Source of the DNA: an uncultured Candidatus Saccharibacteria bacterium
Lineage (GTDB): Bacteria > Patescibacteriota > Minisyncoccia > Phycocordibacterales > CSBR16-119
Length of the DNA stretch: 64,000 nucleotides
Assembly (NCBI GenBank): GCA_964589975.1
Contig: CAZPVH010000004.1
Location: forward strand, 10,469 to 74,468
Direction of reading: 5' to 3'
Shown here: positions 1 through 64,000 of the stretch, in pieces
Layout of the letters: each line of letters begins with the position of its first letter
Position numbering within the stretch: the first letter of the stretch is position 1
Notes under the pieces: model-generated
Told to the model about the DNA's origin: nothing
Databases searched by the model: none
Seen by the model: the letters and a program-made list of their open reading frames with translations, nothing else
Program-made: the position numbers and the translations under genes

Positions 1-7
1 TATTGCC

Positions 8-361
8 ATGAATACTGATACTTTAAGGGGTAAATTATTGGAAGAGCGTGCACAGATTGAAAAGGAAATGAACGACCTTGGCGTCAGGGACCCTGAAACA
101 GGTGACTGGAGTGTCATGGGTGAGCCTGACGGAGAAGAAGCTGATAAGAACGATATGGGTGATCGTGATGAGGAATTCGCTTCAAAAGCAGATACTCTCT
201 CTCAGCTCGAGCTTCGCTACAAAGACATAAATGACGCGCTTTCAAAGATAGAAATGAATGACGGCTCATTTGGAAAGTGCTCCGTCTGCGGTGCTAGCAT
301 AGAAGAAGACCGCCTTATGGCAAATTCGTCCGCCAAAACCTGCAAGGCGCATATGGAATAA
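8..361 (+). CDS. DksA/TraR-family C4-type zinc-finger protein
   Basis: 117 aa, acidic N-terminal coiled-coil region, C-terminal CxxC-(N17)-CxxC motif (CSVCGAS...CKAHME). ATG at position 8; the N-terminus may continue upstream of the window. Confidence 0.55.
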   Translation: MNTDTLRGKLLEERAQIEKEMNDLGVRDPETGDWSVMGEPDGEEADKNDMGDRDEEFASKADTLSQLELRYKDINDALSKIEMNDGSFGKCSVCGASIEEDRLMANSSAKTCKAHME

Positions 362-385
362 CGAACTTTAAACTCCCGGTAATGA

Positions 386-418
386 CTAAAAACCCTTATT
401 TTATAAGGGTTTTTAGTA
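386..418 (+). terminator. rho-independent terminator
   Basis: Stem AAAAACCCTTA/TAAGGGTTTTT followed by a T-run, directly after the DksA-like stop. Confidence 0.5.
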
Positions 419-447
419 TTGACTTTTAGACAAAAATGTGATACTAT
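419..447 (+). promoter_or_regulatory. sigma70-like promoter TTGACT-N17-TACTAT
   Basis: Canonical -35/-10 spacing about 20 nt upstream of the 466 start. Confidence 0.45.
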
Positions 448-465
448 GTACACAGACCAAAACCC

Positions 466-1077
466 TTGAAAATGAAGAACTTCCAGATACTGATCGGTTT
501 TGCCATGGTGTTCCTTCTCGGAATGCTGTTTGGCCAGAAACTAAGAACGAGCGGGGAGTCTATCGCTCAACCCACTGAAGCGAAGAAGGAATTGGCTGTC
601 GCTTCTCATGAGGACAAGATACTCTCAACGAGAGAAGTGACCGATAAGTCCACGAGCGATGATCCTTTTGAGAGCTATGAATTGCTCAACAAAAAGTTGG
701 AACGCGAGCTCATGTATTTGGCCGATTCCTCCGAGGGTGTATACAAGAGAGGCATGCGTCTCATGGAAGACAAGAAGGAGGCCGACATGAAGGCCGCTCT
801 CGCAGAAGCAAAAGCGTCTGACCCCGTGTCTTTCATTAAGTGGAACGATGCGGCCGATCATTCGAACTTCGCTGAGGCGCAAAAGATGGAGCGTTGCGTG
901 GCCTTCAAGAAATTCCGCGAATGGCGGAAATGGGAATACACGGTTTATCAGCCCTATAACGACTCCGCCTATCAAGTGCATTACAAGTTCGTTAACAGTG
1001 TTAAGAATCGGCATGCAAAGCTTCGTGCAAACATGCTTGATTCATTGGAAAAAGCGACAGGACACGCATGTCCCTAG
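466..1077 (+). CDS. hypothetical membrane-anchored protein
   Basis: 203 aa with an N-terminal TM helix (ILIGFAMVFLLGMLF). TTG start at 466; alternative ATG at 472. Confidence 0.5.
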   Translation: MKMKNFQILIGFAMVFLLGMLFGQKLRTSGESIAQPTEAKKELAVASHEDKILSTREVTDKSTSDDPFESYELLNKKLERELMYLADSSEGVYKRGMRLMEDKKEADMKAALAEAKASDPVSFIKWNDAADHSNFAEAQKMERCVAFKKFREWRKWEYTVYQPYNDSAYQVHYKFVNSVKNRHAKLRANMLDSLEKATGHACP

Positions 1078-1098
1078 CTCAATCCTGCGCAGAAATGA

Positions 1099-1130
1099 AA
1101 GGCCCCTCGTCAAGTGAGGGGCCTTTTTGT
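1099..1130. terminator. bidirectional intrinsic terminator
   Basis: GGCCCCTC-loop-GAGGGGCC stem with a T5 run; lies between the convergent genes 466..1077 (+) and 1132..1518 (-). Confidence 0.6.
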
Positions 1131-1131
1131 T

Positions 1132-1518
1132 TCAATGTTTTACGCGCTGGAACTTCTTATTAAGTGACCTGAAGAAGTCTTTCCCTGTGTCTGAAGCGCC
1201 ACCAGCGGTGAATAGACAAAGAAAGACAGAAGCCATACAGATCTTGGCTACGTTGACTGCCCAGGGAATGGTGTTCAGGTCACCAATTACCCAGAAGGCG
1301 CACGTCACGACCCAAGCCAGAATTCCGCCGGCTATAGCAGTCTCACGCAGATTCCGTTCAGAATGAAGTGCGGCCATGATCGCAGTTATCGTAACCAGTA
1401 CCGCGACAATATTCGCAACATGCGGCCAGGCGTAAAGCCATGAGGTATCCAAGGTAAGCCAGAGGACTGTTGTCAGCGTCTCGTAACGCATAAAGCGACG
1501 ATTGTCGGGTTTCGGCAT
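1132..1518 (-). CDS. hypothetical small integral membrane protein
   Basis: 128 aa with 3–4 predicted TM helices. Confidence 0.5.
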   Translation of the reverse strand: MPKPDNRRFMRYETLTTVLWLTLDTSWLYAWPHVANIVAVLVTITAIMAALHSERNLRETAIAGGILAWVVTCAFWVIGDLNTIPWAVNVAKICMASVFLCLFTAGGASDTGKDFFRSLNKKFQRVKH

Positions 1519-1643
1519 CGGTGGTTGGTTTTTTGCAATACTACAGTATTCTAGTTTTTTGTAAATGACCTTAAATATTCTTTTTCACAATTTTAATTTT
1601 TAAATACTTAATACTGTATACCTAATACTGTATACTTTTAAAC

Positions 1644-3149
1644 ATGTCATTCTCACGAGTGTATTCGGCTCAGGTGAATGTTCTCGATGGACAGCTCATC
1701 ACAGTCGAAACTGACCTCACAAAGAAAACTTTGCATAATTTCATGATTGTCGGCCTGGCAGACAAGGCCGTCGATGAGGCGCGCGACCGCGTTGGTTCGG
1801 CGATAAAGAATTCCGGCTATAAGTCCCCGAAACAATCTAATCAAAAAATTGTGGTCTCGCTCTCGCCAGCATCGGTGAAGAAAGAGGGATCATATTTCGA
1901 CCTTGCCATCGCGCTCGGCTACTTGCTCTCGAACGAAGAACTAAAATTTGATCCCGAAGGCAAGATCTTTATCGGCGAGCTCTCACTCGATGGGGAATTG
2001 AAACCGGTCAAAGGAATTCTCCCTCTTGCCAAATCCGCCAAGGAACTCGGATTCAAGGAAGTTTTTGTTCCAGCGGGTAACGCCAAGGAAGCAGCGCTAA
2101 TTGAAGGCCTCAGTATTTATCCGGTGAAAAACCTAAAGGAGGCAATAGACCACCTAAACGCGGAGAATAAGTTCTGTATAAATTGCCAAGAAGTGACACC
2201 GATCACTTACAAAGAAACTTTCGGAGGAAACGACTTCTCTGATATTCGGGGGCAAGAGCTCGCCAAAAGGGGACTCGAGATTGCCGCGGCCGGCGGGCAT
2301 AACATTGCCATGTATGGGCCGCCCGGAACGGGTAAGACTATGCTCGCCAGGGCATTTTCTGGAATCCTTCCCGGGCTTTCGAAAGATGATGTGCTCGAGG
2401 TTACCGCCATTCACTCTATCGCCGGCATACTTGAGGATTCTTTGGTGACGGAGAGACCTTTTCGAAGCCCGCATTCGACAAGTAGCTATGTTTCGGTAAT
2501 TGGCGGAGGAACATTTCCGAAGCCGGGCGAGGTGACGCTCGCGCACAAGGGCGTACTTTTCCTCGACGAGTTTCCGGAATTCGATAGACGAGTCCTCGAA
2601 TCTCTTCGTCAGCCCCTCGAAGACCGGGTTGTGCACATTTCCCGCGCCAAAGGCTCGGCGTCATATCCGACGAACTTTATTCTGGTCGCGGCCATGAACC
2701 CGCCACCAGCGAACGCGACAGCGGGAGACATTGTCAGGTATCGTCGGAAAATCTCGGGTCCCATTATGGACCGCATCGACCTATGGGTGAATGTTCTAAA
2801 TATTGATTACGACAAATTGGGGTCAAAAGTAAAAGAAGGCGAGGAAAGTTCTGTCATAAAGAAAAGAGTTCTTGCCGCCAGAAAAAAACAAGAAGAGCGA
2901 CTAAAGAATTCTAGAGCTAATACGAATTCAGAGATGGGCGTGAAGGATATTGATAAGCTGATTGAGATTTCAAAAGAAGTGAGAGATATATTAAACACAA
3001 CAGCCAAGAAGCTGAATCTTTCCGCTCGCGCGTATCATAGGGTAATAAAGCTTTCGCGCACAATTGCAGACCTAGACGGTACTGAGAATATTGAGATGAA
3101 GCATGTGCTGGAGGCCCTGCAGTATCGGCCTAAGCAAGAAGAATACTAA
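1644..3149 (+). CDS. comM: YifB/ComM family Mg-chelatase-like AAA+ ATPase
   Basis: N-terminal Lon-like domain; Walker A GPPGTGKTMLA; VLFLDEFPEF Walker B; conserved C-terminal region of the ComM/YifB family. Confidence 0.85.
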   Translation: MSFSRVYSAQVNVLDGQLITVETDLTKKTLHNFMIVGLADKAVDEARDRVGSAIKNSGYKSPKQSNQKIVVSLSPASVKKEGSYFDLAIALGYLLSNEELKFDPEGKIFIGELSLDGELKPVKGILPLAKSAKELGFKEVFVPAGNAKEAALIEGLSIYPVKNLKEAIDHLNAENKFCINCQEVTPITYKETFGGNDFSDIRGQELAKRGLEIAAAGGHNIAMYGPPGTGKTMLARAFSGILPGLSKDDVLEVTAIHSIAGILEDSLVTERPFRSPHSTSSYVSVIGGGTFPKPGEVTLAHKGVLFLDEFPEFDRRVLESLRQPLEDRVVHISRAKGSASYPTNFILVAAMNPPPANATAGDIVRYRRKISGPIMDRIDLWVNVLNIDYDKLGSKVKEGEESSVIKKRVLAARKKQEERLKNSRANTNSEMGVKDIDKLIEISKEVRDILNTTAKKLNLSARAYHRVIKLSRTIADLDGTENIEMKHVLEALQYRPKQEEY

Positions 3150-3176
3150 GGGCTCCGCTACTGCTCCGCTAAAAGA

Positions 3177-3208
3177 GAAAAGCCGCACCTTACGGCGCGG
3201 CTTTTCGA
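3177..3208. terminator. intrinsic terminator (bidirectional)
   Basis: AGCCGCACC-TTAC-GGCGCGGCT hairpin plus T-run between convergent genes. Confidence 0.5.
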
Positions 3209-3249
3209 TCCCGCAGGAGGAAGAGGAGTATGTTTTGCGGAGTACCCCT

Positions 3250-4344
3250 CTAGTACATTTTTTCTAGGATTCCGATTCCATTGATGCCGCTGTTGCCCGT
3301 GCGGATCTCGACGTGAAGGTGTGGTCCAGTGGAGCGTCCGGTTGAGCCAACGCCACCAATGACGTCGCCCTGCTTCACAGTCTGGCCTTGTTTGACAGAA
3401 ATGCTAGAGAGGTGAGCGTAGAGAGTCTGAGTGCCATTGTCGTGTCCGATGATGACGAGTCCGCCGTATCCGCCGTTGTAAGCAGTAGTAGGCTTCACCA
3501 CCATGACGCGACCACTCGCCATTGCCCAGACGGCTGTGCCCGTCTTCGCGCCGATGTCTATAGCTTTATATCGGTCATGAACGCCCTGAGTTTTTACGCC
3601 CTTGACTGGTTTGATGTAGTAGCCGTTTGGAGCTTCCTTTGACGGCGCGCCTTTTGTTGTCGGTTTCTTCGTTTCTGTCGGGGCCTCCATTTCTTCGCCG
3701 TTCGGGATGATGATCTCAGTTCCGACGGCCAAAGCTTCGCCTTCTTCTATACCATTGAAAAGAGAGATTTCGCGGGCGTCAGCTTTGTACTTCTTCGCGA
3801 TGCTTGCAAATGTGTCGCCCTTGGCAACCTTGTGCTTGATTCCGGAGATCGGGAGGATGATAAGCTCCTGGCCAGGTTTTACTGTGCCTTTAACGTCTAT
3901 ATCGTTCGCCCAGCGAATGGTGTTAGGCGAAATTCCGAACATTTCGGCGATCTGGCCCAAAGTGTCGCCCTCGCGGACCGTGTATATAGAGATGTCGTCC
4001 GGGGAAGCGGAAACGATCTTTTCAGCCTCCTTTGTATCAGCGACTGGAGTCGTGTTTGGAACCAGAGCCTCGTCGTCAGTCATTAGAGGGTCCGGGCCGC
4101 CAACGGCGCCTTTCGGATCAGGGCGAGCTTTGGAGTTCAAGAGGGTAAGGGTCTGGGAGTTATAGAGGTTTGTCTCCGGGGAATACAGGTTCTCCTGGTC
4201 AGATCGGGCGACGCTCTGGCTGGAGAGATATGGGAGAACGAAAAAAGCCGCAATAGCTGCCAAAGAAAAACAGGCTTTTTTCGTGAAAAGCCGATTTAAA
4301 AGAGGTTTTTTGATTCCTGCCCCTTTAGCATTGATGGAAGGCAC
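3250..4344 (-). CDS. LysM-domain peptidase M23 (cell-wall endopeptidase)
   Basis: Signal/TM N-terminus; two LysM motifs (YTVREGDTLGQIAEMFGISPNTI, HKVAKGDTFASIAKKYKAD); C-terminal M23 signature GHDNGTQTLYAHL...GSTGRSTGPHLHVE. Confidence 0.85.
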   Translation of the reverse strand: MPSINAKGAGIKKPLLNRLFTKKACFSLAAIAAFFVLPYLSSQSVARSDQENLYSPETNLYNSQTLTLLNSKARPDPKGAVGGPDPLMTDDEALVPNTTPVADTKEAEKIVSASPDDISIYTVREGDTLGQIAEMFGISPNTIRWANDIDVKGTVKPGQELIILPISGIKHKVAKGDTFASIAKKYKADAREISLFNGIEEGEALAVGTEIIIPNGEEMEAPTETKKPTTKGAPSKEAPNGYYIKPVKGVKTQGVHDRYKAIDIGAKTGTAVWAMASGRVMVVKPTTAYNGGYGGLVIIGHDNGTQTLYAHLSSISVKQGQTVKQGDVIGGVGSTGRSTGPHLHVEIRTGNSGINGIGILEKMY

Positions 4345-4596
4345 GGAATCTTGTGAGTTTTTTCTTATAAGCCTATGTTTAACCTTTGTCTTACCTTAGC
4401 ATCCTGTATTTCTGTCGCTCCGGGCTATAAAACAAAAATTTGAGCTATTTCTGACTCCTTGAGGACATCAGAGGTAACCCATGAGAACAATCCTATCGGA
4501 TAGCCCCGGGGGAGTCAACGCAAATGTGGATAACCTCAAAACCTTGACGACAGGTAAAGAAGTATTGTCCACTTGGCCTATTTCTAAAGGCTTTTA

Positions 4597-4611
4597 TGAT
4601 ATAATTTCCCC
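4597..4611 (+). promoter_or_regulatory. extended -10 promoter (TGaTATAAT) 6 nt upstream of the ATG (leaderless)
   Basis: TGATATAAT-TTCCCC-ATG; an identical module sits upstream of the gene at 22315. Confidence 0.45.
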
Positions 4612-7600
4612 ATGAATTTGGAATCTAGAAAAACCAAAGATTTGGGTGAGTTGGCCGATATTCTAAAAACGGCCGAAGCAGAGGATCGGCAGAAGGAGGG
4701 AGTAAGGGCGATGGAGGAGGTCCAAGCTCGGGCCAGAGAAGAAGCCGAAAAGGATAAAGCTGCAGAAAATGTACAGATCGATGTTTCAGGAGTTGAGCCG
4801 GAAGTTACCCAAGAATTCGAAAAGTCTCAAGAACAGCACGGAGGGTACAGATGGGAGAACGGTGACGGGAAGACTTTTCAGCCTCTTTTAAAACAAATAG
4901 ACCGTATCGCCTTGGAAGAACTCACTAAGGCCCAGATAAAGAAATATGCTGAAGAGATCGCCAAGGGGAATTATCCTTCTAAGGCAGGGTCCATAAAATT
5001 TTTTAATGAACACGAACAAGAGATAGACCGAGAGGTGCAGATCATAAAGGCAAAGGATAAGGAAGCAAATCTAAAGGAGACTATTTCAAATAATTTTCCA
5101 AATAGTGAGAAGCCTTCTGGGGCAACCGAGAAGAAGTCGAGTGGTGTTGGCCGCATGAGGTTCGACGGCACTGATCCTTATGGACTTCGGATAAATAAGC
5201 AGATCAGGTATTCCAAATCACCTGAAAATTCAGCCAAATCTGCAGAAACTACAGAATCAGCATTTGCAAGATGGGATGGGAAGCAAGAAAGGATTCATCT
5301 TGAGCCCGGTTCGCAAGTTCGGGCTGGTTCGATTGAGGCGGAGCGCGAACCTGTTGGCCGGCCGGAATCTTTTAAGTTGGACACAAAACCAGAAGGCCTA
5401 CCCAAAGAAGCTCCACGATTTGGAGAGGTGGAATCTCATGCCAGGGCTGGAGGAAAGACCATAATTAGTGAGAAAGCCCCTGCCGCGCCAACTGCTGCTC
5501 CGGAAAAGCCTAACGGGAAGGAACGAGTGGAGAAACCGGTTATTGAAAGGACAGAGGCACCTAAGCCTAATCCTGCGTCAGAAAGACTTCAAACGCCAGC
5601 TGCTGCATTTGAGGGGCGAACGGAAACGAAGTCTGAATCAAATAAGGAGCTTGACGGTCTTGTTCAATTCAATCTCGGAAAATTTGGCATTATTAACGGC
5701 AATGATACCGAAGAAGCTAAGGGCCTCAAGATGGCAGAACTTCGCCGTGAAATACCAGAGTTCTTTGCTCTCTCGTCAGCACAACAGCTCTATGCCCTTG
5801 AGAAGCTTAGTCAGAAAAAGTCACACAATCTAGATGTGGAGACCAAGCGAGCTATCAAAGACGCTGACGCCACTAATAAGAAGGGCGGAATATTCGGACG
5901 TATTGGACGAGGTCTCACCAGAACTGGACGCACTGCGACGCTTCGCAAAAAAACATTGGAAGAGATGAAAAAGGGCGGTCTTGCAAGCTATAAAGAAGAT
6001 CTTCAGGGAATTGCTGGATTCACGCTTGCTCGCGGCAAACAGATCGAGGTTGGAGAGAAGGGTATGGTTATAAAATTCGTTAATCGCGGTGAAGAGGTAG
6101 AAGGAAAGCATGGAAAAATCATAGACGCGTATAACCGCGCTGCCACAGCTTTGGCCGAAACGCCGTACGTTCACACAACAGGCGATCTTACGCCTCTTGA
6201 AATAGTGGCCAGAAATAAATTCAAAAAGGCGGAAAAGGCTTTTGAGGCGGCACGAGCAGAACTTATGGCGTTCGAAGGAAAGGGTCTTCCGCCAGAAGAG
6301 ATGAAAAAGAAAGTTCTTGAATTCTCAAACCTCGATGATGATATTCGTCTGAACCAGGCATACTCATATGATTCAAAAGATCTCTACGGCGATACAAGCA
6401 TTTGGAACAAGATGGGCCAGATCGCGAATGATTACAAGATAACCGAAAAGGGCGGTTACGCTCTATCCGGTTTCGCGGCACGAACAATGGGCAAATACGC
6501 TCTTGGACTCGGCGGCGGCGTAGTCGCGTCTTCATTTATGGGAGGACTCCGCGGCTGGATAAGCAAGCGTCAGGAATTCAAAGAACTTGCAGAGCGAAAA
6601 CGCTCGGGCGATGACGTTAAAGGCAAAGAAGCTGTCGGGGTTAAAGAGGTTATTGACGGCGCTAGCTATGCGGCAAAGATAGACAAGCTTATTGCCGAGA
6701 TAGAAAACGCAAAAAGTCCGAAGCGAGACGCGCTCATCCAGAGTTTGCAGAACCGAGTTATGATTGCGCGCGAGCGTGATGAAATGGGACTTGTAAACTT
6801 TGGCAAAGCTAACAAAGAATTGGCGGCGAAATATGACTTCTTCCGAGCGCTGAAGGCTGCCAATAGAATTCTTCTTGAAACTGATCCGGAGGTCATGAAG
6901 ACGGCTGATGCTGTGGCGGAAAGAATGCAGTCGCTCTATTTCAAAGATGAAATAAAAGATGTAGAAAAGAAAAAAGCGATCAAGGCATCAATCAAGCGTG
7001 GCGCTATAGCTGGGGCAGGATTCTTTGTCGGAGGCTTTATTGCAAACGACCTGGCTTTCCATAATGGCGAATGGACGAAAGGCGCTATCAAAGATGTATC
7101 TGACCTGAGCGAGAAGGCTCTTGGAGAGCTAAAAGAATTCGCCAAGGAAGCAAACGCAGCAGCGAATGTGCAGTTTGCGAAACTGGGAAGACTTGGCCTT
7201 GACGCTATAGACGGAAACAGCGCCATGAATCCTGAAGCTACAGGCATCAATAAGCCTAGTTTCCATAAAGTTGAAGTCATGCCGGAAATTCCACGGCTTG
7301 AGCAGACGTTTTCTATGGTGGGCGGACGAGGAGCGATTGGCGCTATCGATGAACTTCAGGAGAAACTTCTGGCTCGCTATGGCGAGAACATGCCGGAGAA
7401 TTTGAAAGCCTTTATGGCGGCCAAGCCGGAGAAGCTCGCGATTGATTGGGGCTTTTATCGCCCAGGCGAAGAGGCTGAGAGCGCCGCTGTTATGAAAGGC
7501 GCGAAGTTTGGTATTACAAACGAAGGCCAGATTACGTTTGAAGATCATGAGGGCAATGTTGTCAGACTTGGTGGCGGCGAGAAATTTGCCGGCCGAATGT

Positions 7601-8775
7601 ATGACGGTAGTCCAAAGGCGGCAGCTGCCATCGTTGACGAGACCCCGCGAGTTGATTTTGCTGACATTGAGGCGCAGCACCAGGCGACTGGCTGGGAACA
7701 TCAGAACGCTGGTACCGGCGAAATATTCTCAAGAGAAGTTCCTATGCAGCCTGGAATGGGCGGGGCGAATGCGGAGCTCATGGCTTCGACAAGCGGTGGT
7801 CCTGTCGGAGCTGAAACTATTGGCACCATCTCTGGCGTGCCGCCTGAAGGAATGTCAGTCGCGACCCCTGAAATACGGGGAACAGTGGTGGCCAAGTACG
7901 ACGACTTCGGTCGCGTGACTCGCATGGCGTGGGCGCCGCAGAGCAGGATTGATGAAGTCGTAAAATTCAAAGCGACTCCTGATAAATTCCTAGTTGATGA
8001 CCTGGAGCACTCAGGTCTTAAGTACCCGACTCGCTCTTTTGGCACATCAGAGCTTCGAAATACCGAGATGACAAAATACTGCATCTCATATCTTGAGTGG
8101 CGAAACATGCTGAAGTCAGGCGGTTTCCAGCCGGGATCACCGGAGTATAACTACATCACCGGTCAGATGAGACTAGTTGGCTCAGCTATCGAAGCCAAGT
8201 CGGGAGCAATCTTCCGTCCGATCCAAGAAGACGGGATTCTCCGAGGCCTCAAGGCTCCAAGAATAGAAAATATCCCGACAGCTCCAGCGAGTCCGATGCC
8301 ACCAGAGCCGGAAATGCCCAGCGCCAAGGCGCCGGCCCCGGTAGAAGATTTCACCGGTCGCCCAGGCTCATCTGAAGTATTGAAATTCCAGGATGGGAAT
8401 GGGGTAAAAGCCAAGCTTGAATTCTTGAAAGACGAGAACGGAAAGATATATGGCATCGGCAAGGAAAGCGGTATGAAAACGCCTTTTGATAATAATTCCG
8501 AGAAGTTCTTGGAAGATAATTGGAAAGACTTGGCAAAGGCCGAGGCTGAGGCCAAGGGCAAGGATCTTAGAATATTTGAGAAGCAGATAGAGCTCCGAGC
8601 AAAGAACTACGTCCAATACGAAACCCTGATCAAAAGCAGCTTCTTCAAAGATCTTCCGCCAGATGGTCAGGAAGTTATCAAGCAAGAATTGGCGAAAATA
8701 GTGAGTCGCTATGACAAATTCCTCAAAAATGAGCAATATGCCGATATCGCGGCATCTATAAAGGGCAGATCATAA
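4612..8775 (+). CDS. very large (1387 aa) acidic coiled-coil hypothetical protein
   Basis: Single uninterrupted ORF, highly charged K/E-rich, one internal hydrophobic Gly-rich segment, no recognisable catalytic motif. Confidence 0.6.
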   Translation: MNLESRKTKDLGELADILKTAEAEDRQKEGVRAMEEVQARAREEAEKDKAAENVQIDVSGVEPEVTQEFEKSQEQHGGYRWENGDGKTFQPLLKQIDRIALEELTKAQIKKYAEEIAKGNYPSKAGSIKFFNEHEQEIDREVQIIKAKDKEANLKETISNNFPNSEKPSGATEKKSSGVGRMRFDGTDPYGLRINKQIRYSKSPENSAKSAETTESAFARWDGKQERIHLEPGSQVRAGSIEAEREPVGRPESFKLDTKPEGLPKEAPRFGEVESHARAGGKTIISEKAPAAPTAAPEKPNGKERVEKPVIERTEAPKPNPASERLQTPAAAFEGRTETKSESNKELDGLVQFNLGKFGIINGNDTEEAKGLKMAELRREIPEFFALSSAQQLYALEKLSQKKSHNLDVETKRAIKDADATNKKGGIFGRIGRGLTRTGRTATLRKKTLEEMKKGGLASYKEDLQGIAGFTLARGKQIEVGEKGMVIKFVNRGEEVEGKHGKIIDAYNRAATALAETPYVHTTGDLTPLEIVARNKFKKAEKAFEAARAELMAFEGKGLPPEEMKKKVLEFSNLDDDIRLNQAYSYDSKDLYGDTSIWNKMGQIANDYKITEKGGYALSGFAARTMGKYALGLGGGVVASSFMGGLRGWISKRQEFKELAERKRSGDDVKGKEAVGVKEVIDGASYAAKIDKLIAEIENAKSPKRDALIQSLQNRVMIARERDEMGLVNFGKANKELAAKYDFFRALKAANRILLETDPEVMKTADAVAERMQSLYFKDEIKDVEKKKAIKASIKRGAIAGAGFFVGGFIANDLAFHNGEWTKGAIKDVSDLSEKALGELKEFAKEANAAANVQFAKLGRLGLDAIDGNSAMNPEATGINKPSFHKVEVMPEIPRLEQTFSMVGGRGAIGAIDELQEKLLARYGENMPENLKAFMAAKPEKLAIDWGFYRPGEEAESAAVMKGAKFGITNEGQITFEDHEGNVVRLGGGEKFAGRMYDGSPKAAAAIVDETPRVDFADIEAQHQATGWEHQNAGTGEIFSREVPMQPGMGGANAELMASTSGGPVGAETIGTISGVPPEGMSVATPEIRGTVVAKYDDFGRVTRMAWAPQSRIDEVVKFKATPDKFLVDDLEHSGLKYPTRSFGTSELRNTEMTKYCISYLEWRNMLKSGGFQPGSPEYNYITGQMRLVGSAIEAKSGAIFRPIQEDGILRGLKAPRIENIPTAPASPMPPEPEMPSAKAPAPVEDFTGRPGSSEVLKFQDGNGVKAKLEFLKDENGKIYGIGKESGMKTPFDNNSEKFLEDNWKDLAKAEAEAKGKDLRIFEKQIELRAKNYVQYETLIKSSFFKDLPPDGQEVIKQELAKIVSRYDKFLKNEQYADIAASIKGRS

Positions 8776-8795
8776 AGTCTCGTGATATAGTGTTG

Positions 8796-8926
8796 TGATG
8801 AATCCCGTTAGTGACCGCGGTCGCTAGCGAGAATTCGTTATCTGAATATGGAATTCTTACTTTATACAAATATTAGTACTATGGCAGTTTGCGGGACGAC
8901 CGCGACCTGTCACTAACGGGATGAAT
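8796..8926. repeat. MITE-like palindromic element (family 2) with about 24-bp terminal inverted repeats and GATGAAT/ATGAAT flanking direct repeat
   Basis: Left arm GAATCCCGTTAGTGACCGCGGTCG, right arm CGACCGCGACCTGTCACTAACGGGAT. The right arm ends at the ATG of the downstream helicase gene. Confidence 0.45.
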
Positions 8927-10858
8927 TACCTCGAAGGCCTAAACGATCGGCAGAAAGAGGCCGTCCTTCATAAGGACGGCCCTTTGCTCATTGTCGCTGG
9001 CGCGGGCGCGGGGAAGACAAAGACTATCACACACAGGATTGCGTACCTCATCGAGCAAGGTGTGCCGGGAGAACAAATTCTTGCCGTAACCTTCACAAAC
9101 AAAGCCGCCAAAGAGATGAATGAGCGCGTGCAAAGCTTGGTAGCACTGCCGGATTTCGCCGGGAGACCGACTATTTGTACATTTCACTCGCTGGGTGTCA
9201 GGATCCTTAAAGAAAACGCTAGAGCACTCGGACTTTCGCGATTTTTCCCAATCATGGATGACGATGACAGTATGTCTCTCATTAAAGAATCCATGAAAGA
9301 GCTCGGCATTGATCCGAAGACTGTTTCGCCTCGTTCGGTTCGCTCATTCATCTCGCGCTCGAAGAATGATTTTTTATCGGAGCAGGATTTCTCCGATCAG
9401 AATGTGAAGTCGTATCAGCAAGCCATCAATCTTTCTGTTTGGAAAAAATATGAAGAGAAGAAAAAAGCCGCAGGAGGACTTGATTTTGACGACCTCTTGC
9501 TCGAGACAACAAAGCTTCTTCAGAAGAATCCAGAAATACTCGCGGTATATCATGCTCGCTGGAGATACATTCATGTGGATGAGTATCAAGACACGAATAA
9601 AGTGCAGTATGTGCTGACGCAGCTCCTTGCCAAGGCGAGCCGGAACATCTGTGTGGTTGGTGATGGTGACCAAAATATTTACAGTTGGCGTGGTGCCGAC
9701 ATTGTAAACATCTTGAACTTCGAGAAGGACTATCCCGACGCTAAAGTGGTACTACTCGAGGAGAATTATCGCTCGACGAAGACGATACTTCACGCGGCGA
9801 ACTCAGTTATAAAGAAGAATAAAGAACGAAAAGAAAAGAATTTATTTACATCAAACGATGATGGTGACATGGTCTCACTTTTTGAAGCCTATAACGATAG
9901 AATCGAAGCTGAATTTGTGGCCGAGAAATGCGTCGAGCTCATGGATAAAGGAATTAAGCCGGAAGACATTGCCGTTCTTTATCGCGCGAACTTCCAGTCG
10001 CGTCTTCTGGAAGAAAAGATGCTCACATATTCCGTGCCTTATCAGGTACTTGGGGTTAAATTCTTTGATCGAAGAGAGGTGAAAGATGTTTTGTCGTACC
10101 TGCGGCTCGCGTTTAATCCGAATTCCTCTGTCGATATCCGCCGGGCAATATCTTTCCCAAAGCGCGGGCTCGGGAAAGTCGCTGTCGAGAAAATCCTTGC
10201 AGGAGAAAAGGATAAATTACCGATGAAGACACTTATAAAAGTGAATCAGTTTTTTGAATCTATCGAAAAGATGCGCGAATATGCCGAATCGCATCTTCCA
10301 TCAGAGACGTTGAAGTATGTCATCAAAGCTTCCGGCATAGAAGCGGAACTAAAAGCCGGGAAGTCTGACGACGATATCGACCGGCTTGAAAATGTCATGG
10401 AAATGGTTTCGTTCGCAGCTAAATATGACAGTTTTCCACCGATCGAGGGTATTGAAAAACTTATCGAAGAAGCGAGTCTTGCATCTGATCAGGATTCGCT
10501 CTCGTCCGAAGGCGAGGCGAAGAAAGAAAAGAATAAGCGTGGTGTGAAGCTTATGACCGTGCATGCCTCAAAGGGGCTCGAGTTTAAATACGTGTTCATC
10601 GTCGGACTTGAAGGCGAGCTTTTTCCGCATGTCCGCGACGACATGTCGGATATCGAAGAAGAGCGCCGCTTGTTTTACGTTGCCATTACGCGCGCTCGCG
10701 AGAAACTGTTCCTGACTTACGCCACGCTTCGCCAGCTTTTTGGTGAGACCAAACTCCAAATGCCGTCGCAGTTCCTAAATGATGTCCCGCAGGAAATACT
10801 TTTCCGCGAGGAAAGGGAGTCGAGCGGGTTTGGGAATAATGTGATATATCTAGATTGA
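8921..10858 (+). CDS. uvrD: UvrD/PcrA-family ATP-dependent DNA helicase
   Basis: GAGAGKTKT Walker A; helicase motifs TFHSLG, VDEYQDTN, VGDGDQNIYSWRGA, YRS; C-terminal motif VHASKGLEF...LFYVAITRA. Confidence 0.85.
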   Translation: MNYLEGLNDRQKEAVLHKDGPLLIVAGAGAGKTKTITHRIAYLIEQGVPGEQILAVTFTNKAAKEMNERVQSLVALPDFAGRPTICTFHSLGVRILKENARALGLSRFFPIMDDDDSMSLIKESMKELGIDPKTVSPRSVRSFISRSKNDFLSEQDFSDQNVKSYQQAINLSVWKKYEEKKKAAGGLDFDDLLLETTKLLQKNPEILAVYHARWRYIHVDEYQDTNKVQYVLTQLLAKASRNICVVGDGDQNIYSWRGADIVNILNFEKDYPDAKVVLLEENYRSTKTILHAANSVIKKNKERKEKNLFTSNDDGDMVSLFEAYNDRIEAEFVAEKCVELMDKGIKPEDIAVLYRANFQSRLLEEKMLTYSVPYQVLGVKFFDRREVKDVLSYLRLAFNPNSSVDIRRAISFPKRGLGKVAVEKILAGEKDKLPMKTLIKVNQFFESIEKMREYAESHLPSETLKYVIKASGIEAELKAGKSDDDIDRLENVMEMVSFAAKYDSFPPIEGIEKLIEEASLASDQDSLSSEGEAKKEKNKRGVKLMTVHASKGLEFKYVFIVGLEGELFPHVRDDMSDIEEERRLFYVAITRAREKLFLTYATLRQLFGETKLQMPSQFLNDVPQEILFREERESSGFGNNVIYLD

Positions 10859-10859
10859 C

Positions 10860-10944
10860 GCTCCGCAAAACATGAGATTTCCTCACCCTGCGGGAGCGCT
10901 TCACTAGGTCCTCGGGATTCGAAAATCTCATGTTTTGACTCCGC
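10860..10944. repeat. MITE-like palindromic intergenic element (family 1, short copy)
   Basis: 15-bp perfect TIR CAAAACATGAGATTT/AAATCTCATGTTTTG flanked by GCTCCGC / ACTCCGC; the internal CTGCGGG...CTCGGGATTCG motif is shared with the elements at about 22.1 kb and 43.8 kb. Confidence 0.5.
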
Positions 10945-10954
10945 TAAGAGTAAT

Positions 10955-11773
10955 TTGATTAATAGAATGATTATGCGACCAAAGAAATCACTCGGGCAGA
11001 ATTTTTTGAAGAGCGGAAAAGCGCTCGGGGATATTGTTCGTGCGGGGGAGGTGAGTGCCGATGATGTGGTGCTAGAAATTGGTCCGGGGAAGGGAGCGCT
11101 GACGGAGAAACTCCTCGAAACCGGCGCGAAAGTTTTCGCCGTCGAAAAAGATCGTGATTTGATTCCACTTCTCACAGAAAAATTCGCTACATACATTGCT
11201 TCCGGAAAACTAACCCTCATCGAAGCCGACATCCTCGACTTCAATCCTTTAAGCTATAAGCTAAAAGCTAACAGCTATAAGCTCATGGGCAACATCCCGT
11301 ACTACATCACGGGCGCCATCATCCGAAAATTCTTGGAGTCCGATTATCAACCATCGCTTGCCGTTTTTCTAGTCCAAAAAGAAGTCACGGAGAGAATCGT
11401 CGCGCGTGATGGGAAGGAATCGATCTTGTCGCTCTCAGTCAAAGCTTACGGCGAGCCAAAACTCGTGGCCAAAGTCCCAAAAAGATACTTTACTCCGGAA
11501 CCGAAGGTCGATTCAGCCGTGCTTTTAATCGACAATATAAGTAAAAAGAATTTTCGAAATCTCAAGGAGGACGACTTTTTCTTCTTGGTTAAAGCAGCTT
11601 TCGGCCAAAAGAGGAAGACAATGCTAAAAAACCTTACCGGAGCCGGGATTTCCAGGGAAAATCTGGTATTTCAGGCCGAAAATATGGGGCTTGATCCGAA
11701 AATAAGGGCCGAAGACCTAACCATTCAGCAATTTCTGTCTTTAACGAAGGCTCTTTTCCCGAATAAACAGTAG
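10955..11773 (+). CDS. rsmA: 16S rRNA (adenine1518/1519-N6)-dimethyltransferase RsmA/KsgA
   Basis: LGQNFL motif, SAM-binding VLEIGPGKGALT, conserved KsgA C-terminal domain; TTG start. Confidence 0.85.
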   Translation: MINRMIMRPKKSLGQNFLKSGKALGDIVRAGEVSADDVVLEIGPGKGALTEKLLETGAKVFAVEKDRDLIPLLTEKFATYIASGKLTLIEADILDFNPLSYKLKANSYKLMGNIPYYITGAIIRKFLESDYQPSLAVFLVQKEVTERIVARDGKESILSLSVKAYGEPKLVAKVPKRYFTPEPKVDSAVLLIDNISKKNFRNLKEDDFFFLVKAAFGQKRKTMLKNLTGAGISRENLVFQAENMGLDPKIRAEDLTIQQFLSLTKALFPNKQ

Positions 11774-11803
11774 CAAAAACGAGATCCTTGCTATGATAGC
11801 GGT

Positions 11804-12163
11804 ATGAAAGCATTGCGCTATTTATTTTTAATTGTTTTGATTGCGGCCCCCTTATTAACGCTTGCTGCAGTTCTCAGGCCCTTTGGCGGACGCATAGCAA
11901 CAGCGCCTACGCCAGGAGTCTCATGTCCGGCCGGTAAACAGCCCGGCAGTCCTTTTACTGTATTGCCGGTGACACCAATGCCGCCATGGCTAATGGTCGG
12001 AGACTATCATCCCATCTCTACAAAATACCAGCTTGTTCCAAGTGCTTGGATTCTCGGTTTATATATACCTACTCCTATCCCAGAGTGCGCCTCCAACTCT
12101 CTCCCGCCAGTGCCTGTAAGTGGTTTTAGGACGTATATGCACGGAACTTCTGTTTCTTATTAA
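11804..12163 (+). CDS. small secreted Pro-rich protein (possible pilin-like T4SS subunit)
   Basis: 119 aa with a signal peptide, 2 Cys and a Pro-rich mature part; TGcTATGAT-N6-ATG leaderless-type promoter. Confidence 0.45.
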   Translation: MKALRYLFLIVLIAAPLLTLAAVLRPFGGRIATAPTPGVSCPAGKQPGSPFTVLPVTPMPPWLMVGDYHPISTKYQLVPSAWILGLYIPTPIPECASNSLPPVPVSGFRTYMHGTSVSY

Positions 12164-12173
12164 GCAATACAAT

Positions 12174-13079
12174 ATGAACTCAAAGTATCTTCCCAGCAGA
12201 AAATTTGTCATCTTCATCGGCTCAGCCATTCTTCTCGGCGTCCTGATTTGGGTTGGCTCGATGGTCCTCGGGAAGAGCGCGACATATACGAAAAAAGAAA
12301 AAGACAACTCTGTTGCCGGCTCTAGCGAATCAGAGAATTTTTACACCATGGACTCGGACAAAGACGATATCTATGACTGGGAAGAGGGGCTTTGGGGCAC
12401 GGACCCGAACAAAGCCGACACGGACGGCGACGGGGTAAGTGATGGCGAGGATATAAAAGAAAGGAAGGAGGCAATCCAAGATAGAAATGACATAGAAGGG
12501 GAAATAGCGCTTTCTGAAGATTTGAATCAAACAGAAATATTTGCCCGGCAGCTATTTTCAGCTGCATCGCTCGCCAATCAAAGTGGCGGGTTGTCGCCAG
12601 AGTCGCTTAACAACTTTTCTGAGTCGTTTGGTAAATCGATCTCTGGTGCCAGCATTGCTGATCTCTACCGTCCATCTGACCTGAAACTCGGCCAAGTATC
12701 GGCTGCAGAATACAAGAAAGACTTATCGATGATTTTCAAGCCGTACCTGGATTCTAAGTTGTCGACTGAAAGCGCAATATATCTAATGTCTACCGGCAAT
12801 GTTTCGGCAGAAACGGATATTGAAAAGCTTGCCGAGCTGCATCATGGCATCTCTAACTCGCTCGCCTCACTCGAAGTGCCTTTTGCTGTAGCTGGACCGC
12901 ATCTTGCGATGGCCAATAATTCGGCCAAGATCTCGCTCGCTCTTCTGAATCTGAAGAATTTGGAGCAGGATCCAATACTTGCCATGATCGGCCTGCGACA
13001 GTACTTCGAATATTCGACGGAATATGAGAAAGCTTTATCTGATCTCTCCGCATATTTCAAAGCTAATGGTATAATTTAA
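12174..13079 (+). CDS. membrane-anchored protein with thrombospondin-type-3-like Ca-binding Asp repeat
   Basis: N-terminal TM helix and a DPNKADTDGDGVSDGEDIKE motif. Start moved to the internal ATG (MNSKY); the ORF-track start at 12120 overlaps the upstream gene. Confidence 0.55.
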   Translation: MNSKYLPSRKFVIFIGSAILLGVLIWVGSMVLGKSATYTKKEKDNSVAGSSESENFYTMDSDKDDIYDWEEGLWGTDPNKADTDGDGVSDGEDIKERKEAIQDRNDIEGEIALSEDLNQTEIFARQLFSAASLANQSGGLSPESLNNFSESFGKSISGASIADLYRPSDLKLGQVSAAEYKKDLSMIFKPYLDSKLSTESAIYLMSTGNVSAETDIEKLAELHHGISNSLASLEVPFAVAGPHLAMANNSAKISLALLNLKNLEQDPILAMIGLRQYFEYSTEYEKALSDLSAYFKANGII

Positions 13080-15356
13080 ATGTTTTTTATGACTGGACGC
13101 AAAGCTCTGAAAATAATCCTCTCGCTTTTCCTTATAGCAACAATCATGGCGCCAAACGCCCTGCCTTTTTCCGCGAAGTATGCTGCGGCCCAAAGCGCAA
13201 ATGGGGAGCTAAGCGGTTCAGCTGGGACGGGCTTCAATGCTGGGGGAATAATCGCTTCGGCCATCTCGTGTTCTGGTCTCATGGATAAACTGGCTAGTGC
13301 GCTCTCAAGCCTTTTTTCGGTCACCGAAGTTCCGGTCGGCGACGCAGGACTCCGAACAAAGGAGAACTGCATGGACGCTATCGTCCATCAACTCGTAGTT
13401 ATGATCCTCGACAAGATTACGCTTGCGACTGTTGACTGGATTAATAGCGGTTTCGAGGGTCAGCCGCTATATCTTTCTGATCCTGAAGATTTTTTCACAA
13501 ATATTGCCCAGGATGAAATCAATCGTGTTACTGGTTGGTATGGTTGCACGACTGGAAATGTGAATTGCGGCGAAGACTATCCTTTCGGTCAGATTGTCAT
13601 GAGTAATATCATATCGACAATTCAAAGTCAGCTGGCAGCCAATGTCAGATTTTCACTAAACCAGGTTTTGGCTCACGGAACATACGAAGAATACAAGTTT
13701 GATTTCAATGTCGGTGGCTGGGCCGGGTATACAGCCATGCTTCAGCCTAACAACAACATTTTCGGCAACAATTTACTTATTAACAAAGAACTCGGTCGCA
13801 GGATTGGCGGTACATCAATGACTATCAGTCAGAATTTCAAAGCCCAGGTTACTGAGTCCGGAGGTTTTTTGAATCAGCGACGTTGTGTCCTTACCGCTAC
13901 AAACGATCCTGGCGACTACTATATTCCTAAAGACGACGAGATGCATGTTCCTCCTGGAGGACCAATTCCGCAGGCGGTTTACAATGCCGCCAATATGAAC
14001 GGCCCGTACGACGTGCCGACCGAGACGCAACAAGCAACCCTTACCGAGTACACTCTTCGGAGCGAATGCAAAGAGTGGCGCACGACAACTCCCGGAAACA
14101 TCGTCTCGAGCAAAATTACCAGCGCTCTTAACATTTCTGATAACAAATTGATCCAAGCCGATGAAATTTCCGAGAGCCTCGGCCTCATCTTTGACGCGCT
14201 CATCAACCAGCTTGTGAATACCGGCCTTGAATCCCTGAGCTCCTTCGCTTCGAGCGACGGAGGCGGCGGAGGACTCAACAGCGTCTTGGTGGCCCAGGTC
14301 AACGGCGAGCAGCCAGGACAAGTGACGAACGGACAGGCTCCACCTCCGGCTATTGATGCCATTACCGGTACAGGTTACTCGCAAGAGCCGCTACTTTTGG
14401 TACAGCAGCAGTATATCCAGCTTGCTCAACAGGCTGTTCCACAGCTTGATACCCTTATGAAGAAAATACGGGCGCTTGATTATTGTGTTCCTGGACCTCA
14501 TCCTTCTTGGCTTGACGAAGCAGAGGAAAATTTCCAGAACGTGCTTCTGTCCGTACAGCCGTTTGTTTCAAGTAATCCTGATTCCGGCGATGCTGAAGAA
14601 GAAAATCAGTCCTATTATGCCGCTGCCATTAATACCATTACCGGAATCAATATCTCTGAAAGTCCCGCGATGCATAACCATACGCAGTTCACGGCGTTTA
14701 TGAATAACGTCTTTAACAAGTACGCGGCCAGGATGCAGGATACTGCTAACATGGGCTACAGCAGGTTCTTGGCGCCGCCGGCGACTCGAGTTTTCTTGCA
14801 GAACCTGATGGATGAAATGGAAACCTACCAGACGACCTATGATAATTTGAATGAATATTTGACCAACATTACTTCATATATGCCGCAACTGATACAAATT
14901 GACGCTGCGCTCAACGATTTGGCTGATGGAAATGGAGGCGTCTTGGACGAAGATGATCCGCAGGTCCAGGCGCAAATCTCTTTGTTTAATAGTATTTCCG
15001 ATCACTTTGCCACAGAGGCTCAGCTCGACTACCTGGAGGTTAATTATGTTCTATATCAGAACCGTGAGACAACGGTTAATAGTCATATAAACAGTTGCTT
15101 GGCCGAAACGGTGAACGTTCCGTATCAGCCGGATCAACGAGTCATGTATCCGACTCCGATCCTGCCAACATACCAGCAGAACGATGGCGCCGAAATACCT
15201 ACTAACATGCCGAATTTCGATGACGCTTTCCTTCCGGGTGTTGATTTTACAGACAACACTAACGGTGGAGATATCGATGTCTCGTTCGAAAATGTTCAAA
15301 TTATTGGTTCTGAGCCTCTTACCATCTTTGAAACGGTTCTGCAATCAGTCTATTAA
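13080..15356 (+). CDS. large secreted hypothetical protein (758 aa)
   Basis: Signal peptide; Gly/Asn/Gln-rich; lies in the T4SS-like cluster. Alternative start at 13089. Confidence 0.6.
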   Translation: MFFMTGRKALKIILSLFLIATIMAPNALPFSAKYAAAQSANGELSGSAGTGFNAGGIIASAISCSGLMDKLASALSSLFSVTEVPVGDAGLRTKENCMDAIVHQLVVMILDKITLATVDWINSGFEGQPLYLSDPEDFFTNIAQDEINRVTGWYGCTTGNVNCGEDYPFGQIVMSNIISTIQSQLAANVRFSLNQVLAHGTYEEYKFDFNVGGWAGYTAMLQPNNNIFGNNLLINKELGRRIGGTSMTISQNFKAQVTESGGFLNQRRCVLTATNDPGDYYIPKDDEMHVPPGGPIPQAVYNAANMNGPYDVPTETQQATLTEYTLRSECKEWRTTTPGNIVSSKITSALNISDNKLIQADEISESLGLIFDALINQLVNTGLESLSSFASSDGGGGGLNSVLVAQVNGEQPGQVTNGQAPPPAIDAITGTGYSQEPLLLVQQQYIQLAQQAVPQLDTLMKKIRALDYCVPGPHPSWLDEAEENFQNVLLSVQPFVSSNPDSGDAEEENQSYYAAAINTITGINISESPAMHNHTQFTAFMNNVFNKYAARMQDTANMGYSRFLAPPATRVFLQNLMDEMETYQTTYDNLNEYLTNITSYMPQLIQIDAALNDLADGNGGVLDEDDPQVQAQISLFNSISDHFATEAQLDYLEVNYVLYQNRETTVNSHINSCLAETVNVPYQPDQRVMYPTPILPTYQQNDGAEIPTNMPNFDDAFLPGVDFTDNTNGGDIDVSFENVQIIGSEPLTIFETVLQSVY

Positions 15357-15448
15357 GGATAAAAGGTCGGATTTGCACACATTAGAGCCCCGGAAACGGG
15401 GCTCTGGTGCTATAATCTCCATATGCTTGCGCCTTTTGCGCACGATTA

Positions 15449-17788
15449 ATGAAAAAGAAATTCGGCATTGCCATAATGTTTTTTTCGATTGTTCTTGGAA
15501 CTGTTTTTGTTCCGGCTTTTTCAGCATATGCTCAGGCCAATGTCGACACATCTGACTACAACGACTATGAAGCAAGGCTTCAGGATTGCGGGGTTCTGGG
15601 AGATTCCAACCTGACAGCCTGTCTTGTCGAGGCTTTGTATTACTTGGTGCTGACGCCTTCGGCTTGGTTCGCCCGCGTGACTGGTGAACTGTTCGATTAT
15701 TTCGTCCAGTATTCCCTCGACACGAATTCATACCGTGGGAATGACAATTTTATTGAACGCGGTTGGTCTATAGTTCGTGATATTGGAAACGTCCTATTTA
15801 TCTTTGCTCTTCTTTATATTGCCATCACGCACATACTCCAAGCTGGTACGTCAGGGACAAAGAAATTTCTAATCAATCTCATCATTGCGGCGCTGCTGAT
15901 TAACTTCTCGCTCTTTTTCTCTCGCGTCATCATAGATGGTGGGAATGTTCTGGCTCGCGCGTTCTATAACAACATAGAGATCCCGAATGACGACAACCTG
16001 CAGTATCACACTATCTCCCAGGGAATCGTGATGCATGTTAATCCGCAGCGCCTGCTTGGCTCCGAACTTTTTACGCCAAAATATTCGAGTGATCCTGATG
16101 TGCCAGAAGGAAAAGTCGATAACGGGTATGCGGCACTAATTCTCGGTATGGCCACAGCAGTCAATATTGTCATGGGGATCACGTTTCTCTCTGTTGCGCT
16201 TCTCTTCGTTGGTCGCGTTGTGGGACTATGGTTCTTGATGATCTTCTCGCCGTTTGCGCTGGCTTCTATTGCTGTTCCAAATTCCGGCAAGATCTTTGGT
16301 CAGTTTAGCTGGAGCGGCTGGATCGATCAGATATTGAAGCTTTCATTCATGGCGCCGGTCTTCCTGTTTTTCCTCTTTCTCCTCATCATGTTCCTCCAAA
16401 TCATTTTCCAGACGAACGTATCTGACGCTGACAAGACGACAGTGCAGTGGATTCTCGATGTTGTCATACCATTTGTCATGGTCATATTTATTCTCAATAA
16501 GGCAAAGAAAGTCGCGGCAGACATGGCTGGGGAAGCGGGCAGCGCGGTCAAGAGCGCGGTTGGTTCTGCCGCAGGGTTTGCTGTCAGCACTGTGGGTCTC
16601 GGTATTGGGGCTACAGCATACATTGGCCGTAATACTGTCGGTAGGCTCGCATCTTCGTCGATAAAACGTCAACAGTTCCAAGAACGAGTTGCTTTGAATA
16701 ATATGAAAGCCAAGGAGTCTGAGCGAAAAGCTGAACAAGCTACGAACGAAAAAGAACGGTTGGCTCATATTCGTGACGCAGAAAAAGCTCGAGCAGCTGC
16801 GGTAAGAAATGCGATGGTTGTCAATCGAATGGATAAATTTAGAAAGGGTAGCTGGGATATCAGGAAGACCGACTGGATGAAGAAACAAGGAGGCCTGGCC
16901 GGAGTTGCTTATGATGTTGGCGCGAAAGCGGGTGGCTGGTCAAAGTCTCTGGCAGGGGAGTTATTTGATTCAAAGACTAAACTTGATATCGGTAAAGCCA
17001 AAGACACGAGTCGTTCGAAATACGAGGAGGATCAGAAAAAGAAGGATCTTGAAAAGGCAAAACTTTATGATGTGCAGGATCGAGGTGATCTTGAAATGAT
17101 CAAATACGAAGCGCGCAAAGGCTTGAATGGCAAGACGGAAGCTATAGAACGCATTGATGAATACATAGAAGAAACTACTAATTCCAAGAAGATTACAGAA
17201 ACGGAAAGAGAGAGACGGCTTAAAGATGCAGAGAATTGGAAGAAGGCGCTGGTCGCTGCTGTCACTGATAAGGATGTTATAGATGTTATATCGGGTAAAA
17301 AAGCTCAAGAAATTGATAATCCTGCATATCAAGATCTGAAAGAATCGCTGGAAGAGAAGCAGACTCGCAGAAATGAACTGCAGGCAATAAAAAAACGCGA
17401 AGGAAGACTCTTGCCTGAAGAGGAAAGGGAGTTGAATGGACTAGATGGAGAAATAGCGGCAACTAATTTGGAATTGAAGAAAACGAAACAAAAGATAGCT
17501 GACCCTGACAACCCTGGTTATTCTGGCGTTGAAGATCACGCGAAAACAATAGCGGGACAAGCAAGAGACGGCTACGCCACCATTGTTGAGAATAAAAATA
17601 TTACCAACGATATATTTAATCTTGGGGTAGGAAAGAGGGAAGCTGCGGCCAGGGCTGATGAAATAAGACGAGGCGTAAAGCCAGATGACTGGAAAGACAA
17701 GTTCAAGAAACTAGCAAAAGAGGTTGGAATGGATGAAAAACCAAAAGATGAACCAAAGTCTGATGATGGAGGAGGTGATAAAAAATAA
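15449..17788 (+). CDS. VirB6/TrbL-like polytopic membrane protein with long charged coiled-coil C-terminus
   Basis: Signal peptide, at least 5 TM helices in the middle third, a Gly/Ala-rich segment, then about 350 aa of K/E-rich coiled coil. Confidence 0.5.
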   Translation: MKKKFGIAIMFFSIVLGTVFVPAFSAYAQANVDTSDYNDYEARLQDCGVLGDSNLTACLVEALYYLVLTPSAWFARVTGELFDYFVQYSLDTNSYRGNDNFIERGWSIVRDIGNVLFIFALLYIAITHILQAGTSGTKKFLINLIIAALLINFSLFFSRVIIDGGNVLARAFYNNIEIPNDDNLQYHTISQGIVMHVNPQRLLGSELFTPKYSSDPDVPEGKVDNGYAALILGMATAVNIVMGITFLSVALLFVGRVVGLWFLMIFSPFALASIAVPNSGKIFGQFSWSGWIDQILKLSFMAPVFLFFLFLLIMFLQIIFQTNVSDADKTTVQWILDVVIPFVMVIFILNKAKKVAADMAGEAGSAVKSAVGSAAGFAVSTVGLGIGATAYIGRNTVGRLASSSIKRQQFQERVALNNMKAKESERKAEQATNEKERLAHIRDAEKARAAAVRNAMVVNRMDKFRKGSWDIRKTDWMKKQGGLAGVAYDVGAKAGGWSKSLAGELFDSKTKLDIGKAKDTSRSKYEEDQKKKDLEKAKLYDVQDRGDLEMIKYEARKGLNGKTEAIERIDEYIEETTNSKKITETERERRLKDAENWKKALVAAVTDKDVIDVISGKKAQEIDNPAYQDLKESLEEKQTRRNELQAIKKREGRLLPEEERELNGLDGEIAATNLELKKTKQKIADPDNPGYSGVEDHAKTIAGQARDGYATIVENKNITNDIFNLGVGKREAAARADEIRRGVKPDDWKDKFKKLAKEVGMDEKPKDEPKSDDGGGDKK

Positions 17789-17797
17789 AATAAGATC

Positions 17798-18466
17798 ATG
17801 ACGGTAACATCACCTGACAAGTTAATAGAAGAACATTTGGCATCCCTGCCTGAGCCTATTAAAAAGGCCATCGCTTCTTTCGACTGGGCGAGGGAGGTCT
17901 TCGATATTGGTCGAAAGCATAACATGCATATCGATCGCATTGGCGAGCTTCAAACTGAAGTCATGCTTGTCGTATTGGGACTCATTTCTCCTCGGGATTT
18001 CCAGACTGAACTAATGGAGCGAATCGAGCCTAATCACGATATTGCTATAGAAGTTTCTGACGAGGTGAATAAACGCGTCTTTATCCGGATCCGGGAATTC
18101 ATGAAAAAGTATTATGAGGACGACGGCACGCCAAAAGCTGTGGCGGAACCACCCGACGCCATAAAATCCGCCGAGAAAAAGGTGCTTAATGGCGCGGGAA
18201 TTCGGCTTGAGGGCGACCCTGAGCCTGAACCAGCGAAAATCACCATGGGTCCCGCGTCCATTTCGTCCGAAGAAGATGGAATCATCTCGCTTGGATCGTA
18301 TGATGACTCTGATTCGGCAGCGCCAACTCCGAAAATAGATCCGATCGTGCAGAAAGTCGCGCAGACGATGGAGAAACAGGAAGTCAGACCGTCGCCAATC
18401 ACTGTCATCAAGGCCGAGAATGCGCCAAAAGGTTTTTTGGATCCGTATAGAGAAGTTGTTGAGTAA
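17798..18466 (+). CDS. hypothetical cytoplasmic protein
   Basis: 222 aa, acidic, no recognisable motifs. Confidence 0.5.
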   Translation: MTVTSPDKLIEEHLASLPEPIKKAIASFDWAREVFDIGRKHNMHIDRIGELQTEVMLVVLGLISPRDFQTELMERIEPNHDIAIEVSDEVNKRVFIRIREFMKKYYEDDGTPKAVAEPPDAIKSAEKKVLNGAGIRLEGDPEPEPAKITMGPASISSEEDGIISLGSYDDSDSAAPTPKIDPIVQKVAQTMEKQEVRPSPITVIKAENAPKGFLDPYREVVE

Positions 18467-18916
18467 GTAGAAAGTAGTAAGTCGTAAGTCGCACGAACGA
18501 TGAACGAGCAAATAAAAAGAGGGCACAAGGATCTTGTAGTATGGCAAAAGGCCATGGACTTGGTCGAGGAAATTTATAAGTTGATTAAAGAGCTTCCAAA
18601 GGATGAGAAGTTTAATCTGGTTTCACAGATAAGCAGATCAGCTGTATCTATACCCTCAAATATTGCCGAAGGGTATAGAAGGGGGTCTGATAAATCATTC
18701 AAACAATTTTTATTAATTGCCTTCGGTTCAAGCGCCGAACTTGAAACTCAAATTGAGCTGGTCAAGAGACTGGTTTTAGCCCCCAATTTTGATTTTAAAG
18801 CAGTTGATAATCTCTTGTCTGACACCATGAGATTACTGAACGCTTTCATAAAGAAACTAGGTTGATCAAAGAGTTATCCGTGCTACTTACGACTTCCGAC
18901 TTCCAACTTACTGCGT
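18461..18916. repeat. IVS-like hairpin element: heptamer-repeat inverted repeats enclosing the four-helix-bundle gene
   Basis: Left arm GTAAGTAG-AAAGTAG-TAAGTCG-TAAGTCG-CACG (18461–18499). Right arm CGTGCTACTTACGACTTCCGACTTCCAACTTAC (18879–18916). The proximal stem pairs about 17 of 20 nt. Confidence 0.5.
18500..18865 (+). CDS. four-helix-bundle protein (23S rRNA intervening-sequence protein family)
   Basis: 121 aa; WQKAMDL...ELPKDEKFNLVSQISRSAVSIPSNIAEGYRRGS...ELETQIELVKRL matches the TIGR02436-type family. Confidence 0.8.
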   Translation: MNEQIKRGHKDLVVWQKAMDLVEEIYKLIKELPKDEKFNLVSQISRSAVSIPSNIAEGYRRGSDKSFKQFLLIAFGSSAELETQIELVKRLVLAPNFDFKAVDNLLSDTMRLLNAFIKKLG

Positions 18917-18928
18917 TATAATTAACTC

Positions 18929-19345
18929 ATGCGTTTCCAGGTTCCCCAATTCATCGACATCGAAGACAAGATCTTCGGACCGTTCACGTTCAAGCAGTTC
19001 GTCTATTTGGCGGGCGGCGCCGGCGCGTCTTACGCCATTTTCAAGCTTTTGCCTATCTACATCTCCGTTTTGCTTATCTTGCCGATCCTTGGAGTCGCCA
19101 TGGCACTTACTTTTTACAAAGTGAACGGCAAGCCGTTCATTGATATCCTCCAAGCCTGGTTCATATACACCTTCAAATCGAAGCTTTTCATCTGGAAGCA
19201 GCGCAAGGTCGAGAAAAAGAAAGAAGTTGTAGAAAAGAAGCCAGAAGCTCATCCAATGTCGAACATTCCAAAGCTTACGGAGTCGCGTCTCTCAGATATT
19301 TCTTGGAGCCTAGATGTCCTAGACATGCAGCAGAAGGATAAATAA
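18929..19345 (+). CDS. PrgI/VirB3-like small membrane protein of Gram-positive-type T4SS
   Basis: 138 aa; FQVPQFIDIEDKIFGPFTFKQFVYLAGGAG plus two TM helices, typical of the PrgI family; TATAAT-N6-ATG promoter. Confidence 0.6.
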   Translation: MRFQVPQFIDIEDKIFGPFTFKQFVYLAGGAGASYAIFKLLPIYISVLLILPILGVAMALTFYKVNGKPFIDILQAWFIYTFKSKLFIWKQRKVEKKKEVVEKKPEAHPMSNIPKLTESRLSDISWSLDVLDMQQKDK

Positions 19346-19351
19346 TTTTTT

Positions 19352-19996
19352 ATGGCACTTAATGCAAGAGCATCACAGCAGTTCGTTCCGATAAAAGAGA
19401 TCCAAGATGGGATCGTCGTTTTGAAAGACGGCGGTCTTCGGGCAATTCTCATGGCTTCTTCCATTAACCTTTCTCTAAAATCGGAGGATGAGCAAACTGC
19501 GACGATCATGCAGTTCCAAAATTTCTTGAATACGCTCGATTTTTCCATACAGATCTCGGTGCAGTCGAGGAAATTCAATATCACAAACTATGTAGCCCTG
19601 CTTGAGGGTCGGGTTAGGGAGCAGACCGAGCCGCTTCTAAAGATTCAAACTGAAGAATATATTAAATTCATTAAGGATTTTACCGAAACGACCAACATTA
19701 TGACCAAGCACTTTTTCTTGGTCATACCCCTAATGCCACTCAAAGGTGCTGACGGTGGTCTAATGGACAAAGTGCTGCCGGCGAATAAAACAATGACGCG
19801 CGCAGAGAAGGAAGAGGCTTTTAGCGAGGAGCGCTCACAACTTGAACAGCGTATTGCCGTTGTTGAACAGGGACTTTCTCGCATTGGCGTCCGAACTCTT
19901 CAGCTCAAAACGGAGGATGAGGTCGAATTGTTTTATCGCGTCTTCAATCCGGGCGACGCCGAAAGTCCGATTGATATAACTAATCAAGACAAATAA
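19352..19996 (+). CDS. VirB4/TrbE-family conjugal-transfer ATPase, N-terminal domain fragment
   Basis: IPIKEIQDGIVVLKDGGLRAILMASSINLSLKSEDEQ is the typical N-terminus of Gram-positive VirB4 (PrgJ/TcpF/Orf16-like). It ends at a TAA in frame with the next ORF. Confidence 0.6.
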   Translation: MALNARASQQFVPIKEIQDGIVVLKDGGLRAILMASSINLSLKSEDEQTATIMQFQNFLNTLDFSIQISVQSRKFNITNYVALLEGRVREQTEPLLKIQTEEYIKFIKDFTETTNIMTKHFFLVIPLMPLKGADGGLMDKVLPANKTMTRAEKEEAFSEERSQLEQRIAVVEQGLSRIGVRTLQLKTEDEVELFYRVFNPGDAESPIDITNQDK

Positions 19997-19999
19997 TTT

Positions 20000-22072
20000 A
20001 TGGGACTTCTAGATCTCCTCTCGGGGAAAAAACCAAAGAATCCGAAGAAAGAAATCCTGCCGGTATTGCCGGAAGAGATTTATCAGGCTGCGACTTTGGA
20101 GCTTCAGGATATTTTGGCGCCGTCGGCTCTTAAAATATCGCCGAAGGCCCTGAATCTCGGCGACAAAATCGCCCGAACGTATTTCGTCATTTCATACCCA
20201 AGGTTCCTATCAGACAATTGGTTCACTCCAATCATAAACCTCGACAAGATCTTCGATATTGCGATCCACATCCATCCCTTGGATACGAACACCATTCTCC
20301 GAAAATTTCAAAAGAAAGTGGCTGAGGTTCAGAGTCAGGTTAATGTTAGAGAATCAAAAGGCCTTGTGCGTGATCCGGTTCTCGATACGGCGTATCAGGA
20401 TCTTGAAGCTCTTCGTGACTCTTTGCAACAGGCTCAAGACAAGATGTTCGACGTTGGACTCTACATCACCATTTACGCGGATTCCATGCCGGAGCTTTCG
20501 AAGATTGAGAATGAAATCAAGTCGATCCTGGAAGCCAAGCTTGTCTATATCAAGCCAGCGCTATTTCAGCAGGATGTTGGTTTCAATAGCGTGGCGCCGC
20601 TTGCGACAGACTTCTTGGCTGTTCATCAGAAGATGAATACCGAGCCTCTTTCATCCATCTTTCCATTCGTCTCTTTCGATCTTTCGTCCGACAAGGGAAT
20701 TCTTTACGGCATAAATCGTCACAACTCTTCTCTGGTTATTTTCGACCGCTTTTCGCTCGAAAACTATAACTCGGTCACGTTTGCCAAGTCCGGTTCGGGT
20801 AAATCATATTCAACCAAACTAGAGATTCTCCGAACGCTCATGTTCGACGCGGAAGTCATCGTGATCGACCCCGAGAGGGAATACGAATATCTCTCTGAGG
20901 CCATTGGTGGCCGGTATTTCAATATTTCGCTCTCGTCCGAACACCACATCAACCCTTTTGATTTGCCTATTCCGACCGCCGATGAGACGCCGGAAGACGT
21001 TCTTCGCGCCAACACTATCCAGCTGGTTGGAATGTTTCGTATCATGCTCGGGGGCCTCACTCCGGAGGAAGACGCGATTATCGACAAGGCTGTGACAGAG
21101 ACCTACGCTCTAAAAGACATCACGTCAGATTCGGATTTTGCAAACATAGAGCCGCCTCTCCTTTCTGATTTCGAAATGGTTCTCGGTGGAATTGAAGGCT
21201 CAGACTCAATCATGACTCGGCTAGCCAAATACACGAAGGGTTCCTGGAAAAATTTCATTAACCAGCCGACAAACGTTGATATTAACAAGCGTTTTATCGT
21301 TTTCTCTGTTCGCGACATGGAAGACGATTTGAAGCCGGTTGCGATGTATATCGTCACGCACTTTATCTGGAACGCCGTCAGGAAGAATCTCAAAAAGCGC
21401 CTGCTTATCGTTGATGAGGCCTGGTGGATGATGAAGAGCGAAGATACTGCTTCCTTCCTTTACAGTATCGCCAAGCGAGGACGAAAATACTTCCTCGGCC
21501 TCTCAACCATCACTCAGGACGTGAATGACTTCGTGGAGAGCCAGTACGGCATGGCTATTGTCACGAACTCTTCGATGCAGCTACTCCTCAAGCAGTCCAC
21601 GAGCTCGGCCGACGCTCTCCAAAAAGTCTTTAACCTGACGGACGAGGAAAAATATCTCCTGCTCGAATCGGAAGTCGGCGAGGGCATCTTCTTTGCGGGC
21701 TTGAAGCATGTTGCCATAAAGGTCATTGCCTCATACACCGAAGATCAGATCATTACTTCGGACCCATCCCAGGTTTTGGCGATCAAGAAGGCTAAAGAGC
21801 AATTCCGAGAAGACGAAAAGGAGTTCGTGCGTACGGAAGGCGAACGTTTGGCAGGGGCCATGAATATTGAAGAAAGGCCAGAACCGACGTCATCTCCGGT
21901 CGAAGAATCGCCGACTAGACCCGCACAAGTTGTGGCTGAGCCAGAAAATCCAATTCCTCCCGCAAAGTCTACGGGGCCGAGGCCTCAGACAGAAACAGAG
22001 AATCTGGCCGAAGAGAGCGAGGGGCTGTCTGACGAGATTGATGATTTGGAGAAGATGTTTAAAGAATATTAG
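20000..22072 (+). CDS. virB4: VirB4/TrbE-family type IV secretion ATPase (ATPase domain)
   Basis: Walker A FAKSGSGKS, Walker B LLIVDEAWWMM, conserved VirB4 C-terminal motifs; acidic C-terminal tail. Confidence 0.85.
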   Translation: MGLLDLLSGKKPKNPKKEILPVLPEEIYQAATLELQDILAPSALKISPKALNLGDKIARTYFVISYPRFLSDNWFTPIINLDKIFDIAIHIHPLDTNTILRKFQKKVAEVQSQVNVRESKGLVRDPVLDTAYQDLEALRDSLQQAQDKMFDVGLYITIYADSMPELSKIENEIKSILEAKLVYIKPALFQQDVGFNSVAPLATDFLAVHQKMNTEPLSSIFPFVSFDLSSDKGILYGINRHNSSLVIFDRFSLENYNSVTFAKSGSGKSYSTKLEILRTLMFDAEVIVIDPEREYEYLSEAIGGRYFNISLSSEHHINPFDLPIPTADETPEDVLRANTIQLVGMFRIMLGGLTPEEDAIIDKAVTETYALKDITSDSDFANIEPPLLSDFEMVLGGIEGSDSIMTRLAKYTKGSWKNFINQPTNVDINKRFIVFSVRDMEDDLKPVAMYIVTHFIWNAVRKNLKKRLLIVDEAWWMMKSEDTASFLYSIAKRGRKYFLGLSTITQDVNDFVESQYGMAIVTNSSMQLLLKQSTSSADALQKVFNLTDEEKYLLLESEVGEGIFFAGLKHVAIKVIASYTEDQIITSDPSQVLAIKKAKEQFREDEKEFVRTEGERLAGAMNIEERPEPTSSPVEESPTRPAQVVAEPENPIPPAKSTGPRPQTETENLAEESEGLSDEIDDLEKMFKEY

Positions 22073-22075
22073 GAA

Positions 22076-22245
22076 GCTCCGCAGAATGCTTATTTAGGAA
22101 TCCTCCGAGATGCGCGCCCTCCATCCCTCGTAGCCCTCGGAATGGAGAAAACTGGCGCGCCCCCTCACGAAAAAGCTCCTAAAAGGGAGCTTTTTCTGCG
22201 GGTTCGTTCTCGGATTCCTAAATAAGCACTCTGCTCCGCGGAGAG
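22076..22245. repeat. MITE-like palindromic intergenic element (family 1, long copy)
   Basis: 21-bp TIR AGAATGCTTATTTAGGAATCC / GGATTCCTAAATAAGCACTCT with nested GC-rich hairpins. Internal CTGCGGGTTCGTTCTCGGATTCC is conserved with the copy at about 43.8 kb. Flanked by direct GCTCCGC on both sides. Confidence 0.5.
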
Positions 22246-22314
22246 CGGAGAGGTCTCAATAGTTTTCCTACTAGCAGCTTATAACTTCGGACTCGGTTTT
22301 GATATAATATTCCC

Positions 22315-22899
22315 ATGAATCAAGACAATACGGACCCGAAGACTATCAACTCTGATGACCAGAATACGATGGCTGATGCGGGCGTCGACATAACCGGCGG
22401 ATCGGGGGAGAATATTGCCGAAGGCGAGAAGGAACAGGCGTCGGAAGTCATGGATATTGATAGTTCGGCAGATGATGCTACGGCTGAAAAGGCCGGCATA
22501 AAGTTCGTCCAAACCGACAAAACTGATTTATCCGCGATGGCTGAGGCCAAGCAGAAAGCAGCATCTGACTCAAGGGCTCTAGAAGCTGAGTTTAAGGCGG
22601 AGTTTCCGGATTTCAAGGGTCCGCTTAAACCAGAATCAGAAAATGCTGTTATGGGTAAAGTAACTTCGCTCGGAACACTCCTTGCTAAAATTCAGGAAAA
22701 GCTTGGCTTAAAGAAGACATCGGTCCGGGAAGAGCTTGGAAGTCTCAAAAAGATGAAGGATGCTATCGGAAAAGACATTGAAGAGATCAAGGAGCTTGAG
22801 AGTTCAGAGCAAAAGATTAAAGAAGAGATTGGCAAAATTGAGTCCATTAGGAAAGAGGTAGAAGATATAGAAGAGAAGCTCGGAGAAGATTTGAAGTAG
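22315..22899 (+). CDS. acidic coiled-coil hypothetical protein
   Basis: 194 aa, very acidic; preceded by the same TGATATAAT-N6-ATGAAT module as the gene at 4612. Confidence 0.55.
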   Translation: MNQDNTDPKTINSDDQNTMADAGVDITGGSGENIAEGEKEQASEVMDIDSSADDATAEKAGIKFVQTDKTDLSAMAEAKQKAASDSRALEAEFKAEFPDFKGPLKPESENAVMGKVTSLGTLLAKIQEKLGLKKTSVREELGSLKKMKDAIGKDIEEIKELESSEQKIKEEIGKIESIRKEVEDIEEKLGEDLK

Positions 22900-22911
22900 C
22901 AGCTATTTAAA

Positions 22912-23892
22912 ATGACAAATCGGGACTTTTATAAAATATTTTTTGTTGCCGTTTTAGTTCTTTTGCCGTTCTTTTCTTACGCCCAGGTACAAGTTGGTCG
23001 TCGCATTACGCTCGTGGCTTCGCCTCAAAGCCCTGGACCTGGAGAGTCGGTTGTCATCACAGTTTCATCCTCTGAAATAAATATAGATCTTTCCAACATC
23101 GAGTGGTCGGTTGACGGTAAGTCGGCCCAAAAAGGCAAGGGGATGAGAAACTTTTCTTTTACCGCTCCTGGAAATGGAAAATCAAGCACCGTGAGTGTTA
23201 AGGTCTCGCCTCCGACCGGTACCACCGCGAACGAGTCAATAACATTCTCGCCGGCTGATATGGATATCATTTGGGAGGCTGAAAATGCATATACCCCTCC
23301 ATTTTATAAAGGAAAGACGCTACCCTTGAAACAGGGCCAAGTAAAGATAGTGGCAATTCCGAACGTTAGGAGTCAAAGTGGAAATATGATGAAACCATCG
23401 GAGTTTGCCTTCAGCTGGAAGAAAGACGGCCAAAATATGCAGGGCCAGTCTGGCTTCGGCAAGACTAGCTTCTCGTACATGAGTCAGCTTCTTGAAGAGA
23501 CCAATAGGATTGATGTCTTGGCTTCTAACGGCTTGAAACAGGTTGGCGGAGGAATCATTATTTCATATTTCGAGCCAGACTTCGTATTTTATGAAGTAGA
23601 TACATTGCTTGGACCCAAATACCAAAGTGCGCTTCGTGATGGTTTTCGTCCTGAAAAATCGCAGTTAACGCTTGTTGCGGAGCCTTATTTCTTGCCAGCG
23701 AATTGGCAAATAGACCCAGGAACTACTTTTGAGTGGAAAGTAAATAATCAAAAAGTGGGCCCGAAAACGAAGAATACATTGGCTGTAAATGCTGCCTCTC
23801 AGACTAGTAGCTTCAATGTGAGTGTTACATATAATGAGGCTAAGAAACTTTTTCGCAAATTCTCCGAGACAATCAGCATAAATCCTAAATAA
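22912..23892 (+). CDS. secreted hypothetical protein
   Basis: 326 aa with a signal peptide (LLPFFSYAQ). Confidence 0.55.
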   Translation: MTNRDFYKIFFVAVLVLLPFFSYAQVQVGRRITLVASPQSPGPGESVVITVSSSEINIDLSNIEWSVDGKSAQKGKGMRNFSFTAPGNGKSSTVSVKVSPPTGTTANESITFSPADMDIIWEAENAYTPPFYKGKTLPLKQGQVKIVAIPNVRSQSGNMMKPSEFAFSWKKDGQNMQGQSGFGKTSFSYMSQLLEETNRIDVLASNGLKQVGGGIIISYFEPDFVFYEVDTLLGPKYQSALRDGFRPEKSQLTLVAEPYFLPANWQIDPGTTFEWKVNNQKVGPKTKNTLAVNAASQTSSFNVSVTYNEAKKLFRKFSETISINPK

Positions 23893-23893
23893 T

Positions 23894-25393
23894 ATGAGCA
23901 GATCTGCATACAAAAAAATAATTACAGTCGCATTCTTTTTCACCATCGCGGTTGTTTTTATGCCGAGCAAGGCAGACGCAGCGTGTGCAGTTAGTAGTGT
24001 TGCAATGCGTCCGAATGGTGTTCAGCCGACTCAGACAGGCGACACAGATCCGCCAACTCCGGATGATTTTCCAGGACCTAACAATCCGTATAGGAATGAG
24101 AATACGGGTTACGGGAATGAGGGTTATAATGACGACAATCCAAACTTTCCACCGTTTGTGTATGCGGATGTTAGTACCTCTGGCTGTACAAATGATTCTT
24201 TAATTTTTTCGGTAAAGACTCACGTCGAGGCTACTGACGGCGTTGAGGCAGTCCTAGAAGAGATTGTTGTCGTAACGACAAATTCCGATTACGTGTATAT
24301 GCCTGGCCATACGGCCCACAGTAGCTCTTTTACAGTAGCTTACCGCGCGGGTGATCGTTACTGTACAGCTGAAGATTCGGTTTTTGATTGTCAGATATTT
24401 CTTGAGATAAAAAACTCCGATGGTCAACTTTTGTTTTCAAAAGGCACCGCTCAACAGCCAACTCTTTTGTATGAATGTGAATTACCCTGCGGACCCACCG
24501 GCGCAAATTGGCTTTTTGTCGGAGTTCAGGATTTTGGAGTCTCGCTCGACGCGCCGATGGGTGTTGATTTAGGAGACTTTGATTACTTCACTGAGGGGTA
24601 CGACCAGTATCTGGCTCCGTTACCAGGATTCACTGCAACGACCACATCAACCCTAGGCGGTTTTCTGAAAGGTCTTTTCACCGTCCTCGTCATGGTCGCC
24701 GGCATACTGGCATTTATTATGCTTGTGCTTGGTGGTATTACTTATGCGACCGCCGACGCGATCAGCGGGAAAACCAGTGGCAAGGAAATGATGCTAAATG
24801 CGGTCTTGGGACTCATTATCGCTCTTGGAGCATGGGTGATTCTAAACAGCATAAATCCGAACCTGGCTTCAAACCTCTCGATAACCATTCCGAAAGCGAA
24901 CTTCATTCCACGTTACGAGCCTGAAACCGGAGTTGGTGAAAACGTTGAGACGATCACTCTGAACCTTGTTGGCGGCGGCACCACAACCATGACAGCCTGC
25001 GACGAAACGAAAATTGTGCCCATAACAGCCTTTGGTAAGACTTTCCGAATACATCAGGGCCTTGTTACAAATATTCAGGCTGTCGAACAGCAGTGGCTTG
25101 CTATGCCAGAAGATCAGCGCTATAAGATAACCTCGATCGGCGGTTATAATTGTCGAAAGGTTAAAGGTACTCAAACATGGTCGAGTCATGCTTTCGGTAC
25201 TGCAGTTGATATAAATCCGAACAAAAATCCTTTTACCAGCGGACCATTGGTAACCGATATGCCGCCAAGCTTTGTTCAGCTCTGGACAAGTCATGGGTGG
25301 GGCTGGGGAGGAGGTTGGGATAGTGTGAAAGACGCTATGCACTTCAGTAAATATCCGACAGCCGAAGATGGAGACGCTACAATTTCACCATAA
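23894..25393 (+). CDS. membrane-anchored peptidoglycan hydrolase, peptidase M15 (VanY/L-Ala-D-Glu peptidase-like) domain
   Basis: Signal peptide, long central hydrophobic segment, C-terminal SSHAFGTAVDINPN...DAMHFS zinc-binding H-x6-D...H motifs; functional analogue of VirB1/PrgK/TcpG. Confidence 0.65.
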   Translation: MSRSAYKKIITVAFFFTIAVVFMPSKADAACAVSSVAMRPNGVQPTQTGDTDPPTPDDFPGPNNPYRNENTGYGNEGYNDDNPNFPPFVYADVSTSGCTNDSLIFSVKTHVEATDGVEAVLEEIVVVTTNSDYVYMPGHTAHSSSFTVAYRAGDRYCTAEDSVFDCQIFLEIKNSDGQLLFSKGTAQQPTLLYECELPCGPTGANWLFVGVQDFGVSLDAPMGVDLGDFDYFTEGYDQYLAPLPGFTATTTSTLGGFLKGLFTVLVMVAGILAFIMLVLGGITYATADAISGKTSGKEMMLNAVLGLIIALGAWVILNSINPNLASNLSITIPKANFIPRYEPETGVGENVETITLNLVGGGTTTMTACDETKIVPITAFGKTFRIHQGLVTNIQAVEQQWLAMPEDQRYKITSIGGYNCRKVKGTQTWSSHAFGTAVDINPNKNPFTSGPLVTDMPPSFVQLWTSHGWGWGGGWDSVKDAMHFSKYPTAEDGDATISP

Positions 25394-27031
25394 TTGTTTA
25401 TGAGAAACTCAAAAGCATTCAAAATTCTAGCTTTCATCGCGCTCTTCCTCCTCATTATCTTTTCTTGGATTCTCTGGAAAGACGCGCAGGAAAAGAAAAT
25501 TCGCGAGACGCCTCGCAATTCCGGTATCGAGGACCCGTTTGGGGCAGGGGCGGTGGATACAGAGCTCCCAAGCTCCGGCAGCGCTAATCAAGGTACGGGT
25601 ACTACCGGCGGCCAGGATATTCCTGTCTCAAATCCGGTTCCTGATCAGTCGGTAACGGTCGTCGAAGATAGTCCTGCTCTCAGGCAGATTTCTGACAAGC
25701 CGGTTGCCGGCGCTACATTTGTCGTAGAAGAGCGAATAATTCCGGAAGAAGAGAGCGCAACGCCTGCCACAGGACTTATTGAGGTTTATGATTTCTCGGG
25801 GTATAAGACTATCCGTTTTGGTGACAAGGCTGATGAAATTATTGCCATCAAGACCGTACTCAATCGTCAAACGCCTTCGCCGGGACTTACAATAAACAAT
25901 GATTACGATACCGACATGAAGAACGCGACTGTCGATTTTCAGAATAGGTCTGGGTTGCCGGGAGATGGTGTGATTGGCCCGAAGACTTATCAGAAGCTCA
26001 ATTTGCTTCAGGGTATTACCGCTTTTACTTCCACAAAAAAGCCGGCTAACAAGGAATTTGTTCTGATGGCTCGGTTCGTCGATTCCGTAAGCGGCACAGT
26101 TCACGATAGAGCGGTTAGGAAAATGGAAGAAGAGAAAGCCGTGACGAAAACGAGCGTGCCGCGCGTAGTAGAAGCATTCTTTGATTCGACCGGCACAAAT
26201 ATCATCATGCGCTATCTCAAAGATAATATTATCGAAACATATCTCGCTAAACTTACTTTTCCAAAGATTGATCCAAACCTGACTCAAGAAGAGAAGGATA
26301 AGGTGTCTAAAGCCGCTCAAGTTTCCGGAGAGTTTCTTCCGGAAAACATCGAGACGGTTTCCATCTCGCGCGACAAGAAAAGCTTTTTCTATCTGAACCC
26401 TGTGGCGGGCGGTGTGGCCGGTATCACTTATAATTTTGCGACCAAAGCGAAGAAGCAAATTTTTGAAAGCCCTCTTTCAGAGTGGCTGGCTGATTGGGGA
26501 AGCGATGGAAAGATTTCTCTTACTACAAAGGCTTCAGGCTTAGTTCCAGGGTACTCGTATACTATAGATTCAAAGGTCGGTACCATGGCTAGACTTATCG
26601 GCGGCGAAAAAGGCCTGATGACACTTCTCTCGCCTGATGGTAAAAAACTACTTTACTCGACATTTGTGAACTCAAGTATTGAGACATTTATTTATGACCT
26701 TGCCGCTGGAAAATCAACAGGTATATCTCCGGCGGCGCTGCCAGAGAAGTGTGTATGGTCCAAGGATTCTAAAAATGTTTACTGCCTTGCGCCGATCAAG
26801 GCTATGTCCGGAAACATGCCTGACGATTGGTATAAGGGCAAGGTAACGTTTGACGATGCGCTCTGGGTCACGGATCTCATAAACTATAACGGCAACATTA
26901 TCTATGATTTCAAGGCGAAGTCCGGCCAAGGAATCGATGCTGTAAATCCAGTCATGAATGCAACGGAAGATTACATTCTATTCAAGAATAGGAAAGACGG
27001 GACGCTTTGGGGGTACGACTTGAATAAGTGA
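25394..27031 (+). CDS. membrane-anchored protein with peptidoglycan-binding domain and TolB-like beta-propeller region
   Basis: N-terminal TM helix; PG_binding_1-like motif DFQNRSGLPGDGVIGPKTYQKL; SPDGKKLLYS-type propeller repeats. Confidence 0.55.
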   Translation: MFMRNSKAFKILAFIALFLLIIFSWILWKDAQEKKIRETPRNSGIEDPFGAGAVDTELPSSGSANQGTGTTGGQDIPVSNPVPDQSVTVVEDSPALRQISDKPVAGATFVVEERIIPEEESATPATGLIEVYDFSGYKTIRFGDKADEIIAIKTVLNRQTPSPGLTINNDYDTDMKNATVDFQNRSGLPGDGVIGPKTYQKLNLLQGITAFTSTKKPANKEFVLMARFVDSVSGTVHDRAVRKMEEEKAVTKTSVPRVVEAFFDSTGTNIIMRYLKDNIIETYLAKLTFPKIDPNLTQEEKDKVSKAAQVSGEFLPENIETVSISRDKKSFFYLNPVAGGVAGITYNFATKAKKQIFESPLSEWLADWGSDGKISLTTKASGLVPGYSYTIDSKVGTMARLIGGEKGLMTLLSPDGKKLLYSTFVNSSIETFIYDLAAGKSTGISPAALPEKCVWSKDSKNVYCLAPIKAMSGNMPDDWYKGKVTFDDALWVTDLINYNGNIIYDFKAKSGQGIDAVNPVMNATEDYILFKNRKDGTLWGYDLNK

Positions 27032-27109
27032 TTAGATTCTATTGGTTAGAGAAAAAACGAGCCGACAGGCTCGTTTTTTCTCCATAAGTTATTAACTGAT
27101 CAACAGAAG

Positions 27110-27700
27110 CTACTTTTTCGTTTCAGGTTTCGTCATGATTTTGTCGACGACACCGTATTTTTTGGCCTCGTCAGCATCCATCCAGTAGTCACGGTCGACG
27201 TCTTTCTCGATCCGTTCGACTTTCTGTCCAGTGACTTTCGAGAGCATCCGATTAAGCTTGTCTTTAATTTTAAGAATATTCTGTGCTGTAATGGCAATGT
27301 CTGAGGCCTGGCCGGAAATACCGCCGAGAGGCTGGTGGATCATTACTTCGGCGTTAGGGAGAGCATAGCGCTTGCCTTTCTGTCCATGAGCCAGGAGGAG
27401 GGCTGCGCCTGAAGCCGCGATGCCGACACAGATCGTAGAGACATCAGGCTTCACGTGATTCATGGCGTCTATCATGGCCATGGTGCCGGAGACAGCTCCG
27501 CCCGGTGAATTTATGTAGAGGTAAATATCTTTCTTTGGGTCTTCAGATTCAAGAAAAAGAAGCTGGGCGATGATGGTGTTCGCTGTGCGGTCGTCGATCT
27601 CTCCGGTCAAGAAGATAATACGTTCGCGAAGAAGGCGAGAGTAAATATCGTACGCTCGCTCGCCGAATTGGGATTTTTCGATGACGGTTGGGATTAGCAT
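27110..27700 (-). CDS. clpP: ATP-dependent Clp protease proteolytic subunit
   Basis: Ser-His-Asp triad context [11 protein letters not shown] ... MIHQPLGG; full-length, 196 aa. Confidence 0.9.
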
Positions 27701-27736
27701 GTTGAGTGAATTAGATGATAATGGTTACAGTTTACA

Positions 27737-28756
27737 CTACTTCTGGCTTTCGAGGAATTTCATCACCTCTTCGTTTTCGAGGACGGATTCGATGTACGCG
27801 CGAGCGTTATTCTCATCTACGTCCTTATAGTTTTCCATAACTTTCTTCACCTCAGCGTTTACAGCGTCTGCCGGAGCTTTTATTTTCTCGGCCTTGGCAA
27901 TTTCAGCGACTACGAGCTGGAGCTTGGCGCGCTTTTCGGCGTTCTCTCGCCAATCCTTTCTCATGTCTTCAGGAGTCTTGCCAAGGTTTTTCATGTAGTC
28001 ATCGTACTTTAGTCCCATGCCTTCAATATCGGCTTTCATTTTGGATTCCATTTTCATGATTTCGGAATCAATTAGCACTTCTGGGACATCGATTGGGGTG
28101 TTTTCGATTATCTTTTCTATAATCTCGAGCCTTCTTTTGTCCTTGGCGCGGAACTCTTTCTCACTGCGGATATTCTCTGTGATCTTGGTTTTGAAATCCT
28201 GTAGACTTTCGAATCCGCCAAGCTTTTTTATGTATTCCTCATCAATCTCGGGAAGGGGTGCGTCAGCAGGAATCTCAGCGCCTTTGGCCTCTTCCTTTTG
28301 CTTCATCATTTGGACGTTCTTTAGTACGCCTTCGATCTCGGCGGGGGTAACTTCAGTTTTTATTTCATCTTTGTTAAAACTCTTGGCGATTGATTTATAA
28401 TCGGCAAGCTTTACTTCTGGAAGCGTCGCAACAGTAATGCTAAACCCGAGGGGATTGCCCTTGGCTAGCTTTGTAATATTTATGCGAGGATAGCCGATGG
28501 CGTCAATCTTGTGTTCAGTCAGAATTTTAGGATACTGCTTCGATAGTGCTGTCTGAGCCATTTCTTCGAGTATTGCCATTTCATTCACATTCTTCTCAAC
28601 AATATTTGCAGGAATGTGGCCTGGGCGGAAGCCGTCGACTTTGACGTGCTCTCCAAGGTGCTTCAGGGCGCCGGCGCGGAAAGACTCAAAAGTCTCCGCG
28701 TCAATTTCGCCTTTAATCTCAACCATACCTTTGTCTAGTTTTTTGATTTCAACCAT
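27737..28756 (-). CDS. tig: trigger factor
   Basis: N-terminal ribosome-binding domain (GFRPGHIP) and C-terminal chaperone domain. Start set at the internal ATG that abuts the ppa stop; the ORF track extends it to 28813. Confidence 0.8.
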   Translation of the reverse strand: MVEIKKLDKGMVEIKGEIDAETFESFRAGALKHLGEHVKVDGFRPGHIPANIVEKNVNEMAILEEMAQTALSKQYPKILTEHKIDAIGYPRINITKLAKGNPLGFSITVATLPEVKLADYKSIAKSFNKDEIKTEVTPAEIEGVLKNVQMMKQKEEAKGAEIPADAPLPEIDEEYIKKLGGFESLQDFKTKITENIRSEKEFRAKDKRRLEIIEKIIENTPIDVPEVLIDSEIMKMESKMKADIEGMGLKYDDYMKNLGKTPEDMRKDWRENAEKRAKLQLVVAEIAKAEKIKAPADAVNAEVKKVMENYKDVDENNARAYIESVLENEEVMKFLESQK

Positions 28757-28757
28757 A

Positions 28758-29300
28758 TTATTTATTTCCGAACTTTTCTTCATAGAGTTTGATCGACTTC
28801 TCGACGGCTGCAAGTGCGGCAGCCTTGTCAGAGATCTTGCCGATAGTCACGACTCCTTTCTCGCCCTTCTTGAGTTCCTTGTAAGTCTCGAAGAAGTGCA
28901 CATACTCCTTAAGATTGTGCTTGTTGATGTCAGAGAGATCTTTGGTATCTTCCCAGCGCTTATCATCAACCGGAACGCCGATTATCTTGTAATCAGATTC
29001 GCCGCCGTCGATCATTTCCATGACTGCTACCGGACGAACTTTAACCAACACGCCGACATTCAATGGAAAAGTTGTTAGGACAATAACATCAAGCGCGTCG
29101 CCGTCTTCCCAGAGCGTTTGCGGCACAAAGCCGTAGTCAAAAGGGTAGGGCGCAGAGCTGTAGTTTGCGCGATCGAGCGCGATAAGTCCGGTTTCTTTGT
29201 CGATCTCATACTTATTCGGAGAGTTCTTTGGGATTTCGATAATGACGTTCACTTCTTCCGGGATATTCTTTCCGCGCGTTACTTCATGCCATAGATTCAT
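28758..29300 (-). CDS. ppa: inorganic pyrophosphatase
   Basis: Family I PPase motifs (DGDALDVIVL, KIIGV) and Asp cluster. Confidence 0.9.
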   Translation of the reverse strand: MNLWHEVTRGKNIPEEVNVIIEIPKNSPNKYEIDKETGLIALDRANYSSAPYPFDYGFVPQTLWEDGDALDVIVLTTFPLNVGVLVKVRPVAVMEMIDGGESDYKIIGVPVDDKRWEDTKDLSDINKHNLKEYVHFFETYKELKKGEKGVVTIGKISDKAAALAAVEKSIKLYEEKFGNK

Positions 29301-29324
29301 ATGTTTTTCTGACTAATTTAATAA

Positions 29325-30626
29325 TTATTCAGCAGCCTTCTCCTCAGAGGATTCCTCTGTTGTTTCAGTTGGAGCTTCTTCTTTTGCCTCCTCGATAGCT
29401 TCCTCGATTATTTCTTCAGCAGATTCCGTCGGTTTCTCGTCGACAATCTCGTCGTCGGTGTCGGCTTTTGGCGCGCCTTTTCCTTTGATATCGATTCTGT
29501 AGCCGGTAAGCTTCGCTGCCAAACGGACATTTTGTCCACCTTTGCCGATAGCGAGCGAGAGCTGGTCTTCGGCGACTTCTATTTCAGCGATTTTTTCGTC
29601 TGCTTTGATGTTGATATCAAGTATTTTCGCAGGAGAGAGAGACGCCGCGACAAATTCAGCCGGGTCGGAGCTCCATTCAATGATGTCGATCTTCTCGCCT
29701 CCTAGCTCATTCATGACCGTTGTCACGCGAACACCTTTCTGGCCTACACATGAGCCGATTGGGTCGATAGAGTCGTCGTGTGACATGACTGCCATCTTTG
29801 AGCGACTACCTGCCTCGCGAGCGATTGATTTGATCTCAACAGTGCCGCTTGCGATTTCAGGAGACTCGATGGCAAAGAGCGACTCAAGGAATCTTGGGTG
29901 TGAACGGGAGAGGTCGAGGTTTACTCCGCGGCCGGTTTCTTCAACCGCCATGAGGTAAGCCTTGATGCGCTGGCCCTGCATGAATCGTTCGCCGAAGATC
30001 TGCTCTTCGCGCGGCAGGATTCCTGTTGCTCGGTGGAAATCAACGAATAGAACTCCGCGATCGATCTTCTGAACGGTTCCAGTAACAATCTCACCTTCTT
30101 TTCCGCCGTATTCTTCCATGACAGCACCGCGCTCCGCTTCGCGGATGCGCTGGATGATGACCTGCTTCGCGGTCTGAGCGGCAATTCGGCCGAAGTCATC
30201 CTTCATCTCGAGAGGGAAGACGATCTCTTCGCCGAGCTCAGAGCCCTTCTTTATCTTTTTAGCGTCTTCAAGGAGAATATGTTTCTCAGGATTGTAAACG
30301 GGAAGAGGCTCCGGTTCATTCGGATCTTTTTCCACCACCGGCTCAAAGCGCGAAGGGCGGCGCTCGTCGTCTCCAAAGTCTGCTTCTTCTCCCTCGGCCA
30401 GGAACCTTACCGTCGTATCATCAACGACTATTTTTACTTGATAAAACTCCATTCCGCCGGAATCCATATCGAGCTTTACTCTCACGATCTGGCCTTTCTT
30501 GCCGTAATCTTTTTTATAAGCCGCGGCCAAGGATTGCTCTATGGCGTCTACTATTTTGTCCCTAGGAATCTTGCGCTCCTCTTCCAGTTGCATAAGCGCT
30601 GATTTCAATGTCTTTAAGTCCAACAT
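29325..30626 (-). CDS. nusA: transcription termination/antitermination factor NusA
   Basis: N-terminal domain, S1 and two KH domains (GxxG motifs), acidic C-terminal tail. Confidence 0.9.
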   Translation of the reverse strand: MLDLKTLKSALMQLEEERKIPRDKIVDAIEQSLAAAYKKDYGKKGQIVRVKLDMDSGGMEFYQVKIVVDDTTVRFLAEGEEADFGDDERRPSRFEPVVEKDPNEPEPLPVYNPEKHILLEDAKKIKKGSELGEEIVFPLEMKDDFGRIAAQTAKQVIIQRIREAERGAVMEEYGGKEGEIVTGTVQKIDRGVLFVDFHRATGILPREEQIFGERFMQGQRIKAYLMAVEETGRGVNLDLSRSHPRFLESLFAIESPEIASGTVEIKSIAREAGSRSKMAVMSHDDSIDPIGSCVGQKGVRVTTVMNELGGEKIDIIEWSSDPAEFVAASLSPAKILDINIKADEKIAEIEVAEDQLSLAIGKGGQNVRLAAKLTGYRIDIKGKGAPKADTDDEIVDEKPTESAEEIIEEAIEEAKEEAPTETTEESSEEKAAE

Positions 30627-30754
30627 ATATTTAATTGTTACTCCTATTAAATTTTAAACCCTTAATAAAATAGCCCTGGAGGCCAGGACAATCACGCTTC
30701 TATAATAATATTCCACATCAAATAAGTCAAATGTTATGTGCGGCGTGATAAAAT

Positions 30755-33727
30755 ATGGCAATGAAAAAACTTTCAGATGAATTCGTGCTTTCGGTCGGGA
30801 TGCTCCTTACGGCGTTTTTGATTTTTCAAGCAGCTATTATCCCCGGGATGTACAACAAAGATCAAACAGCTGCAGTTTTTACATCTAAGAAAGATTCGTT
30901 TGAAATCAGTCCTTCCAAGTCAAACCCAAAAGTATTTAGTTTTGAATATAAATTTGAAACTTTAAAATCTGGCAAAGAAGCTTACTTTGATATACCGATT
31001 AGGAGGTTTGATGACAAAAGAACTTCTCTTGGCGCGGACAATGAGATTTTTGGCAACATAAGAGACGCATGGAACTATCCTGTCAGAGAAAATGCGTTCA
31101 TGAATGCTCGTGGTGGGGGAGAAAAAAGAGGCGGAGATGACCGCTCTGATGAAGATCCAGACGTTCTTGGGCAAGTGAACTGTCGAGCAAATACTGATAT
31201 TGATGGCTATTTTAAAGCTTATTTTGAGGATGTGGCGCTGGGGAATGGTGTCGGTTACGCGGATCAGATTTTTGGAGAGGCTAGGCGAAACGAAGTCTGT
31301 CAGGTTCTACAGGATATCTCAGAACTCATCAATCTTGATGAGACGGACGTAACTCCTGATATTATATTCATGGCAGACCCTGGAAATATTCCGCCAAATG
31401 CACTGGCAGGAGCTTCATCCTATTTTAACAATGCCTCGATTGGGCCGGACAACGGATTTCTACATCGCCACATCATCTCGGAGGAAGATCCAACGCCGGC
31501 AGACGGAATGTTTGATGCTTATGTTGTCACAAATTTTAATGGTATCAGCTGGGATGTTGATACGGATTTGAATCCTGGCACATATGACATGTATTCCGTC
31601 CTGTATCACGAAATATTACACGCCCTTGGTTTCAGGGGACTTCTACCTGCTGTTATAACTAATTCAGGTTCTACGTTCCATCACGATACATTTGACAGCT
31701 TCTCATTCAAGGATGATTCTTTAGCGGATCAGTTCATTGATCCGAGTGACTTTAGTCTTGATGTATTTAACGGAGCCCCATCGCCTTGGTTTGTTACAAA
31801 CGATGTTGTTTATAGGGGCACGAGGAATTTGGACGGGGCAGTTCCTGACGGCATCAGGCCTATTTATAGCCCGATTGGGTGGCAGCAGGGCTCGTCTCTG
31901 TCACACTTTGATATGGCGAGAGCGAATGGCGAGGTCTACGTTATGCATCCATCAATTGGCACCAATACCGAGCGTTCGATTCACGAGCATGAAAAGGAGG
32001 TTTTATGCCACCTAGGCTATGTGGTAGAGGGGGTGAGTGGCTGCGAAGACGCGACGCCTTGGGCCGAAAATGATGTCGCGGCCCTACAGACTGGAAGCGC
32101 GATTTGCATTGAACCGCTTTTAAATGATTTTTCTCTTGAAAATGGGACTGTCCGCCTCAATGAGGTTATTCCTATAGATATTCAAGCAGGGGATGTTATT
32201 GCGTACCATAGTACTGTTAACTGCACAGGTGCGCCGCTCCCGGATGCTGATTGGGCCAGGACCATATTATTTGAATCAACAAGCAATGATAGCGTAAGAC
32301 TTCTGGCTTATAGGGATAGAGATACTGCCTCGGATAGGTTGTCGAATCAGGCAATTATCAAGATTGTGGGAGATTGCAGCAATGATCCAGATGAATATGT
32401 CTGCAATGGAGATTTCGAGATGACAACTGCCCCAAATGACGCATTCATTTCCTGTCCGAACGGCTGGGACCCCTTCATTTCCGCGACTACTTACTGGTGT
32501 AACGCATACGACGATGGCGCCTATGTTCTTTCGGCAAATCAGCAGATGGACATAGTTGTTCCAGAGAACGATGATTATATTGCAGATGTTAATCCTTTGC
32601 CTTGGGCCTTCTCTAACAAGCTTCGTCAGCCACTCGTTGCCGGGGAAGATTACATTTTGTCTTTCGATATGTGGGGCCACATGGATTATATACCTCCGGC
32701 GCTCATAATCGGTTTAAATATGGAGCCATTGGTCGGCCACACCGCTGAAACATGGTATGCCGACGCGGAGTCTTTTCCCGATCAGACTATACCGGTAACC
32801 CAATTGGGAGAGCCGATTTCTCAAACCATCCTAAATGTCTGGTGGGATCATTACGAAATTCCATTCACGGCGAATGACAACTATGAATCTCTTATTTTTG
32901 GATCAGATATATACAAATTATTCCTAGACAATATATCTATCAAGCGAGCAGATATTTTTGAAGAAGGCGGATTAAATACAGTTCAGGGCAAGGTTTATTA
33001 TGATCTCAATTCAAACGGTCAGCTAGAGACAGGCGAGAGCGGGTTGAGCGGTATAACAGTTGGAATATTTCCGCTTGGTTCAACAATACCGCTTGCCACC
33101 ACAACGACAGAAGATGGTGTAAATCTCGGTGAATACGTGTTTGAAAATATGCCCGACAATGTATATAGAATGGTCCTCATGGATGAATCTGTTTTTCCAT
33201 CTGTTACCGAACCAGCGTCTAATAGCTTATTGCCGGGGTACAACCATGCAGTGCATACGTATATCGTCGATGGCGAGACGTCCGAAGGTAATGATTTTGG
33301 TGTCACGCTCGAGGTTGGTCAAATGCCGAATATTCATCTAAAGAAAGGGTTGGCGGATTCCTCGCTCTCTCTTATTGATCGCAATATTACATGGCAGATT
33401 GAGGCTACAAATACGGGAGAAATCGCTGCTCATAACGTTAATATTTCAGACCCTATTCCACTCGGACTTATATACTATAGCCACGTTACACCATCTCCAA
33501 ACATTTATAGCCCAGATACCCATATCTGGAATCTCCCGGTCGTTCAGTCGGGCCAGACGATCGTTCTCCAGATCACCATGAAAGTTCCGCTAGGAACTTG
33601 CGGCAAAAAAGACAATACGGCCAACCTGGTATCTCTAAATGAAGTCGATAGCGATCCAGCTGACAATGTCGCATCGGCGACAATCAAGCTTCGACCGTGC
33701 GGAAATCAAATTGAATCAGTGAAGTAG
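30755..33727 (+). CDS. large secreted protein with HExxH zinc-metallopeptidase-like motif, CnaB/SdrD-type and DUF11 repeat domains
   Basis: Signal peptide, YSVLYHEILHALGF, a CnaB-like segment (VQGKVYYDLNSNGQLETGESGLSGITVG) and a DUF11-like C-terminus. The true start is probably the ATG at 30761 (TGaTAAAAT-N6-ATG). Confidence 0.6.
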   Translation: MAMKKLSDEFVLSVGMLLTAFLIFQAAIIPGMYNKDQTAAVFTSKKDSFEISPSKSNPKVFSFEYKFETLKSGKEAYFDIPIRRFDDKRTSLGADNEIFGNIRDAWNYPVRENAFMNARGGGEKRGGDDRSDEDPDVLGQVNCRANTDIDGYFKAYFEDVALGNGVGYADQIFGEARRNEVCQVLQDISELINLDETDVTPDIIFMADPGNIPPNALAGASSYFNNASIGPDNGFLHRHIISEEDPTPADGMFDAYVVTNFNGISWDVDTDLNPGTYDMYSVLYHEILHALGFRGLLPAVITNSGSTFHHDTFDSFSFKDDSLADQFIDPSDFSLDVFNGAPSPWFVTNDVVYRGTRNLDGAVPDGIRPIYSPIGWQQGSSLSHFDMARANGEVYVMHPSIGTNTERSIHEHEKEVLCHLGYVVEGVSGCEDATPWAENDVAALQTGSAICIEPLLNDFSLENGTVRLNEVIPIDIQAGDVIAYHSTVNCTGAPLPDADWARTILFESTSNDSVRLLAYRDRDTASDRLSNQAIIKIVGDCSNDPDEYVCNGDFEMTTAPNDAFISCPNGWDPFISATTYWCNAYDDGAYVLSANQQMDIVVPENDDYIADVNPLPWAFSNKLRQPLVAGEDYILSFDMWGHMDYIPPALIIGLNMEPLVGHTAETWYADAESFPDQTIPVTQLGEPISQTILNVWWDHYEIPFTANDNYESLIFGSDIYKLFLDNISIKRADIFEEGGLNTVQGKVYYDLNSNGQLETGESGLSGITVGIFPLGSTIPLATTTTEDGVNLGEYVFENMPDNVYRMVLMDESVFPSVTEPASNSLLPGYNHAVHTYIVDGETSEGNDFGVTLEVGQMPNIHLKKGLADSSLSLIDRNITWQIEATNTGEIAAHNVNISDPIPLGLIYYSHVTPSPNIYSPDTHIWNLPVVQSGQTIVLQITMKVPLGTCGKKDNTANLVSLNEVDSDPADNVASATIKLRPCGNQIESVK

Positions 33728-33828
33728 ATTTTGTTGGTTATCCACAAAGATTATATATAGAATCACTCGGTACGCGGCTCAGGTGTTATGATAGTACTAT
33801 CAATTAGAACTAAGCTTGTTTTTTATTT

Positions 33829-34131
33829 ATGAATTCGCAAACGCAAATCAAAAAGAAGTCTCAATGGTTTCTGTATGCCCTTCTTGTAGTTTTGGTAATC
33901 ATCGTACTTATCATAATGATTGGTAAAAATAAGCAAGAAAAGATTTCGGATGATCGTCGCGATCAAATAATAGAGCTTCTGAGGGCTAGAAACACTGCAA
34001 ACTCAAACCTGACACCGGAACAGCAAGCCCAGGTTGTAGATAAACTTCGCGCAGGCAATAAAACCAACAAGAGCAATCTTAATGAGGAGCAAATGCAGCA
34101 GGTCATGGACTCGCTCCGATCGAGGCAATAA
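33829..34131 (+). CDS. small TM protein with internal duplicated LRARN/LRAGN motif
   Basis: 100 aa with an N-terminal TM helix and repeated Q-rich segments. Confidence 0.45.
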   Translation: MNSQTQIKKKSQWFLYALLVVLVIIVLIIMIGKNKQEKISDDRRDQIIELLRARNTANSNLTPEQQAQVVDKLRAGNKTNKSNLNEEQMQQVMDSLRSRQ

Positions 34132-34143
34132 TCTCATGACTTT

Positions 34144-36468
34144 ATGGTCCGTTTCCTTTTAAAAAGCAAGACCAGGAAAATCAGAACCTCCATTATCGCG
34201 GGGGCTCTGATTGTTTTCGGAGCTATTTTCTTTGGTTTCGGTGGCGCGCAGGCGGCTCCAAACTTTGATCCGATTCCTGCAGATTCTGAGCCAGGAGATA
34301 TTTCCGGATTTGCTTGGATGGGAACTGATATTAATAATCCGGGACAGAGTGAGGGAGGAGGGGGGTGGCTTAATATGAGTTGCAAAACTTCTTATTGCTA
34401 CGACTGGAATGGCAACGGCTCTTTAGAAGATAATGAAAAGTGGGGCGTCACCATAAATTTGAGCCACACGGCTTCTGCTGGAAGTTTCTCTGGCTATGCC
34501 TGGAGTTCAAATTACGGATGGCTGGCATTTAGGGGTCCAGGAATATCGAGATGCTGGACACAGCATCCAGGTATAACCACCGATGGAATGGTTCAGGCAG
34601 ACATATGGGGCGGTGGAAGTTTGATCGATGTTACGGGGTGGGCTCAATTCGTGGCTGGGGGAGATAATGATCTTGATGGTTGGGACGGTTGCGTTGCTTT
34701 TAGTGGTGCGAATCACGGCGTAAAGCTCAACATGGATACTGGGGATCTCGAGGGTTGGGCCTGGGGTGGTCCGGTTGTGGGTTGGATCAGTTTCCAGACG
34801 CCAGAATGTCCAGAGTGCAATACCAGCGTTAACCTAGGGGGAACTCCGCAGCTCACTTTCTGGGCAAGCCCAACAGTACTTACTCCCGGCATAACCAGCT
34901 CGACTCTCCATTGGACGTCAAATACTGTAAACGGGAATTACGTGGCTACGTGTACGGATTATAATAATACTAGTAATTACACCCATTGGAGAAGTGTCGG
35001 CATGCCGACCGTCACTAATGTAGGAGAAATCAGTACAAGTGAGGGCAATCTGCCTAATGGGACCCATCCGATAAATAACGTGACCCAGACTACTACGTAT
35101 AGTCTTACATGCCAAGACAGGTTCGGCGAGGATTTGCCGACCCAGTATGTGACGGTGACTGTACAAGTACCTGGCTGTACTGATCCATTGGCTCCAAACT
35201 ACAATCCGCTCGCGAACATTGATGATGGTAGTTGCGGAGGCGCCGGTACGCCAACTGTTACACTAAACGTTATTACAAATGGTTCTCCTGATAATACATT
35301 GCCAGAAGGCAGTAGTAACGCTACCGACTATCAAGTGAGTCCGCGATGGGTATTCACTAATAGAAACCAATTTGCTTCGGCATACTGTACTCAGTCATTC
35401 AAAGACGAGAACGGTGTGACACAGAACTTGAATGCATGGACCGGATCACAATTATCTAACCCAACGCTTGTTGGAAACAATCCATTCGATACTTCAGGTA
35501 ACAGCTGGGTTACAACGACAAATATCGCAACGTACGCGGATGACGCGCCGGTCGGTTCAGTGTTCACCTTTACTATCTCTTGTGTGGATCTTGGTGGGGT
35601 TACTCATTCTGCGAGTGATACGGTGATAATTGTTGCCGGACCAATCGATCCGCCAACACCGTCACTTGCGCTCTTCGCTGAGAATCCGACCATTATTATT
35701 GGTAGCGGTAATTATGACGAAAAGCTTTGGTGGTCATCTAACAATCCTAGCGAGCTTGAATCCTGTACAGGCGACTTCGTTCGAACTTCTCCTTCAGCGC
35801 AGAACCCGAACTTGGTTGGTTGGGAAACAGGTAATCTGCCTGAGCCGAACGTTAACCAAAATCCTGGCCACACCGCCCATCAAACTGCATTCAACACTTT
35901 GGCCGCAGGCGTAACATCTCCAGCGACATATAGATTTACCCTCACTTGTGACGATGATTTGCATCCTGGTGAAGAAGTTAGCGCTTCAACCAACATACAG
36001 TTTATTGATACTCCGGTCTCGACCGAGCCACCATTCGTTTCGCTATCTATTAAGACGCCTGATACGAACCCAGTCGGAGGCGGATCAGAGCAGATTCCAG
36101 CTGGTGGTATTGACCCATTCACCCTCAAGTGGTCAGCTCTCAATGTTCACGGATGTAAGGCAGCATCCGATCAGTACTTGCCAGGCGGCACATCTCCTGT
36201 AAGCAGCAATGCGAACTGGGACGGTCAACCTGTTCCTGACGATGGTGATCCTACAGACTCATCGATGGTAGAGAAAACCTTCCCTATACTGCCTCCGGAT
36301 AACATGAACACGATTTTCTTCATCACTGACTGTGTTCCTGATGATCCGACAACATTTGGAAGTGCGCCGTTACCTGATGTGTGGGTATGTATGTCGATCA
36401 CCGGACAAGCATTCCAGTCATGTAGTCCGTCTGGACCAGGTCGACCACCGGCTTACATAGAAATCTAA
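34144..36468 (+). CDS. large secreted hypothetical protein (774 aa)
   Basis: Signal peptide; Trp/Gly/Thr-rich predicted beta-rich domains; no catalytic motif recognised. Confidence 0.6.
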   Translation: MVRFLLKSKTRKIRTSIIAGALIVFGAIFFGFGGAQAAPNFDPIPADSEPGDISGFAWMGTDINNPGQSEGGGGWLNMSCKTSYCYDWNGNGSLEDNEKWGVTINLSHTASAGSFSGYAWSSNYGWLAFRGPGISRCWTQHPGITTDGMVQADIWGGGSLIDVTGWAQFVAGGDNDLDGWDGCVAFSGANHGVKLNMDTGDLEGWAWGGPVVGWISFQTPECPECNTSVNLGGTPQLTFWASPTVLTPGITSSTLHWTSNTVNGNYVATCTDYNNTSNYTHWRSVGMPTVTNVGEISTSEGNLPNGTHPINNVTQTTTYSLTCQDRFGEDLPTQYVTVTVQVPGCTDPLAPNYNPLANIDDGSCGGAGTPTVTLNVITNGSPDNTLPEGSSNATDYQVSPRWVFTNRNQFASAYCTQSFKDENGVTQNLNAWTGSQLSNPTLVGNNPFDTSGNSWVTTTNIATYADDAPVGSVFTFTISCVDLGGVTHSASDTVIIVAGPIDPPTPSLALFAENPTIIIGSGNYDEKLWWSSNNPSELESCTGDFVRTSPSAQNPNLVGWETGNLPEPNVNQNPGHTAHQTAFNTLAAGVTSPATYRFTLTCDDDLHPGEEVSASTNIQFIDTPVSTEPPFVSLSIKTPDTNPVGGGSEQIPAGGIDPFTLKWSALNVHGCKAASDQYLPGGTSPVSSNANWDGQPVPDDGDPTDSSMVEKTFPILPPDNMNTIFFITDCVPDDPTTFGSAPLPDVWVCMSITGQAFQSCSPSGPGRPPAYIEI

Positions 36469-36618
36469 AAGAAAAATCAAAAACTTCGCATTAGCGAAGT
36501 TTTTGATTGAGTGGGTTTTCCACAAACTGTATGACAAATGTCAACAGGGAAGAGCCATGAAGTGATATTATAGAAGAAGCTTTAGAAATTATTAGTCGCA
36601 TTATTTTTATTATTTGTT

Positions 36619-39600
36619 ATGTCATCTTTTAGAACCAAAGTCGCCGCCGCAGTTTTCACAATCGTCGCTCTCACATTCGGGCCATACGCGGCTCTCGCGC
36701 AGAACTCCTGGACTCCGCCGACACAGGCTCCGACCGGCGGCAACGTTCCGGCTCCGGTAAACGTCGGAATATCCGACCAGACCAAGCTTGGACCTTTGTC
36801 GATAAAGGGCGCTTTCAAGAGCCTCTCCACTTCTACGCTCTCTGGTGATGTTGTCACTCAGCCTGACACCAGTGGCTTTGGCTTCATGGCAAACTTTCTT
36901 GAGACATTCTTCTATAACAATGTCTATGTGGGAGATGCAACTCCTTTCAATGGTTCCGGTAATGAAATCCCGGTAGACTTCAATGTCTACGGTAAGTTCA
37001 AATATCAAACAGCAGATAATGCCGGCAATCCTGAGCCAGTAAATCCTGGTGACATTCTCGTGGCCAATGACGAGGGCTACACCGAATGGGCTGACCCATC
37101 AACTATTTCAGGTGGCGGTTCAGACCCAAGATTGCCAAATGGTACATCAAAAGGCGACACATTATATTGGGATCCGACCACTAGTAAATGGGTGGTAGCA
37201 TCAAATGTTCAAATAAGTCCAAATGTTTTTGAGTCTCTTCGAGCTACTGGCACAAATGGAGGACTTCATGTTTTGAATGACGGCTCAGTGGTTTCTGATT
37301 ACCGAGCTTCTTTTACCGGCGGACTCAAAGTAACTCTTCCGAGCGGCGCTCCGACACCTGGACAGGTTCTTGAAACATCAGACAACCAAGGAAACATAGC
37401 TTGGGGAGATGGACTACCTCCGGGAGGAAATAATGGTGATGTTTTGGTGTGGAACAGTACTACTAATCAATGGGAATCGACGACTTTCAATGTAACTGGA
37501 AGTCTTCCTCCGGGTAACTCAACCGGCCAGTCTCTTCGATGGACCGGTACTGCATGGCAGGTGACGGATGCTGTTAAGACTCCGAGCGATACAACTGTCC
37601 AGATTGGCGCCAACGCAAGCAACACCGCAGTCATGATTGGAAACACGGTCAACACGTCGTTCATGCAGATCAATTCCAACAGTTTAAATTTAAACCCTGA
37701 CGCTATCAGTATCCCTCTAAACGGCACAGCCGCTGCTGGTAAGGTTCTGGCCTCAAGTAATAACACTGGTGCCCTGGCTTGGACAGATGTCTCAAGTCTT
37801 CCCGGGGGACTTCCCGCAGGAACAACTGGTCAGACCCTTTGGCACAACGGCACATCATGGCAACCTACAAGCAAACTTATTTGGAACGGCGCAGGAGAAG
37901 TCTTAAAGTTTGAAGGATCGGGTCTTCTTTTGAAGGGGGAGGGCGGCGCACTCGACCCAGCTGAGGGACGATTCTTGCAGTCTAAAAATGATCAGGGGGA
38001 AGTAGTATGGAATAAATACTTTGTTTATAAAGACATACCTTATGTAGATGATGGTGTAGACAAGCATATCGACTCTATCGAGATTCTTGAAAGCAATGGT
38101 GATGATACCAGGACTTCTGGACTGGCTAACTATGGCGAATATACTTACCTTGCGAATCGTTTAGAAGTCGATGGTCTTACGTTCCTAAATAACGACACAG
38201 AGGTTAACGGCGAGTCTATATTAAATGGCAATACCACAATTTCTACTAGTGGAGACCTGTGGCTTGAGGGAATCGACGCCCTGCCACCGACACAGATGGA
38301 TCTTAATGGCAATCCTGTATCGATGAATTACAACCTAGAGTCTCTTTGTATAAATAGACAAGATTTCAAGGTCGTCCTCTGTGATCCAGGCGCGGGCAAA
38401 CCAAAGCCTCAAGTTATTGGAACATTTACAGAGACTTTTGGTCCTGGTTCTGGCACAGGCGTATCATTCCCAAGACCTAATCAGGCCCCAGGTCCTGTTG
38501 AGGTGAAAATGTGTGCTGCTGGCGGTGGTGGTGGTGGTGGTGGACGTGGATTTGAGATTGATCTTAATGAATATGGTCACGGTGGTGGTGGTGGTGGTGG
38601 TGGTGGTAAGGGGCAATGTTCGACAACTACAATAAATCCTGGTGATGGAGAAGAAATCACATGGACATCGATAGGCGCAGGTGGTTCTGGAGGAAGTCCG
38701 GGAAATATTGATGTGGTCTATGGTTACGGCGAGCCGTATCAGGTAAATGCTAATACTGCAGCTACAAGCGGTCAGCCTGGAGGAGGTACTCAGGTTTATT
38801 TTGAAGGAAATCTATTGGCTAGTCTAATGGGCGGATCAGGTGGTTATGCGGGCGGAAATGCTAGTACTAGCGGACAAGGTATCGGTGGAAGTGGTGGTTC
38901 GAGTGATTTAACAGTTGCTACTGTTTGGTGGCATAAGGGTGCCAACGGTCAAATAGACTCAGAGGGTGGCAATGGTGGTCATGGTGGTAAAGGAGAAGAT
39001 AATGCTTCTGGGCAGGGTGGTGAGGGTGGTGGTTCTGGTCAATTTCAAAGTGGCCAACAATTTGGTGGAAATGGAATGCAGGGAGCTGCTGGTTATGGCG
39101 GCGGTGGCGGTGGCGGCGCATCTGGAAAGTGGTACGATTACGCCTATACTTTAAGTAATCAGAATGATGATGATAACGCTTACGTTAGTCATGGAGGCTG
39201 GGGCGGAAATGGCGGAAGTGGTTATGTTGCTATTACCTACAACATATATCTTCCAGATCCGGAACCTATTACTGAACAGCTCTTTACAGAATCAGGCACG
39301 TTTAACATAAATGTTATTCCGACAAATGTTGTTGATGTTACTATCGAAGCTTGGGGAGGCGGCGGTGGCGGAGGACTTGCTCAAAACGCTGTTGGTGGTC
39401 TGTCCGGAAGCCACAATAGATACGGCGGCGGCGGAGGTTCTGGAGGCTATGCGAAGACGATTATTCCGAGAGCAAACCTCACAAATACTCTGAATGTAAT
39501 CGTTGGCGGAGGAGGAGCAGCCTCAGCTAATGGTGGACCAAGTAGTGTTGTCGGGGGCGGTCAGATTGTTACGGCATACGGTGGTGAGGGCGGAAAAGAC

Positions 39601-39861
39601 TCGATCCAGAACGCAGCATGTACAGCCGGAGGTAATGGAGGTACGAATAACTACGGACAGGATCAGGCGGTAGACGGAGGCGACGGAGGAGCTTGTGGAG
39701 TTCTCCAGGTCAACCCACCTGTTGTCGGGGCTGGCCAGGGTGGAGTCCAGTCTGTCGGTGGTTATGGCACAGGAGGCAACGGAGCTAAACTGTTCGGTTC
39801 AGGAGCTAGTCCTGTAGCGGCCCAGAGTGGTCAGGCCGGACGAGTTCTCATCTCTTGGTAA
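36619..39861 (+). CDS. giant secreted Gly-rich repeat protein (1080 aa)
   Basis: Signal peptide; N-terminal half has at least 6 degenerate G(D/Q)xL-x(8–12)-W repeats of about 38 aa; C-terminal half has poly-Gly runs and GGxGG repeats. Confidence 0.65.
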   Translation: MSSFRTKVAAAVFTIVALTFGPYAALAQNSWTPPTQAPTGGNVPAPVNVGISDQTKLGPLSIKGAFKSLSTSTLSGDVVTQPDTSGFGFMANFLETFFYNNVYVGDATPFNGSGNEIPVDFNVYGKFKYQTADNAGNPEPVNPGDILVANDEGYTEWADPSTISGGGSDPRLPNGTSKGDTLYWDPTTSKWVVASNVQISPNVFESLRATGTNGGLHVLNDGSVVSDYRASFTGGLKVTLPSGAPTPGQVLETSDNQGNIAWGDGLPPGGNNGDVLVWNSTTNQWESTTFNVTGSLPPGNSTGQSLRWTGTAWQVTDAVKTPSDTTVQIGANASNTAVMIGNTVNTSFMQINSNSLNLNPDAISIPLNGTAAAGKVLASSNNTGALAWTDVSSLPGGLPAGTTGQTLWHNGTSWQPTSKLIWNGAGEVLKFEGSGLLLKGEGGALDPAEGRFLQSKNDQGEVVWNKYFVYKDIPYVDDGVDKHIDSIEILESNGDDTRTSGLANYGEYTYLANRLEVDGLTFLNNDTEVNGESILNGNTTISTSGDLWLEGIDALPPTQMDLNGNPVSMNYNLESLCINRQDFKVVLCDPGAGKPKPQVIGTFTETFGPGSGTGVSFPRPNQAPGPVEVKMCAAGGGGGGGGRGFEIDLNEYGHGGGGGGGGGKGQCSTTTINPGDGEEITWTSIGAGGSGGSPGNIDVVYGYGEPYQVNANTAATSGQPGGGTQVYFEGNLLASLMGGSGGYAGGNASTSGQGIGGSGGSSDLTVATVWWHKGANGQIDSEGGNGGHGGKGEDNASGQGGEGGGSGQFQSGQQFGGNGMQGAAGYGGGGGGGASGKWYDYAYTLSNQNDDDNAYVSHGGWGGNGGSGYVAITYNIYLPDPEPITEQLFTESGTFNINVIPTNVVDVTIEAWGGGGGGGLAQNAVGGLSGSHNRYGGGGGSGGYAKTIIPRANLTNTLNVIVGGGGAASANGGPSSVVGGGQIVTAYGGEGGKDSIQNAACTAGGNGGTNNYGQDQAVDGGDGGACGVLQVNPPVVGAGQGGVQSVGGYGTGGNGAKLFGSGASPVAAQSGQAGRVLISW
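38521..38612 (+). repeat. (GGT)n microsatellites inside the Gly-rich gene
   Basis: Two runs of 7–8 GGT units encoding Gly8–Gly9. Confidence 0.7.
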
Positions 39862-39883
39862 ACAAAAATTATTAATAACAGCA

Positions 39884-39909
39884 AAAAACCCGGATATCCG
39901 GGTTTTTTG
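39884..39909 (+). terminator. intrinsic terminator
   Basis: AAAAAACCCGGATATCCGGGTTTTTTGC, a perfect hairpin with a T6 run. Confidence 0.7.
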
Positions 39910-39914
39910 CTACA

Positions 39915-40697
39915 ATGATGTGTATGAAAAAGGACAAGATTTTGATAGTTGGCAATTGGAAGGCGAATCCTGATAGTTTGCGCCTCGCCAAATCTATACT
40001 GAGCGGTTTGCAGAAAGCTTCGGCCAAATCAAAAAACATTGATGTGGTGGTCTGTCCGCCGGTCATCTACCTTGAAAGTCTCCGAAATCAGGCGAGAGGC
40101 ATATCTCTAGGCGCGCAGGATCTCTTCACCGAGCCGAACGGCGCTTTTACCGGTGAAGTCGGTTATGTGTCACTCCTTGAGACAAAGATCAAATATGCCA
40201 TCATTGGTCACTCAGAGCGACGTGAGGCTGGAGAGACAGATGAAGAAATCGGCAAGAAGATAAAAACCGCTCTTTCTGTCGGAATCAGTCCGATTCTATG
40301 CATAGGCGAGAAGTTCCGCGACAAGGACATGTCGTACCTGGGCGTCCTAAAGCAGCAGCTCTTGGTCGCTTTCAAGGAGGTGCCAAAGGCGAAGGTGCGG
40401 AATGTAATTGTAGCCTATGAGCCCGTTTGGGCTATCGGTAAAGGCGCTGAACGTGCAGCTAGGCCGGACGAGATCAAAGAAGTAGTTATATTTATTCGCC
40501 GAGTAGTAGGAGATATGTATAAAACAAGCGCTGTGCCGCCAATCAAGATTATATATGGTGCATCTGTTGATGGAAATAATGCTAAATATATTGTTGAAGA
40601 GAGTGGTGTAGGGGGGCTTCTGGTTGGTCGCGCGAGTTTAGCCCCGAAAGTTTGGGGTGAGATAGTCAAAGCATTGAGCCAAATAAAATATGATTAA
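39915..40697 (+). CDS. tpiA: triosephosphate isomerase
   Basis: VGNWKAN, catalytic AYEPVWAIGKG; the likely true start is the third ATG at 39924 (TACAAT-N7-ATG). Confidence 0.9.
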   Translation: MMCMKKDKILIVGNWKANPDSLRLAKSILSGLQKASAKSKNIDVVVCPPVIYLESLRNQARGISLGAQDLFTEPNGAFTGEVGYVSLLETKIKYAIIGHSERREAGETDEEIGKKIKTALSVGISPILCIGEKFRDKDMSYLGVLKQQLLVAFKEVPKAKVRNVIVAYEPVWAIGKGAERAARPDEIKEVVIFIRRVVGDMYKTSAVPPIKIIYGASVDGNNAKYIVEESGVGGLLVGRASLAPKVWGEIVKALSQIKYD

Positions 40698-41838
40698 GAA
40701 CCTGCAAGAAGTTAGGAATCTGAAGGATCGGCGCGTCTTAGTGCGTGTTGACTGGAACGTGCCTGTCGGTGATGATGGGCGTGTTGATGAAAGCGAAGCT
40801 TTTCGTGTAACCAAAAGTCTGGAGACCATAAAATATCTTAGGGATTCTGGAGCTAAAACTATTGTCATGAGTCATATTGGGCGGGGCAAGAAGGACTCAC
40901 TTTATCCGGTTGCAGAATATACAAAGAATCTTTTGCCGATTCGCTTTATCGCAACGTGGGACCACGAAGCAATTTTGGGCGCGGTTTCAAACATGTCTGG
41001 CGGAGATGTAATTCTGCTTGAGAATTTACGGCAGAATACTGGAGAAGAAGAGAATAGTGAGAAATTCGCAAGCTTCCTCTCGACTCTCGGAGATATGTAT
41101 GTAAATGAGGCGTTTGCAGTGTCTCATCGCGCGCACGCATCTCTGTCAGCAATCACACAGTATTTGCCTTCCTACGCCGGTCTTTGGCTACAGAAAGAAA
41201 TATCAAATCTCCAGAAAGTTATGCAAGAGCCCGAGCGGCCGTTTCTCTTTATCCTTGGCGGAGCGAAGTTTGATACAAAAATATCTCTTATTAGAAAATT
41301 TGAAGGCGTTGCCGACGAGATATTCATTGGGGGTGCTTTGGCGAATAATTTTTTTAAGCGCCTTGGGATGGAGATAGGGAAGTCTTTGGTGGATGATTCC
41401 GAGGACACGACCGAATTTTTTCACAAAGATCATGTGAGTATTCCGTTTGACGTTATAGTGAAACCGGAAAATAAAAGCATCGAACTTCCATTAATTCAAA
41501 AAACGGACACCATAGTTGATATTGGGGCTGAAACCCTTGTAGAGCTTAAAAAGAAAATTTCGAATGCTAAGACTATCCTCTGGAATGGGCCGCTTGGTTT
41601 ATACGAAGAAGGTTTTGACGGCTCAAGTAAGTCTATATTAGAAGCAATCGGTGAGTCAGGAGCTTTTTCTGTAATTGGAGGAGGGGATACGGTGAAGCTT
41701 GTGATGGAGCTTGGATTAGAAGACAAACTGTCATTTGTTTCAACCGGTGGAGGGGCTATGCTCGAGTTTCTGGGTGCAGGAACACTGCCTGGAATTCAAG
41801 CCCTCGATCAAGATGGTCAGATTTCCACAGACGAATAA
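40690..41838 (+). CDS. pgk: phosphoglycerate kinase
   Basis: RVDWNVP N-terminal motif and the PGK hinge and C-terminal nucleotide-binding motifs; 8-nt overlap with tpiA. Confidence 0.9.
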   Translation: MIKNLQEVRNLKDRRVLVRVDWNVPVGDDGRVDESEAFRVTKSLETIKYLRDSGAKTIVMSHIGRGKKDSLYPVAEYTKNLLPIRFIATWDHEAILGAVSNMSGGDVILLENLRQNTGEEENSEKFASFLSTLGDMYVNEAFAVSHRAHASLSAITQYLPSYAGLWLQKEISNLQKVMQEPERPFLFILGGAKFDTKISLIRKFEGVADEIFIGGALANNFFKRLGMEIGKSLVDDSEDTTEFFHKDHVSIPFDVIVKPENKSIELPLIQKTDTIVDIGAETLVELKKKISNAKTILWNGPLGLYEEGFDGSSKSILEAIGESGAFSVIGGGDTVKLVMELGLEDKLSFVSTGGGAMLEFLGAGTLPGIQALDQDGQISTDE

Positions 41839-41892
41839 TTTAAGTAGGTTTATAATGTAAGAAGCTTATTTTTAACAACAAGTCTATTTATT

Positions 41893-42630
41893 ATGAAAAA
41901 GAAGAATCTATTAACAGAACGTCGGATGCTCATTGGTCTCATCGCCCTCTTGTTTGTGATGGGCTTCATCCATACCATGGGAATTCTAACACTTACGAAC
42001 AAACTTGGTAGCCGCGTAGACTTATCGACGCAGACAGCCCAGGTCGCCACACTTAGTATCTGTTTGCAAATAACACCGGCATACAATATTACTACTACTG
42101 GAGAAATTCTCGGTTGGGATGGTGGCCCTGGTGTAGCTCAGCATATGTATTGGAACATTAAAAACCTTTGTTCTACCAATATTAGAATAATTAATGTTGC
42201 TAATTTGAACATATCAGAGCCAAATTTGTTCACTGTTCAAGCAAGAAATCAAAATGGCTCAATAGTTCCAATTTTAGGCTCAGGTTTATCAACCTACGGA
42301 ATAGGTGCTTATTATGAGTTTGTTAACTGTGCAACATGTAGTAACACATGGGTTCCTTCAACAGTACCAAATTCTAATTATCAAATATCTACCTCTGTTA
42401 TTCCTCCACAAGCGACGCGTTTAATTGATTTGTCTGCGGTTTACTCTAGGGGCGGCTCAGGTTCAGATGCTCCGATAAGAATTGCTCCTAAAGCTATAAA
42501 GTGGGTCATGGAAAGTTCTGTAGCTGATAACAATATTTCTGCAACTGATATATTGACCACTCAAGTTGGTACAACGAATGCTAATTATTGGGCACCGGAT
42601 TTCATCGATGCTGATAATTATGTTAACTAG
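41893..42630 (+). CDS. secreted hypothetical protein
   Basis: 245 aa with a signal peptide/TM helix; Thr/Asn-rich. Confidence 0.55.
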   Translation: MKKKNLLTERRMLIGLIALLFVMGFIHTMGILTLTNKLGSRVDLSTQTAQVATLSICLQITPAYNITTTGEILGWDGGPGVAQHMYWNIKNLCSTNIRIINVANLNISEPNLFTVQARNQNGSIVPILGSGLSTYGIGAYYEFVNCATCSNTWVPSTVPNSNYQISTSVIPPQATRLIDLSAVYSRGGSGSDAPIRIAPKAIKWVMESSVADNNISATDILTTQVGTTNANYWAPDFIDADNYVN

Positions 42631-42649
42631 GTATTAAAACAAATGACAA

Positions 42650-42682
42650 GGCCCTCTCGTTCGAGAGGGCCTTTCATTTTTA
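42650..42682. terminator. bidirectional intrinsic terminator
   Basis: AAGGCCCTCTCG-TTCG-AGAGGGCCTT between convergent genes. Confidence 0.65.
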
Positions 42683-42697
42683 CGCCTTAGGGGCGCT

Positions 42698-43711
42698 TTA
42701 GCGTTTTGTGATCGTGCGGGCTGTTCCGTCCTGGAACCGGACAACATAGTTGCCAGGGATGAAAGACGTTCCGTCGATTGCTCCGCTGTTGTCAGTTTGT
42801 CCGGTCCAGACAACGCGTCCATTCATGTCGGTTACAACTGCCGATTTCGAGACGGTTGTGACCCGGCACTTGTCGAAGAATGGATTCGGGTATGACTGGA
42901 AGCTGTTGGTGACAACTTCTTCCGTGCTCGTGCTCATGTCGCCTGCCAGGAAGCAGTCGGACTCAGTGGTTACAATGACCGCGGAGAACGATGTGCCAAA
43001 GCCGATGTCAGCGAGACCGTTCTCACTATGGAGCAGTCGAAGCTCGATCTTGAGATCGGTGGGGAGGCCATCGTAGATGAAGCTGAAGCTGTAGTGGTCC
43101 GATGTGTTCCAGTACTGCTCTTGCTGTTGCGATTCCAGGACTTCGAGCGTTGCGCAGTTGATCAGTCGGGCTTCCACGAAGGAGCGTTTCTGTCCGCAGT
43201 CATTGTAGACCGTGGATGCGATATTCCAATCGAGAGCGTGAACCTGACAGCAAACCTGTCCAACGATGGCAGTCGGTGCTTCCTCGAAGTCGAAGATGAC
43301 CGGAGTATTGTAGACCTGAGCCCAGGTTTCTGAGCCGTTGGTATTAGTGCCAGCGCACCAGACGTATTGACCGTTTTCGATCGTGAAGAGATCGAGAACT
43401 ACCGAAGCGAACTCGTAGCTCGCATTTGGCACCATCGGTACGTATGTCACCGACATGGTGTCCAGTCCCGGGGAGTCGATGAAGTAGTTGGTCGTGGTCG
43501 GCTGACCATTGATGGTCGCTACGACAACTTTCGGGTTGTTATCCGACCATTCGGTGCTGAAGACGACGAGAACTTCACCGGCTTTGTAGCAGATAGGGCC
43601 GATGTTTTGGCCGGCTTGGCACTGCCAGTCGAGTATGTCGACCGAAGAGGCAAGGGAAGTTCCCACGCTAACACTGGCGCAAAACGCTAAAGTGACGAAG
43701 AGCTTGTTCAT
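42698..43711 (-). CDS. secreted protein with T9SS-type (Por_Secre_tail-like) C-terminal sorting domain
   Basis: Signal peptide; C-terminal 70 aa SYPNPFFDKCRVTT...VTDMNGRVVWTG...GNYVVRFQDGTARTITKR match the type A T9SS CTD consensus (YPNPF, DxxGRxV, GxYxV, K-rich end). Confidence 0.55.
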   Translation of the reverse strand: MNKLFVTLAFCASVSVGTSLASSVDILDWQCQAGQNIGPICYKAGEVLVVFSTEWSDNNPKVVVATINGQPTTTNYFIDSPGLDTMSVTYVPMVPNASYEFASVVLDLFTIENGQYVWCAGTNTNGSETWAQVYNTPVIFDFEEAPTAIVGQVCCQVHALDWNIASTVYNDCGQKRSFVEARLINCATLEVLESQQQEQYWNTSDHYSFSFIYDGLPTDLKIELRLLHSENGLADIGFGTSFSAVIVTTESDCFLAGDMSTSTEEVVTNSFQSYPNPFFDKCRVTTVSKSAVVTDMNGRVVWTGQTDNSGAIDGTSFIPGNYVVRFQDGTARTITKR

Positions 43712-43769
43712 GGGTTATGGTTGTTTTTCTGAATATTACCATGAAAGCCTATAAAAGTCAAATTGGGCT

Positions 43770-43930
43770 CCCCAGAATGTGTTATTTGGGATTCTGCGAG
43801 ACGCCCGCCAGCCTTCCTCCGAGCACTCGGAAGGCTCATGAAGCACTAGTAGGCGGGCGCCCTCACGGCCTGTGCGCAGGCCTGCGGGTTCGTTCTCGAA
43901 TCCCAAAAAACACATTCTGCTTCGCTGGAA
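43770..43930. repeat. MITE-like palindromic intergenic element (family 1, long copy)
   Basis: 20-bp TIR GAATGTGTTATTTGGGATTC / GAATCCCAAAAAACACATTC; internal CTGCGGGTTCGTTCTCGAATCCC; about 80% identity over both ends to the copy at about 22.1 kb. Confidence 0.5.
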
Positions 43931-43939
43931 GGGGGGAGA

Positions 43940-44344
43940 TTAGAGATTAGCCTTTATTTTTTCAGCAAATTCAGACATTTCACCGGTTGAGTCATATGAT
44001 ACTTCCGGGCGAGTTGATATGTGCACCTCGCTTTCGTTGTAGCGTGGGATGAGATGGATATGGAAATGTGGTACCTCATTACCAACAACGCCAATTTGGA
44101 CATAATCGCATGGTATTCCTGAACGCATCGCATTTATAATCTCCTTGGCTTTGATGAAAATTTCTCCTACGAGCTCGTCGGGGGCTTCATGAATCCATGT
44201 GTAATGTGCCTTTGGTATTAATAGGGTGTGACCTTTTGTAACTGGGTGAATGTCCAAAAATGCCAAGAATTTTTCATCCTCGTAAACCTTTGTCGCAGGG
44301 ATCTCCCCATCGATTATCTTCTCGAATATCGTTTTCATAGTCAC
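43940..44344 (-). CDS. HIT-family (histidine triad) nucleotide hydrolase
   Basis: HxHxHxx motif HFHIHLIP; 134 aa. Confidence 0.85.
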   Translation of the reverse strand: MTMKTIFEKIIDGEIPATKVYEDEKFLAFLDIHPVTKGHTLLIPKAHYTWIHEAPDELVGEIFIKAKEIINAMRSGIPCDYVQIGVVGNEVPHFHIHLIPRYNESEVHISTRPEVSYDSTGEMSEFAEKIKANL

Positions 44345-44370
44345 ATTTTATCACATGTTATACTTGGCAA

Positions 44371-46071
44371 ATGTCTTTAAAGGAAATCCCCACCGAAATT
44401 GAAAATGAGCTCGTAAAATACCCGCCTCTCACGAGGCGTCTATTGTGGAATAGGGGAATAACTTCTGCGGATGAAGCGGAAGAGTTTATGAATCCTTCTT
44501 ACGAGCAGCATATTCATGATCCTTTTCTCATGAAGAGTCTCGAAAGGGGTGTTGATCAGATTTACACGGCTATAAAAGCTGACCAGAAGATTTGTATCTT
44601 TGCGGACTATGACTGCGACGGAATTCCTGGAGCTGTGATGTGGGATGATTTCTTTAAGAAAATCAATTTTACAAATTACCAGATATATATTCCTGATAGA
44701 CATAAAGAAGGGTACGGACTCGGCATGGAATCTATCAAAGAGATTTATGAAGCTGGCGCGAAGCTTCTCATCACACTTGATCTCGGGATTACCGCCGTAG
44801 AAGAAGTCGAATATGCGAAAACTTTGGGACTCCCTATAATTATTACTGATCACCACCTTCCTCAGGAAAAATTACCAGATACCTTGATTATTAATCCCAA
44901 ACAAAAGGGTGATACTTATCCGGATAACATGCTATGTGGTTCGGGCGTAGCTTTTAAAGTAATCCAAGGCTTTATCAAGAAGTATGGAGATGAATTTCAG
45001 ATTCCGGCAGGGTTCGATAAGTGGTTGCTCGACATGGCAGGACTTGCAACGCTCGCAGATATGGTGCCACTACGACATGAAAATAGGGCTATCGCCCACT
45101 TCGGACTTAAGGTTCTCAGAAAAACTCGCCGCCCGGGACTACTTCGGCTCCTCCGGAAAGTAAATGTCGACCCGCAGAATTTGCAGGAAGACGATGTTAC
45201 TTTTTCTATATGCCCGAAACTTAACGCCGCGAGTCGAATGGACTCGCCCATGCGCGCATTTGAACTCCTGGCCGCTCCCGAAGAATCTTCGGCGGCGCTT
45301 CACGCAGATCACCTCATAAAGATAAATGACGAGCGAAAACTTCTTGTCGCGCACATCATGAAGTCAGTTAAGAAAACTTTTAGTCATGAATCGAGAAGCC
45401 AGAAAGCAGTAATTGTTATCGGTGATCCGACATGGCGCGTTGGGGTCCTTGGGCTCGTGGCGGGTAAGATTGTCGACGAATACAAGCGCCCAGCATTCGT
45501 TTGGGGGCTCGAAGGCGGAACGGTGATCAAGGGATCATGTCGTTCGGACGGGACTATGAACTTGGTGGAGATGATGGCGCATTTGCCCGACGGCAGCCTT
45601 CTTGATTTCGGCGGACATGCAGGCGCCGGGGGGTTCTCGGTCACACACGAAGGGATTCATTTTTTGGAAGAGCGCCTCATTGAAGCGCATGGAAAGACGA
45701 AGAAAATTATTATTGATTCTGAAGAAAAAAACTTTGACGACAAACTATCGCTAGACGATGTGAATGCGCGAACCTTTATGGAAATTGATAAGCTCGCGCC
45801 ATTCGGGGTAGGGAATCCGAAGCCGGTATTTATGTTCGAAAACATTTTGATCGACGAAGTAAAGATCTTTGGCAAAGCCAAGGATCATTTAGAGCTCGCC
45901 TTCAAAGACTCACGTGGCGGACGAGTAAAAGCGATCGCCTTTTTTAAGAAACCTGAGGATTACGGAGACAAAATCTCGGTAGGAAAGAAAATAAATCTCC
46001 TCGCCAACATTGAAAAATCTATCTTTGGCTGGAAACAGGAAATCCGTCTTCGGATATCAGACATATCCTAA
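44371..46071 (+). CDS. recJ: single-stranded-DNA-specific exonuclease RecJ
   Basis: DHH motifs (DYDCDGI, ITDHH), DHHA1 domain with GGHAGAGG, C-terminal OB-fold region. Confidence 0.85.
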   Translation: MSLKEIPTEIENELVKYPPLTRRLLWNRGITSADEAEEFMNPSYEQHIHDPFLMKSLERGVDQIYTAIKADQKICIFADYDCDGIPGAVMWDDFFKKINFTNYQIYIPDRHKEGYGLGMESIKEIYEAGAKLLITLDLGITAVEEVEYAKTLGLPIIITDHHLPQEKLPDTLIINPKQKGDTYPDNMLCGSGVAFKVIQGFIKKYGDEFQIPAGFDKWLLDMAGLATLADMVPLRHENRAIAHFGLKVLRKTRRPGLLRLLRKVNVDPQNLQEDDVTFSICPKLNAASRMDSPMRAFELLAAPEESSAALHADHLIKINDERKLLVAHIMKSVKKTFSHESRSQKAVIVIGDPTWRVGVLGLVAGKIVDEYKRPAFVWGLEGGTVIKGSCRSDGTMNLVEMMAHLPDGSLLDFGGHAGAGGFSVTHEGIHFLEERLIEAHGKTKKIIIDSEEKNFDDKLSLDDVNARTFMEIDKLAPFGVGNPKPVFMFENILIDEVKIFGKAKDHLELAFKDSRGGRVKAIAFFKKPEDYGDKISVGKKINLLANIEKSIFGWKQEIRLRISDIS

Positions 46072-46106
46072 AGATTTGGTGATAGAATAAGAAAAAACAA
46101 ACGCAA

Positions 46107-46478
46107 ATGAGGATTATTTTGCTCGCTCTTTCGCTTAGTATCGCGATGAGCGTATCTGCCCAGCTTACTTTCGGGTATCCGGAAGATCGAGACACGATTC
46201 TGCCTTCGTTCGGAACTTTGGCAGAAAACTCGGTTTACGAATATTTGAAGACTTCGCCCGCCTTACCGGAAGGGTGGACAATCCTTTCTGTTTCACCGGT
46301 CACGATAAAGATGTGGTCTGTTCATGCCGGTTGGGACATCATCTCGCTCGATCCGGCCGAGGGAGGGGCCAGAGGATTTCTTTATGATTTTAGCTGGAAC
46401 GCCACAGAACTCCCGGATTCGACAATCGAATCTCGTCTCGTGGAAATCCTTGTTCACAAAGAGAAAAGCCCCCGCTAG
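46107..46478 (+). CDS. small secreted hypothetical protein
   Basis: 123 aa with a signal peptide. Confidence 0.5.
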   Translation: MRIILLALSLSIAMSVSAQLTFGYPEDRDTILPSFGTLAENSVYEYLKTSPALPEGWTILSVSPVTIKMWSVHAGWDIISLDPAEGGARGFLYDFSWNATELPDSTIESRLVEILVHKEKSPR

Positions 46479-46492
46479 GGGGCCTTTCATTA
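46466..46492. terminator. bidirectional intrinsic terminator
   Basis: GCCCCCGCTAGGGGGC hairpin; overlaps the rplT 3' end on the opposite strand. Confidence 0.6.
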
Positions 46493-46837
46493 TTTAGTGA
46501 CTGAGTCGAAGATTCTCTTGAAAGCTTCAGGATGATTCTTGGCGATGTCTGCTAAAACCTTTCGATCGAGTCCAACTTTTTTCTTGTTGAGGGCCTCGAT
46601 GAAGCGAGAGTATGTCATGCCGAGAGGTCGGACAGCGGCGTTAATCTTTGCTTGCCAGAGAGCGCGAGCGTCAGCCTTCTTGTCCTTTCGGTGGGCGAAA
46701 GCGTGGGCTCCGGCATGTTTGATGGCAACCTTTGCCTCGCGCTCCTTTGTTGATCGTCCAAAACGATAGCCTTTGACTTTCGCCAAGACATTCTTGCGCC
46801 TCTTCAGGGAAATTGTTCCTCGTTTTACTCTTGCCAT
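46490..46837 (-). CDS. rplT: 50S ribosomal protein L20
   Basis: MARVKRG...KRRKNVLAKVKGYRF, full L20 signature. Confidence 0.92.
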   Translation of the reverse strand: MARVKRGTISLKRRKNVLAKVKGYRFGRSTKEREAKVAIKHAGAHAFAHRKDKKADARALWQAKINAAVRPLGMTYSRFIEALNKKKVGLDRKVLADIAKNHPEAFKRIFDSVTK

Positions 46838-46840
46838 ATA

Positions 46841-47074
46841 TTATTTGCTAGCTTCTGTACTGGTAACCTTTGGCTTTCTGATGCGGATGTTCGTGTGAGG
46901 GAAGTATCGGGCGCGATCCTTGTTTGAAAGGCGGAAGTCGATACCTACTTTGCCCTGGAGCTGCTTGCGGCGCTTCTGCTTTGCATTGAAATGGTTAAAG
47001 CCCGGCTTTCGCGCTTTGAGCTTGCCGTTCTTTGTCACCTTTATTCTTTTTGTTAGTGATTTCTTCGTTTTCAT
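46841..47074 (-). CDS. rpmI: 50S ribosomal protein L35
   Basis: 77 aa, basic; conserved infC-rpmI-rplT order. Confidence 0.88.
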   Translation of the reverse strand: MKTKKSLTKRIKVTKNGKLKARKPGFNHFNAKQKRRKQLQGKVGIDFRLSNKDRARYFPHTNIRIRKPKVTSTEASK

Positions 47075-47080
47075 AAAATA

Positions 47081-47599
47081 TTATTGATTCTTCTTTGTGA
47101 GGTCTCTTTCGAGCGTCGCCGCAACTCCTCGTGGGCTCGGCTTTACCGCTTCGGCGATTTTGAAATTCGTGGTGATGAGCTCAAGGATTCTTTCTAGGCG
47201 CTCCTTCTTGAAATTCATTTCGCTGTACTTTGCGCGTCCTACGAGATAGAGCTCAACTTTGACCCGGTGACCTTCCTCGAGCCACTCGGATGCTTTTCTC
47301 GCCTTGAGAGCCAGGTCGGCCGGTCCGGTCGCGATCTTTATTTGGATCGATTTCGTCTCGGTCTTGTGGGCTTTCGCCTTCACTTCCTTGGCCTTCTTTT
47401 TTTGCTCGTACTCGAATTTACCATAATCCATTATTTTTGCAATGGGCGGCACGGCATTTGGAGAAATCTCGATAAGATCGAGTCCTCGTTCCTCGGCGAG
47501 AGCAATAGCGTCGCGGGTTTTAATGACCGTAGACGATTCGCCATCGACAAGCCTGACTTCGAGTGAGCGTATTTCGTTATTTATTCTGTTTCGTATCAA
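47081..47599 (-). CDS. infC: translation initiation factor IF-3
   Basis: INxEIR N-terminus, EVRLIDxxG and the IF3 C-terminal domain. Confidence 0.9.
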   Translation of the reverse strand: MIRNRINNEIRSLEVRLVDGESSTVIKTRDAIALAEERGLDLIEISPNAVPPIAKIMDYGKFEYEQKKKAKEVKAKAHKTETKSIQIKIATGPADLALKARKASEWLEEGHRVKVELYLVGRAKYSEMNFKKERLERILELITTNFKIAEAVKPSPRGVAATLERDLTKKNQ

Positions 47600-47730
47600 A
47601 TTGATGTAGCAATAAGCAAAAGATTATTGGTGAGGCGATTGTAGCTTGAAAAATAAGGGAAGTCAATGAGAATCAGCGATATTATTGACAAATTAAAAAT
47701 TAAAGGTAATGTTCGAACAAAACAGATCCA

Positions 47731-48246
47731 ATGAAAAAGACGATTTTCGGAATCATCGCCATACTGGCGATCGGTTGCACTACCGCCCCAACGGACGTAT
47801 TGCAGAGCAATGCTTTGCCAAAGACACCTGATGCTGATCAGGCTTCTCGTGTGATGGGCCCGCATGGTTGCGGTCCGCTCGGTAACGCCAAGGTGGAGCA
47901 GTATTCGGACGATGCCCGCATCATTGAGACCATTGGCTGTATGGCTCGCGCAGTGCCACTGAATGATAAATGGCATGACACAATCTATGTGAACGTTTGC
48001 GATATGTATTGGCCAGAAGATGAGGCGCTGCCTGATCTGAGTCCCGGCGCAACGATTCACATATGCGCCATGCGTTATGTGAAGGAAGACGAGAGAGGAC
48101 ATGAATTAGAAAGCAAGACGCCTTGGGAATACGTACTTTGGTACAGTATCCCGGGCCCGCTTGCTGCCACTGACAAGAAATTCGATATCAAGCTGGAGTC
48201 GGCCAAAAGCTTGGTGGCCCCGATCGATTCGATCACTTTCCGATGA
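47731..48246 (+). CDS. hypothetical lipoprotein
   Basis: Signal peptide with lipobox LAIGC; Cys-rich mature protein. Confidence 0.6.
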   Translation: MKKTIFGIIAILAIGCTTAPTDVLQSNALPKTPDADQASRVMGPHGCGPLGNAKVEQYSDDARIIETIGCMARAVPLNDKWHDTIYVNVCDMYWPEDEALPDLSPGATIHICAMRYVKEDERGHELESKTPWEYVLWYSIPGPLAATDKKFDIKLESAKSLVAPIDSITFR

Positions 48247-48265
48247 CCACCCGTTCCTTTCTTGA

Positions 48266-48290
48266 AAGCCCCGCGTGAGCGGGGCTTTTT
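48266..48290 (+). terminator. intrinsic terminator
   Basis: AAAGCCCCGC-GTGA-GCGGGGCTTTTT. Confidence 0.7.
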
Positions 48291-48499
48291 CGCTCCTAAA
48301 TACTTGACTCCACGAAACTTCTCATATAGTATGACCGTAACGCCGAAGTGAAGACTCCTGTCGTATGTCCCGCCAGTCTGGTGGGCTCAATTTTTCAGGA
48401 CTTTGCTCGGACTATTATAAAAATTAGGATGTTGACTGCTTTAATCCCTTTTGCGCGTTCTCGCGGACGGAGGTTAGGACAGCCAACCAATGTAATTAT

Positions 48500-49702
48500 A
48501 TGGCAGAAGTATTTGATAGAAGTAAGCCGCACGTAAACATTGGTACTATCGGTCACGTTGACCATGGTAAGACCACTCTTACGGCGTCTATTTTGCATGT
48601 TTTAGACATGAATAAGGCCGCTGGCTACGGAGCCCGCGTCGAGGGAATCGATGGTATTGATAACGCGCCTGAGGAAAAGGCTCGTGGTATTACTATCGCC
48701 CTTCACCACTCAGAGTACTGGACACCAAACAGGCACTACGCCCACATCGATGCCCCAGGACACGCTGACTACATTAAGAACATGATCACCGGTGCCGCTC
48801 AGATGGACGGCGCGATCCTCGTCGTGGCTGCTACAGACGGCGCCATGCCACAGACTCGCGAACACGTTCTCCTTGCAAAGCAGGTTGGTGTTCCAAAGAT
48901 GATTGTCTTCTTGAACAAAGTAGACATGGTTGATGACAAGGACATGGTTGATCTAGTCGAAGAAGAAATCCGAGAGCTTCTCACGAAGAACGGTTTCGAC
49001 GGCGCAAACACTCCGGTTATCAAGGGGTCAGGTCTCAAGGCTCTTGAAGCCAAGGATCCTTCTGATGAATGGGCTCAGAAAGTTTTGGAGCTCATGAACA
49101 CAGTTGATACATACATCCCGAATCCAGTTCGAGACACTGAGAAGCCATTCCTTATGCCTATCGAGGATATCTTCTCAATTGAAGGCCGCGGAACTGTTGT
49201 TACCGGTAAAATCGAACGAGGTATTGTAAAGGTTGGCGAGGACGTCGAGATTGTTGGTATCAAGCCAACAGCAAAGACGACTGTCACAGGAATTGAGATG
49301 TTCAACAAGCAGCTTTCAGAGGGTATGGCTGGCGACAACGCTGGTATCCTCCTCCGAGGCGCGAAGAAGGAAGACGTTCACCGAGGTCAGGTCCTCGCGA
49401 AAGTTGGTTCAGTTACTCCACACACTGATTTCGAGTGCGAAGTCTACATCTTGAAGAAAGAAGAAGGCGGCCGACACACTCCATTCTTCAAAGGCTACAA
49501 ACCTCAGTTCTACATCCGAACAACTGACGTCACTGGTGATGTTACTATCCCAGAGGGAACAGAGATGGTTATGCCTGGAGATACAGTTAAGCTAACGGTT
49601 TCTCTCGTAGCGCCGGTCGCTATGGAAGACCAGATGCGTTTCGCTATCCGTGAGGGTGGTAAGACTGTCGGTGCCGGAGTCGTTACAAAGATCATCAAAT
49701 AA
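48500..49702 (+). CDS. tuf: elongation factor Tu
   Basis: [25 protein letters not shown]-type motifs; 400 aa. Confidence 0.97.
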
Positions 49703-49727
49703 TACGACCCACTTATAGCTCATTAAT

Positions 49728-50078
49728 ATGGCAACCAAAAAAGCACAATCAAAAACAGCTAAAAAAACAGACTCTGTGATGTTACGGATCCGGGTCAGGG
49801 CTTACGAGAATAAGATTCTTGATAATTCTGTTAAACAGATTATCGATACCGCGCTTCGTCATGATGCAGGTATCCTCGGCCCTGTTCCGCTTCCAACAGA
49901 GATTAAGAAATACACGGTGAACGCCAGCCCTTTCGTTTACAAAGATGCGCGAGAACAATTCGAGATACGAACGCACAAGCGACTCATCGATATCTTGAAC
50001 CCATCTGCGAAGACGATAGAAGCACTCACGAACTTGAACCTCCCATCCGGAGTAGAGATCGACGTGAAGATGGTCTAA
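49728..50078 (+). CDS. rpsJ: 30S ribosomal protein S10
   Basis: [12 protein letters not shown]...GPVPLPT signature; has an N-terminal K-rich extension. Confidence 0.95.
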
Positions 50079-50143
50079 CTGTATAGCTACAATGCCCTTT
50101 TAAAAGAGACGCCTTGTCAGGCGCTCTTGGGTAACTTAACTAT

Positions 50144-50764
50144 ATGATCAAATTTATATTAGGAAAAAAACTGAATATGACGCAGTTCTTCGACGAAGAC
50201 GGCAAGGTTTTCCCTGCAACTCTCGTTGAGGCTGGCCCAGTCAAAGTCATCCAGGTGAAAACGCCGGAAACTGACGGATATAATGCTATCCAGTTTGGAT
50301 ACGGCGAGATAAAGGAGTCTCGGCTCAATAAATCAACCAAAGGCCATCTAAAAGGTCTCGGAAATTTCCGACACCTCAAAGAATATCGCCTCTCTGAGAC
50401 AAACGATATGAAGGTCGGCGATACGCTTGATGCGGCAACATTCACACCGGGAGATACCATCACAGTAGAAGGCGTCTCAAAAGGAAAAGGATTCCAGGGT
50501 GTTGTTAAGCGCCACGGTTTCAAGGGTGGACGACGCTCTCACGGCCAGAAGCACTCTGAGCGTGAAGCTGGAACCATTTCCGGAGGTGGCGGACGAGCCG
50601 GAGGCCGAGTGGCCAAGGGTATTCGCATGGCCGGCCGCATGGGCGGCGACATTGTCACGGTGAAGAACTTGAAGGTTCTCGCTATTGATGCAGAAAACAA
50701 TCAGATGCTCGTAAAGGGCGCGATCCCGGGTCGACGGGGGACATTGGTAACTATTACCGGCTAG
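50144..50764 (+). CDS. rplC: 50S ribosomal protein L3
   Basis: KLNMTQFFDEDGKV, FQGVVKRHGFKGG. Confidence 0.95.
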   Translation: MIKFILGKKLNMTQFFDEDGKVFPATLVEAGPVKVIQVKTPETDGYNAIQFGYGEIKESRLNKSTKGHLKGLGNFRHLKEYRLSETNDMKVGDTLDAATFTPGDTITVEGVSKGKGFQGVVKRHGFKGGRRSHGQKHSEREAGTISGGGGRAGGRVAKGIRMAGRMGGDIVTVKNLKVLAIDAENNQMLVKGAIPGRRGTLVTITG

Positions 50765-50775
50765 AGATTAGATAT

Positions 50776-50812
50776 GGATCCCGTTAGAGGCCGCGATCGC
50801 GGACGATAACGG
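50776..50812. repeat. short palindromic element related to family 2 (collapsed TIR-only copy)
   Basis: ATCCCGTTAGAGGCCGCGATCGCGGACGATAACGG shares the ATCCCGTTAG..CCGCG..TCGC arm with the element at 8796–8926. Confidence 0.35.
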
Positions 50813-50822
50813 AAAAAAATTT

Positions 50823-51560
50823 ATGAAAACACAAAACTCACAAAAGAATACTGAAGTTTCAGAAACCTCAAGATCGCGATCTGCCTCTAACGGGATGGAA
50901 GCAACCATCTACAACAAAGAAGGAAAAGCAGCAGGGAAAATAGAATTGCCAGCGGATATCTTTGGTCTCTCTTGGAATGCCGACTTGGTTCACCAGGTCA
51001 TGACTTCGATGAACCAGAACGCGCGAGCGAACACAGCTTCGACTAAAGATCGATCTGAGGTCTCGGGTACTGGCGCGAAGCCTTGGAAGCAGAAGGGAAC
51101 AGGCCGCGCGCGACATGGTTCACGCCGTTCTCCAATCTGGGTCAAAGGAGGCGTGGCTCATGGTCCGAATCCTGACCGAAACTACACAAAGAAGATCAAC
51201 AAGAAGATGAGCGCCAAAGCTCTCTTTACCGCAATATCAAAGAAGATGAAAGACGGAGAGGTTCTTTTCGTCGATACGCTCTCGATGGGAGAGATGAAAA
51301 CGAAGGAAGCTGCAAAGGCACTCATGGCTCTTGGTGGCATTACCGGCTTCGAGCGCCTCCAAGGCTCAAAGAAAGTTGTTGCGCACATCGCAACCGCGAA
51401 GCGCGAAGATAATACCGCAAAGAGCTTCAACAACATTCCGTTCGTCGAAGTTGGCGAGATCCGAAACATCAATCTTCTCGACGTCATCAATCATCGTTAC
51501 CTTATCATTGAAAGCCCAAAGGAGTCTGTCGAATTCCTGGCCTCTAAGCTAGCAAAATAA
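50823..51560 (+). CDS. rplD: 50S ribosomal protein L4
   Basis: PWKQKGTGRARHGS...GGVAHGP; N-terminal 24-aa extension. The start could be the internal ATG at about 50895. Confidence 0.92.
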   Translation: MKTQNSQKNTEVSETSRSRSASNGMEATIYNKEGKAAGKIELPADIFGLSWNADLVHQVMTSMNQNARANTASTKDRSEVSGTGAKPWKQKGTGRARHGSRRSPIWVKGGVAHGPNPDRNYTKKINKKMSAKALFTAISKKMKDGEVLFVDTLSMGEMKTKEAAKALMALGGITGFERLQGSKKVVAHIATAKREDNTAKSFNNIPFVEVGEIRNINLLDVINHRYLIIESPKESVEFLASKLAK

Positions 51561-51561
51561 T

Positions 51562-51969
51562 ATGGGAATCTTTTCTAAGAAGACAGACGAAAAAGAAGCA
51601 AAGAAGCCAGCGGCTAAAAAGGCGACAAAGAAGACAGAAGACAAGGTTGTCTCTGCAGAACCAAAAGCTTCGAAGCCTCTCAAGGCAGAGGCAATGGACT
51701 TTGCTGGAGTTCTCCGAAATCCTAGGATCACGGAAAAGGCGGCCCATATCTCTGACCAGAATGTTTACACTTTCGATGTTGCGCCAGGCGCTTCAAAGAT
51801 TGAGATTATGAAAGCCATCAAGGCCATCTACAAGCTCTCTCCGATAAAGGTTAACGTTTCCGCTATTCCGACCAAGCGCGTCTTCCGAGCGAAGCACATT
51901 GGCGTGAAGCGCGGTGGCCGAAAGGCTTACGTCTACCTCCGAAAGGGAGACAAGATAGAATTTATTTAA
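51562..51969 (+). CDS. rplW: 50S ribosomal protein L23
   Basis: L23 core (VLRNPRITEKA...YTFDV...) with a K/A-rich N-terminal extension. Confidence 0.92.
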   Translation: MGIFSKKTDEKEAKKPAAKKATKKTEDKVVSAEPKASKPLKAEAMDFAGVLRNPRITEKAAHISDQNVYTFDVAPGASKIEIMKAIKAIYKLSPIKVNVSAIPTKRVFRAKHIGVKRGGRKAYVYLRKGDKIEFI

Positions 51970-52022
51970 TTAATTAGCAGTCTGAGAACCATCACTGTTA
52001 CTCACTATAGATTGCAAATACC

Positions 52023-52877
52023 ATGAAGAAATATAAACCAACATCAGCAGGAAGGCGCGGCATGACGGTAGTAACCTACCGCGGCGTCCTTTCTAAATCA
52101 AAGCGCCATAAGCGCTTGTCAGTCGGCAAGAAGGGCCAGGGTGGCCGAAACAATCAGGGCCGCATCACCGTTCCTCACCAGGGCGGCGGCCACAAGCAGG
52201 CCTACCGACAGGTAGACTTCCTCTACAACAAGCAGGATATCCCGGCGAAATTCACGACGGTGGAATACGATCCGAATCGAAACGCTTTCATCTCACTCGC
52301 GGTTTACGCGGATGGAGAAAAGCGCTATGTCGTCTTCCCGAAAGGCGCAAAAATCGGTGACAAATTTATCGTCGGCAAGAACGTAGATGTGAAGACCGGA
52401 AATCGTCTGCCGCTCGTTGCGATTCCAGTCGGTACTTTTGTCTACAACGTTGAGATCAAAACGAACGGTGGCGCCAAGCTTGCTCGTTCTGCCGGATCAT
52501 TCCTCCAGGTCGTCGCTCACGACGAAGGCAAGACGTTCCTCAAGATGCCATCGACCGAAGTCCGCAAGGTTCCTTCAACTGCATGGGCATGCGTCGGCGA
52601 AGTTTCAAACTCTGAGTGGAAGCTTACAAACTTCGGTAAGGCTGGACGGTCTCGCTGGAAGGGCATTCGTCCGACTGTTCGCGGTTCTGCCATGAGCCCA
52701 GTCGATCACCCACACGGAGGAGGCGAGGGCCGACAGGGAATCGGTCTACGCCGAGGACCAAAGACTCGTCACGGAAAGCTTGCGTATGGCGTCAAAACCC
52801 GAAAGTCAAAGAAATACTCAAACAACCAGATCGTTACTCGCCGAAAGACGAAGCGAAATCAGCAGACGGTTGTCTAA
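52023..52877 (+). CDS. rplB: 50S ribosomal protein L2
   Basis: GRNNQGRITV...HQGGGHKQ..., SPVDHPHGGGEG. Confidence 0.96.
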   Translation: MKKYKPTSAGRRGMTVVTYRGVLSKSKRHKRLSVGKKGQGGRNNQGRITVPHQGGGHKQAYRQVDFLYNKQDIPAKFTTVEYDPNRNAFISLAVYADGEKRYVVFPKGAKIGDKFIVGKNVDVKTGNRLPLVAIPVGTFVYNVEIKTNGGAKLARSAGSFLQVVAHDEGKTFLKMPSTEVRKVPSTAWACVGEVSNSEWKLTNFGKAGRSRWKGIRPTVRGSAMSPVDHPHGGGEGRQGIGLRRGPKTRHGKLAYGVKTRKSKKYSNNQIVTRRKTKRNQQTVV

Positions 52878-52913
52878 TAGGTAACAGGAAACAGGTTACA
52901 GGTTACAGAAAAG

Positions 52914-52939
52914 AAAGCGCCCCGCAAGGGGCGTTTTCC
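52914..52939 (+). terminator. intrinsic terminator after rplB
   Basis: AAAGCGCCCCGCAAGGGGCGTTTTCC; its position interrupts the usual rplB-rpsS cotranscription. Confidence 0.65.
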
Positions 52940-52966
52940 CATTCCTACATTTGTTATAATCCTCAC

Positions 52967-53590
52967 ATGAAACTCAATTTCAAATATGACCAAGAGAAAG
53001 ATGTAGAGAACTTCATCAAATCTGCCAAATCCGTAAACAGCAAGAAGCCGACAGGCGTCATGCAGAAATATATTGATATTTACGGAGAGAGCTTTGAGAC
53101 AGAAAAACTAAACGAATTCATTACGGAAATGTTAAATGGTGTAGATGTAAACCAAATCATTTCAGATATTACGGCGAAGTGGTCAGCCATGGAAGATGAA
53201 TTCATCATGCGCTCAGAAAAGATCTTCGGCTGCAAATATCAGGTGGAGGAAGTGACGGTATTCCTTACGACGAATTCCAGATGTACATATAATACGCTTG
53301 AGAAATATTTTTTCGTGAGCATTCCACGGGCAGATGTAGCGCATGTGACGATCATGCATGAGCTTTTACATTTCTATACGAAAGAAGCATTCGAGGATTT
53401 CATACCAAAAGAAAAATACAATGATATAAAAGAAGCGCTTACGGTCTTACTAAACGTAGAATATGCTGACCTGATGGGGGATAAAAAAGACGAAGGATAT
53501 CCTCAGCATACGCAAATGCGCCAGAAAATCATCGACTTGTGGTTAGAAGGCAAAAATATGAAGGAAATAGTGGCTATTTTGGCCGGTTAA
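52967..53590 (+). CDS. hypothetical protein with HExxH motif (putative zinc-dependent hydrolase)
   Basis: 207 aa, VTIMHELLHFYTKEAF; TGtTATAAT-N6-ATG leaderless-type promoter. Confidence 0.5.
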   Translation: MKLNFKYDQEKDVENFIKSAKSVNSKKPTGVMQKYIDIYGESFETEKLNEFITEMLNGVDVNQIISDITAKWSAMEDEFIMRSEKIFGCKYQVEEVTVFLTTNSRCTYNTLEKYFFVSIPRADVAHVTIMHELLHFYTKEAFEDFIPKEKYNDIKEALTVLLNVEYADLMGDKKDEGYPQHTQMRQKIIDLWLEGKNMKEIVAILAG

Positions 53591-53595
53591 TTTTC

Positions 53596-53624
53596 TTGAC
53601 TTATACTTATAAATATGGTATGAT
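53596..53624 (+). promoter_or_regulatory. sigma70-like promoter TTGACT-N17-TATGAT with about 75-nt hairpin-containing leader
   Basis: Canonical spacing; the leader contains TTTGGTTGGTTG...CAACCAACTAAA inverted repeat. Confidence 0.4.
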
Positions 53625-53701
53625 ATAATTAGATAGGGGTTTGGTTGGTTGCTATAGGAGGTTTAATAAGCCTTTTATAACAACCAACTAAATCTTGAAA
53701 A

Positions 53702-53953
53702 ATGACTGGCTACGAAGTCTGCATGGTAGTCCTTGCCCTGTGTGTCGCTTTTCTTGGCCTCACTCTCTTTCTCTACATCAAGACAGGTGACGGTGGCAAC
53801 TGGGAATGGTTTTTTAGTAAGTCATACAGAAAGGAATTTGAATGGCAGAGGCACAAATGGGAGCGTTTTCGCTACCTTAGTCAGGACTATGAAGGTGAGG
53901 AAGTCCCTCCTACAGTAAAGAGCGCGAATGACGATAACGATGACTGCGACTAG
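53702..53953 (+). CDS. small membrane protein, Trp-rich with acidic tail
   Basis: 83 aa with one TM helix and C-terminal NDDNDDCD. Confidence 0.45.
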   Translation: MTGYEVCMVVLALCVAFLGLTLFLYIKTGDGGNWEWFFSKSYRKEFEWQRHKWERFRYLSQDYEGEEVPPTVKSANDDNDDCD

Positions 53954-53999
53954 GAAAGGTGGCCGGTTTGGGTGAATAACTCAGACCGGCTTTTCGTTT

Positions 54000-54491
54000 A
54001 TGTCATATGCTAAAATAATTACCATGATGACGCGACGCCAAAAAGTCTGGAGGAACAGAATCATTGTCTTTTTCATTTTTCCGCTAGCCGTAATCCTGCC
54101 TATTGTTTTGATAGACAAGAAGCCTGTAGATGAGAGAGGGGTTGAGGTCCCAGAAGGTCTTGAGCTAAATGAACAGGGGTTTTTGGTTGAAAAAACTGAT
54201 GGAGGTCCAACCGTGGAAGAAGAAACGGCTTGGGCTACTGCGGAGAATGGTTTACCAGCAGGTTGGGCTATTTGGTCTGATGAGATTAGCGGAAGGCCAG
54301 TAGAGAAGTATGCACCGGTAAAAGACATGCCAAGTTTTGTTGTAAAAATAGAGGCTACCATTACTGACAAACTTGTTCGTCCTTACGAGTGTGTTGGTCC
54401 AGATGATGTGGTGTTCTGTGTCGTAGGGAATAATCCTGACGTCCTGCGTTATTTTAAAGTCCTTAAGTACTATTACGAACCAGAAGAATAA
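54000..54491 (+). CDS. membrane-anchored hypothetical protein
   Basis: 163 aa with an N-terminal TM helix. Confidence 0.5.
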   Translation: MSYAKIITMMTRRQKVWRNRIIVFFIFPLAVILPIVLIDKKPVDERGVEVPEGLELNEQGFLVEKTDGGPTVEEETAWATAENGLPAGWAIWSDEISGRPVEKYAPVKDMPSFVVKIEATITDKLVRPYECVGPDDVVFCVVGNNPDVLRYFKVLKYYYEPEE

Positions 54492-54501
54492 AGACTCGGG
54501 G

Positions 54502-55005
54502 TTGACGGATACCTTGCTTGATGATAGAAAGGAATTAAACAAGCACTCAAACAAAAGAAGAATGAAGAAAGTATTAGGCATCGACTGCGGGAATGTGATC
54601 CTCTGTCAGATGAACGGCACTCCGGTACAGGGAAGTGTCGAAGCTATCCGGTCCATCGTAGATTCCGGAATGTTCCACGACATCTGGCTGGTGTCGAAGT
54701 GCGGCCCGCGCGTGCAATCGCTTACCCGCGAATGGCTCGCGAATCTTGATTTCTGGAAGCGAACCGGCATAAAGGGTAGCAATATCGAATTCTGCCTGAA
54801 GTTCTGGGAAAAGGGACCGATCTGCGAGCGCCTCGGCGTAACGCATTTCATCGATGATCGGCCGAAAGTACTGAACTGTCTGACTACGGTCGGAACGCTC
54901 TATGCTTTCAATCCTGAACCACGCTCATTGTCGGACTATCAGCGTCCGAACCCCATGATCGTTGTACGCTCATGGGATGAACTCTTGAAGGATCTATTCA
55001 AATAG
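54502..55005 (+). CDS. HAD-superfamily-like hydrolase (5'(3')-deoxyribonucleotidase-like)
   Basis: VLGIDCGNVI (degenerate motif I) and THFIDDRPKV (motif IV-like); low confidence. Confidence 0.4.
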   Translation: MTDTLLDDRKELNKHSNKRRMKKVLGIDCGNVILCQMNGTPVQGSVEAIRSIVDSGMFHDIWLVSKCGPRVQSLTREWLANLDFWKRTGIKGSNIEFCLKFWEKGPICERLGVTHFIDDRPKVLNCLTTVGTLYAFNPEPRSLSDYQRPNPMIVVRSWDELLKDLFK

Positions 55006-55013
55006 ATCAAAAA

Positions 55014-55040
55014 CCACCGGCCATTGGCCGGTTTTGTGTT
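55014..55040 (+). terminator. intrinsic terminator
   Basis: CCGGCCATTGGCCGG palindrome plus a T-rich tail. Confidence 0.6.
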
Positions 55041-55091
55041 TTCATTGCAATTAATTAAGCAGCAGAGTAGACTTTTTTCAAAACTGAACCA

Positions 55092-55514
55092 ATGGCAAAA
55101 AAGAAAACTCCACGCATGACATATTCGTTCATGGTAGAGGCAACTAAGACAGGCTTTTCGGCTCATTCACTGCAATACGGCGCTGTTGTCGCAACAACAG
55201 GCGATACATTGGAGCAGCTCCGAACAAATGCCGCCGCGGCGATCAATCTGACTGGTAAAGCCAAAGGAACGGTGTCTGCCTGGGATATTTGCCTCAGTAT
55301 GGATGTGCGAACCTTTTTCAAGGGTAACAGGATCCTGAAGGTAGGACCTCTGGCGAAGCGGATCAATATGGACTCTACGCTTCTCTCTCAGTATGTGAGC
55401 GGCAAGAAGAAACCATCCGAAGCACAGATTGCGAGGATTACAGCCGGTATCAGAGAAATAGCCACTGAACTCTCAACGATCTCGTTTCTGGTTCCACAGA
55501 AGAAGCCTGGGTAA
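55092..55514 (+). CDS. HicB-like antitoxin-fold protein with C-terminal XRE-type HTH (orphan; no hicA nearby)
   Basis: N-terminal UPF0150/HicB-like segment TYSFMVEATKTGFSAHSLQYGAVVATTGDTLEQL; C-terminal INMDSTLLSQYVSGKKKPSEAQIARI, an HTH. Confidence 0.45.
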   Translation: MAKKKTPRMTYSFMVEATKTGFSAHSLQYGAVVATTGDTLEQLRTNAAAAINLTGKAKGTVSAWDICLSMDVRTFFKGNRILKVGPLAKRINMDSTLLSQYVSGKKKPSEAQIARITAGIREIATELSTISFLVPQKKPG

Positions 55515-55530
55515 CAACCCGGGCTTTCTG

Positions 55531-55559
55531 TTTGACATATAAAACCCTATCTGCTAGTA
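55531..55559 (+). promoter_or_regulatory. sigma70-like promoter TTGACA-N17-TAGTAT restoring transcription of rpsS-...-rplE
   Basis: 25 of 29 nt identical to the promoter at 59922–59949 (shared AAAACCCTATCTGCTA core). Confidence 0.6.
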
Positions 55560-55565
55560 TCCTCT

Positions 55566-55660
55566 CATTCGGCCTTTTGGCCCGAATTTTTTTGAAAAGT
55601 AAATATTGAGATGGCGGTGAGCCCGAAGGCGACTTCGGAACCACGACCTAGCCATGTATA
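55566..55660 (+). promoter_or_regulatory. leader region with terminator-like hairpin plus T7 run and a 17-codon uORF (possible attenuator)
   Basis: ATTCGGCC-TTTT-GGCCCGAAT followed by TTTTTTT; downstream ATG GCG GTG AGC ... TAT TGA (MAVSPKATSEPRPSHVY) contains a second hairpin CCGAAG-GCGA-CTTCGG. Confidence 0.3.
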
Positions 55661-55677
55661 TTGATTTTCGTACTTAA

Positions 55678-56040
55678 ATGACACGATCACTTAAAAAAGG
55701 TCCATACGTAGATATAAAGCTATTGAAAAAAATAGCTGGAAAGAAGCCCCAAGCAACTGGGGTTATTAACACGTGGGCGCGCGCGTCCCAGATCGCTCCT
55801 GAAATGGTCGGGTTCGTTTTTGGCGTGCACAACGGCCGCGAGCACATCAAAGTCCTTGTTTCTGAAGACATGGTCGGACACAGGCTCGGCGAATTTTCTC
55901 CGACCCGTAAGTTCCACCGACATGGCGGTAAGCTAATGAAGGAGCTTGAGCAGAAGAAGAAAGAGGGCGAGGTCGCTGCCGCGCAGGCTGCAAAGGCTGC
56001 CGCTGACGCTGGGTCATCTAAGACGCCAGCTAAGAAATAA
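55678..56040 (+). CDS. rpsS: 30S ribosomal protein S19
   Basis: SLKKGPYVD...HNGREH...GHRLGEF, plus a K/A-rich C-terminal extension. Confidence 0.95.
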
Positions 56041-56042
56041 TT

Positions 56043-56495
56043 ATGAAAGCCATACTTAAAAACTATCGGCAGTCTCCACGGAAGGTTCGCCTGGTGGCTA
56101 GATCTGTGCGCGGAAAGACTCCGGCGCAGGCTCTCATGATTCTTGATTTCATGCCAAAGCGTGCTGCTGAACCAATAATGAAACTCATCGTTTCAGCTGT
56201 TGCGAATGCTAAAGTAAATAACAACGTAGACGTTGCCGACCTTATCATCAAAGGCATTGAGATAAATGGTGGTGTAACCCTCAAGCGTTTCCGACCGCGA
56301 GCACGAGGCTCTGCATACCGCATCAACAAACGCACCAGCCACATCGTGGTGACTTTGGACAAGAAGCCTGGAAAGGGTGGCGTTGTCGCCGAGGCTCCAA
56401 AGGCTGAGGCTAAAGTCGCGAAGCCAGCAGCAGCAAAAAAAGCTGCGCCGAAAAAGGCGGCGGTAAAGAAAGCGGTTAAGAAAAAGGCCGAATAA
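56043..56495 (+). CDS. rplV: 50S ribosomal protein L22
   Basis: L22 core plus an AKP/KKA-rich C-terminal extension. Confidence 0.93.
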   Translation: MKAILKNYRQSPRKVRLVARSVRGKTPAQALMILDFMPKRAAEPIMKLIVSAVANAKVNNNVDVADLIIKGIEINGGVTLKRFRPRARGSAYRINKRTSHIVVTLDKKPGKGGVVAEAPKAEAKVAKPAAAKKAAPKKAAVKKAVKKKAE

Positions 56496-56499
56496 TTTT

Positions 56500-57186
56500 A
56501 TGTCAAAGAAAGTAAACCCATATTCACATAGACTAGTAGTTCTCCGAGATTGGAAATCTCGCTGGTTTTCTACGGGCAAGAAATTCGCCGAGACTCTAAA
56601 GGCGGATATCCTCATCCGAGACTTCTTGAAGAAGAAGCTTCGCGCCGCTTACATTTCATCTGTTGAGATTGAGCGTTCTCGAAAGGGAGCTAGAATCATC
56701 ATCAAGACTTCACGACCTGGCGTCATCATTGGCCGCTCTGGCGAAGGCGCAAAGAAGCTCCGCGAGGATATATTGAAAATGATGAAGAAGGCTGGTCTTC
56801 CAGTTCTCGAGGAGATGAAGATCGATATTCAGGAAGTTACAAATCCTGACGCAGACGCTCAGATCGTTGCGTATTCTATTGTCGAAGGCCTAGAGAAGCG
56901 ACTTCCGTTCAAGCGTGTTATCAAAATGACTCTTGAAAAGGTCATGGCGTCGCGCGAGGTAAAGGGTGCTCGAATTGTCGTCTCCGGACGATTGAACGGC
57001 GCTGATATGGCTCGTCGAGAGGAAGTTAAGCAGGGCTCGATCCCTCTTCAGACTCTCCGCGCCGATGTCGACTTTGCTCGAGAGCGAGCAGTTCTCTCAT
57101 ACGGAACTCTCGGTATCCGCGTTTGGATTTACCGAGGAGAAGTCTTCGAGAAAGATCGCGCTAATTCAGCCGCTAGGAATAAATAA
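56500..57186 (+). CDS. rpsC: 30S ribosomal protein S3
   Basis: KH domain and the S3 C-terminal domain (GRLNGADMAR). Confidence 0.95.
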   Translation: MSKKVNPYSHRLVVLRDWKSRWFSTGKKFAETLKADILIRDFLKKKLRAAYISSVEIERSRKGARIIIKTSRPGVIIGRSGEGAKKLREDILKMMKKAGLPVLEEMKIDIQEVTNPDADAQIVAYSIVEGLEKRLPFKRVIKMTLEKVMASREVKGARIVVSGRLNGADMARREEVKQGSIPLQTLRADVDFARERAVLSYGTLGIRVWIYRGEVFEKDRANSAARNK

Positions 57187-57196
57187 CTAAACTTTT

Positions 57197-57622
57197 ATGC
57201 TTTTCCCTAAGAAAGTAAAATTTAGAAAGTGGCAGACAGGCCGGAAAAATCCGGAGAAATTGAAGCGCCCAGATACGCGCGGAAACTCTGTCGACTTCGG
57301 ATCATATGGTCTCAAAGCTGAGTCCATGGCTCGAGTCACTTCTGCTCAGATCGAGTCTGCTCGAAAGGCTATGGTTCGCCACCTCACAAAGGAGGGTAAG
57401 ACCTGGATTCGAATTTTCCCTGATCGTCCTATAACGGCCAAGGCCGCAGAGGTGGGTATGGGTAAGGGTAAAGGAGACCTGAAGGGCTACTGTTTCGAAG
57501 TTCACCCAGGCCGCATCATTTTCGAAGCTGACGGCGCTACACCTGAACTCTGCAAAGAAGCTCTCAGGAAAGCCGGAACGAAATTGCCGTGCAAGACCCG
57601 CGTAGTTGCGAGAAATAAATAA
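57197..57622 (+). CDS. rplP: 50S ribosomal protein L16
   Basis: KKVKFRKWQTGR..., RMGKGKG. Confidence 0.95.
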   Translation: MLFPKKVKFRKWQTGRKNPEKLKRPDTRGNSVDFGSYGLKAESMARVTSAQIESARKAMVRHLTKEGKTWIRIFPDRPITAKAAEVGMGKGKGDLKGYCFEVHPGRIIFEADGATPELCKEALRKAGTKLPCKTRVVARNK

Positions 57623-57631
57623 AACTGTAAT

Positions 57632-57817
57632 ATGGCAAATATTGACCTAAAATCAAAGAAAGTCGAGGATCTCGTAAAGGAGATGAATGAAGCGGCTCTG
57701 GATCTACAGAAATCCCGCTTTAACGTCGCCGGCACGAAGAGCCAGAGAGCGAACCCATCAAAGCTCAGGAAGACGATCGCTCGGATAAAGACCGAGCTTC
57801 GCTCCCGAAATAAATAA
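57632..57817 (+). CDS. rpmC: 50S ribosomal protein L29
   Basis: 61 aa, coiled-coil, conserved position. Confidence 0.9.
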   Translation: MANIDLKSKKVEDLVKEMNEAALDLQKSRFNVAGTKSQRANPSKLRKTIARIKTELRSRNK

Positions 57818-57822
57818 ACTAT

Positions 57823-58071
57823 ATGGAAACAACGAACAAAAAACCAAAGACACTCCAGGGTACAGTCGTGAAAGACGGTAATGATAAGACTGTGGTCGTT
57901 TCCGTGCCTCGCTTCGTTAAGCACCCTAAATACCAGAAGTTCTTCAAGAAGGACAAGCGCTACCAGGCTCACGATGAGGCTAACGCTTACAAAGTGGGGG
58001 ACAAGGTAGAGATGGTAGAAGGAAAGCCGAAGTCTAGGACCAAGCGCTTTACCGTAACTAAAAAGATTTAA
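57823..58071 (+). CDS. rpsQ: 30S ribosomal protein S17
   Basis: GTVVKDGNDKTVVV...KYQKFFKKDKRYQAHDE. Confidence 0.93.
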   Translation: METTNKKPKTLQGTVVKDGNDKTVVVSVPRFVKHPKYQKFFKKDKRYQAHDEANAYKVGDKVEMVEGKPKSRTKRFTVTKKI

Positions 58072-58074
58072 TTT

Positions 58075-58446
58075 ATGTTGCAAGACGGATCAAATGTAAA
58101 AATCGCGGATAACGGAGGCGGAACAGACGCCAGGATCTTCAAAGTTCTTGGCGGTTCTAAACGCCGCTACGCCGAAATCGGCGACTTGGTCGTGATCGCG
58201 GTCAAGAAGGCTCAGCCTCGAAAGATGATCAAGAAGAAAGACGTTCATCACGCTATCGTCGTCCGCCAGCAGAAGCCATTTCGGCGAAAGGACGGATCAT
58301 ATATCTCTTTTGACGACAATGCAGTGGTCATCATCGAAAAGGGCAAGTTTGAGCCAAAGGCTGGACGCATCTTCGGTCCTATTCCTAGAGAGATCGGCGA
58401 GCTCGGTTATCAGAAGATCGTGTCATTAGCCCCTGAGGTTCTATAA
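58075..58446 (+). CDS. rplN: 50S ribosomal protein L14
   Basis: MLQDGSNVKIADNGG...IGDLVVIAVKKA. Confidence 0.95.
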   Translation: MLQDGSNVKIADNGGGTDARIFKVLGGSKRRYAEIGDLVVIAVKKAQPRKMIKKKDVHHAIVVRQQKPFRRKDGSYISFDDNAVVIIEKGKFEPKAGRIFGPIPREIGELGYQKIVSLAPEVL

Positions 58447-58450
58447 TTTT

Positions 58451-58666
58451 ATGAAAATCAAGAAAGGCGACAATGTAAAAGTCCTCACGGGAGGAGACAA
58501 AGGAAAGACTGGCAAGGTCACGCAGGTTTTGCGCGAGGAAAACCGCGTCGTTGTCGAGGGCGTAAATGTCCGAAAGGTCCACAAGAAGAAGACAGCCGGA
58601 AAAGCTGGCTCAATCATCGAAGTCGCCATGCCAATCAACGCTTCTAATGTCGCCGTCGTAAAATAA
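58451..58666 (+). CDS. rplX: 50S ribosomal protein L24 (short form)
   Basis: KOW motif IKKGDNVKVLTGGDKGKTGKV; 71 aa. Confidence 0.88.
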   Translation: MKIKKGDNVKVLTGGDKGKTGKVTQVLREENRVVVEGVNVRKVHKKKTAGKAGSIIEVAMPINASNVAVVK

Positions 58667-58677
58667 TTTTTAATACC

Positions 58678-59217
58678 ATGGAAACAACAAAGCAAAAACT
58701 AGCAAAAGCCTACGAAGTTCTGAAGCCTAAGTTCGGCTACAAGAATTCTTTGTCATCCCCAAGACTTCTAAAGGTCGTTGTTTCTTCCGGCACAGGCTCA
58801 AAGATGAAGAACGACAAGAACAAGAATGAATTCATCGCCGGCCGCCTCGGTAAAATCACCGGCCAGAAACCATCGCCTCGCCAGGCTAAGCAGTCCATTG
58901 CTTCCTTTAAGCTCCGACAGGGAGAAGTTATCGGCCAGATGGTCACGCTTCGCGGCGAGCGCATGTATGCCTTCGTCGATAAGCTCATCAACATTGCTTT
59001 CCCCCGAACGAAAGACTTCCGCGGACTCGAGTCAAAGGGAATCGATGACGTTGGAAACCTGACAATCGGCATCAAAGAGCACACGATCTTCCCGGAAACA
59101 GGGGACGAAGAGCTCAAGGATGTCTTCAGCCTCGCCATCACTTTTGTCACTACTGCGAAAAATAAAGAAGAAGCAAAAGCGTTCTTCGATTATCTCGGAA
59201 TCCCGTTTAAGAAATAA
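58678..59217 (+). CDS. rplE: 50S ribosomal protein L5
   Basis: PRLLKVVVSSGTG...FKLRQGEVIG...GIKEHTIFPE. Confidence 0.95.
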   Translation: METTKQKLAKAYEVLKPKFGYKNSLSSPRLLKVVVSSGTGSKMKNDKNKNEFIAGRLGKITGQKPSPRQAKQSIASFKLRQGEVIGQMVTLRGERMYAFVDKLINIAFPRTKDFRGLESKGIDDVGNLTIGIKEHTIFPETGDEELKDVFSLAITFVTTAKNKEEAKAFFDYLGIPFKK

Positions 59218-59229
59218 ATTTAATGAAAC

Positions 59230-59265
59230 AAAAGCTCTCGTTTGACGAGGGCTTTTGTTTTTTGG
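59230..59265 (+). terminator. intrinsic terminator after rplE
   Basis: AGCTCTCGT-TTG-ACGAGGGCT hairpin plus a T-rich run; breaks the usual rplE-rpsN linkage. Confidence 0.6.
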
Positions 59266-59634
59266 GCGATTGGTGTAAGGTGGGGCAAAACTTTATCCAT
59301 GGAAAAGCTACAAGAAGTCCTTGAACACCTGACTCGGATCAAAGAAGTTCGTCGCCGCAACAGTCCCTTTGGTCTTCCACCCGGAGAGTCTCCCAAATTC
59401 TTTAGCAACGAAGAAGGGCAACTGAATGAAAGGTTGGAAAGACATATCGGTGCTCTAGCCGAACATCTAAGTGACTTTGTAGCCCTGCGGAACCAGCTTG
59501 GCAGAGAATCATATGAAAAAGTTCTTGCCGATACGAAGAAGACCTTGGTTAACCTTGTCTGTGACGCTATTTGGATGGTCCATGGCTATGATGTGACAGC
59601 CGAAGAGATCTTTGCCGCCATTCCAGAGAAATGA
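59242..59634 (+). CDS. hypothetical protein inserted between rplE and rpsN
   Basis: 130 aa (or 111 aa from the ATG at 59301); helical, no confident family assignment. Confidence 0.45.
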   Translation: MTRAFVFWAIGVRWGKTLSMEKLQEVLEHLTRIKEVRRRNSPFGLPPGESPKFFSNEEGQLNERLERHIGALAEHLSDFVALRNQLGRESYEKVLADTKKTLVNLVCDAIWMVHGYDVTAEEIFAAIPEK

Positions 59635-59646
59635 AGCCCGCAGCAG

Positions 59647-59680
59647 AAAGCCCGTTCGCGGGCTTTCTTGTTTTTAGAAA
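59647..59680 (+). terminator. intrinsic terminator
   Basis: AAAGCCCG-TTCG-CGGGCTTT, a perfect 8-bp stem with a UUCG loop, plus CTTGTTTTT. Confidence 0.7.
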
Positions 59681-59685
59681 TAAGT

Positions 59686-59895
59686 GTGATAATCTCTCTC
59701 CTAGAAGCTTCAACAACTCTGCCCTGAATAAACCTACCAAAACAGGAAATAAAAGGGATAACAGAGGGCGCAAGGATGTGCCATGAGTTGGAAGGTTTAG
59801 ACCCTTCGGACTCTACGTCCAAACAGTTCTCTAGGTACAAATTGTAGCTTGGGCTTTAGGGGCGCTTTTGGGCGCCCCTTCTCTTTTTCCTTGCC
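59686..59895 (+). ncRNA. candidate small RNA (about 200 nt) with its own extended -10 promoter and terminator
   Basis: TGTGATAAT at 59685–59693; C-UUCG-G tetraloop hairpin; terminal hairpin GGGGCGC-TTTTGG-GCGCCCC followed by TTCTCTTTTT; no ORF longer than 30 codons. Confidence 0.25.
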
Positions 59896-59921
59896 CGTCC
59901 GTAGACTCTGGCGTAGGCGGG

Positions 59922-59949
59922 TTGACATAAAATCCCTATCTGCTAATAT
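59922..59949 (+). promoter_or_regulatory. sigma70-like promoter TTGACA-N16-TAATAT restoring transcription of rpsN-...-secY
   Basis: Near-duplicate of the promoter at 55531–55559. Confidence 0.6.
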
Positions 59950-60038
59950 GCCCTTGTCCCGTTCAATCCCCGTATCTCCTTCTTGGCCCAAAGGACCCGG
60001 AAGCAAATATAGGCGATATTAGCGGGGCGTTAAAAAAT

Positions 60039-60308
60039 ATGGCTAAAAAATCAGTTACAGCGCGAAATAACAAGCGCATCAAACTTCATGCAAAGTACGC
60101 CAAAAAGAGGGCGGAACTTAAGGCTGCCGGAGACTACGAAGGCCTCCAGAAGCTTCCAAAGAACTCCTCTCCATCACGCCTGAAGAACCGATGCGGTATC
60201 ACCAGCCGTCCGCGAGGCTATATGCGTGATTTTGGACTTTCTCGCATCAAGTTCCGAGAGCTCGCGTCAGTCGGCGAGATTCCGGGCGTAAGGAAGTCAT
60301 CCTGGTAA
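60039..60308 (+). CDS. rpsN: 30S ribosomal protein S14 (long, non-zinc type)
   Basis: 89 aa, [28 protein letters not shown]. Confidence 0.93.
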
Positions 60309-60314
60309 TTCTAT

Positions 60315-60704
60315 ATGGATAAGATTGCAAACATGCTCATAATGCTGAAGAACGCGGGAATTGCCGGCAAGCCTCTTGTTGTTGTTCCTCATTCAGCTCT
60401 AAAGGAAGCCATCGGACAGTGCCTAGTGAAGGGTAAATTTGTCGAGAAGGTTTCAAAGAAGACTCTCGAAGGAAACAAGGCGGTTCTTGAAATCACTCTC
60501 CTCCGCACAGGACGCGAGCCTCGTATTACACAGGTAGAGCGAATCTCAAAGCCTTCAAAGCGAGTGTATATCAAAGCAAAAGACATTAAGCCTGTCCGCC
60601 AGGGATACGGCATGATGGTGCTTTCGACTCCGAAAGGCGTTTTGATCGCGGACGATGCTCGCAAAGAATTGGTCGGCGGTGAAGCTCTATTCCGAATCTG
60701 GTAA
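60315..60704 (+). CDS. rpsH: 30S ribosomal protein S8
   Basis: DKIANMLIMLKNA...GMMVLSTPKGV. Confidence 0.95.
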   Translation: MDKIANMLIMLKNAGIAGKPLVVVPHSALKEAIGQCLVKGKFVEKVSKKTLEGNKAVLEITLLRTGREPRITQVERISKPSKRVYIKAKDIKPVRQGYGMMVLSTPKGVLIADDARKELVGGEALFRIW

Positions 60705-60714
60705 TCATAAATAT

Positions 60715-61251
60715 ATGTCACGAGTTGGTAAACAAATCCTAAAGGTTCCCGCTGGCGTCGAGCTATCACTCGCCGGAGGCAATTTGACTGTCAAAGGTCC
60801 GAAAGCTACTCTCGCGCGCCCATTCAAAACAAACATCATTGATATAAAGATCGATAATGGCGAAGTTTCTTTTGTTCCAAAGAACGAAGAGAATTCCACG
60901 AAGGCTCTCTGGGGAACATACGCTTCTCATGTTCGAAACATGATCAAAGGCGTTACTGACGGATACGAAAAGAAGCTCGAACTCGAAGGAGTCGGCTTCA
61001 AGTCTGAAGTTCAGGGTACGAACCTAAAGTTCGCACTCGGCTTCTCTCATCCGGTTATCATGCCGATCCCAGAAGGCCTCAAAGTTACTGCGGAAAAGAA
61101 CCTCATCACGGTGAGCGGAGCGGACAAGGAGCTTGTCGGCGAATTCAGCGCAAATGTCCGAGGCAAGAAGCCGCCTGAGCCGTACAAAGGGAAGGGTATC
61201 CATTACCAGGGCGAATACATCCGCCGCAAGCAGGGCAAGAAAGCCGTCTAA
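60715..61251 (+). CDS. rplF: 50S ribosomal protein L6
   Basis: MSRVGKQILKVPAGV...; start set at the internal ATG after the rpsH stop, because the ORF-track start at 60655 overlaps rpsH. Confidence 0.93.
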   Translation: MSRVGKQILKVPAGVELSLAGGNLTVKGPKATLARPFKTNIIDIKIDNGEVSFVPKNEENSTKALWGTYASHVRNMIKGVTDGYEKKLELEGVGFKSEVQGTNLKFALGFSHPVIMPIPEGLKVTAEKNLITVSGADKELVGEFSANVRGKKPPEPYKGKGIHYQGEYIRRKQGKKAV

Positions 61252-61260
61252 AATAATTTT

Positions 61261-61611
61261 ATGCAAGCTAGAAAACAAAGGCAATCAAGGCGAGACAGAA
61301 TCAAGCGAAAGATCCGCTCAAAGGTGGCTGGTTCGGCTATGCGACCACGTCTTTCGGTGTACCGCTCAAACAAGAATATCTACGCTCAGATCATCAACGA
61401 TGAGACTGGCACGACTATTGTTTCCGCTTCTGATATCAAGACAAAGACTGGTACCAAGCGAGACAGGGCTATCGAGGTTGGTAAAATTATTGCCAAGCTC
61501 GCAAAGGATGCTGGCGTGACCGCGATCGTTTTCGACAGGAACGGCTTTAATTACACAGGTCGGATCAAGCTTTTGGCAGACAGCGCCCGCGAGGGAGGTT
61601 TAACCTTTTAA
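61261..61611 (+). CDS. rplR: 50S ribosomal protein L18
   Basis: RPRLSVYRSNKNIYAQIIND... Confidence 0.93.
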   Translation: MQARKQRQSRRDRIKRKIRSKVAGSAMRPRLSVYRSNKNIYAQIINDETGTTIVSASDIKTKTGTKRDRAIEVGKIIAKLAKDAGVTAIVFDRNGFNYTGRIKLLADSAREGGLTF

Positions 61612-61619
61612 TCAATTAT

Positions 61620-62225
61620 ATGGACGAAGTAAAACCAACAACATCAACAGCATCAGAAGGGCAGAAGCCGGCGTCTTCGTATCGAGGAGGCGGAAAGTCT
61701 TTTGACCGTGGAGGTTCGCGAGGCGGACGACGCCCAGTCGAGCGCCGCGAGAAGCCTGAATTCGACCAGAAAATTCTCTCAATCCGACGTGTTACCCGTG
61801 TTGTTTCCGGCGGACGACGATTCTCATTCTCCGTCACTATGCTTGTTGGAGACAAGAAAGGCCGAGTGGGTCTTGGACTTGGGAAATCTGCGGACACAAC
61901 TCTTGCTATTAATAAGGCTGTGGCATCTGGCAAGAAGCACATGATCACGGTCCGAACGACTCCTGATATGTCTATCTCTCACTCAGTCGAAGGAAAGTTC
62001 AAGGCTTCTCGCGTCATGCTCATGCCAAACAAAGGCAAGGGTCTCGTTGTCGGCGGTGCTATCCGCGACATCATCGTCCTCGCCGGGCTCAAGAACATTA
62101 CAGGCAAGATCTTCTCCCGCTCAAAGACTCATCTCAATAACGCCAAGGCCGCAATGAATGCCCTTCAAGATCTCAAAGCGCCAAAGAAAGTAAAGGTCGC
62201 TGCGCCGGCTGAAGTAGCAGAGTAA
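61620..62225 (+). CDS. rpsE: 30S ribosomal protein S5
   Basis: S5 dsRBD and C-terminal domain (RVTRVVSGGRRFSF, GLGLGKS) with an R/G-rich N-terminal extension. Confidence 0.95.
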   Translation: MDEVKPTTSTASEGQKPASSYRGGGKSFDRGGSRGGRRPVERREKPEFDQKILSIRRVTRVVSGGRRFSFSVTMLVGDKKGRVGLGLGKSADTTLAINKAVASGKKHMITVRTTPDMSISHSVEGKFKASRVMLMPNKGKGLVVGGAIRDIIVLAGLKNITGKIFSRSKTHLNNAKAAMNALQDLKAPKKVKVAAPAEVAE

Positions 62226-62234
62226 TAAAATTTT

Positions 62235-62684
62235 ATGCAAACTAATAATCTAGTTCGAAAAACGAAGAACAAGAAGACAAAGCTCATCGGCCGAGGCGGC
62301 AAGAGGGGCAAGACTTCTGGACGCGGAACAAAAGGACAGTGGGCTCACGGCAGCCACGGCGTCCGTCCTGAGATGCGAGACATCGTCAAGAAGTTCCCGA
62401 AACTCCGCGGACACGGAAAGAACCGCGGACGCACGGTTAATTCTTCTGTCGTTCGCGAGACTCCAATCAATCTTTCCACGCTTGAAGAGAACTTCAAAGC
62501 AGGGGACAAGGTCACCTTGGACGCGCTACTTGAGAAGAAGCTCGTGAATAAATCCGGTGGCAAGAATCCGTCAGTAAAGATCTTGGCCGGTGGTGAAATA
62601 TCTAAGAAGCTTTCAGTCATCGGCTTCAGCATGTCGGCCGCAGCGCGAGCCGCTATCGAAAAAGCCGGCGGCGAGGTAAAATAA
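62235..62684 (+). CDS. rplO: 50S ribosomal protein L15
   Basis: GRGGKRGKTSGRGTKGQ...; directly follows rpsE with no L30 gene between them. Confidence 0.93.
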   Translation: MQTNNLVRKTKNKKTKLIGRGGKRGKTSGRGTKGQWAHGSHGVRPEMRDIVKKFPKLRGHGKNRGRTVNSSVVRETPINLSTLEENFKAGDKVTLDALLEKKLVNKSGGKNPSVKILAGGEISKKLSVIGFSMSAAARAAIEKAGGEVK

Positions 62685-62688
62685 ACCC

Positions 62689-63957
62689 ATGTCTTTTTGG
62701 CAAAAACTTAAAATAGTATTCACAGATAAATACATCAGGAGAAAGATAATCTTCGTTCTTCTTATTTTGGCGGTCTTCCGTCTCTTGGCGGCAATTCCGA
62801 TTCCAGGAGTTGATGCATTTCGTCTTCAGGGATTTTTGGACTCTAACCAGTTCCTGGGACTACTCAACATCTTTTCTGGGGGCGGACTTTCAGCGCTTTC
62901 CATTGTCATGATGGGCGTTGGTCCATACATCACATCTTCCATCATTATGCAGCTTTTGACGTTGATGTCTCCGCGTCTCAAGTCTATGTATCACGAAGAA
63001 GGAGCCGAAGGGCGACTTCGTTTTTCACAGTACGCTCGTTACTTGACCGTTCCATTGTCTCTAATCCAGGCATACGCACTGCTCGCCATATTGGCAAGCC
63101 AAGGAGTCTTGGAGCCACTTTCAGCCTACGATAAAGCCATCGCCATGATTGTTGTTACGGCTGGATCAATGCTTCTTGTATGGCTTGGTGAGCTCATAAC
63201 AGAAAGGGGAATTGGCAACGGTGTGTCGGTGCTTATCTTTGCAGGTATTGTCGCAGCTCTGCCAGCCTCCATCAGTCAGCTCGCTTTCACATATGATCCG
63301 TCACAGCTCGTAATGTACATTGGTTTCTTGGCTGTTACTGTTGTGCTCATCGCCGGTATTGTTGTTATTACTGAGGCGGAGAGACTTCTTCCAATCACTC
63401 ATACGAAACAGGCTAGAGCAGGCGGGGCTATGACTTCTCAGTCTTCATATCTTCCGCTTCGCATAAATCAGGCCGGTGTGATGCCAGTTATCTTCGCTCT
63501 TTCAGTTCTAATGTTCCCGCAGCTTATAGCTAATTTCTTTGTTAATTCTTCTCACGCTTGGCTTCAGTCTGTAAGTCAGGGGCTCACATGGTTCCTCGCA
63601 GAGCAGTGGCTCTACGCGGCGGTTTACTTCCTCCTCGTATTCCTCTTTACTTACTTCTACACGGCGGTGACTTTTGACCCGGAAGCTGTGGCGACGAATC
63701 TTCAGAAGAACGGCGCTTTCGTTCCAGGTATCAGACCGGGACAATCAACGACAGAATATATTGGCAAGATTGTGAGTCGGATCACTTTTATGGGCGCGAT
63801 CTTCTTGGGTGTCATAGCAGTTCTACCAATCGTTATGCAGCAGCTTACGGGTCTTCAGACTCTTGCGATTGGAGGCACGGCAGTGCTCATCGTTGTCTCA
63901 GTTATCCTTGATATCTTGAAGAAGGTAGAAGGCCAAGTGTCAATGCGTCAATACTAG
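62689..63957 (+). CDS. secY: preprotein translocase subunit SecY
   Basis: 422 aa with 10 TM helices and conserved SecY motifs (GIGNGVS, plug region). Confidence 0.95.
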   Translation: MSFWQKLKIVFTDKYIRRKIIFVLLILAVFRLLAAIPIPGVDAFRLQGFLDSNQFLGLLNIFSGGGLSALSIVMMGVGPYITSSIIMQLLTLMSPRLKSMYHEEGAEGRLRFSQYARYLTVPLSLIQAYALLAILASQGVLEPLSAYDKAIAMIVVTAGSMLLVWLGELITERGIGNGVSVLIFAGIVAALPASISQLAFTYDPSQLVMYIGFLAVTVVLIAGIVVITEAERLLPITHTKQARAGGAMTSQSSYLPLRINQAGVMPVIFALSVLMFPQLIANFFVNSSHAWLQSVSQGLTWFLAEQWLYAAVYFLLVFLFTYFYTAVTFDPEAVATNLQKNGAFVPGIRPGQSTTEYIGKIVSRITFMGAIFLGVIAVLPIVMQQLTGLQTLAIGGTAVLIVVSVILDILKKVEGQVSMRQY

Positions 63958-63965
63958 AATATGAA

Positions 63966-64000
63966 AAGTAAAGCGCCCGCTTCAAACGCGGGCGCTTTAC
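63966..64000 (+). terminator. intrinsic terminator (truncated by window end)
   Basis: AAAGCGCCCGC-TTCAAA-CGCGGGCGCTTT. Confidence 0.55.

Follow-up and report, generated by a model that had tools for sequence, protein, structure and literature searches.

Organization of the gene cluster

The window, i.e., the whole stretch of 64,000 nucleotides that was analysed, contains a single block of genes at positions 11804 to 27031, all on the plus strand, with every ORF intact and with ksgA and clpP as its boundaries (Table 1). An earlier note, made from the sequence alone, had described a contiguous same-strand cluster resembling a type IV secretion system (T4SS) at this site, and the cluster proved to be real, with the genes named there in place on the plus strand.

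Table 1. Genes and elements of the cluster, with positions in the window
Feature	Position	Strand	Basis
Small secreted protein (119 aa) with a signal peptide	11804..12163	+	One N-terminal hydrophobic segment
Acidic protein (301 aa, net charge -19) with an N-terminal anchor	12174..13079	+	TM segment 11-29
Large secreted acidic protein (758 aa, net charge -52)	13080..15356	+	Paceibacteria-specific family
Extended VirB6/TrbL-like polytopic membrane protein	15449..17788	+	Homologues, PDB profile, topology
Cytosolic acidic protein (222 aa)	17798..18466	+	No TM segment; alignment; family HMM
23S_rRNA_IVP/bAvd-like four-helix-bundle protein gene	18500..18865	+	PF05635, 6.7e-37
PrgI/VirB3-like small membrane protein	18929..19345	+	PF12666, 5.1e-11, 43.4 bits (cutoff 27)
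TrsD-like protein, VirB4 N-terminal domain as a separate polypeptide	19352..19996	+	
VirB4-family ATPase, body after the split-off N-terminal domain	20000..22072	+	Pfam, NCBIfam, PDB
GC-rich palindromic/structured element (183 nt)	22076..22258	.	Includes a terminator-like hairpin; inserted downstream of virB4, ahead of the following gene
Acidic Glu/Lys-rich protein (194 aa) without signal peptide	22315..22899	+	No TM segment
Protein with an N-terminal TM anchor and three tandem Ig-like beta-sandwich domains	22912..23892	+	Predicted fold
Modular envelope protein (499 aa)	23894..25393	+	Pfam M15_4, 62 bits; T4SS_pilin, 26.1 bits
PG_binding_1 protein with an N-terminal anchor and a conserved domain at the C terminus	25394..27031	+	

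The VirB4 ATPase and its membrane partners

The VirB4-family ATPase carried Walker A (AKSGSGKS) and Walker B (LLIVDEAW) motifs, both intact and invariant, and an acidic, variable C-terminal extension. It matched P-loop_TraG (92.6 bits), the PDB entry 4AG5 (2.4e-48) and the NCBIfam model conju_CD1110 (380 bits against a cutoff of 325, with profile positions 183-733 covered); the last, a Firmicutes family, was the best curated model. The identity of VirB4 ranged from 68% to 89% across 80 related species loci. The prgI gene is located two genes upstream of virB4, its product has a hydrophobic segment at residues 40-58, and it was present in 76 of the 80 loci; the protein is expected to be the membrane partner of VirB4. 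Both assignments had been made in the earlier note, which would have been undermined by a lack of significant VirB4 or PrgI matches; both matches exceeded their cutoffs.

The TrsD-like gene between them had been overlooked in that note. Its product matched NCBIfam TrsD (4.1e-07), the CD1110 VirB4 profile (2-115, 2.5e-07) and VirB4_plasma (102-233, 6.8e-10), five of its orthologues matched TraC_F_IV weakly, and the gene was found in 79 of the 80 loci with a median identity of 56%.

The VirB6/TrbL-like protein consists of a signal peptide, approximately six TM segments and a 415-aa hydrophilic tail, 39% of which is charged. No direct Pfam match was obtained. Four homologues (P0183, P0185, P0186 and P0219), which matched the protein at E values of 3e-13 to 4e-32, passed the gathering score of TrbL (PF04610), and the best PDB match of the family profile was TrwI, the VirB6 of R388 (7o3v_F, E 0.0018), while an hhalign comparison with PrgH was not significant. 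These matches point indirectly, by transitivity, to a VirB6/TrbL-type channel protein, in agreement with the earlier proposal, and the protein was found in 68 of the 80 loci. The cytosolic protein encoded next to it begins with a helical-looking domain, continues with a variable linker and carries a D-P-Y-R motif at its C-terminal end, of which D215 and Y217 were invariant in the family alignment and P216 and R218 nearly so. The family HMM detected it in 69 of 80 loci, and no match was found in Pfam, NCBIfam, PHROGs or the PDB; the protein may act as an adaptor or in assembly.

Envelope proteins of the cluster

The three-Ig-domain protein was a near-universal member of the related clusters and is likely a wall-spanning scaffold or adhesin. 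By position, it was the best candidate for a VirB8-like (NTF2-fold) bitopic protein of the PrgL/TraM/TcpC kind, and modelling against VirB8/TcpC had been suggested in the earlier note. The model folded as three Ig-like domains, hhalign comparisons with PrgL and Tn916 Orf13 were negative, and the VirB8-like assignment was rejected; no VirB8-like component was found in the cluster.

The adjacent modular protein comprises a signal peptide, an ectodomain (residues ~30-250), a VirB2-like TM hairpin (251-318, with TM segments at 261-279 and 299-317) and an M15_4 peptidase (425-485). Its own T4SS_pilin score was just under the cutoff of 26.6 bits; 48 of 55 orthologues matched T4SS_pilin PF18895 (E up to 0.001), and four matched PF04956. 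The signal peptide and two-helix hydrophobic hairpin of VirB2/TrbC proteins were thus present, in a protein that is not a small stand-alone pilus subunit: a 230-aa ectodomain precedes the hairpin and a 180-aa enzyme region follows it. The membrane-anchored M15 hydrolase of the earlier note was confirmed and found to be built around a pilin hairpin. This dedicated cell-wall hydrolase would take the VirB1/PrgK role by analogy and is not a homologue of VirB1. The C-terminal enzyme was swapped among orthologues (NlpC/P60, VanY, YkuD, SLT, Amidase_5 or M15) and differed even between genomes with VirB4 proteins 88-89% identical; the C-terminal extensions formed 25 unrelated clusters. One to two genes of this type per locus were found in 71 of the 80 loci.

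The last protein of the cluster exceeded the cutoff for peptidoglycan binding (PF01471, 29.2 bits against 23), has a TM segment at residues 9-27 and was present in 74 of 80 loci. The best PDB match of its family profile was a weak one to TolB (7mx5, E 0.013), so that the C-terminal domain may be a TolB-like beta-propeller. The peptidoglycan-binding half of the earlier description therefore stood, and for the propeller half there was the weak TolB match.

Upstream secreted proteins and sporadic inserts

The secreted acidic proteins encoded upstream evolve rapidly. The 758-aa protein is a candidate for a component that lies distally or touches the host. The 301-aa protein, which belongs to the variable upstream region, contains thrombospondin-type-3-like Ca-binding repeats (TSP3_bac 0.004, sub-threshold; CglD repeat region 3e-05) and was found in 31 of 80 loci at ~27% identity. 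The 119-aa protein matched nothing in Pfam, NCBIfam or PHROGs, and tblastn detected it in only one of the 80 loci (L001, 60%); it is lineage-specific and does not belong to the conserved machinery. The 194-aa Glu/Lys-rich protein, with a weak, sub-threshold match to Bacillus_HBL (0.009) and present in only two of 80 loci, is also lineage-specific. Six proteins had been listed in the earlier note as candidate novel components; four of them (starting at 12174, 13080, 17798 and 22912) are conserved members, and two (11804 and 22315) are not.

Two further features are sporadic inserts. The 23S_rRNA_IVP gene, which had gone unremarked before, also matched the PHROG 'Avd protein of DGR' (6.8e-08). 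It occurred in 12 of 80 loci, in three different intergenic slots, was absent from the two closest relatives and has a further copy just upstream of the window; it is not a T4SS component. The palindromic element has a second copy of 176 nt at 43766-43941, matched no Rfam family and was not present in the related loci.

Conservation and chromosomal setting

The comparison across genomes proposed in the earlier note revealed the same gene order (uvrD-ksgA-...-VirB6-x-PrgI-TrsD-VirB4-Ig3-pilin::hydrolase-PGB) in up to 80 Paceibacteria species loci, and a cluster kept in this way is not due to chance. All 80 nearest genomic loci came from Patescibacteria MAGs, the nearest being from Paceibacteria, Nomurabacteria and Kaiserbacteria. 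The ksgA gene was found in 33 of the 80 loci, many of which end before that far upstream. The motor was very conserved (median VirB4 identity 76%; ClpP and NusA were equally high in the few loci that include them), whereas the exposed parts showed 27-33% identity.

The domain scan covered 24 window ORFs of at least 245 aa (an antisense ORF and two genes of the ribosomal-protein operon were left out) and the called genes of flanks of ~4 kb and 6 kb beyond the window ends. Neither a relaxase domain nor a VirD4/TcpA-type coupling ATPase (T4CP domain) was detected in these ORFs or flanks, and no integrase was found in the window or the flanks. The absence of all three from the window, as reported earlier, was therefore borne out, and a relaxase or coupling protein just outside it, which would have told against the earlier reading, was not encountered. 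VirB4 and UvrD were the only P-loop NTPase family matches in the cluster region; a loose Walker A pattern also occurred in three further proteins of the region, all of them envelope proteins. Published statistics make a VirD4-like gene elsewhere in the genome likely (PMC12102498).

An ordinary integrated conjugative element (ICE), or the decayed remnant of one, with relaxase, coupling protein and integrase outside the region examined, would account for a VirB4 whose best match is the ICE-type CD1110 model and for PrgI and TrsD, which are families of conjugation plasmids; about 74 kb of the genome was covered. The setting argues strongly against it: housekeeping genes flank the cluster (ksgA on one side and clpP-tig-nusA on the other) and continue beyond the window ends, and the uvrD-ksgA context and gene order are repeated in dozens of species. 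There was no GC anomaly across the cluster, no tRNA in the window or flanks and no direct-repeat boundary around the cluster, so that, with the lack of an integrase and of a patchy distribution, no insertion signature was seen. Every ORF is intact, VirB4 divergence follows that of housekeeping genes, and relaxases were reported in only 103 of 3,035 Patescibacteria genomes (PMC12102498). We regard a conjugative element, intact or decayed, as very improbable.

Comparison with known systems

In a published survey, the VirB4 clade of Patescibacteria is nested in MPF_FATA; genes for TrsD, PrgI, VirB6 and VirB2-like proteins lie close to virB4, ksgA is a frequent neighbour, and relaxases are seldom found (Quinonero-Coronel 2025, PMC12102498). 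The present locus agreed with that T4SS in being chromosomal, in its MPF_FATA-related VirB4 with TrsD at -1 and PrgI at -2, in the VirB6-like gene upstream, the VirB2-like pilin domain nearby and ksgA in the neighbourhood, and in having neither a relaxase nor a nearby coupling protein; no difference in kind was seen. In a search of the text of that paper for mention of a fusion, no multidomain protein was found that contains a single pilin module together with an exchanged hydrolase, and the universal three-Ig-domain protein, the peptidoglycan-binding protein and the family of the 758-aa protein were not found there either.

In Southlakia epibionticum ML1, the homologous cluster SEML1_0004-0019 is essential for epibiotic growth (Wang 2023, PMC10633639). 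The backbone order is shared: VirB6-like protein, PrgI, a short unknown protein in the TrsD position, VirB4, hydrolase(s) and an exported Ig-like protein; neither cluster has a recognisable coupling protein or relaxase. In Saccharimonadia, six pilin genes stand by themselves on the other strand, the hydrolases are separate proteins of the lysozyme type, and the cluster also encodes two giant VirB6-like proteins and an NTF2-like one. In the present locus, a lone pilin module is joined to the M15 peptidase, the secreted proteins encoded upstream are its own, and no NTF2-like protein was detected. Essentiality is known for S. epibionticum only.

The monoderm MPF_FATA systems (Trs of pGO1/pSK41 with TrsC-TrsD-TrsE, Prg/Pcf of pCF10, and Tn916/CTn2) share with the locus PrgI/VirB3, the split TrsD and VirB4, a CD1110-type VirB4, a polytopic VirB6-like protein and a dedicated peptidoglycan hydrolase. 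Unlike them, the locus has no PcfC/VirD4, relaxase, accessory factors, PrgL/TcpC-type VirB8-like protein or LPXTG adhesins, and hhalign comparisons with PrgH, PrgL and Tn916 Orf13 were not significant. Its hydrolase is M15 instead of SLT plus CHAP, and it has a VirB2-like module, which Gram-positive systems otherwise lack. The effector or toxin T4SSs Bordetella Ptl and Brucella VirB, and the DNA-uptake T4SSs H. pylori ComB and archaeal Ced, also work with no coupling ATPase or relaxase and set a precedent for non-conjugative use. The first three are diderm systems with VirB7/9/10 outer-membrane cores and Ced is archaeal, and beyond VirB4 no specific homology to any of them was found.

Proposed nature and function of the system

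The data suggest, with a probability of about 0.88, that the locus encodes a vertically inherited chromosomal Patescibacteria T4SS, here in a Paceibacteria (Parcubacteria) genome, which descends from the MPF_FATA conjugation machinery of monoderms and in which the DNA-processing partners have been lost. Its placement in the Patescibacteria VirB4 clade is suggested by best-model matches and the taxonomy of the nearest homologues. The Gram-positive-style T4SS in a CPR genome of the earlier note thus fits with the MPF_FATA-like gene set, the Firmicutes model for VirB4 and the closest loci in Paceibacteria, and its non-conjugative reading agrees with the published view (PMC10633639, PMC12102498). 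The engine in the cytoplasmic membrane consists of VirB4 with its separate TrsD-like N-domain, PrgI/VirB3 and the extended VirB6-like channel protein; membrane-anchored proteins make up the envelope part, namely the three-Ig-domain protein, the peptidoglycan-binding protein and the VirB2-like hairpin carrying a hydrolase. By extrapolation from another class, the Saccharimonadia, the machine would assemble where the cell touches its host, the tethered hydrolase would open the peptidoglycan locally, and macromolecules would cross the envelope through the machine, either as exported effectors or as imported host material, with no role in DNA conjugation.

Transport in either direction fits this explanation, and a ComB/Ced-like importer, which feeds a nucleotide- and amino acid-auxotrophic cell with host DNA, RNA and other macromolecules instead of exporting, is compatible with it. 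In favour of import, the cluster lacks a coupling protein or relaxase that would serve the export of substrates. Uptake has been suggested before for Saccharibacteria, on the grounds that these need the T4SS but can do without comEC, and a 2026 preprint on a parasite that feeds on RNA connects the VirB4 of Minisyncoccota with the transfer of macromolecules and reports tubular structures directed at the host. The weak partial match of VirB4 to CedB (1.4e-06), however, reached only 27.3 bits against a cutoff of 700 and covered the P-loop core only; the cluster contained neither a CedB- or ComB4-specific ATPase nor identifiable ComB- or Ced-specific partners, and no nuclease or nucleic-acid-binding domain was found in it with Pfam or NCBIfam. 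A dedicated importer is put forward only tentatively.

The conserved non-motor genes mostly encode envelope proteins with adhesion or peptidoglycan-binding folds, the wall enzymes are fused to a pilin module and a coupling protein is absent, as would also be seen if VirB4 only assembled a surface structure for attachment and wall remodelling, with the hydrolase and Ig-like adhesion modules and no channel. The VirB6-like channel protein is nevertheless kept in those 68 of 80 loci, and type IV pili already serve adhesion in Patescibacteria; such an apparatus is unlikely.

Within the T4SS reading, the VirB2-like 'pilin' of Paceibacteria might be a carrier that displays interchangeable peptidoglycan-cutting enzymes and Ig-like ectodomains, as part of a wall-drilling device for feeding or injection. 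Display would be on a T4SS-assembled filament or at the secretion site, and the enzyme module (M15, VanY, NlpC/P60, YkuD or SLT) would be swapped to fit the cell-wall chemistry of the host. In F- and T-type pili, both ends of the pilin point outwards from the filament, which makes decorated subunits geometrically conceivable, although we consider this idea speculative and rather improbable.

Significance

No T4SS before that of Patescibacteria had been shown to be essential to the organism carrying it. The system has been published (Wang 2023; Quinonero-Coronel 2025), and the present locus is a further member, a clean Paceibacteria example with a conserved set of ~10 families and nothing categorically new; only the variable fusion of pilin and hydrolase may not have been described before. 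The locus names parts that can be tested: the split VirB4, the universal three-Ig-domain protein, the DPYR cytosolic protein and the enzyme-swapping pilin-hairpin protein. If the enzyme type tracks the wall type of the host, the hosts of uncultured Paceibacteria could be predicted from the enzyme.

A secretion gene cluster in a core chromosomal locus

The block at 11804-27031 was an uninterrupted run of genes on one strand. No GC anomaly was seen at the cluster, no tRNA was found, and the window contained no long repeats beyond one small element. No relaxase, VirD4-like, integrase or transposase domain was detected in the scanned window ORFs of at least 245 aa, which agrees with the earlier note, where no relaxase, VirD4 coupling ATPase or integrase had been visible. 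P-loop NTPase family matches in the cluster region were limited to VirB4 and UvrD; a loose Walker-A pattern was also fitted by three envelope proteins. The earlier note had further proposed to look beyond the window for a relaxase or VirD4, which would have pointed to an ordinary integrated conjugative element. The approximately 4 kb to the left encoded PNPase, a second IVP protein and a DksA-like protein, and the approximately 6 kb to the right, continuing from the window's ribosomal-protein/SecY operon, encoded EF-P and TruB amid small unannotated genes. The cluster is a core chromosomal locus and not an integrated conjugative element. A promoter/terminator scan gave counts no higher than in shuffled controls.

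Features of the secretion cluster and its surroundings. Positions are those of the window (a single number is a gene start); occurrence is among the best 80 related loci unless stated otherwise.
Feature	Position	Strand	Match or description	Occurrence
Lys/Glu-rich ORF, 1387 aa	4612-8775	+	upstream of uvrD	
uvrD	8921-10858		upstream border of cluster	
ksgA	10955-11773		upstream border of cluster	
11804 protein	11804	+		1/80
12174 family	12174	+	secreted	
13080 family	13080	+	secreted	39/50 loci with enough upstream DNA
VirB6-like protein	15449-17788	+		68/80
17798 family	17798-18466	+		69/80
IVP protein	18500-18865	+	23S_rRNA_IVP/bAvd-like four-helix bundle, 6.7e-37	12/80
PrgI	18929-19345	+	Pfam 43.4 bits, cutoff 27	76/80
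TrsD-like protein, 214 aa	19352-19996	+	NCBIfam TrsD, 4e-07	79/80
VirB4-type P-loop protein	20000-22072	+	P-loop_TraG 92.6 bits, plus AAA_10	80/80
Structured element, copy A	22076-22258			
22315 protein	22315	+		2/80
Three-Ig protein	22912	+		79/80
Pilin-hairpin/hydrolase protein	23894-25393	+	Peptidase_M15_4, Pfam 62 bits	71/80 (pilin module)
PG-binding protein	25394-27031	+	PG_binding_1, Pfam 29.2 bits	74/80
clpP, tig, nusA		opposite to cluster	downstream border of cluster	
Acidic giant protein	30755-33727	+	DUF11 and SdrD_B	
Acidic giant protein	34144-36468	+	no domain	
Acidic giant protein	36619-39861	+	Gly_rich_2	
Protein near giant proteins	42698-43711	-	Por_Secre_tail-like C-terminus, sub-threshold	
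Structured element, second copy	43766-43941			

A split VirB4 motor with a VirB6-like partner

The PrgI/VirB3-like protein and the VirB4 ATPase named in the earlier note were both borne out. The VirB4 passed the NCBI curated CD1110-family VirB4 model (380 bits, cutoff 325) and matched, among solved structures, the VirB4 C-terminal domain (4AG5, 2.4e-48) and TrwK (2e-05); its Walker A (AKSGSGKS) and Walker B (LLIVDEAW) motifs were intact and invariant among relatives. The TrsD-like gene between the two had been missed. Its product aligned with N-terminal regions of three VirB4 models (CD1110 2-115; VirB4_plasma 102-233), and the CD1110 match of the adjoining VirB4 ORF began only at profile position 183; VirB4 is therefore split. 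A survey gives the pGO1 subclass a TrsD/TrsE arrangement (Quinonero-Coronel et al., 2025; PMC12102498), which the split VirB4 resembles. Comparison of the TrsD-like protein by hhalign with its own VirB4 N-terminus and with PrgJ, using low-diversity alignments, gave no signal, and a PDB profile search gave no match.

Neither the VirB6-like protein nor any of its 33 orthologues had a direct Pfam match, a first PDB profile search was without match, and the hhalign probability against PrgH was 1.7%. The assignment was reached only through a broader alignment and transitive homologues: homologues (E 3e-13 to 4e-32) passed the TrbL/VirB6 gathering score over nearly the whole profile, and the top PDB match of the broadened family profile was TrwI, the VirB6 of R388 (E 0.0018). 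By this route the earlier reading as a VirB6/TrbL-like protein was supported. The protein, which has a signal peptide, some six TM segments and a tail of 415 aa in which 39% of residues are charged, fits the 'extended VirB6' type of a recent review.

The earlier note had listed the 22912 protein for structural comparison with VirB8/TcpC. The AF2 model (pLDDT 92.7) consisted of three Ig-like domains instead, and hhalign gave no match to either PrgL or Tn916 Orf13, so that a VirB8/TcpC identity was rejected. The 17798-18466 protein was acidic and cytosolic, lacked TM segments, and had neither a PDB nor a family match. It was poorly conserved apart from its C-terminus, where a D-P-Y-R motif follows a variable linker (D and Y invariant; P and R in at least 90% of sequences); the motif looks like a short docking peptide. 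For the last gene of the cluster, read earlier as a PG-binding beta-propeller protein, the PG-binding domain was upheld, and the evidence for the propeller was a weak TolB match in the C-terminal half (E 0.013).

Conservation across related loci

With VirB4 as query against one genome for each GTDB species, over 500 loci were confirmed. Of these, the best 80 (VirB4 identity 68-89%), nearly all labelled Paceibacteria, Nomurabacteria, Kaiserbacteria, Campbellbacteria or generic Patescibacteria MAGs, were used for the counts, with gene order and presence determined by tblastn and family HMMs. In this comparison across CPR genomes, which the earlier note had called for, the same order recurred: uvrD - ksgA - (12174 family) - (13080 family) - VirB6-like - 17798 family - PrgI - TrsD-like - VirB4 - three-Ig - pilin-hairpin - PG-binding protein. 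Among the proteins suggested earlier as new machine parts, the 12174, 13080, 17798 and 22912 families recurred, and the 11804 and 22315 proteins do not belong to the conserved machine because they were present in only one and two loci, respectively. Median identity was 76% for VirB4, 77% for clpP and 80% for nusA (the latter two in the few loci including them), approximately 50% for ksgA and uvrD, and 27-33% for the exposed proteins.

A pilin-like module joined to exchangeable wall enzymes

The M15 hydrolase of the earlier note stood, and the same protein also carried a feature that the note had missed, a two-helix hydrophobic hairpin at residues 251-318. The hairpin scored 26.1 bits against Pfam T4SS_pilin, just below the cutoff of 26.6, and among 55 same-slot orthologues, T4SS_pilin was matched in 48 (E up to 0.001) and TrbC/VirB2 in 4. 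With a custom HMM, one copy of the pilin-hairpin gene was found in 66 of the best 80 loci and two copies in 5. The module was embedded, with a C-terminal extension of at least 80 aa in 62 of 77 such proteins. These extensions formed 25 unrelated sequence clusters, and all recognisable ones were peptidoglycan enzymes (NlpC/P60 9, VanY 8, YkuD 4, Amidase_5 3, M15_4 2, SLT 2, SLT_2 2 and 3D 1). The two closest relatives, with 88-89% VirB4 identity, shared the N-terminal ectodomain with the window protein and had NlpC/P60 in place of M15; the M15 domain was shared by a single related locus, L027. It is conceivable, if rather unlikely, that the pilin module serves to present wall-cutting enzymes which are exchanged to suit the wall of the host.

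A search of 1.84 billion representative proteins with the 95-aa pilin module gave 12,360 matches at E up to 1e-3. Among the 150 best, 137 were at least 200 aa long, and a few contained 3-14 tandem modules. The public proteins P0448 (1775 aa), P0378 (1382 aa) and P0370 (1147 aa) each had 9-14 tandem T4SS_pilin/TrbC modules per ORF, with 302 bits across 11 stretches in P0448. Either such ORFs encode true poly-pilin polyproteins, or gene calling read through arrays of pilins.

Inserted elements and neighbouring giant proteins

The IVP gene is a sporadic insert unrelated to the T4SS. In the 12 related loci that have it, it occupied three different intergenic slots of the T4SS operon, and it was missing from the closest relatives. 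A second 23S_rRNA_IVP/bAvd-like gene was located just upstream of the window (3746-4108 of L082, the adjoining DNA). These genes are scattered in the genome, and their varied slots in the operon of related species suggest that a small mobile or selfish gene has inserted repeatedly. A role of the bAvd-like gene in a DGR was also considered; no reverse transcriptase domain was present in the scanned ORFs, and no template/variable repeat pair was found within the window.

The 242-bp gap behind virB4 contained a GC-rich element of 183 nt. Its second copy (176 nt) was approximately 80% identical and had the same predicted fold: a closing stem of about 22 bp, in which the differences between the two copies are compensatory, plus a three-way junction that carries two hairpins. 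The MFE was -93.7 kcal/mol for the 183-nt copy and -89.9 kcal/mol for the 176-nt copy (z -7.7 and -5.5). The 17-mer CTGCGGGTTCGTTCTCG was fully conserved between the copies, and copy A contained a terminator-like hairpin. No Rfam family matched, a covariance model found no further copy in 1.5 Mb of related loci, and a metagenome scan with the 17-mer gave chance matches only. Two readings are left for the element: a palindromic repeat of the MITE/REP type, or a so far undescribed sRNA.

Downstream of nusA, three very acidic giant surface proteins with signal peptides were encoded, which are likely adhesins or envelope proteins. The Por_Secre_tail-like C-terminus encoded nearby was unexpected in a monoderm. 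The Lys/Glu-rich ORF upstream of uvrD lacked Pfam matches and clear TM segments; two stretches of it were hydrophobic and rich in Gly. The giant proteins had no homologue in the relatives' T4SS loci, except for a partial match of the 34144 protein in one of them (L001).

Relation to published systems and proposed working

Southlakia epibionticum requires an apparent T4SS (SEML1_0006-0019) to grow as an epibiont; pilins are predicted in this system, and neither a coupling protein nor a relaxase could be recognised (Wang et al., 2023; PMC10633639). Its backbone shows the same gene order, running from a VirB6-like protein through PrgI, a short unknown protein, VirB4 and a lysozyme-type hydrolase to an exported Ig-like protein. 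The system has six stand-alone pilins according to the supplementary tables of that study, whereas the window cluster has a single embedded pilin module. Of 3,035 surveyed genomes, 2,417 carried VirB4, which mostly fell into a single clade nested within MPF_FATA; the partner met most often was TrsD, genes for PrgI, VirB6 and VirB2-like proteins were close by, ksgA was among the common neighbours, and relaxases were rare (PMC12102498). A 2025 review counts the Patescibacteria systems among the newcomers of the T4SS superfamily; according to a 2024 perspective, what they do is completely unknown. The cluster is thus a real feature that the earlier note read correctly, and its class is already published. 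Several Paceibacteria-specific details were not found in the searchable literature, namely the single embedded pilin module whose hydrolase is swapped, the three-Ig protein as a universal member, and the families of 17798 and 13080. In the text of PMC12102498, 'fused' and 'fusion' are used of VirB3-VirB4 only; its supplementary tables or other papers may cover these details.

Besides the split VirB4 motor, PrgI/VirB3 and the polytopic VirB6-like protein, the cluster encodes envelope-anchored proteins that bind the wall, cut it or are Ig-like, and no DNA-processing genes were found near it. By analogy with established T4SSs, VirB4 hexamers on VirB3 and VirB6 would drive assembly and membrane transport, be it export of effectors or import of host macromolecules, and the tethered hydrolase would cut a local opening in the peptidoglycan. 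The Ig-like and PG-binding proteins may scaffold the wall-spanning part, replacing the missing VirB8-like proteins, and the fast-evolving secreted 12174 and 13080 proteins may be turned toward the host. A conserved motor set against fast-diversifying exposed parts, including the exchange of enzyme modules, fits a host-interface apparatus.

Follow-up and report, generated by a model that had tools for sequence, protein, structure and literature searches.

Inverted heptamer arrays around a four-helix-bundle protein gene beside a CPR type IV secretion-like cluster: a possible mRNA counterpart of the 23S rRNA intervening sequences

The closest described system to the element reported here is the 23S rRNA intervening sequence (IVS) from Coxiella burnetii. 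In this IVS, the loop of a 28-bp stem at the termini holds an ORF homologous to the one discussed below, and three to four tandem heptamers (GACAGAT) stand directly upstream of this S23p ORF (PMC4990558). RNase III cuts the stem near its middle in vitro, as mapped by RACE; the excised RNA is unstable, and the ORF is decaying, its protein probably not being made (PMC4990558). The Coxiella IVS is therefore a precedent for cleavage, without proof that cleavage serves expression of the ORF. Genes for proteins of this family (TIGR02436; here IVP) have also been described in cas operons: Zhang and Ye (2013) found an IVP gene between cmr3 and cmr2 in Pleurocapsa, and read the association as a functional linkage to Cas nucleases (PMC3936711).

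Tandem heptamers have been described separately from cyanobacteria (STRR), Beggiatoaceae, and Bacteroidetes (TAACTGA). These arrays have two to six units, are found within a few nucleotides of start or stop codons, and often include stop triplets in the unit; a post-transcriptional role has been proposed for them, along with an unknown binding protein (PMC4679880; 10.1101/2022.06.06.494920), and the second of these papers describes reporters of recF and recO that depend on the heptamers. We found no literature linking heptamer repeats with the IVP family; the Coxiella paper does mention the heptamers in its own IVS (PMC4990558).

The element examined here is in a 64-kb stretch of DNA (the window), and all features described are on its forward strand. 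The last gene before the element (17798..18466, from the ORF list) codes for 222 amino acids and has no Pfam or NCBIfam match, but it has syntenic homologues in related loci (L002-L090), and its C-terminus, DPYRExxE followed by the stop codon, is kept in relatives. The stop codon, TAA at 18464-18466, is within the first heptamer of the left (5′) arm (18462..18495; AGTAAGT AGAAAGT AGTAAGT CGTAAGT CGCACG). The 121-aa IVP gene (18500..18865) begins with an ATG 4 nt past the inner end of this arm, with no Shine-Dalgarno sequence visible before it. The right (3′) arm (18879..18912; CGTGCT ACTTACG ACTTCCG ACTTCCA ACTTACT) carries units of the left-arm family in reverse complement, and ends 4 nt before a -10-like box read from the sequence, TATAAT at 18917..18922. 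The box is 6 nt upstream of the ATG of a PrgI-family (VirB3-like) membrane protein gene (18929..19345; PF12666, E 5.1e-11), the first gene downstream of the cassette, and this is followed in the type IV secretion-like cluster by a TraC-like/VirB4 N-terminal-like gene (19352-19996) and one for a VirB4/TraG-type P-loop ATPase (20000-22072). The original prediction had described a 121-aa four-helix-bundle gene bracketed by inverted heptamer arms, the left one starting at the upstream stop codon and the right one ending at the -10 box of the PrgI-like gene, and in all of this it was borne out. The repeat unit it gave, the 8-letter GTAAGTNG, was wrong: the unit is 7 nt long, [A/C]G[T/A]AAGT, with about four tandem heptamers per arm.

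The position of the cassette is best explained as the 3′ end of the transcription unit preceding the PrgI/TraC/VirB4 genes of a Paceibacteria (CPR) type IV secretion-like cluster. It has the same orientation as the upstream gene and no promoter of its own. A scan for two-hexamer sigma-70 promoters found nothing at the cassette or before PrgI, with no -35 match to the TATAAT, and a scan for intrinsic terminators found none at the cassette or between it and the upstream gene. The argument for the TATAAT box comes from its conserved position: among 74 orthologous loci, 26 have a -10-like box whose end is exactly 6 nt from the ATG, and in 14 of these it has a TGn extension. This spacing predicts a leaderless PrgI mRNA, in which case the operon halves on either side of the cassette would already start transcription separately, and the original placement of the cassette in mid-operon is not retained. 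An Rfam search of the whole window at gathering thresholds gave no family, and at E<=1 on 18380-19000 gave one chance match only; tRNA and tmRNA scans of the window gave nothing relevant.

The protein itself is a clear member of its family. It matches both PF05635 (23S_rRNA_IVP; E 6.7e-37, 126.4 bits, cutoff 33.8) and TIGR02436 (“four helix bundle protein”; 123.8 bits, cutoff 24) well above the cutoffs, as well as the pentameric four-helix-bundle protein XCC0516 (PDB 2gsc; E 1.3e-21). This entry and 2rld, also similar to IVP, have five chains each, and by homology we infer a homopentamer of four-helix bundles for IVP. The core R-x3-S-x3-N-x2-E (SIPSNIAEG) and the ELETQ motif are both present, and R46, S50, N54, E57, and E80-Q84 are invariant in an alignment of 33 homologues; the motif had been noted earlier (PMC3936711). 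IVP is under strong purifying selection, with dN of 0.09-0.33; as dS is saturated, a dN/dS ratio is not computable, and the identity of third codon positions was compared with that of the arms instead.

With 34 nt in each, 85% complementarity, and 383 nt between them, the arms make up the longest inverted repeat of the entire window. Period-7 arrays were found by TRF at 18462-18489 (4.0 copies, AGTAAGT) and 18885-18909 (3.6 copies). The pattern AAGT-N3-AAGT-N3-AAGT is confined to the two arms in the window, with four matches where 0.37 are expected and none of 100 shuffles reaching four. As in STRR and LSSR arrays, there are at least three head-to-tail 7-nt copies, non-coding and adjoining gene ends. 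The minimum free energy fold of 18455-18925 closes the arms (z = -4.95), so that the pairing originally predicted is supported, but the suggested length of ~20 bp was too short: there are 29 long-range arm pairs (a stem of ~29 bp), with a mean pair probability of 0.95, and these are retained with 300 nt of added context on either side. The arm duplex is at -36.9 kcal/mol; with the right arm shuffled, the value is -10.7 ± 3.3. In nine orthologues, 91% of cells are paired over the 25 stem pairs compared; both sides have changed in seven pairs (A-U to C-G or the reverse), the covariation score is reached by none of 500 shuffles, and slid registers pair only 28-54%.

The arms are also conserved far beyond neutral expectation. 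Those of the window share 80-94% identity with the arms in L002, L004, and L193, against 25-43% at the third positions of conserved four-fold codons. No variation is seen in the core AAGT/ACTT across the nine orthologues, and 10 of the 25 stem pairs never vary despite saturated synonymous sites, which points to sequence recognition over pairing alone. Since the arms are kept in sequence, beyond pairing, a pure RNase III stem is insufficient as an explanation. In a permutation test, variant units showed no mirrored order from one arm to the other (median p 0.25), indicating little selection for exact in-register pairing. In 77 cassettes there was no excess of sense-strand G.U-compatible arm mismatches (65 sense vs. 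85 antisense), so that no RNA-specific signature comes from these mismatches.

On balance, and with moderate confidence, we read the element as a gene cassette bounded by a hairpin, of the type represented by the ORF-carrying 23S rRNA IVSs of Coxiella and Leptospira, but located in an mRNA region. Read-through from the upstream genes would transcribe the cassette, and the arms would form the ~29-bp stem in RNA, with the ORF enclosed. By analogy with rRNA IVSs, the stem is probably processed by RNase III; the cut would free a small IVP message, and would sever read-through transcripts from the PrgI message with its own putative leaderless promoter. A ribosome stopping at the TAA in the first unit could melt the outer half of the stem, which might couple IVP translation to that of the upstream gene. 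Conservation of the unit sequence suggests a protein reader too, perhaps the pentameric IVP itself; a sequence-specific reader of the units (core AAGT/ACTT here, (N)AG-N4 family-wide), for which pentameric IVP would be the most plausible candidate, is compatible with the RNase III model. Queried by tblastn with the E. coli RNase III sequence, the window and the related loci, all of them small genome fragments only, gave no match. In one related locus (L130), two paralogous cassettes, 92% identical, are inside a BREX pglX ORF with the host frame open. Obligatory cleavage would be incompatible with this, though the arms of these two pair poorly.

The original prediction called for a search for other copies. 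Within the window there are none, of either the gene or the arms, but similarly flanked IVP genes are found in related loci. Homologous cassettes occur on CPR, cyanobacterial, Bacteroidota, and viral contigs, usually with inverted arrays of four to five units; the unit is 7 nt, sometimes 8, and its sequence is lineage-specific, typically (N)AG-N4. Of 73 IVP genes from metagenomes, 56% have flanking inverted repeats that exceed the 99th percentile of mismatched-flank controls. Among 75 arms, a period of 7 fits best in 50 and one of 8 in another 10. Four to five units are present in about 75% of arms. In 67 of the 73 cases the upstream gene runs in the same direction, with its stop codon within a few nucleotides of the arm start, and the neighbors are ordinary operon genes (sdhA/sdhB, ATP synthase, ABC transporter, PrgI). 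Plasmids of Nostoc, Calothrix, Geminocystis, and Riemerella carry the same cassette architecture, which recurs in at least four phyla; plasmid matches are mostly to Nostoc, Calothrix, and Anabaena. Related loci hold 43 period-7 arrays, compared to one in shuffles and no more than nine for other periods, and these are concentrated at IVP genes. We rejected the idea that arm units simply copy the stop-codon context at each site, since unit type goes with the IVP clade even where genomic contexts are different and unrelated.

The heptamer arrays could instead serve primarily to bind an oligomeric protein, for which the pentameric IVP encoded between the arms would be the most plausible candidate. 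Its subunits would read one (N)AG-N4 unit apiece, in single-stranded RNA or DNA, and binding would compete with the hairpin and regulate the cassette, its processing, or the adjacent promoter. We hold this as a tentative possibility, and one that leaves room for the RNase III model. RNA repeats are read unit by unit by ring proteins, among them HutP (UAG-N4 repeats) and TRAP ((G/U)AG repeats). Here, 43 of 56 arms have AG phase-conserved and only eight have GA, which has equal base composition; TAG is phase-conserved in 23; and the units in the window, N-G-N-A-A-G-T, have the NAG triplet at a fixed period. The arms mostly have four to five units, and the IVP homologue 2gsc is a homopentamer (PMC4990558). 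The retention of arm sequence where synonymous sites are saturated, the unmirrored order of variant units, and the absence of a G.U bias all fit as well. So do solo arrays, which have no partner arm and are found in the window at 52875-52910 and 11244-11283 and in L002 at 5533-5577; such arrays are about six times denser in IVP-carrying loci (Fisher p 0.008). The tracking of IVP clade by unit type is a further point in favor, but co-inheritance of gene and arms would by itself yield this correlation. The N4 part, moreover, varies widely among fairly close IVPs, and three unit types (AAGT, AAGCT, and ACAGG) coexist in one genome, all of them in the window. For the related Avd proteins, nucleic acid binding is reported to lack sequence specificity, and no TIGR02436 protein is known to bind nucleic acid in a sequence-specific way.

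At the DNA level, the arms have the form of terminal inverted repeats, and could conceivably belong to a transposon- or MITE-like mobile element, with the hairpin potential a by-product and the stop-rich, purine-rich outer ends allowing it to land at gene ends or inside genes with little damage. We consider this unlikely, although comparable ideas have been voiced for rRNA IVSs (PMC4990558). For the family as a whole, the “mobile cassette” of the original prediction is supported: presence at orthologous sites is patchy, with different slots of one operon filled in different genomes; IVP genes sharing one slot are polyphyletic; and the pglX gene of L130 has, alongside its two near-identical cassettes, solo arrays of the same unit. 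In L043, AATTACG arrays are found at at least six places in 13 kb, and 44% of cassettes have left arms with stop codons in all three frames, compared to 12% of composition-matched shuffles. For the lineage at hand, a recent insertion does not stand. L002, L004, L005, L007, and L188-L193 have the same slot occupied, at IVP identities as low as 61%. All cassettes in this slot keep the arm units, those of the left arm being conserved in nine orthologous cassettes. L011 and L012 have lost the cassette although nested inside the IVP-positive clade; the L012 empty site has one unit-like footprint, GAAGATG. Because slot and arm type are kept to this depth and the two nested relatives represent losses, the cassette in this lineage is old and vertically inherited. 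The losses and footprint might be expected of a mobile element, but occupation of one slot through saturating divergence is unlike the behavior of an active transposon. There is also only a single copy in the window, no target-site duplication is seen in comparison with the L012 empty site, there is no transposase or recombinase, and catalysis by a 121-aa helical bundle is unlikely.

Two further explanations carry little weight. The repeats might be functionless, neutral products of replication slippage and quasipalindrome correction beside a small gene: no class of long simple repeats, according to the account in PMC4679880, is commoner in prokaryotes than heptanucleotide repeats, which Mrazek et al. 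(2007) attributed to polymerase slippage, and unit copy number differs among Coxiella strains (PMC4990558), but the strong identity of the arms between genomes with randomized synonymous sites, the invariant AAGT/ACTT core, the concentration of period-7 arrays at IVP genes, and the recurrence of the architecture across phyla make this very unlikely. Finally, weak matches to bAvd PF22296 (25.2 bits) and the NCBIfam Avd equivalog NF033474 (25.4 bits) led us to consider whether the gene encodes Avd, the accessory protein in diversity-generating retroelements, and this was rejected as having next to no probability: both scores are under their cutoffs (40 and 80 bits, respectively), no reverse transcriptase domain is found in the neighboring genes, and PADLOC gave no match.

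If the preferred reading of an IVS-type cassette in mRNA is joined to a reader of the repeats, a wider proposal can be framed, which as a whole is speculative and rather doubtful. TIGR02436 proteins, orphans since 1993, would be the missing readers of tandem heptamers, a pentamer on four to five (N)AG-N4 units. A gene with its cognate inverted arrays would be a self-contained, horizontally spreading “IVS cassette” able to occupy any well-transcribed spacer, including rRNA helices, operon junctions, and even ORFs; and the solo arrays that CPR, cyanobacteria (STRR), Beggiatoaceae, and Bacteroidota have near start and stop codons would be its trans-targets or remnants. If true, this would amount to a previously unrecognized post-transcriptional network. 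There are two puzzles more than 30 years old here, the role of the conserved ORF in 23S IVSs and the reason heptamer arrays adjoin gene ends in cyanobacteria and others. The element in the window and about 110 related cassettes physically link the two puzzle features across phyla, and the IVS of rRNA appears to be only one among the habitats of the cassette. Both puzzles become simple experiments: RNase III cleavage, and binding of the purified protein to its own repeats. There are consequences for annotation as well, since operons that look continuous (T4SS-like, sdh, atp, cas, BREX) are split by cassettes, whose genes can pass for functional partners of their neighbors.

Among known systems, Rickettsia palindromic elements are selfish in-frame insertions in ORFs. 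The L130 cassettes resemble them in lying inside an ORF that stays open, but the Rickettsia elements carry no gene, and the cassette in the window is intergenic. HutP (three UAG-N4 units) and TRAP sites offer no more than an analogy, in the NAG at fixed short period and in a unit number close to the subunit number; IVP has no homology to either protein, and its binding of repeats is putative. The TIGR02436 genes in cas operons are similarly small IVP genes wedged among co-directional, unrelated operon genes, but no flanking repeat hairpins were reported for them (PMC3936711). The STRR-type arrays share with those in the window the 7-nt unit, the shortness of the array, and the location beside gene ends, and their host taxa overlap the IVP-rich taxa. 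They have been described as direct repeats, with no partner arm and no link to a four-helix-bundle gene, whereas the arrays here are inverted pairs around such a gene. The resemblance to 23S rRNA intervening sequences in the original prediction is the best match, in that the anatomy of the Coxiella IVS is reproduced (PMC4990558). Both have a PF05635 ORF in the loop of a stem of ~28-34 bp, as in Leptospira also, well within the IVS pattern of a stem of at least ~20 bp with an IVP ORF in the loop after tandem heptamers. The heptamers precede the start codon and there is dependence on host transcription in both (PMC4990558), and the Coxiella heptamer GACAGAT fits the (N)AG-N4 pattern of the cassette family. 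The differences are that the window element is flanked by protein-coding genes and lies outside any 23S or 16S rRNA helix, and that its ORF is under strong purifying selection, while that of Coxiella is decaying.

The 121-aa gene at 18500-18865 (forward strand, as are its arms and flanking features) encodes a 23S rRNA intervening-sequence-type four-helix-bundle protein (IVP), matching PF05635 (23S_rRNA_IVP) at E 6.7e-37 and scoring 123.8 bits against the TIGR02436 "four helix bundle protein" profile (cutoff 24); it also matches the pentameric four-helix-bundle protein XCC0516 (PDB 2gsc; E 1.3e-21). The gene is enclosed by a left arm (18462-18495) and a right arm (18879-18912), each of 34 nt and 85% complementary, which form the longest inverted repeat of the 64-kb window. 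TRF detects period-7 arrays in both (4.0 and 3.6 copies), and a search of the window for AAGT-N3-AAGT-N3-AAGT gave four matches vs. 0.37 expected, all within the two arms. The stop codon of the upstream gene (TAA, 18464-18466) falls within the first repeat unit of the left arm, and the IVP ATG is 4 nt inside the stem; a TATAAT box (18917-18922) starts 4 nt past the end of the right arm, 6 nt upstream of the PrgI-like ATG (18929) of the first gene 3' of the cassette. Promoter and terminator scans at the cassette found neither element belonging to it.

The arms close the predicted fold of the 471-nt region (z -4.95), with a duplex energy of -36.9 kcal/mol compared to -10.7 ± 3.3 with shuffled partners. 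Mean probability over the 29 long-range pairs is 0.95, and they persist when 300 nt of context is added per side. The feature is real, far beyond chance. The original prediction of an IVP gene within inverted heptamer-repeat arms was correct, as judged by the arms themselves, TRF, and a stable arm-closing stem in the predicted fold; the arms do pair, but over 29 bp rather than the ~20 bp proposed, and they are built of short tandem repeats, but with a unit of 7 nt and not the unit first written.

Downstream of the cassette are, in order, a PrgI-family gene, a TraC-like/VirB4 N-terminal-like gene, and a VirB4/TraG-type ATPase gene. The slot between a 200-225-aa upstream gene and PrgI holds all locatable close homologues of the IVP, from 85% down to 61% identity. 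The window belongs to a Patescibacteria (CPR, Paceibacteria-like) genome; this is also the annotation of the closest homologues, and MAGs of Paceibacteria, Nomurabacteria, and Kaiserbacteria supplied related loci. All same-slot orthologue loci (L002, L004, L005, L007, and L188-L193) have arm units of the family AAGT[C/A]G[N]. When nine orthologous "mini-hairpins" (left arm, linker, right arm) were aligned, the consensus helix had 25 pairs, with 91% of cells paired. Seven pairs show changes on both sides, mostly A-U to C-G or the reverse at the variable unit position, and ten, the AAGT/ACTT core, are invariant; none of 500 column shuffles reached the observed covariation score, and sliding the partner by 1-3 columns reduced pairing to 28-54%.

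The cassette is an ancient, selected resident of this type IV secretion system (T4SS)-like gene cluster. Selection on the IVP is strongly purifying (dN 0.09-0.33, dS saturated), and the non-coding arms remain 80-94% identical where conserved four-fold codon third positions are only 25-43% identical, so the arms are functional rather than neutral. Two loci without the gene, L011 and L012, nest inside the IVP-positive clade in a neighbour-joining tree of the VirB4-like ATPase, and it was therefore lost there; the empty slot of L012 retains one unit-like heptamer, and L011 has at this position a gene-less hairpin of a different heptamer, TTAGCTG.

Eighty loci surrounding VirB4 homologues were compared, with a single genome for each species; IVP genes occur in them sporadically, all co-oriented with the operon. 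Many are PrgI-proximal, others are at PrgI-TraC or TraC-VirB4 junctions, and some operons (L068, L076) have two. Inverted short-unit arrays flank each; the unit differs by lineage (GTAAGTC, CTAGGCA, TAGCTNN, GAATATA, AATTACG, TTGAAGC, and others), yet the arms stay mutually complementary. These loci (1.07 Mb) contain 43 period-7 arrays, about half adjoining IVP genes, vs. one in shuffles and no more than nine arrays for periods 5, 6, and 8-10. An independent set of 80 IVP loci from metagenomes left the picture unchanged; there, flanking inverted repeats exceed the 99th percentile of mismatched-flank controls for 56% of 73 IVP genes. In 67 of these 73 cases, the gene on the upstream side points the same way, and the arm usually starts no more than a few nt from its stop codon. 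Across 77 pooled cassettes, arms have a median length of 30 nt. Of 75 arms, 50 fit a period of 7 best and 10 a period of 8; roughly three in four arms consist of 4-5 units. AG is phase-conserved in 43 of 56 arms (GA in eight) and TAG in 23, so the generic left arm is a repeated (N)AG-N4. Left arms contain little C (10%) and right arms little G, and 44% of left arms, vs. 12% of shuffled arms, have stops in all three frames.

The genes next to cassettes belong to ordinary operons (sdhA/sdhB, ATP synthase beta/epsilon, ABC transporters, RuvB, KsgA, PrgI). The same build was found in 9 of 14 viral-collection loci and in four of six inspected plasmid records, from 24 plasmid IVP matches (tblastn; mostly Nostoc, Calothrix, and Anabaena); the plasmid units are CAGGGAA (Nostoc sp. 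C052), TAGGGTG (Calothrix brevissima), AAGGGAA (Geminocystis), and GGTTTAA (Riemerella). Two of these cassettes are wedged into co-directional gene pairs: in Nostoc plasmid pC052_D (L195) one separates a TraM-recognition-domain (coupling protein-like) gene from the next gene, and in Geminocystis plasmid pGM3709_03 (L199) the other separates a parA-like AAA ATPase gene from parB. T4SS-slot IVPs interleave in similarity with those of unrelated contexts, and arm unit type tracks IVP clade; gene and arms thus move and persist together. One BREX PglX/BrxX methyltransferase ORF (L130, metagenome contig Ga0210058_1001494, 1-3498) is interrupted by two cassettes with unit TGGGAAG and proteins 92% identical; PDB 8c45 aligns to residues 121-810 and 958-1156 of its frame-1 translation, and in the second insert (147 codons) the host frame is open and the third frame full of stops. 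Additional solo TGGGAAG arrays lie within coding sequence at 2282-2311 and 5229-5264. L163 (1098-3433) has two tandem copies, 99.7% identical, of a 1176-nt segment that spans a cassette (unit AGGGGCC) and part of the gene next to it; the duplication could be genuine or could have arisen in assembly.

The evidence best supports an IVS-type cassette that resides in an mRNA. Read-through from the upstream genes would transcribe the cassette, whose RNA would fold into the ~29-bp stem; RNase III, shown experimentally to cleave rRNA IVSs, would by analogy cut this stem, freeing the IVP message and detaching read-through transcripts from that of PrgI. Given the positions of the upstream stop and the IVP ATG, a terminating ribosome should open the stem, permitting IVP translation. 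The PrgI message would start separately: in 26 of 74 orthologous loci, exactly 6 nt separate the PrgI ATG from the end of a -10-like box. The box is often TGnTAtAAT, with no Shine-Dalgarno (L011-L090, and 18917-18922 in the window), and its spacing predicts a leaderless mRNA. The sequences suggest that leaderless PrgI mRNAs are widespread in Paceibacteria.

Pairing is arguably not the whole story of the arms, because their mismatches are not biased towards sense-strand G.U, variant units do not follow a mirrored order in the two arms, and unit cores stay invariant across saturating divergence. These features suggest a sequence-specific reader of the units, plausibly the IVP pentamer itself; the (N)AG-N4 periodicity, the match of 4-5 units per arm to a pentameric homologue, and a sixfold higher density of solo heptamer arrays in IVP-bearing loci point the same way. 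A purely DNA-level transposon would explain the patchy distribution, but neither catalyst, target duplication, nor multi-copy evidence was found here. Neutral slippage as the source of the repeats is contradicted by arm conservation.

Heptamer arrays also occur apart from IVP genes. Gene-less hairpins with heptamer-array arms and 6-31-nt loops (L005 5470-5600, L011 4740-4815, L063 5850-5930, L043 4698-4799, L070 810-860) fill T4SS-like cluster slots that hold cassettes in other genomes; the strongest (L005; 31 bp, -40 kcal/mol) is just ahead of the VirB4-like ATG. L043 has at least six AATTACG/CGTAATT arrays in both orientations within 13 kb (3367, 3728, 4698, 4767, 7356, 11322), indicating a repeat family that is spread genome-wide and has the same unit as the local cassette. 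In the window, a five-unit array (11244-11283, +; AAGCTAT AAGCTAA AAGCTAA CAGCTAT AAGCT) within the KsgA/RsmA 16S rRNA dimethyltransferase gene (10955-11773, +; PF00398, E 2.7e-55) encodes LSYKLKANSYKL, which falls in the variable linker ahead of the GNIPYY motif; KsgA also neighbours cassettes in two metagenomic loci. Another (52875-52910, +; TAATAGG TAACAGG AAACAGG TTACAGG TTACAGA) begins on the stop codon of rplB (ribosomal protein L2; 52023-52877) and has no partner arm within the window; 3' of it are a GC-rich terminator-like hairpin (GCGCCCCGCAAGGGGCG and a T run) and, beyond the hairpin, an unrelated gene of 207 aa whose ATG has TATAAT 7 nt ahead of it. A ~150-nt element with alignable interiors is present at 22081-22234, directly 3' of the VirB4-like gene, and at 43773-43919; its ends are 22-23-nt inverted repeats, 95-96% complementary (GCAGAATG..TTATTT.GGAATCC). 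It has no Rfam match, and could represent either a structured RNA or a MITE-like repeat.

The association of TIGR02436 genes with inverted heptamer arrays is family-wide and appears not to have been described before: no general link between the IVP family and repeat arrays was found in the literature searched. It makes two old questions experimentally tractable. Intergenic heptamer arrays near start codons occur in Beggiatoaceae, cyanobacteria, and Bacteroidetes (PMC4679880), and those of Nostoc influence gene expression via an unidentified partner (10.1101/2022.06.06.494920); IVP ORFs are found in CPR 16S and 23S insertions (PMC11270868) and wedged among cas genes (PMC3936711). The 428-444-nt IVS of Coxiella burnetii 23S rRNA has a 28-bp terminal stem, cut mid-stem by RNase III in vitro, with a homologous S23p ORF in the loop and 3-4 tandem GACAGAT heptamers just upstream of its ATG (PMC4990558). 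The window cassette likewise carries an ORF, but lies outside rRNA.

Follow-up and report, generated by a model that had tools for sequence, protein, structure and literature searches.

Two adjacent reading frames in a Candidatus Saccharibacteria genome are very probably the separate genes trsD and virB4 of a chromosomal type IV secretion system

Introduction

The closest described counterpart of the locus considered here is the TrsD-VirB4 pair of the Patescibacteria. TrsD is reported to be the most abundant component of Patescibacteria type IV secretion systems (T4SSs), with 2,272 homologues, of which 1,664 lie next to virB4 (Quiñonero-Coronel et al. 2025, Microb Genom, PMC12102498). The same paper, citing Guglielmini 2014 and Wang 2023, describes by profile comparison a remote homology between TrsD and the N-terminal part of VirB4, and lists TrsD as essential in Ca. 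Southlakia epibionticum ML1; the essential T4SS locus of Ca. Southlakia epibionticum is given as SEML1_0006-0019 by Wang et al. (2023, PMC10633639). No function has been attributed to TrsD in the published work. The role of a separately encoded N-terminal subdomain in the T4SSs of monoderms and Patescibacteria is a question recognised in the literature, which the present locus makes no more tractable.

The DNA analysed here, a stretch of 64,000 nucleotides referred to below as the window, carries on its forward strand two consecutive open reading frames, ORF1 (19352..19996) and ORF2 (20000..22072). A sequence-only reading had presented them as a VirB4 ATPase interrupted by a single in-frame TAA, and had offered three explanations: a genuine two-polypeptide VirB4, a nonsense mutation or pseudogene, and stop-codon readthrough. 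We conclude with high confidence that they are two real, separately translated genes, trsD and virB4, of a chromosomal T4SS of monoderm type (MPF-FATA-like) in a Patescibacterium. Such a pair is already known, and the locus is one more member.

Results and discussion

Layout of the junction

The sequence and the list of open reading frames agree that ORF1 runs from an ATG to a TAA at 19994-19996 and encodes 214 aa, and that ORF2 runs from an ATG to a TAG and encodes 690 aa. The intergenic spacer read from the sequence, between the ORF1 stop and the ORF2 start, is the trinucleotide TTT (19997..19999, forward strand). The starts are separated by an exact number of codons (20000-19352 = 648 = 216 x 3), and translation of 19352-22072 meets one internal stop only, in agreement with the earlier description of two frames in phase with nothing but TAA-TTT between them. 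That description had also remarked that the A/T-rich start context of ORF2 is used elsewhere in the genome, and this too is borne out: A/T-rich start contexts devoid of a Shine-Dalgarno motif are general in this genome, and the motif is likewise absent from the ORF1/ORF2 junction.

Programmed readthrough or recoding of the TAA would produce a fused VirB4 of about 905 aa, which would be the functional protein itself or a second, regulated isoform, and the in-frame, 3-nt spacer, which is found both in the window and in one relative (L002), is the arrangement that such a mechanism would call for. The remainder of the window argues against it. Of its 50 genes, 36 end in TAA, and nine of the 17 adjacent same-strand gene pairs with short spacers (<=15 nt) are in frame, among them the pair formed by prgI and ORF1 (TAATTTTTTATG) and pairs of unrelated ribosomal-protein genes. 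An Rfam scan at gathering thresholds and an ARAGORN scan of the whole window returned no matches, and so no RNA element at or near the junction, while a scan of 17500-22500 for promoters and terminators gave none above shuffled expectation and none at the junction itself. An in-frame stop followed by a short A/T spacer and an ATG is thus a routine operon junction in this genome, and the frame shared by ORF1 and ORF2 is a coincidence, no more than chance would give. Since nine of 17 short junctions are in frame, the same pattern met elsewhere should not be taken for gene interruption.

ORF1 as the N-terminal portion of VirB4

The ORF1 gene (19352..19996, forward strand), here called trsD or 'TraC-like', encodes a separate protein that is homologous to VirB4 over the latter's first ~180 residues. 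Its matches to NCBIfam models fall on VirB4_plasma (profile positions 102-233/894, E 7e-10) and conju_CD1110 (positions 2-115/752, E 2.5e-7), both far below the curated cut-offs, on PRK13853 (positions 10-182/789, likewise far below), and on TrsD NF041427 (positions 16-142/201, E 4e-7, 30 bits against a curated cut-off of 200 bits). On these scores ORF1 is a remote homologue of the NF041427 TrsD/TraD proteins that lies outside that narrowly defined family. A local copy of Pfam-A gave no match to ORF1, and hmmsearch of PDB sequences with a profile of ORF1 relatives gave none even at E <=10; the assignment of ORF1 to PF26593 'TraC-like' rests instead on its relatives, all 120 of the best ORF1 homologues (59-96% identity, the 96% relative P0001 included) having a precomputed match to that family.

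The empty Pfam and PDB searches, and NCBIfam scores so far beneath their cut-offs, might be taken to mean that ORF1 is an unrelated small protein that happens to lie upstream of an N-terminally short VirB4, and that no split VirB4 exists. There is only a slim chance of this. In four independent NCBIfam models the match to ORF1 falls at the N-terminus of VirB4 or TrsD, and ORF2 matches these models only from about position 183 onward; relatives of ORF1 carry PF26593; and the published profile comparisons (PMC12102498) agree with homology to VirB4. An AlphaFold2 model of ORF1, built from a 19-sequence alignment and of moderate quality (pLDDT 62, pTM 0.52; the other four models 38-42), was submitted to Foldseek, and the top 13 matches were all to TrwK/VirB4 of R388 with probability 0.96-1.0, although the matches are weak (best E 3e-3, TM about 0.4). 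Both frames also align in order along P0344, a fused homologue 797 aa long, its residues 5-214 matching ORF1 and its residues 230-796 matching residues 35-600 of ORF2. Similarity to the VirB4 N-terminus, whose absence the sequence-only reading had named as fatal to its interpretation, is therefore found by three routes (NCBIfam, Foldseek and collinearity with P0344). The counterpart of ORF1 in a single-chain VirB4 is the first ~180 residues, and ORF1 is a small standalone frame just upstream of virB4 within a T4SS cluster.

ORF2 as the remainder of VirB4

The virB4 ATPase gene, ORF2 (20000..22072, forward strand, 690 aa), has matches to NF045971, PF19044 and structure 4AG5. NF045971 (conju_CD1110) is matched at 380.4 bits (cutoff 325; E 1.7e-113) over positions 183-733/752, leaving the N-terminal ~180 positions of the profile uncovered, and VirB4_plasma is matched over positions 286-893/894. 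The Pfam match is to P-loop_TraG (PF19044). Residues 230-587 match the VirB4 C-terminal domain structure 4AG5 (E 3.6e-43), and residues 257-553 are matched by TrwK 446-735. The translation contains a Walker A motif, GSGKS (aa 265-269; 20792..20806, forward strand), and a Walker B region, IVDEAW (aa 470-475; 21407..21424, forward strand). By these alignments ORF2 is the remainder of VirB4, ORF1 and ORF2 together being collinear with the single-chain protein.

The VirB4 N-terminal domain continues into ORF2, where its second half occupies residues 1-~230; residues ~230-590 form the ATPase domain, and residues ~596-690 an acidic, Glu/Pro-rich C-terminal tail of about 95 aa. The earlier allocation of the N-domain to ORF1 and the ATPase domain to ORF2 is accordingly only approximate: the division falls within the N-terminal domain, near residue 180 of a VirB4 of 750-800 aa, and not where that domain meets the ATPase domain. 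The statement that the combined ~905 aa equals a canonical VirB4 has to be withdrawn: about 95 aa are contributed by the Glu/Pro-rich tail of ORF2, which homologues of ~608 aa do without, and ORF1 plus the ORF2 core sums to about 810 aa, close to the length of P0344.

Neighbouring genes

Immediately upstream of ORF1 lies prgI (18929..19345, forward strand), which encodes a VirB3-like small membrane protein of 138 aa (PF12666 PrgI, E 5e-11, 43 bits, cutoff 27); it is separated from ORF1 by 6 nt and shares its frame. A prgI gene occupies the same position in three relatives (L085, L086 and L087) and on Clostridium plasmids. Pilin, peptidase and peptidoglycan-binding genes follow the ORF1/ORF2 pair. 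One of them (23894..25393, forward strand, 499 aa) combines a VirB2-like T4SS pilin domain, scoring just below the cutoff against PF18895 T4SS_pilin (26.1 bits against 26.6), with an M15 peptidase domain (PF13539 Peptidase_M15_4, E 8e-17), and its presence places the pair inside a T4SS cluster. The locus is chromosomal, lying among housekeeping genes, and no relaxase was found among the genes annotated here.

Conservation of the gene pair among relatives

The two genes were compared across the GTDB species-representative Patescibacteria genomes that hold both of them (n=79). This is the comparison of fused and split orthologues that the sequence-only reading had called for. The homologues of ORF1 and ORF2 are separate frames in 79/79 loci, the former ending in TAA, TAG or TGA and the latter having their own ATG. 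The spacer ranges from -8 to 447 nt (median 7), and the frame offset is 0, 1 or 2 in 21, 37 and 21 loci, respectively, so that 21 pairs (27%) are in frame and 58 are not. Pairs in frame are no commoner than chance predicts (one-sided binomial p = 0.92); the excess of the +1 offset (37/79) probably derives from popular 1-nt and 4-nt spacers together with shared ancestry. In the closest relative (96% aa identity) the junction reads TAA-TTTTT-ATG, with a 5-nt spacer that puts the genes out of frame. The spacers in five close relatives are 5, 81, 1, 3 and 1 nt, the TAA and the ATG being invariant, and ORF2 begins alike in these relatives, its ATG unchanged and its N-terminus reading MG.... Across the lineage both the stop codon and the separate start are kept, whereas the length of the spacer and the frame are free to vary.

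Fusion is correspondingly rare. The best 120 homologues of ORF1 are 179-251 aa long, only two of them lying outside 203-228 aa; for ORF2 the best 120 homologues are 599-712 aa long. Neither set contains a fusion. Of the 150 best representatives after clustering at 50%, 149 are proteins of 146-443 aa, and the sole fused one is P0344, which comes from one MAG.

Selection was assessed with our own implementation of the NG86 method. For both frames pN is 0.02-0.2 (0.03-0.2 for ORF1) and pS is 0.72-0.91, which is at or above saturation and permits no numeric dN/dS, only the statement that pN is far below pS. Both frames are under strong purifying selection.

These data bear directly on the idea that a single-chain virB4 once acquired a TAA here and is now decaying or non-functional. 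The arrangement of the two frames, in phase with only TAA-TTT between them, is what a nonsense mutation would leave behind, and the rare fused homologue suggests that a single-chain form is viable. However, the stop stands at the same place in each of the 79 species compared and in five close assemblies that are independent of one another, both frames are intact, with pN far below pS, the ORF2 N-terminus and its ATG are conserved, and all 240 best homologues of either frame are standalone, so that a pseudogene is exceedingly improbable. A stop restricted to this lineage and missing from orthologues, accompanied by relaxed selection, was sought as the mark of such an event; the stop was present in all relatives examined.

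Readthrough fares hardly better and must be considered very improbable: the frame is not conserved, the 96%-identical relative having a 5-nt spacer and others 1 nt or up to 447 nt, and a downstream frame held in phase across relatives, which was looked for as the signature of recoding, was not what the 79 offsets showed. A minor fused isoform may still leak through the in-frame TAA in this particular genome, an idea that receives no comparative support; unprogrammed leakiness of this sort would play no conserved part. Of the three explanations put forward from the sequence, then, the two-polypeptide VirB4 is strongly supported, while the pseudogene and readthrough are refuted because stop and start are conserved in 79/79 loci, the frame is random, the 96% relative is out of frame and selection is purifying. 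The premise that VirB4 is 'interrupted' was misleading, because a trsD-virB4 pair, separate in 79/79 loci, is the normal arrangement in this lineage.

An error of sequencing or assembly, the TAA being an artefact within a continuous gene, would be conceivable given that the genome behind the window seems to be of metagenome type and that the database holds no identical protein, the best match being 96% identical. Yet in independent assemblies from different samples (Logan SRR32119641, Logan SRR25018320, GCA_054403375.1, L002 and L004) the aligned position reads TAA every time, with ATGGG after it, and the lineage universally has the two genes as a pair; such an artefact can scarcely be credited.

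Proposed roles of the two proteins

With ORF1 and ORF2 taken as separate trsD and virB4 genes, prgI, trsD and virB4 would be co-transcribed in that order, and ORF2 would probably be translated by coupling or re-initiation at TAA-TTT-ATG, the usual type of junction in a genome poor in Shine-Dalgarno motifs. TrsD may supply the VirB4 N-terminal subdomain in trans. In the structure of the R388 system VirB4 contacts VirB3 and the membrane through this N-terminal part, and on this basis it is proposed that TrsD would attach the ORF2 ATPase to PrgI/VirB3 at the cytoplasmic membrane.

It is tempting, if speculative and on balance unlikely, to suggest that TrsD is kept separate for a task impossible when it is covalently attached, for example a stoichiometry unlike that of the ATPase, or on/off exchange at PrgI/VirB3 that gates assembly of the essential, relaxase-less T4SS. 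The near-universal separation of the two proteins (149 of 150 clusters standalone, against one viable-looking fusion) lends a little weight to such a task. For annotation, the pair should not be flagged as a pseudogene, a frameshift or a case of recoding, and ORF1 should be named as the TrsD/TraC-like partner of VirB4.

Comparison with known systems

Single-chain VirB4 proteins (A. tumefaciens VirB4, R388 TrwK, the C. difficile CD1110 family and pCF10 PrgJ) share with this locus a profile that ORF1 and ORF2 wholly cover, and a typical ATPase domain; the difference is that in this locus a polypeptide of its own supplies the first ~180 residues. In the staphylococcal plasmids pGO1/pSK41, TrsD/TraD and TrsE/TraE (NF041427; MPF-FATA, as set out by Guglielmini et al. 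2014, PMC4027160) comprise, as here, a protein of ~200 aa upstream of a VirB4-type ATPase of ~650-700 aa. Those genes lie on conjugative plasmids with a relaxase and a coupling protein, whereas this locus is chromosomal, and the likeness is remote.

The Clostridium plasmids C. perfringens pJFP838A and C. botulinum pRSJ20_1 present the same order as this locus, namely PrgI, a 'TraC family protein' and an ATP-binding protein, and the haloarchaeal Haloprofundus pMHR1-2 has the small-protein/ATPase order in common with it, although in pMHR1-2 the small protein is preceded by a gene that bears the annotation 'type IV secretion system protein' and not PrgI. The small proteins of these three systems, all of them plasmid-borne, are 23-28% identical to ORF1 over 85-97% of length, but they are longer than ORF1 (261-349 aa), and the junctions differ, with a 130-nt gap, an 11-nt overlap (pRSJ20_1) and a 2-nt gap.

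In the TrsD-VirB4 pair of the Patescibacteria, as here, a small standalone protein remotely resembling the VirB4 N-terminus is encoded beside virB4, with PrgI/VirB3 and VirB2-like pilins nearby and in a chromosomal setting among housekeeping genes. Nothing substantive differs, the only local peculiarities being the in-frame 3-nt spacer, which is due to chance, and the 95-aa Glu/Pro-rich tail of ORF2.

The junction between ORF1 and ORF2

ORF1, the 214-aa trsD or 'TraC-like' gene (19352-19996, +), runs from an ATG at 19352 to a TAA at 19994-19996, and only the 3-nt spacer TTT, on the same strand, separates it from ORF2, the 690-aa virB4 ATPase gene (20000-22072, +; ATG at 20000, TAG at 22070-22072). 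The two starts are offset by 648 nt, which places them in a common frame, and straight translation meets a single internal stop; sequence, ORF list and translation show the coordinates and shared frame described in the sequence-only reading to be exact. The upstream prgI gene (PrgI/VirB3; 18929-19345) is in the same frame as both, and the prgI/ORF1 junction, TAATTTTTTATG, is another in-frame short-spacer pair. In the window, 9 of the 17 adjacent same-strand gene pairs with a spacer of ≤15 nt are in frame, unrelated ribosomal-protein genes among them, and TAA is the stop codon in 36 of the 50 listed genes. The A/T-rich start context remarked on earlier is real: a Shine-Dalgarno-like motif is absent upstream of most window genes, and TAA-(A/T)n precedes many starts. 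A TAA, a short spacer and an in-frame ATG are ordinary for this genome. Scans of the ORF1/ORF2 boundary found no promoter-like site, terminator-like site or Rfam element.

ORF1 and ORF2 as complementary parts of VirB4

ORF2 is a VirB4-type T4SS ATPase. It scores 380 bits against NCBIfam conju_CD1110 (cut-off 325), matches Pfam P-loop_TraG and AAA_10, and has Walker A (GSGKS, aa 265-269) and Walker B (IVDEAW, aa 470-475) motifs; the VirB4 C-terminal domain structure 4AG5 matches aa 230-587 (E 4e-43), and aa 257-553 align with TrwK residues 446-735. Full-length VirB4 profiles are covered by ORF2 only from about position 183 on, and ORF1 corresponds to the N-terminal part that is missing. The likeness of ORF1 to VirB4 N-termini was borne out by NCBIfam profile matches, all far under the curated cut-offs, to CD1110 (positions 2-115 of 752), VirB4_plasma (102-233 of 894) and PRK13853 (10-182 of 789); the standalone TrsD/TraD family NF041427 is matched at positions 16-142 of 201 (E 4e-7), also far under cut-off, and close homologues of ORF1 carry Pfam PF26593 'TraC-like'. 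The AlphaFold model of ORF1 is moderate (pLDDT 62), and its top 13 PDB matches are TrwK/VirB4 chains of the R388 T4SS (probability 0.96-1.0). P0344, a rare fused 797-aa homologue from a MAG, is collinear with both: residues 5-214 correspond to ORF1, and residues 230-796 to ORF2 residues 35-600 (54% identity). Complementary profile coverage, structure matches and the collinear P0344 argue that the two polypeptides would together make one VirB4. Of the domain split first proposed, the assignment of ORF1 as an N-terminal VirB4 piece stands, but the break falls within the N-terminal domain and not at the ATPase-domain boundary.

The combined length of about 905 aa had been taken as that of a plain VirB4; it exceeds about 800 aa because ORF2 carries a low-complexity Glu/Pro-rich tail of 95 aa (aa 596-690; 21785-22069, +; 21 E, 11 P). 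This tail is kept in closer relatives (674-700 aa) and is absent from many 80%-identical homologues of about 608 aa.

Conservation of the gene boundary

Among GTDB species representatives 559 loci were confirmed and 80 kept, of which 79 hold both genes. The comparison of fused with split orthologues gave a split in every one: in 79/79 a stop codon (TAA, TAG or TGA) closes the ORF1 homologue, and a separate ATG opens the ORF2 homologue. The median spacer is 7 nt, and the extremes are an overlap of 8 nt and a gap of 447 nt. Frame offsets 0/1/2 occur in 21/37/21 loci, so that in-frame pairs (27%) do not exceed one third (one-sided p = 0.92). In the closest relatives TAA and ATGGG are invariant and the spacer varies, being TTTTT and out of frame in L084 (ORF1 identity 96%), 81 nt in L085 (91%), T in L086 (90%), TTT in L002 (83%) and T in L004 (82%). 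Among the 120 best ORF1 homologues lengths run from 179 to 251 aa, with only two outside 203-228 aa, and those of the 120 best ORF2 homologues all fall within 599-712 aa; 149 of the 150 best representative clusters (50% identity) are standalone. For both ORFs the proportion of nonsynonymous differences from relatives (pN) is 0.02-0.2, with synonymous sites saturated.

Separate genes in 79/79 loci, free frame and spacer, standalone homologues and purifying selection therefore reject three other accounts of the stop. A nonsense mutation or pseudogene is ruled out by its retention across relatives and by low pN against saturated synonymous sites; programmed readthrough, by the in-frame arrangement in only 21/79 loci, the out-of-frame L084 and the lack of an Rfam element at the junction; and an assembly error, by the same stop/own-ATG boundary in relatives and by standalone homologues. 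The common frame of ORF1 and ORF2 is chance, and the stop is best read as a conserved boundary between two genes, as the first of the possibilities originally raised, a genuine two-polypeptide VirB4, had it.

P0344, a putative TrsD-VirB4 fusion (L087:544-2937; GCA_964615945.1, CAZTUR010000004.1), is the sole one among the best 150 representative clusters. Its gene has PrgI upstream, and the nearness of rnpA, yidC and dnaA places it by the origin. The two parts are linked by ...GRQG-MGGVASIE..., where the internal Met-Gly possibly marks the start that VirB4 once had, which would point to fusion via stop-codon loss.

Long trsD-virB4 spacers (40-120 nt) are often short tandem or inverted repeats: CTTACTA is repeated in L085 (6643-6723), AGCTAAAAGCTAA is the repeat in L009-L011, L015 and L024 carry the inverted repeat CCCGTTAGAAGC...GCTTCTAACGGG, L035 and L065 carry GTTATAAAGTTCATAAAG, and L037 is another such locus. 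They look like small intergenic repeat elements inserting at this boundary in different Patescibacteria.

Genomic neighbourhood

ORF1 and ORF2 belong to a T4SS cluster, and large unannotated proteins are encoded upstream of prgI (13080-17788, +). Three large ORFs of 758, 779 and 1387 aa that precede the T4SS core (13080-17788 and 4612-8775, +) have no Pfam match at E ≤0.01; the 779-aa ORF, conserved in position in L085 and L086, may be the channel component in a divergent VirB6-like or PrgH-like form. Between a 222-aa gene and prgI, within the cluster, a 121-aa gene (18500-18865, +) encodes a member of the '23S rRNA-intervening sequence protein' family (PF05635, E 7e-37; also bAvd-like), with a direct repeat, gtaagtcgtaagtcg, just upstream. 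Its presence at the same place in L085 (91% identity) and absence from L086 (90% identity) suggest a small mobile-like gene recently inserted or lost.

Downstream of ORF2, a 499-aa protein (23894-25393, +) joins a VirB2-like T4SS pilin domain (PF18895, aa 251-318; 26.1 bits, just below the 26.6 cut-off) to an M15 peptidase domain at its C-terminus (PF13539, E 8e-17), an uncommon pairing of pilin and cell-wall hydrolase, and is followed without spacer by a peptidoglycan-binding protein (25394-27031). Housekeeping genes (UvrD-type helicase, KsgA, ClpP, trigger factor, NusA) flank the cluster, and the record names of relatives are Patescibacteria, Paceibacterota or Nomurabacteria. The whole 64-kb window holds zero tRNA genes, despite a ribosomal-protein operon at about 50-64 kb, and none of the Rfam families reaches its gathering threshold there.

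Proposed mechanism and comparison with known systems

ORF1 and ORF2 are complementary VirB4 pieces, separate conserved genes under purifying selection that adjoin prgI. We propose that the two genes would be co-transcribed, with translation of ORF2 either coupled to that of ORF1 or re-initiated at TAA-TTT-ATG. In R388 TrwK the N-terminal subdomain contacts VirB3; TrsD would likewise bind both the ORF2 ATPase and PrgI/VirB3 and provide the membrane-proximal N-terminal VirB4 subdomain in trans.

The separate TrsD and VirB4 arrangement is already known from the literature. Remote homology between TrsD and the N-terminal portion of VirB4 was noted by Guglielmini et al. 2014 (PMC4027160; cited in PMC12102498). 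According to Quiñonero-Coronel et al. 2025 (PMC12102498), TrsD is more abundant in Patescibacteria than any other T4SS component (2,272 homologues, 1,664 adjoining virB4), it has no assigned function, and its homologue in Ca. Southlakia epibionticum ML1 is listed as essential. Wang et al. 2023 (PMC10633639) describe the ML1 T4SS locus as essential and report that coupling and relaxase proteins cannot be recognised in it. The order PrgI, small 'TraC family' protein, ATPase recurs in Clostridium perfringens pJFP838A and C. botulinum pRSJ20_1 as in the window, and the same small-protein/ATPase pair is found on a Haloprofundus plasmid.
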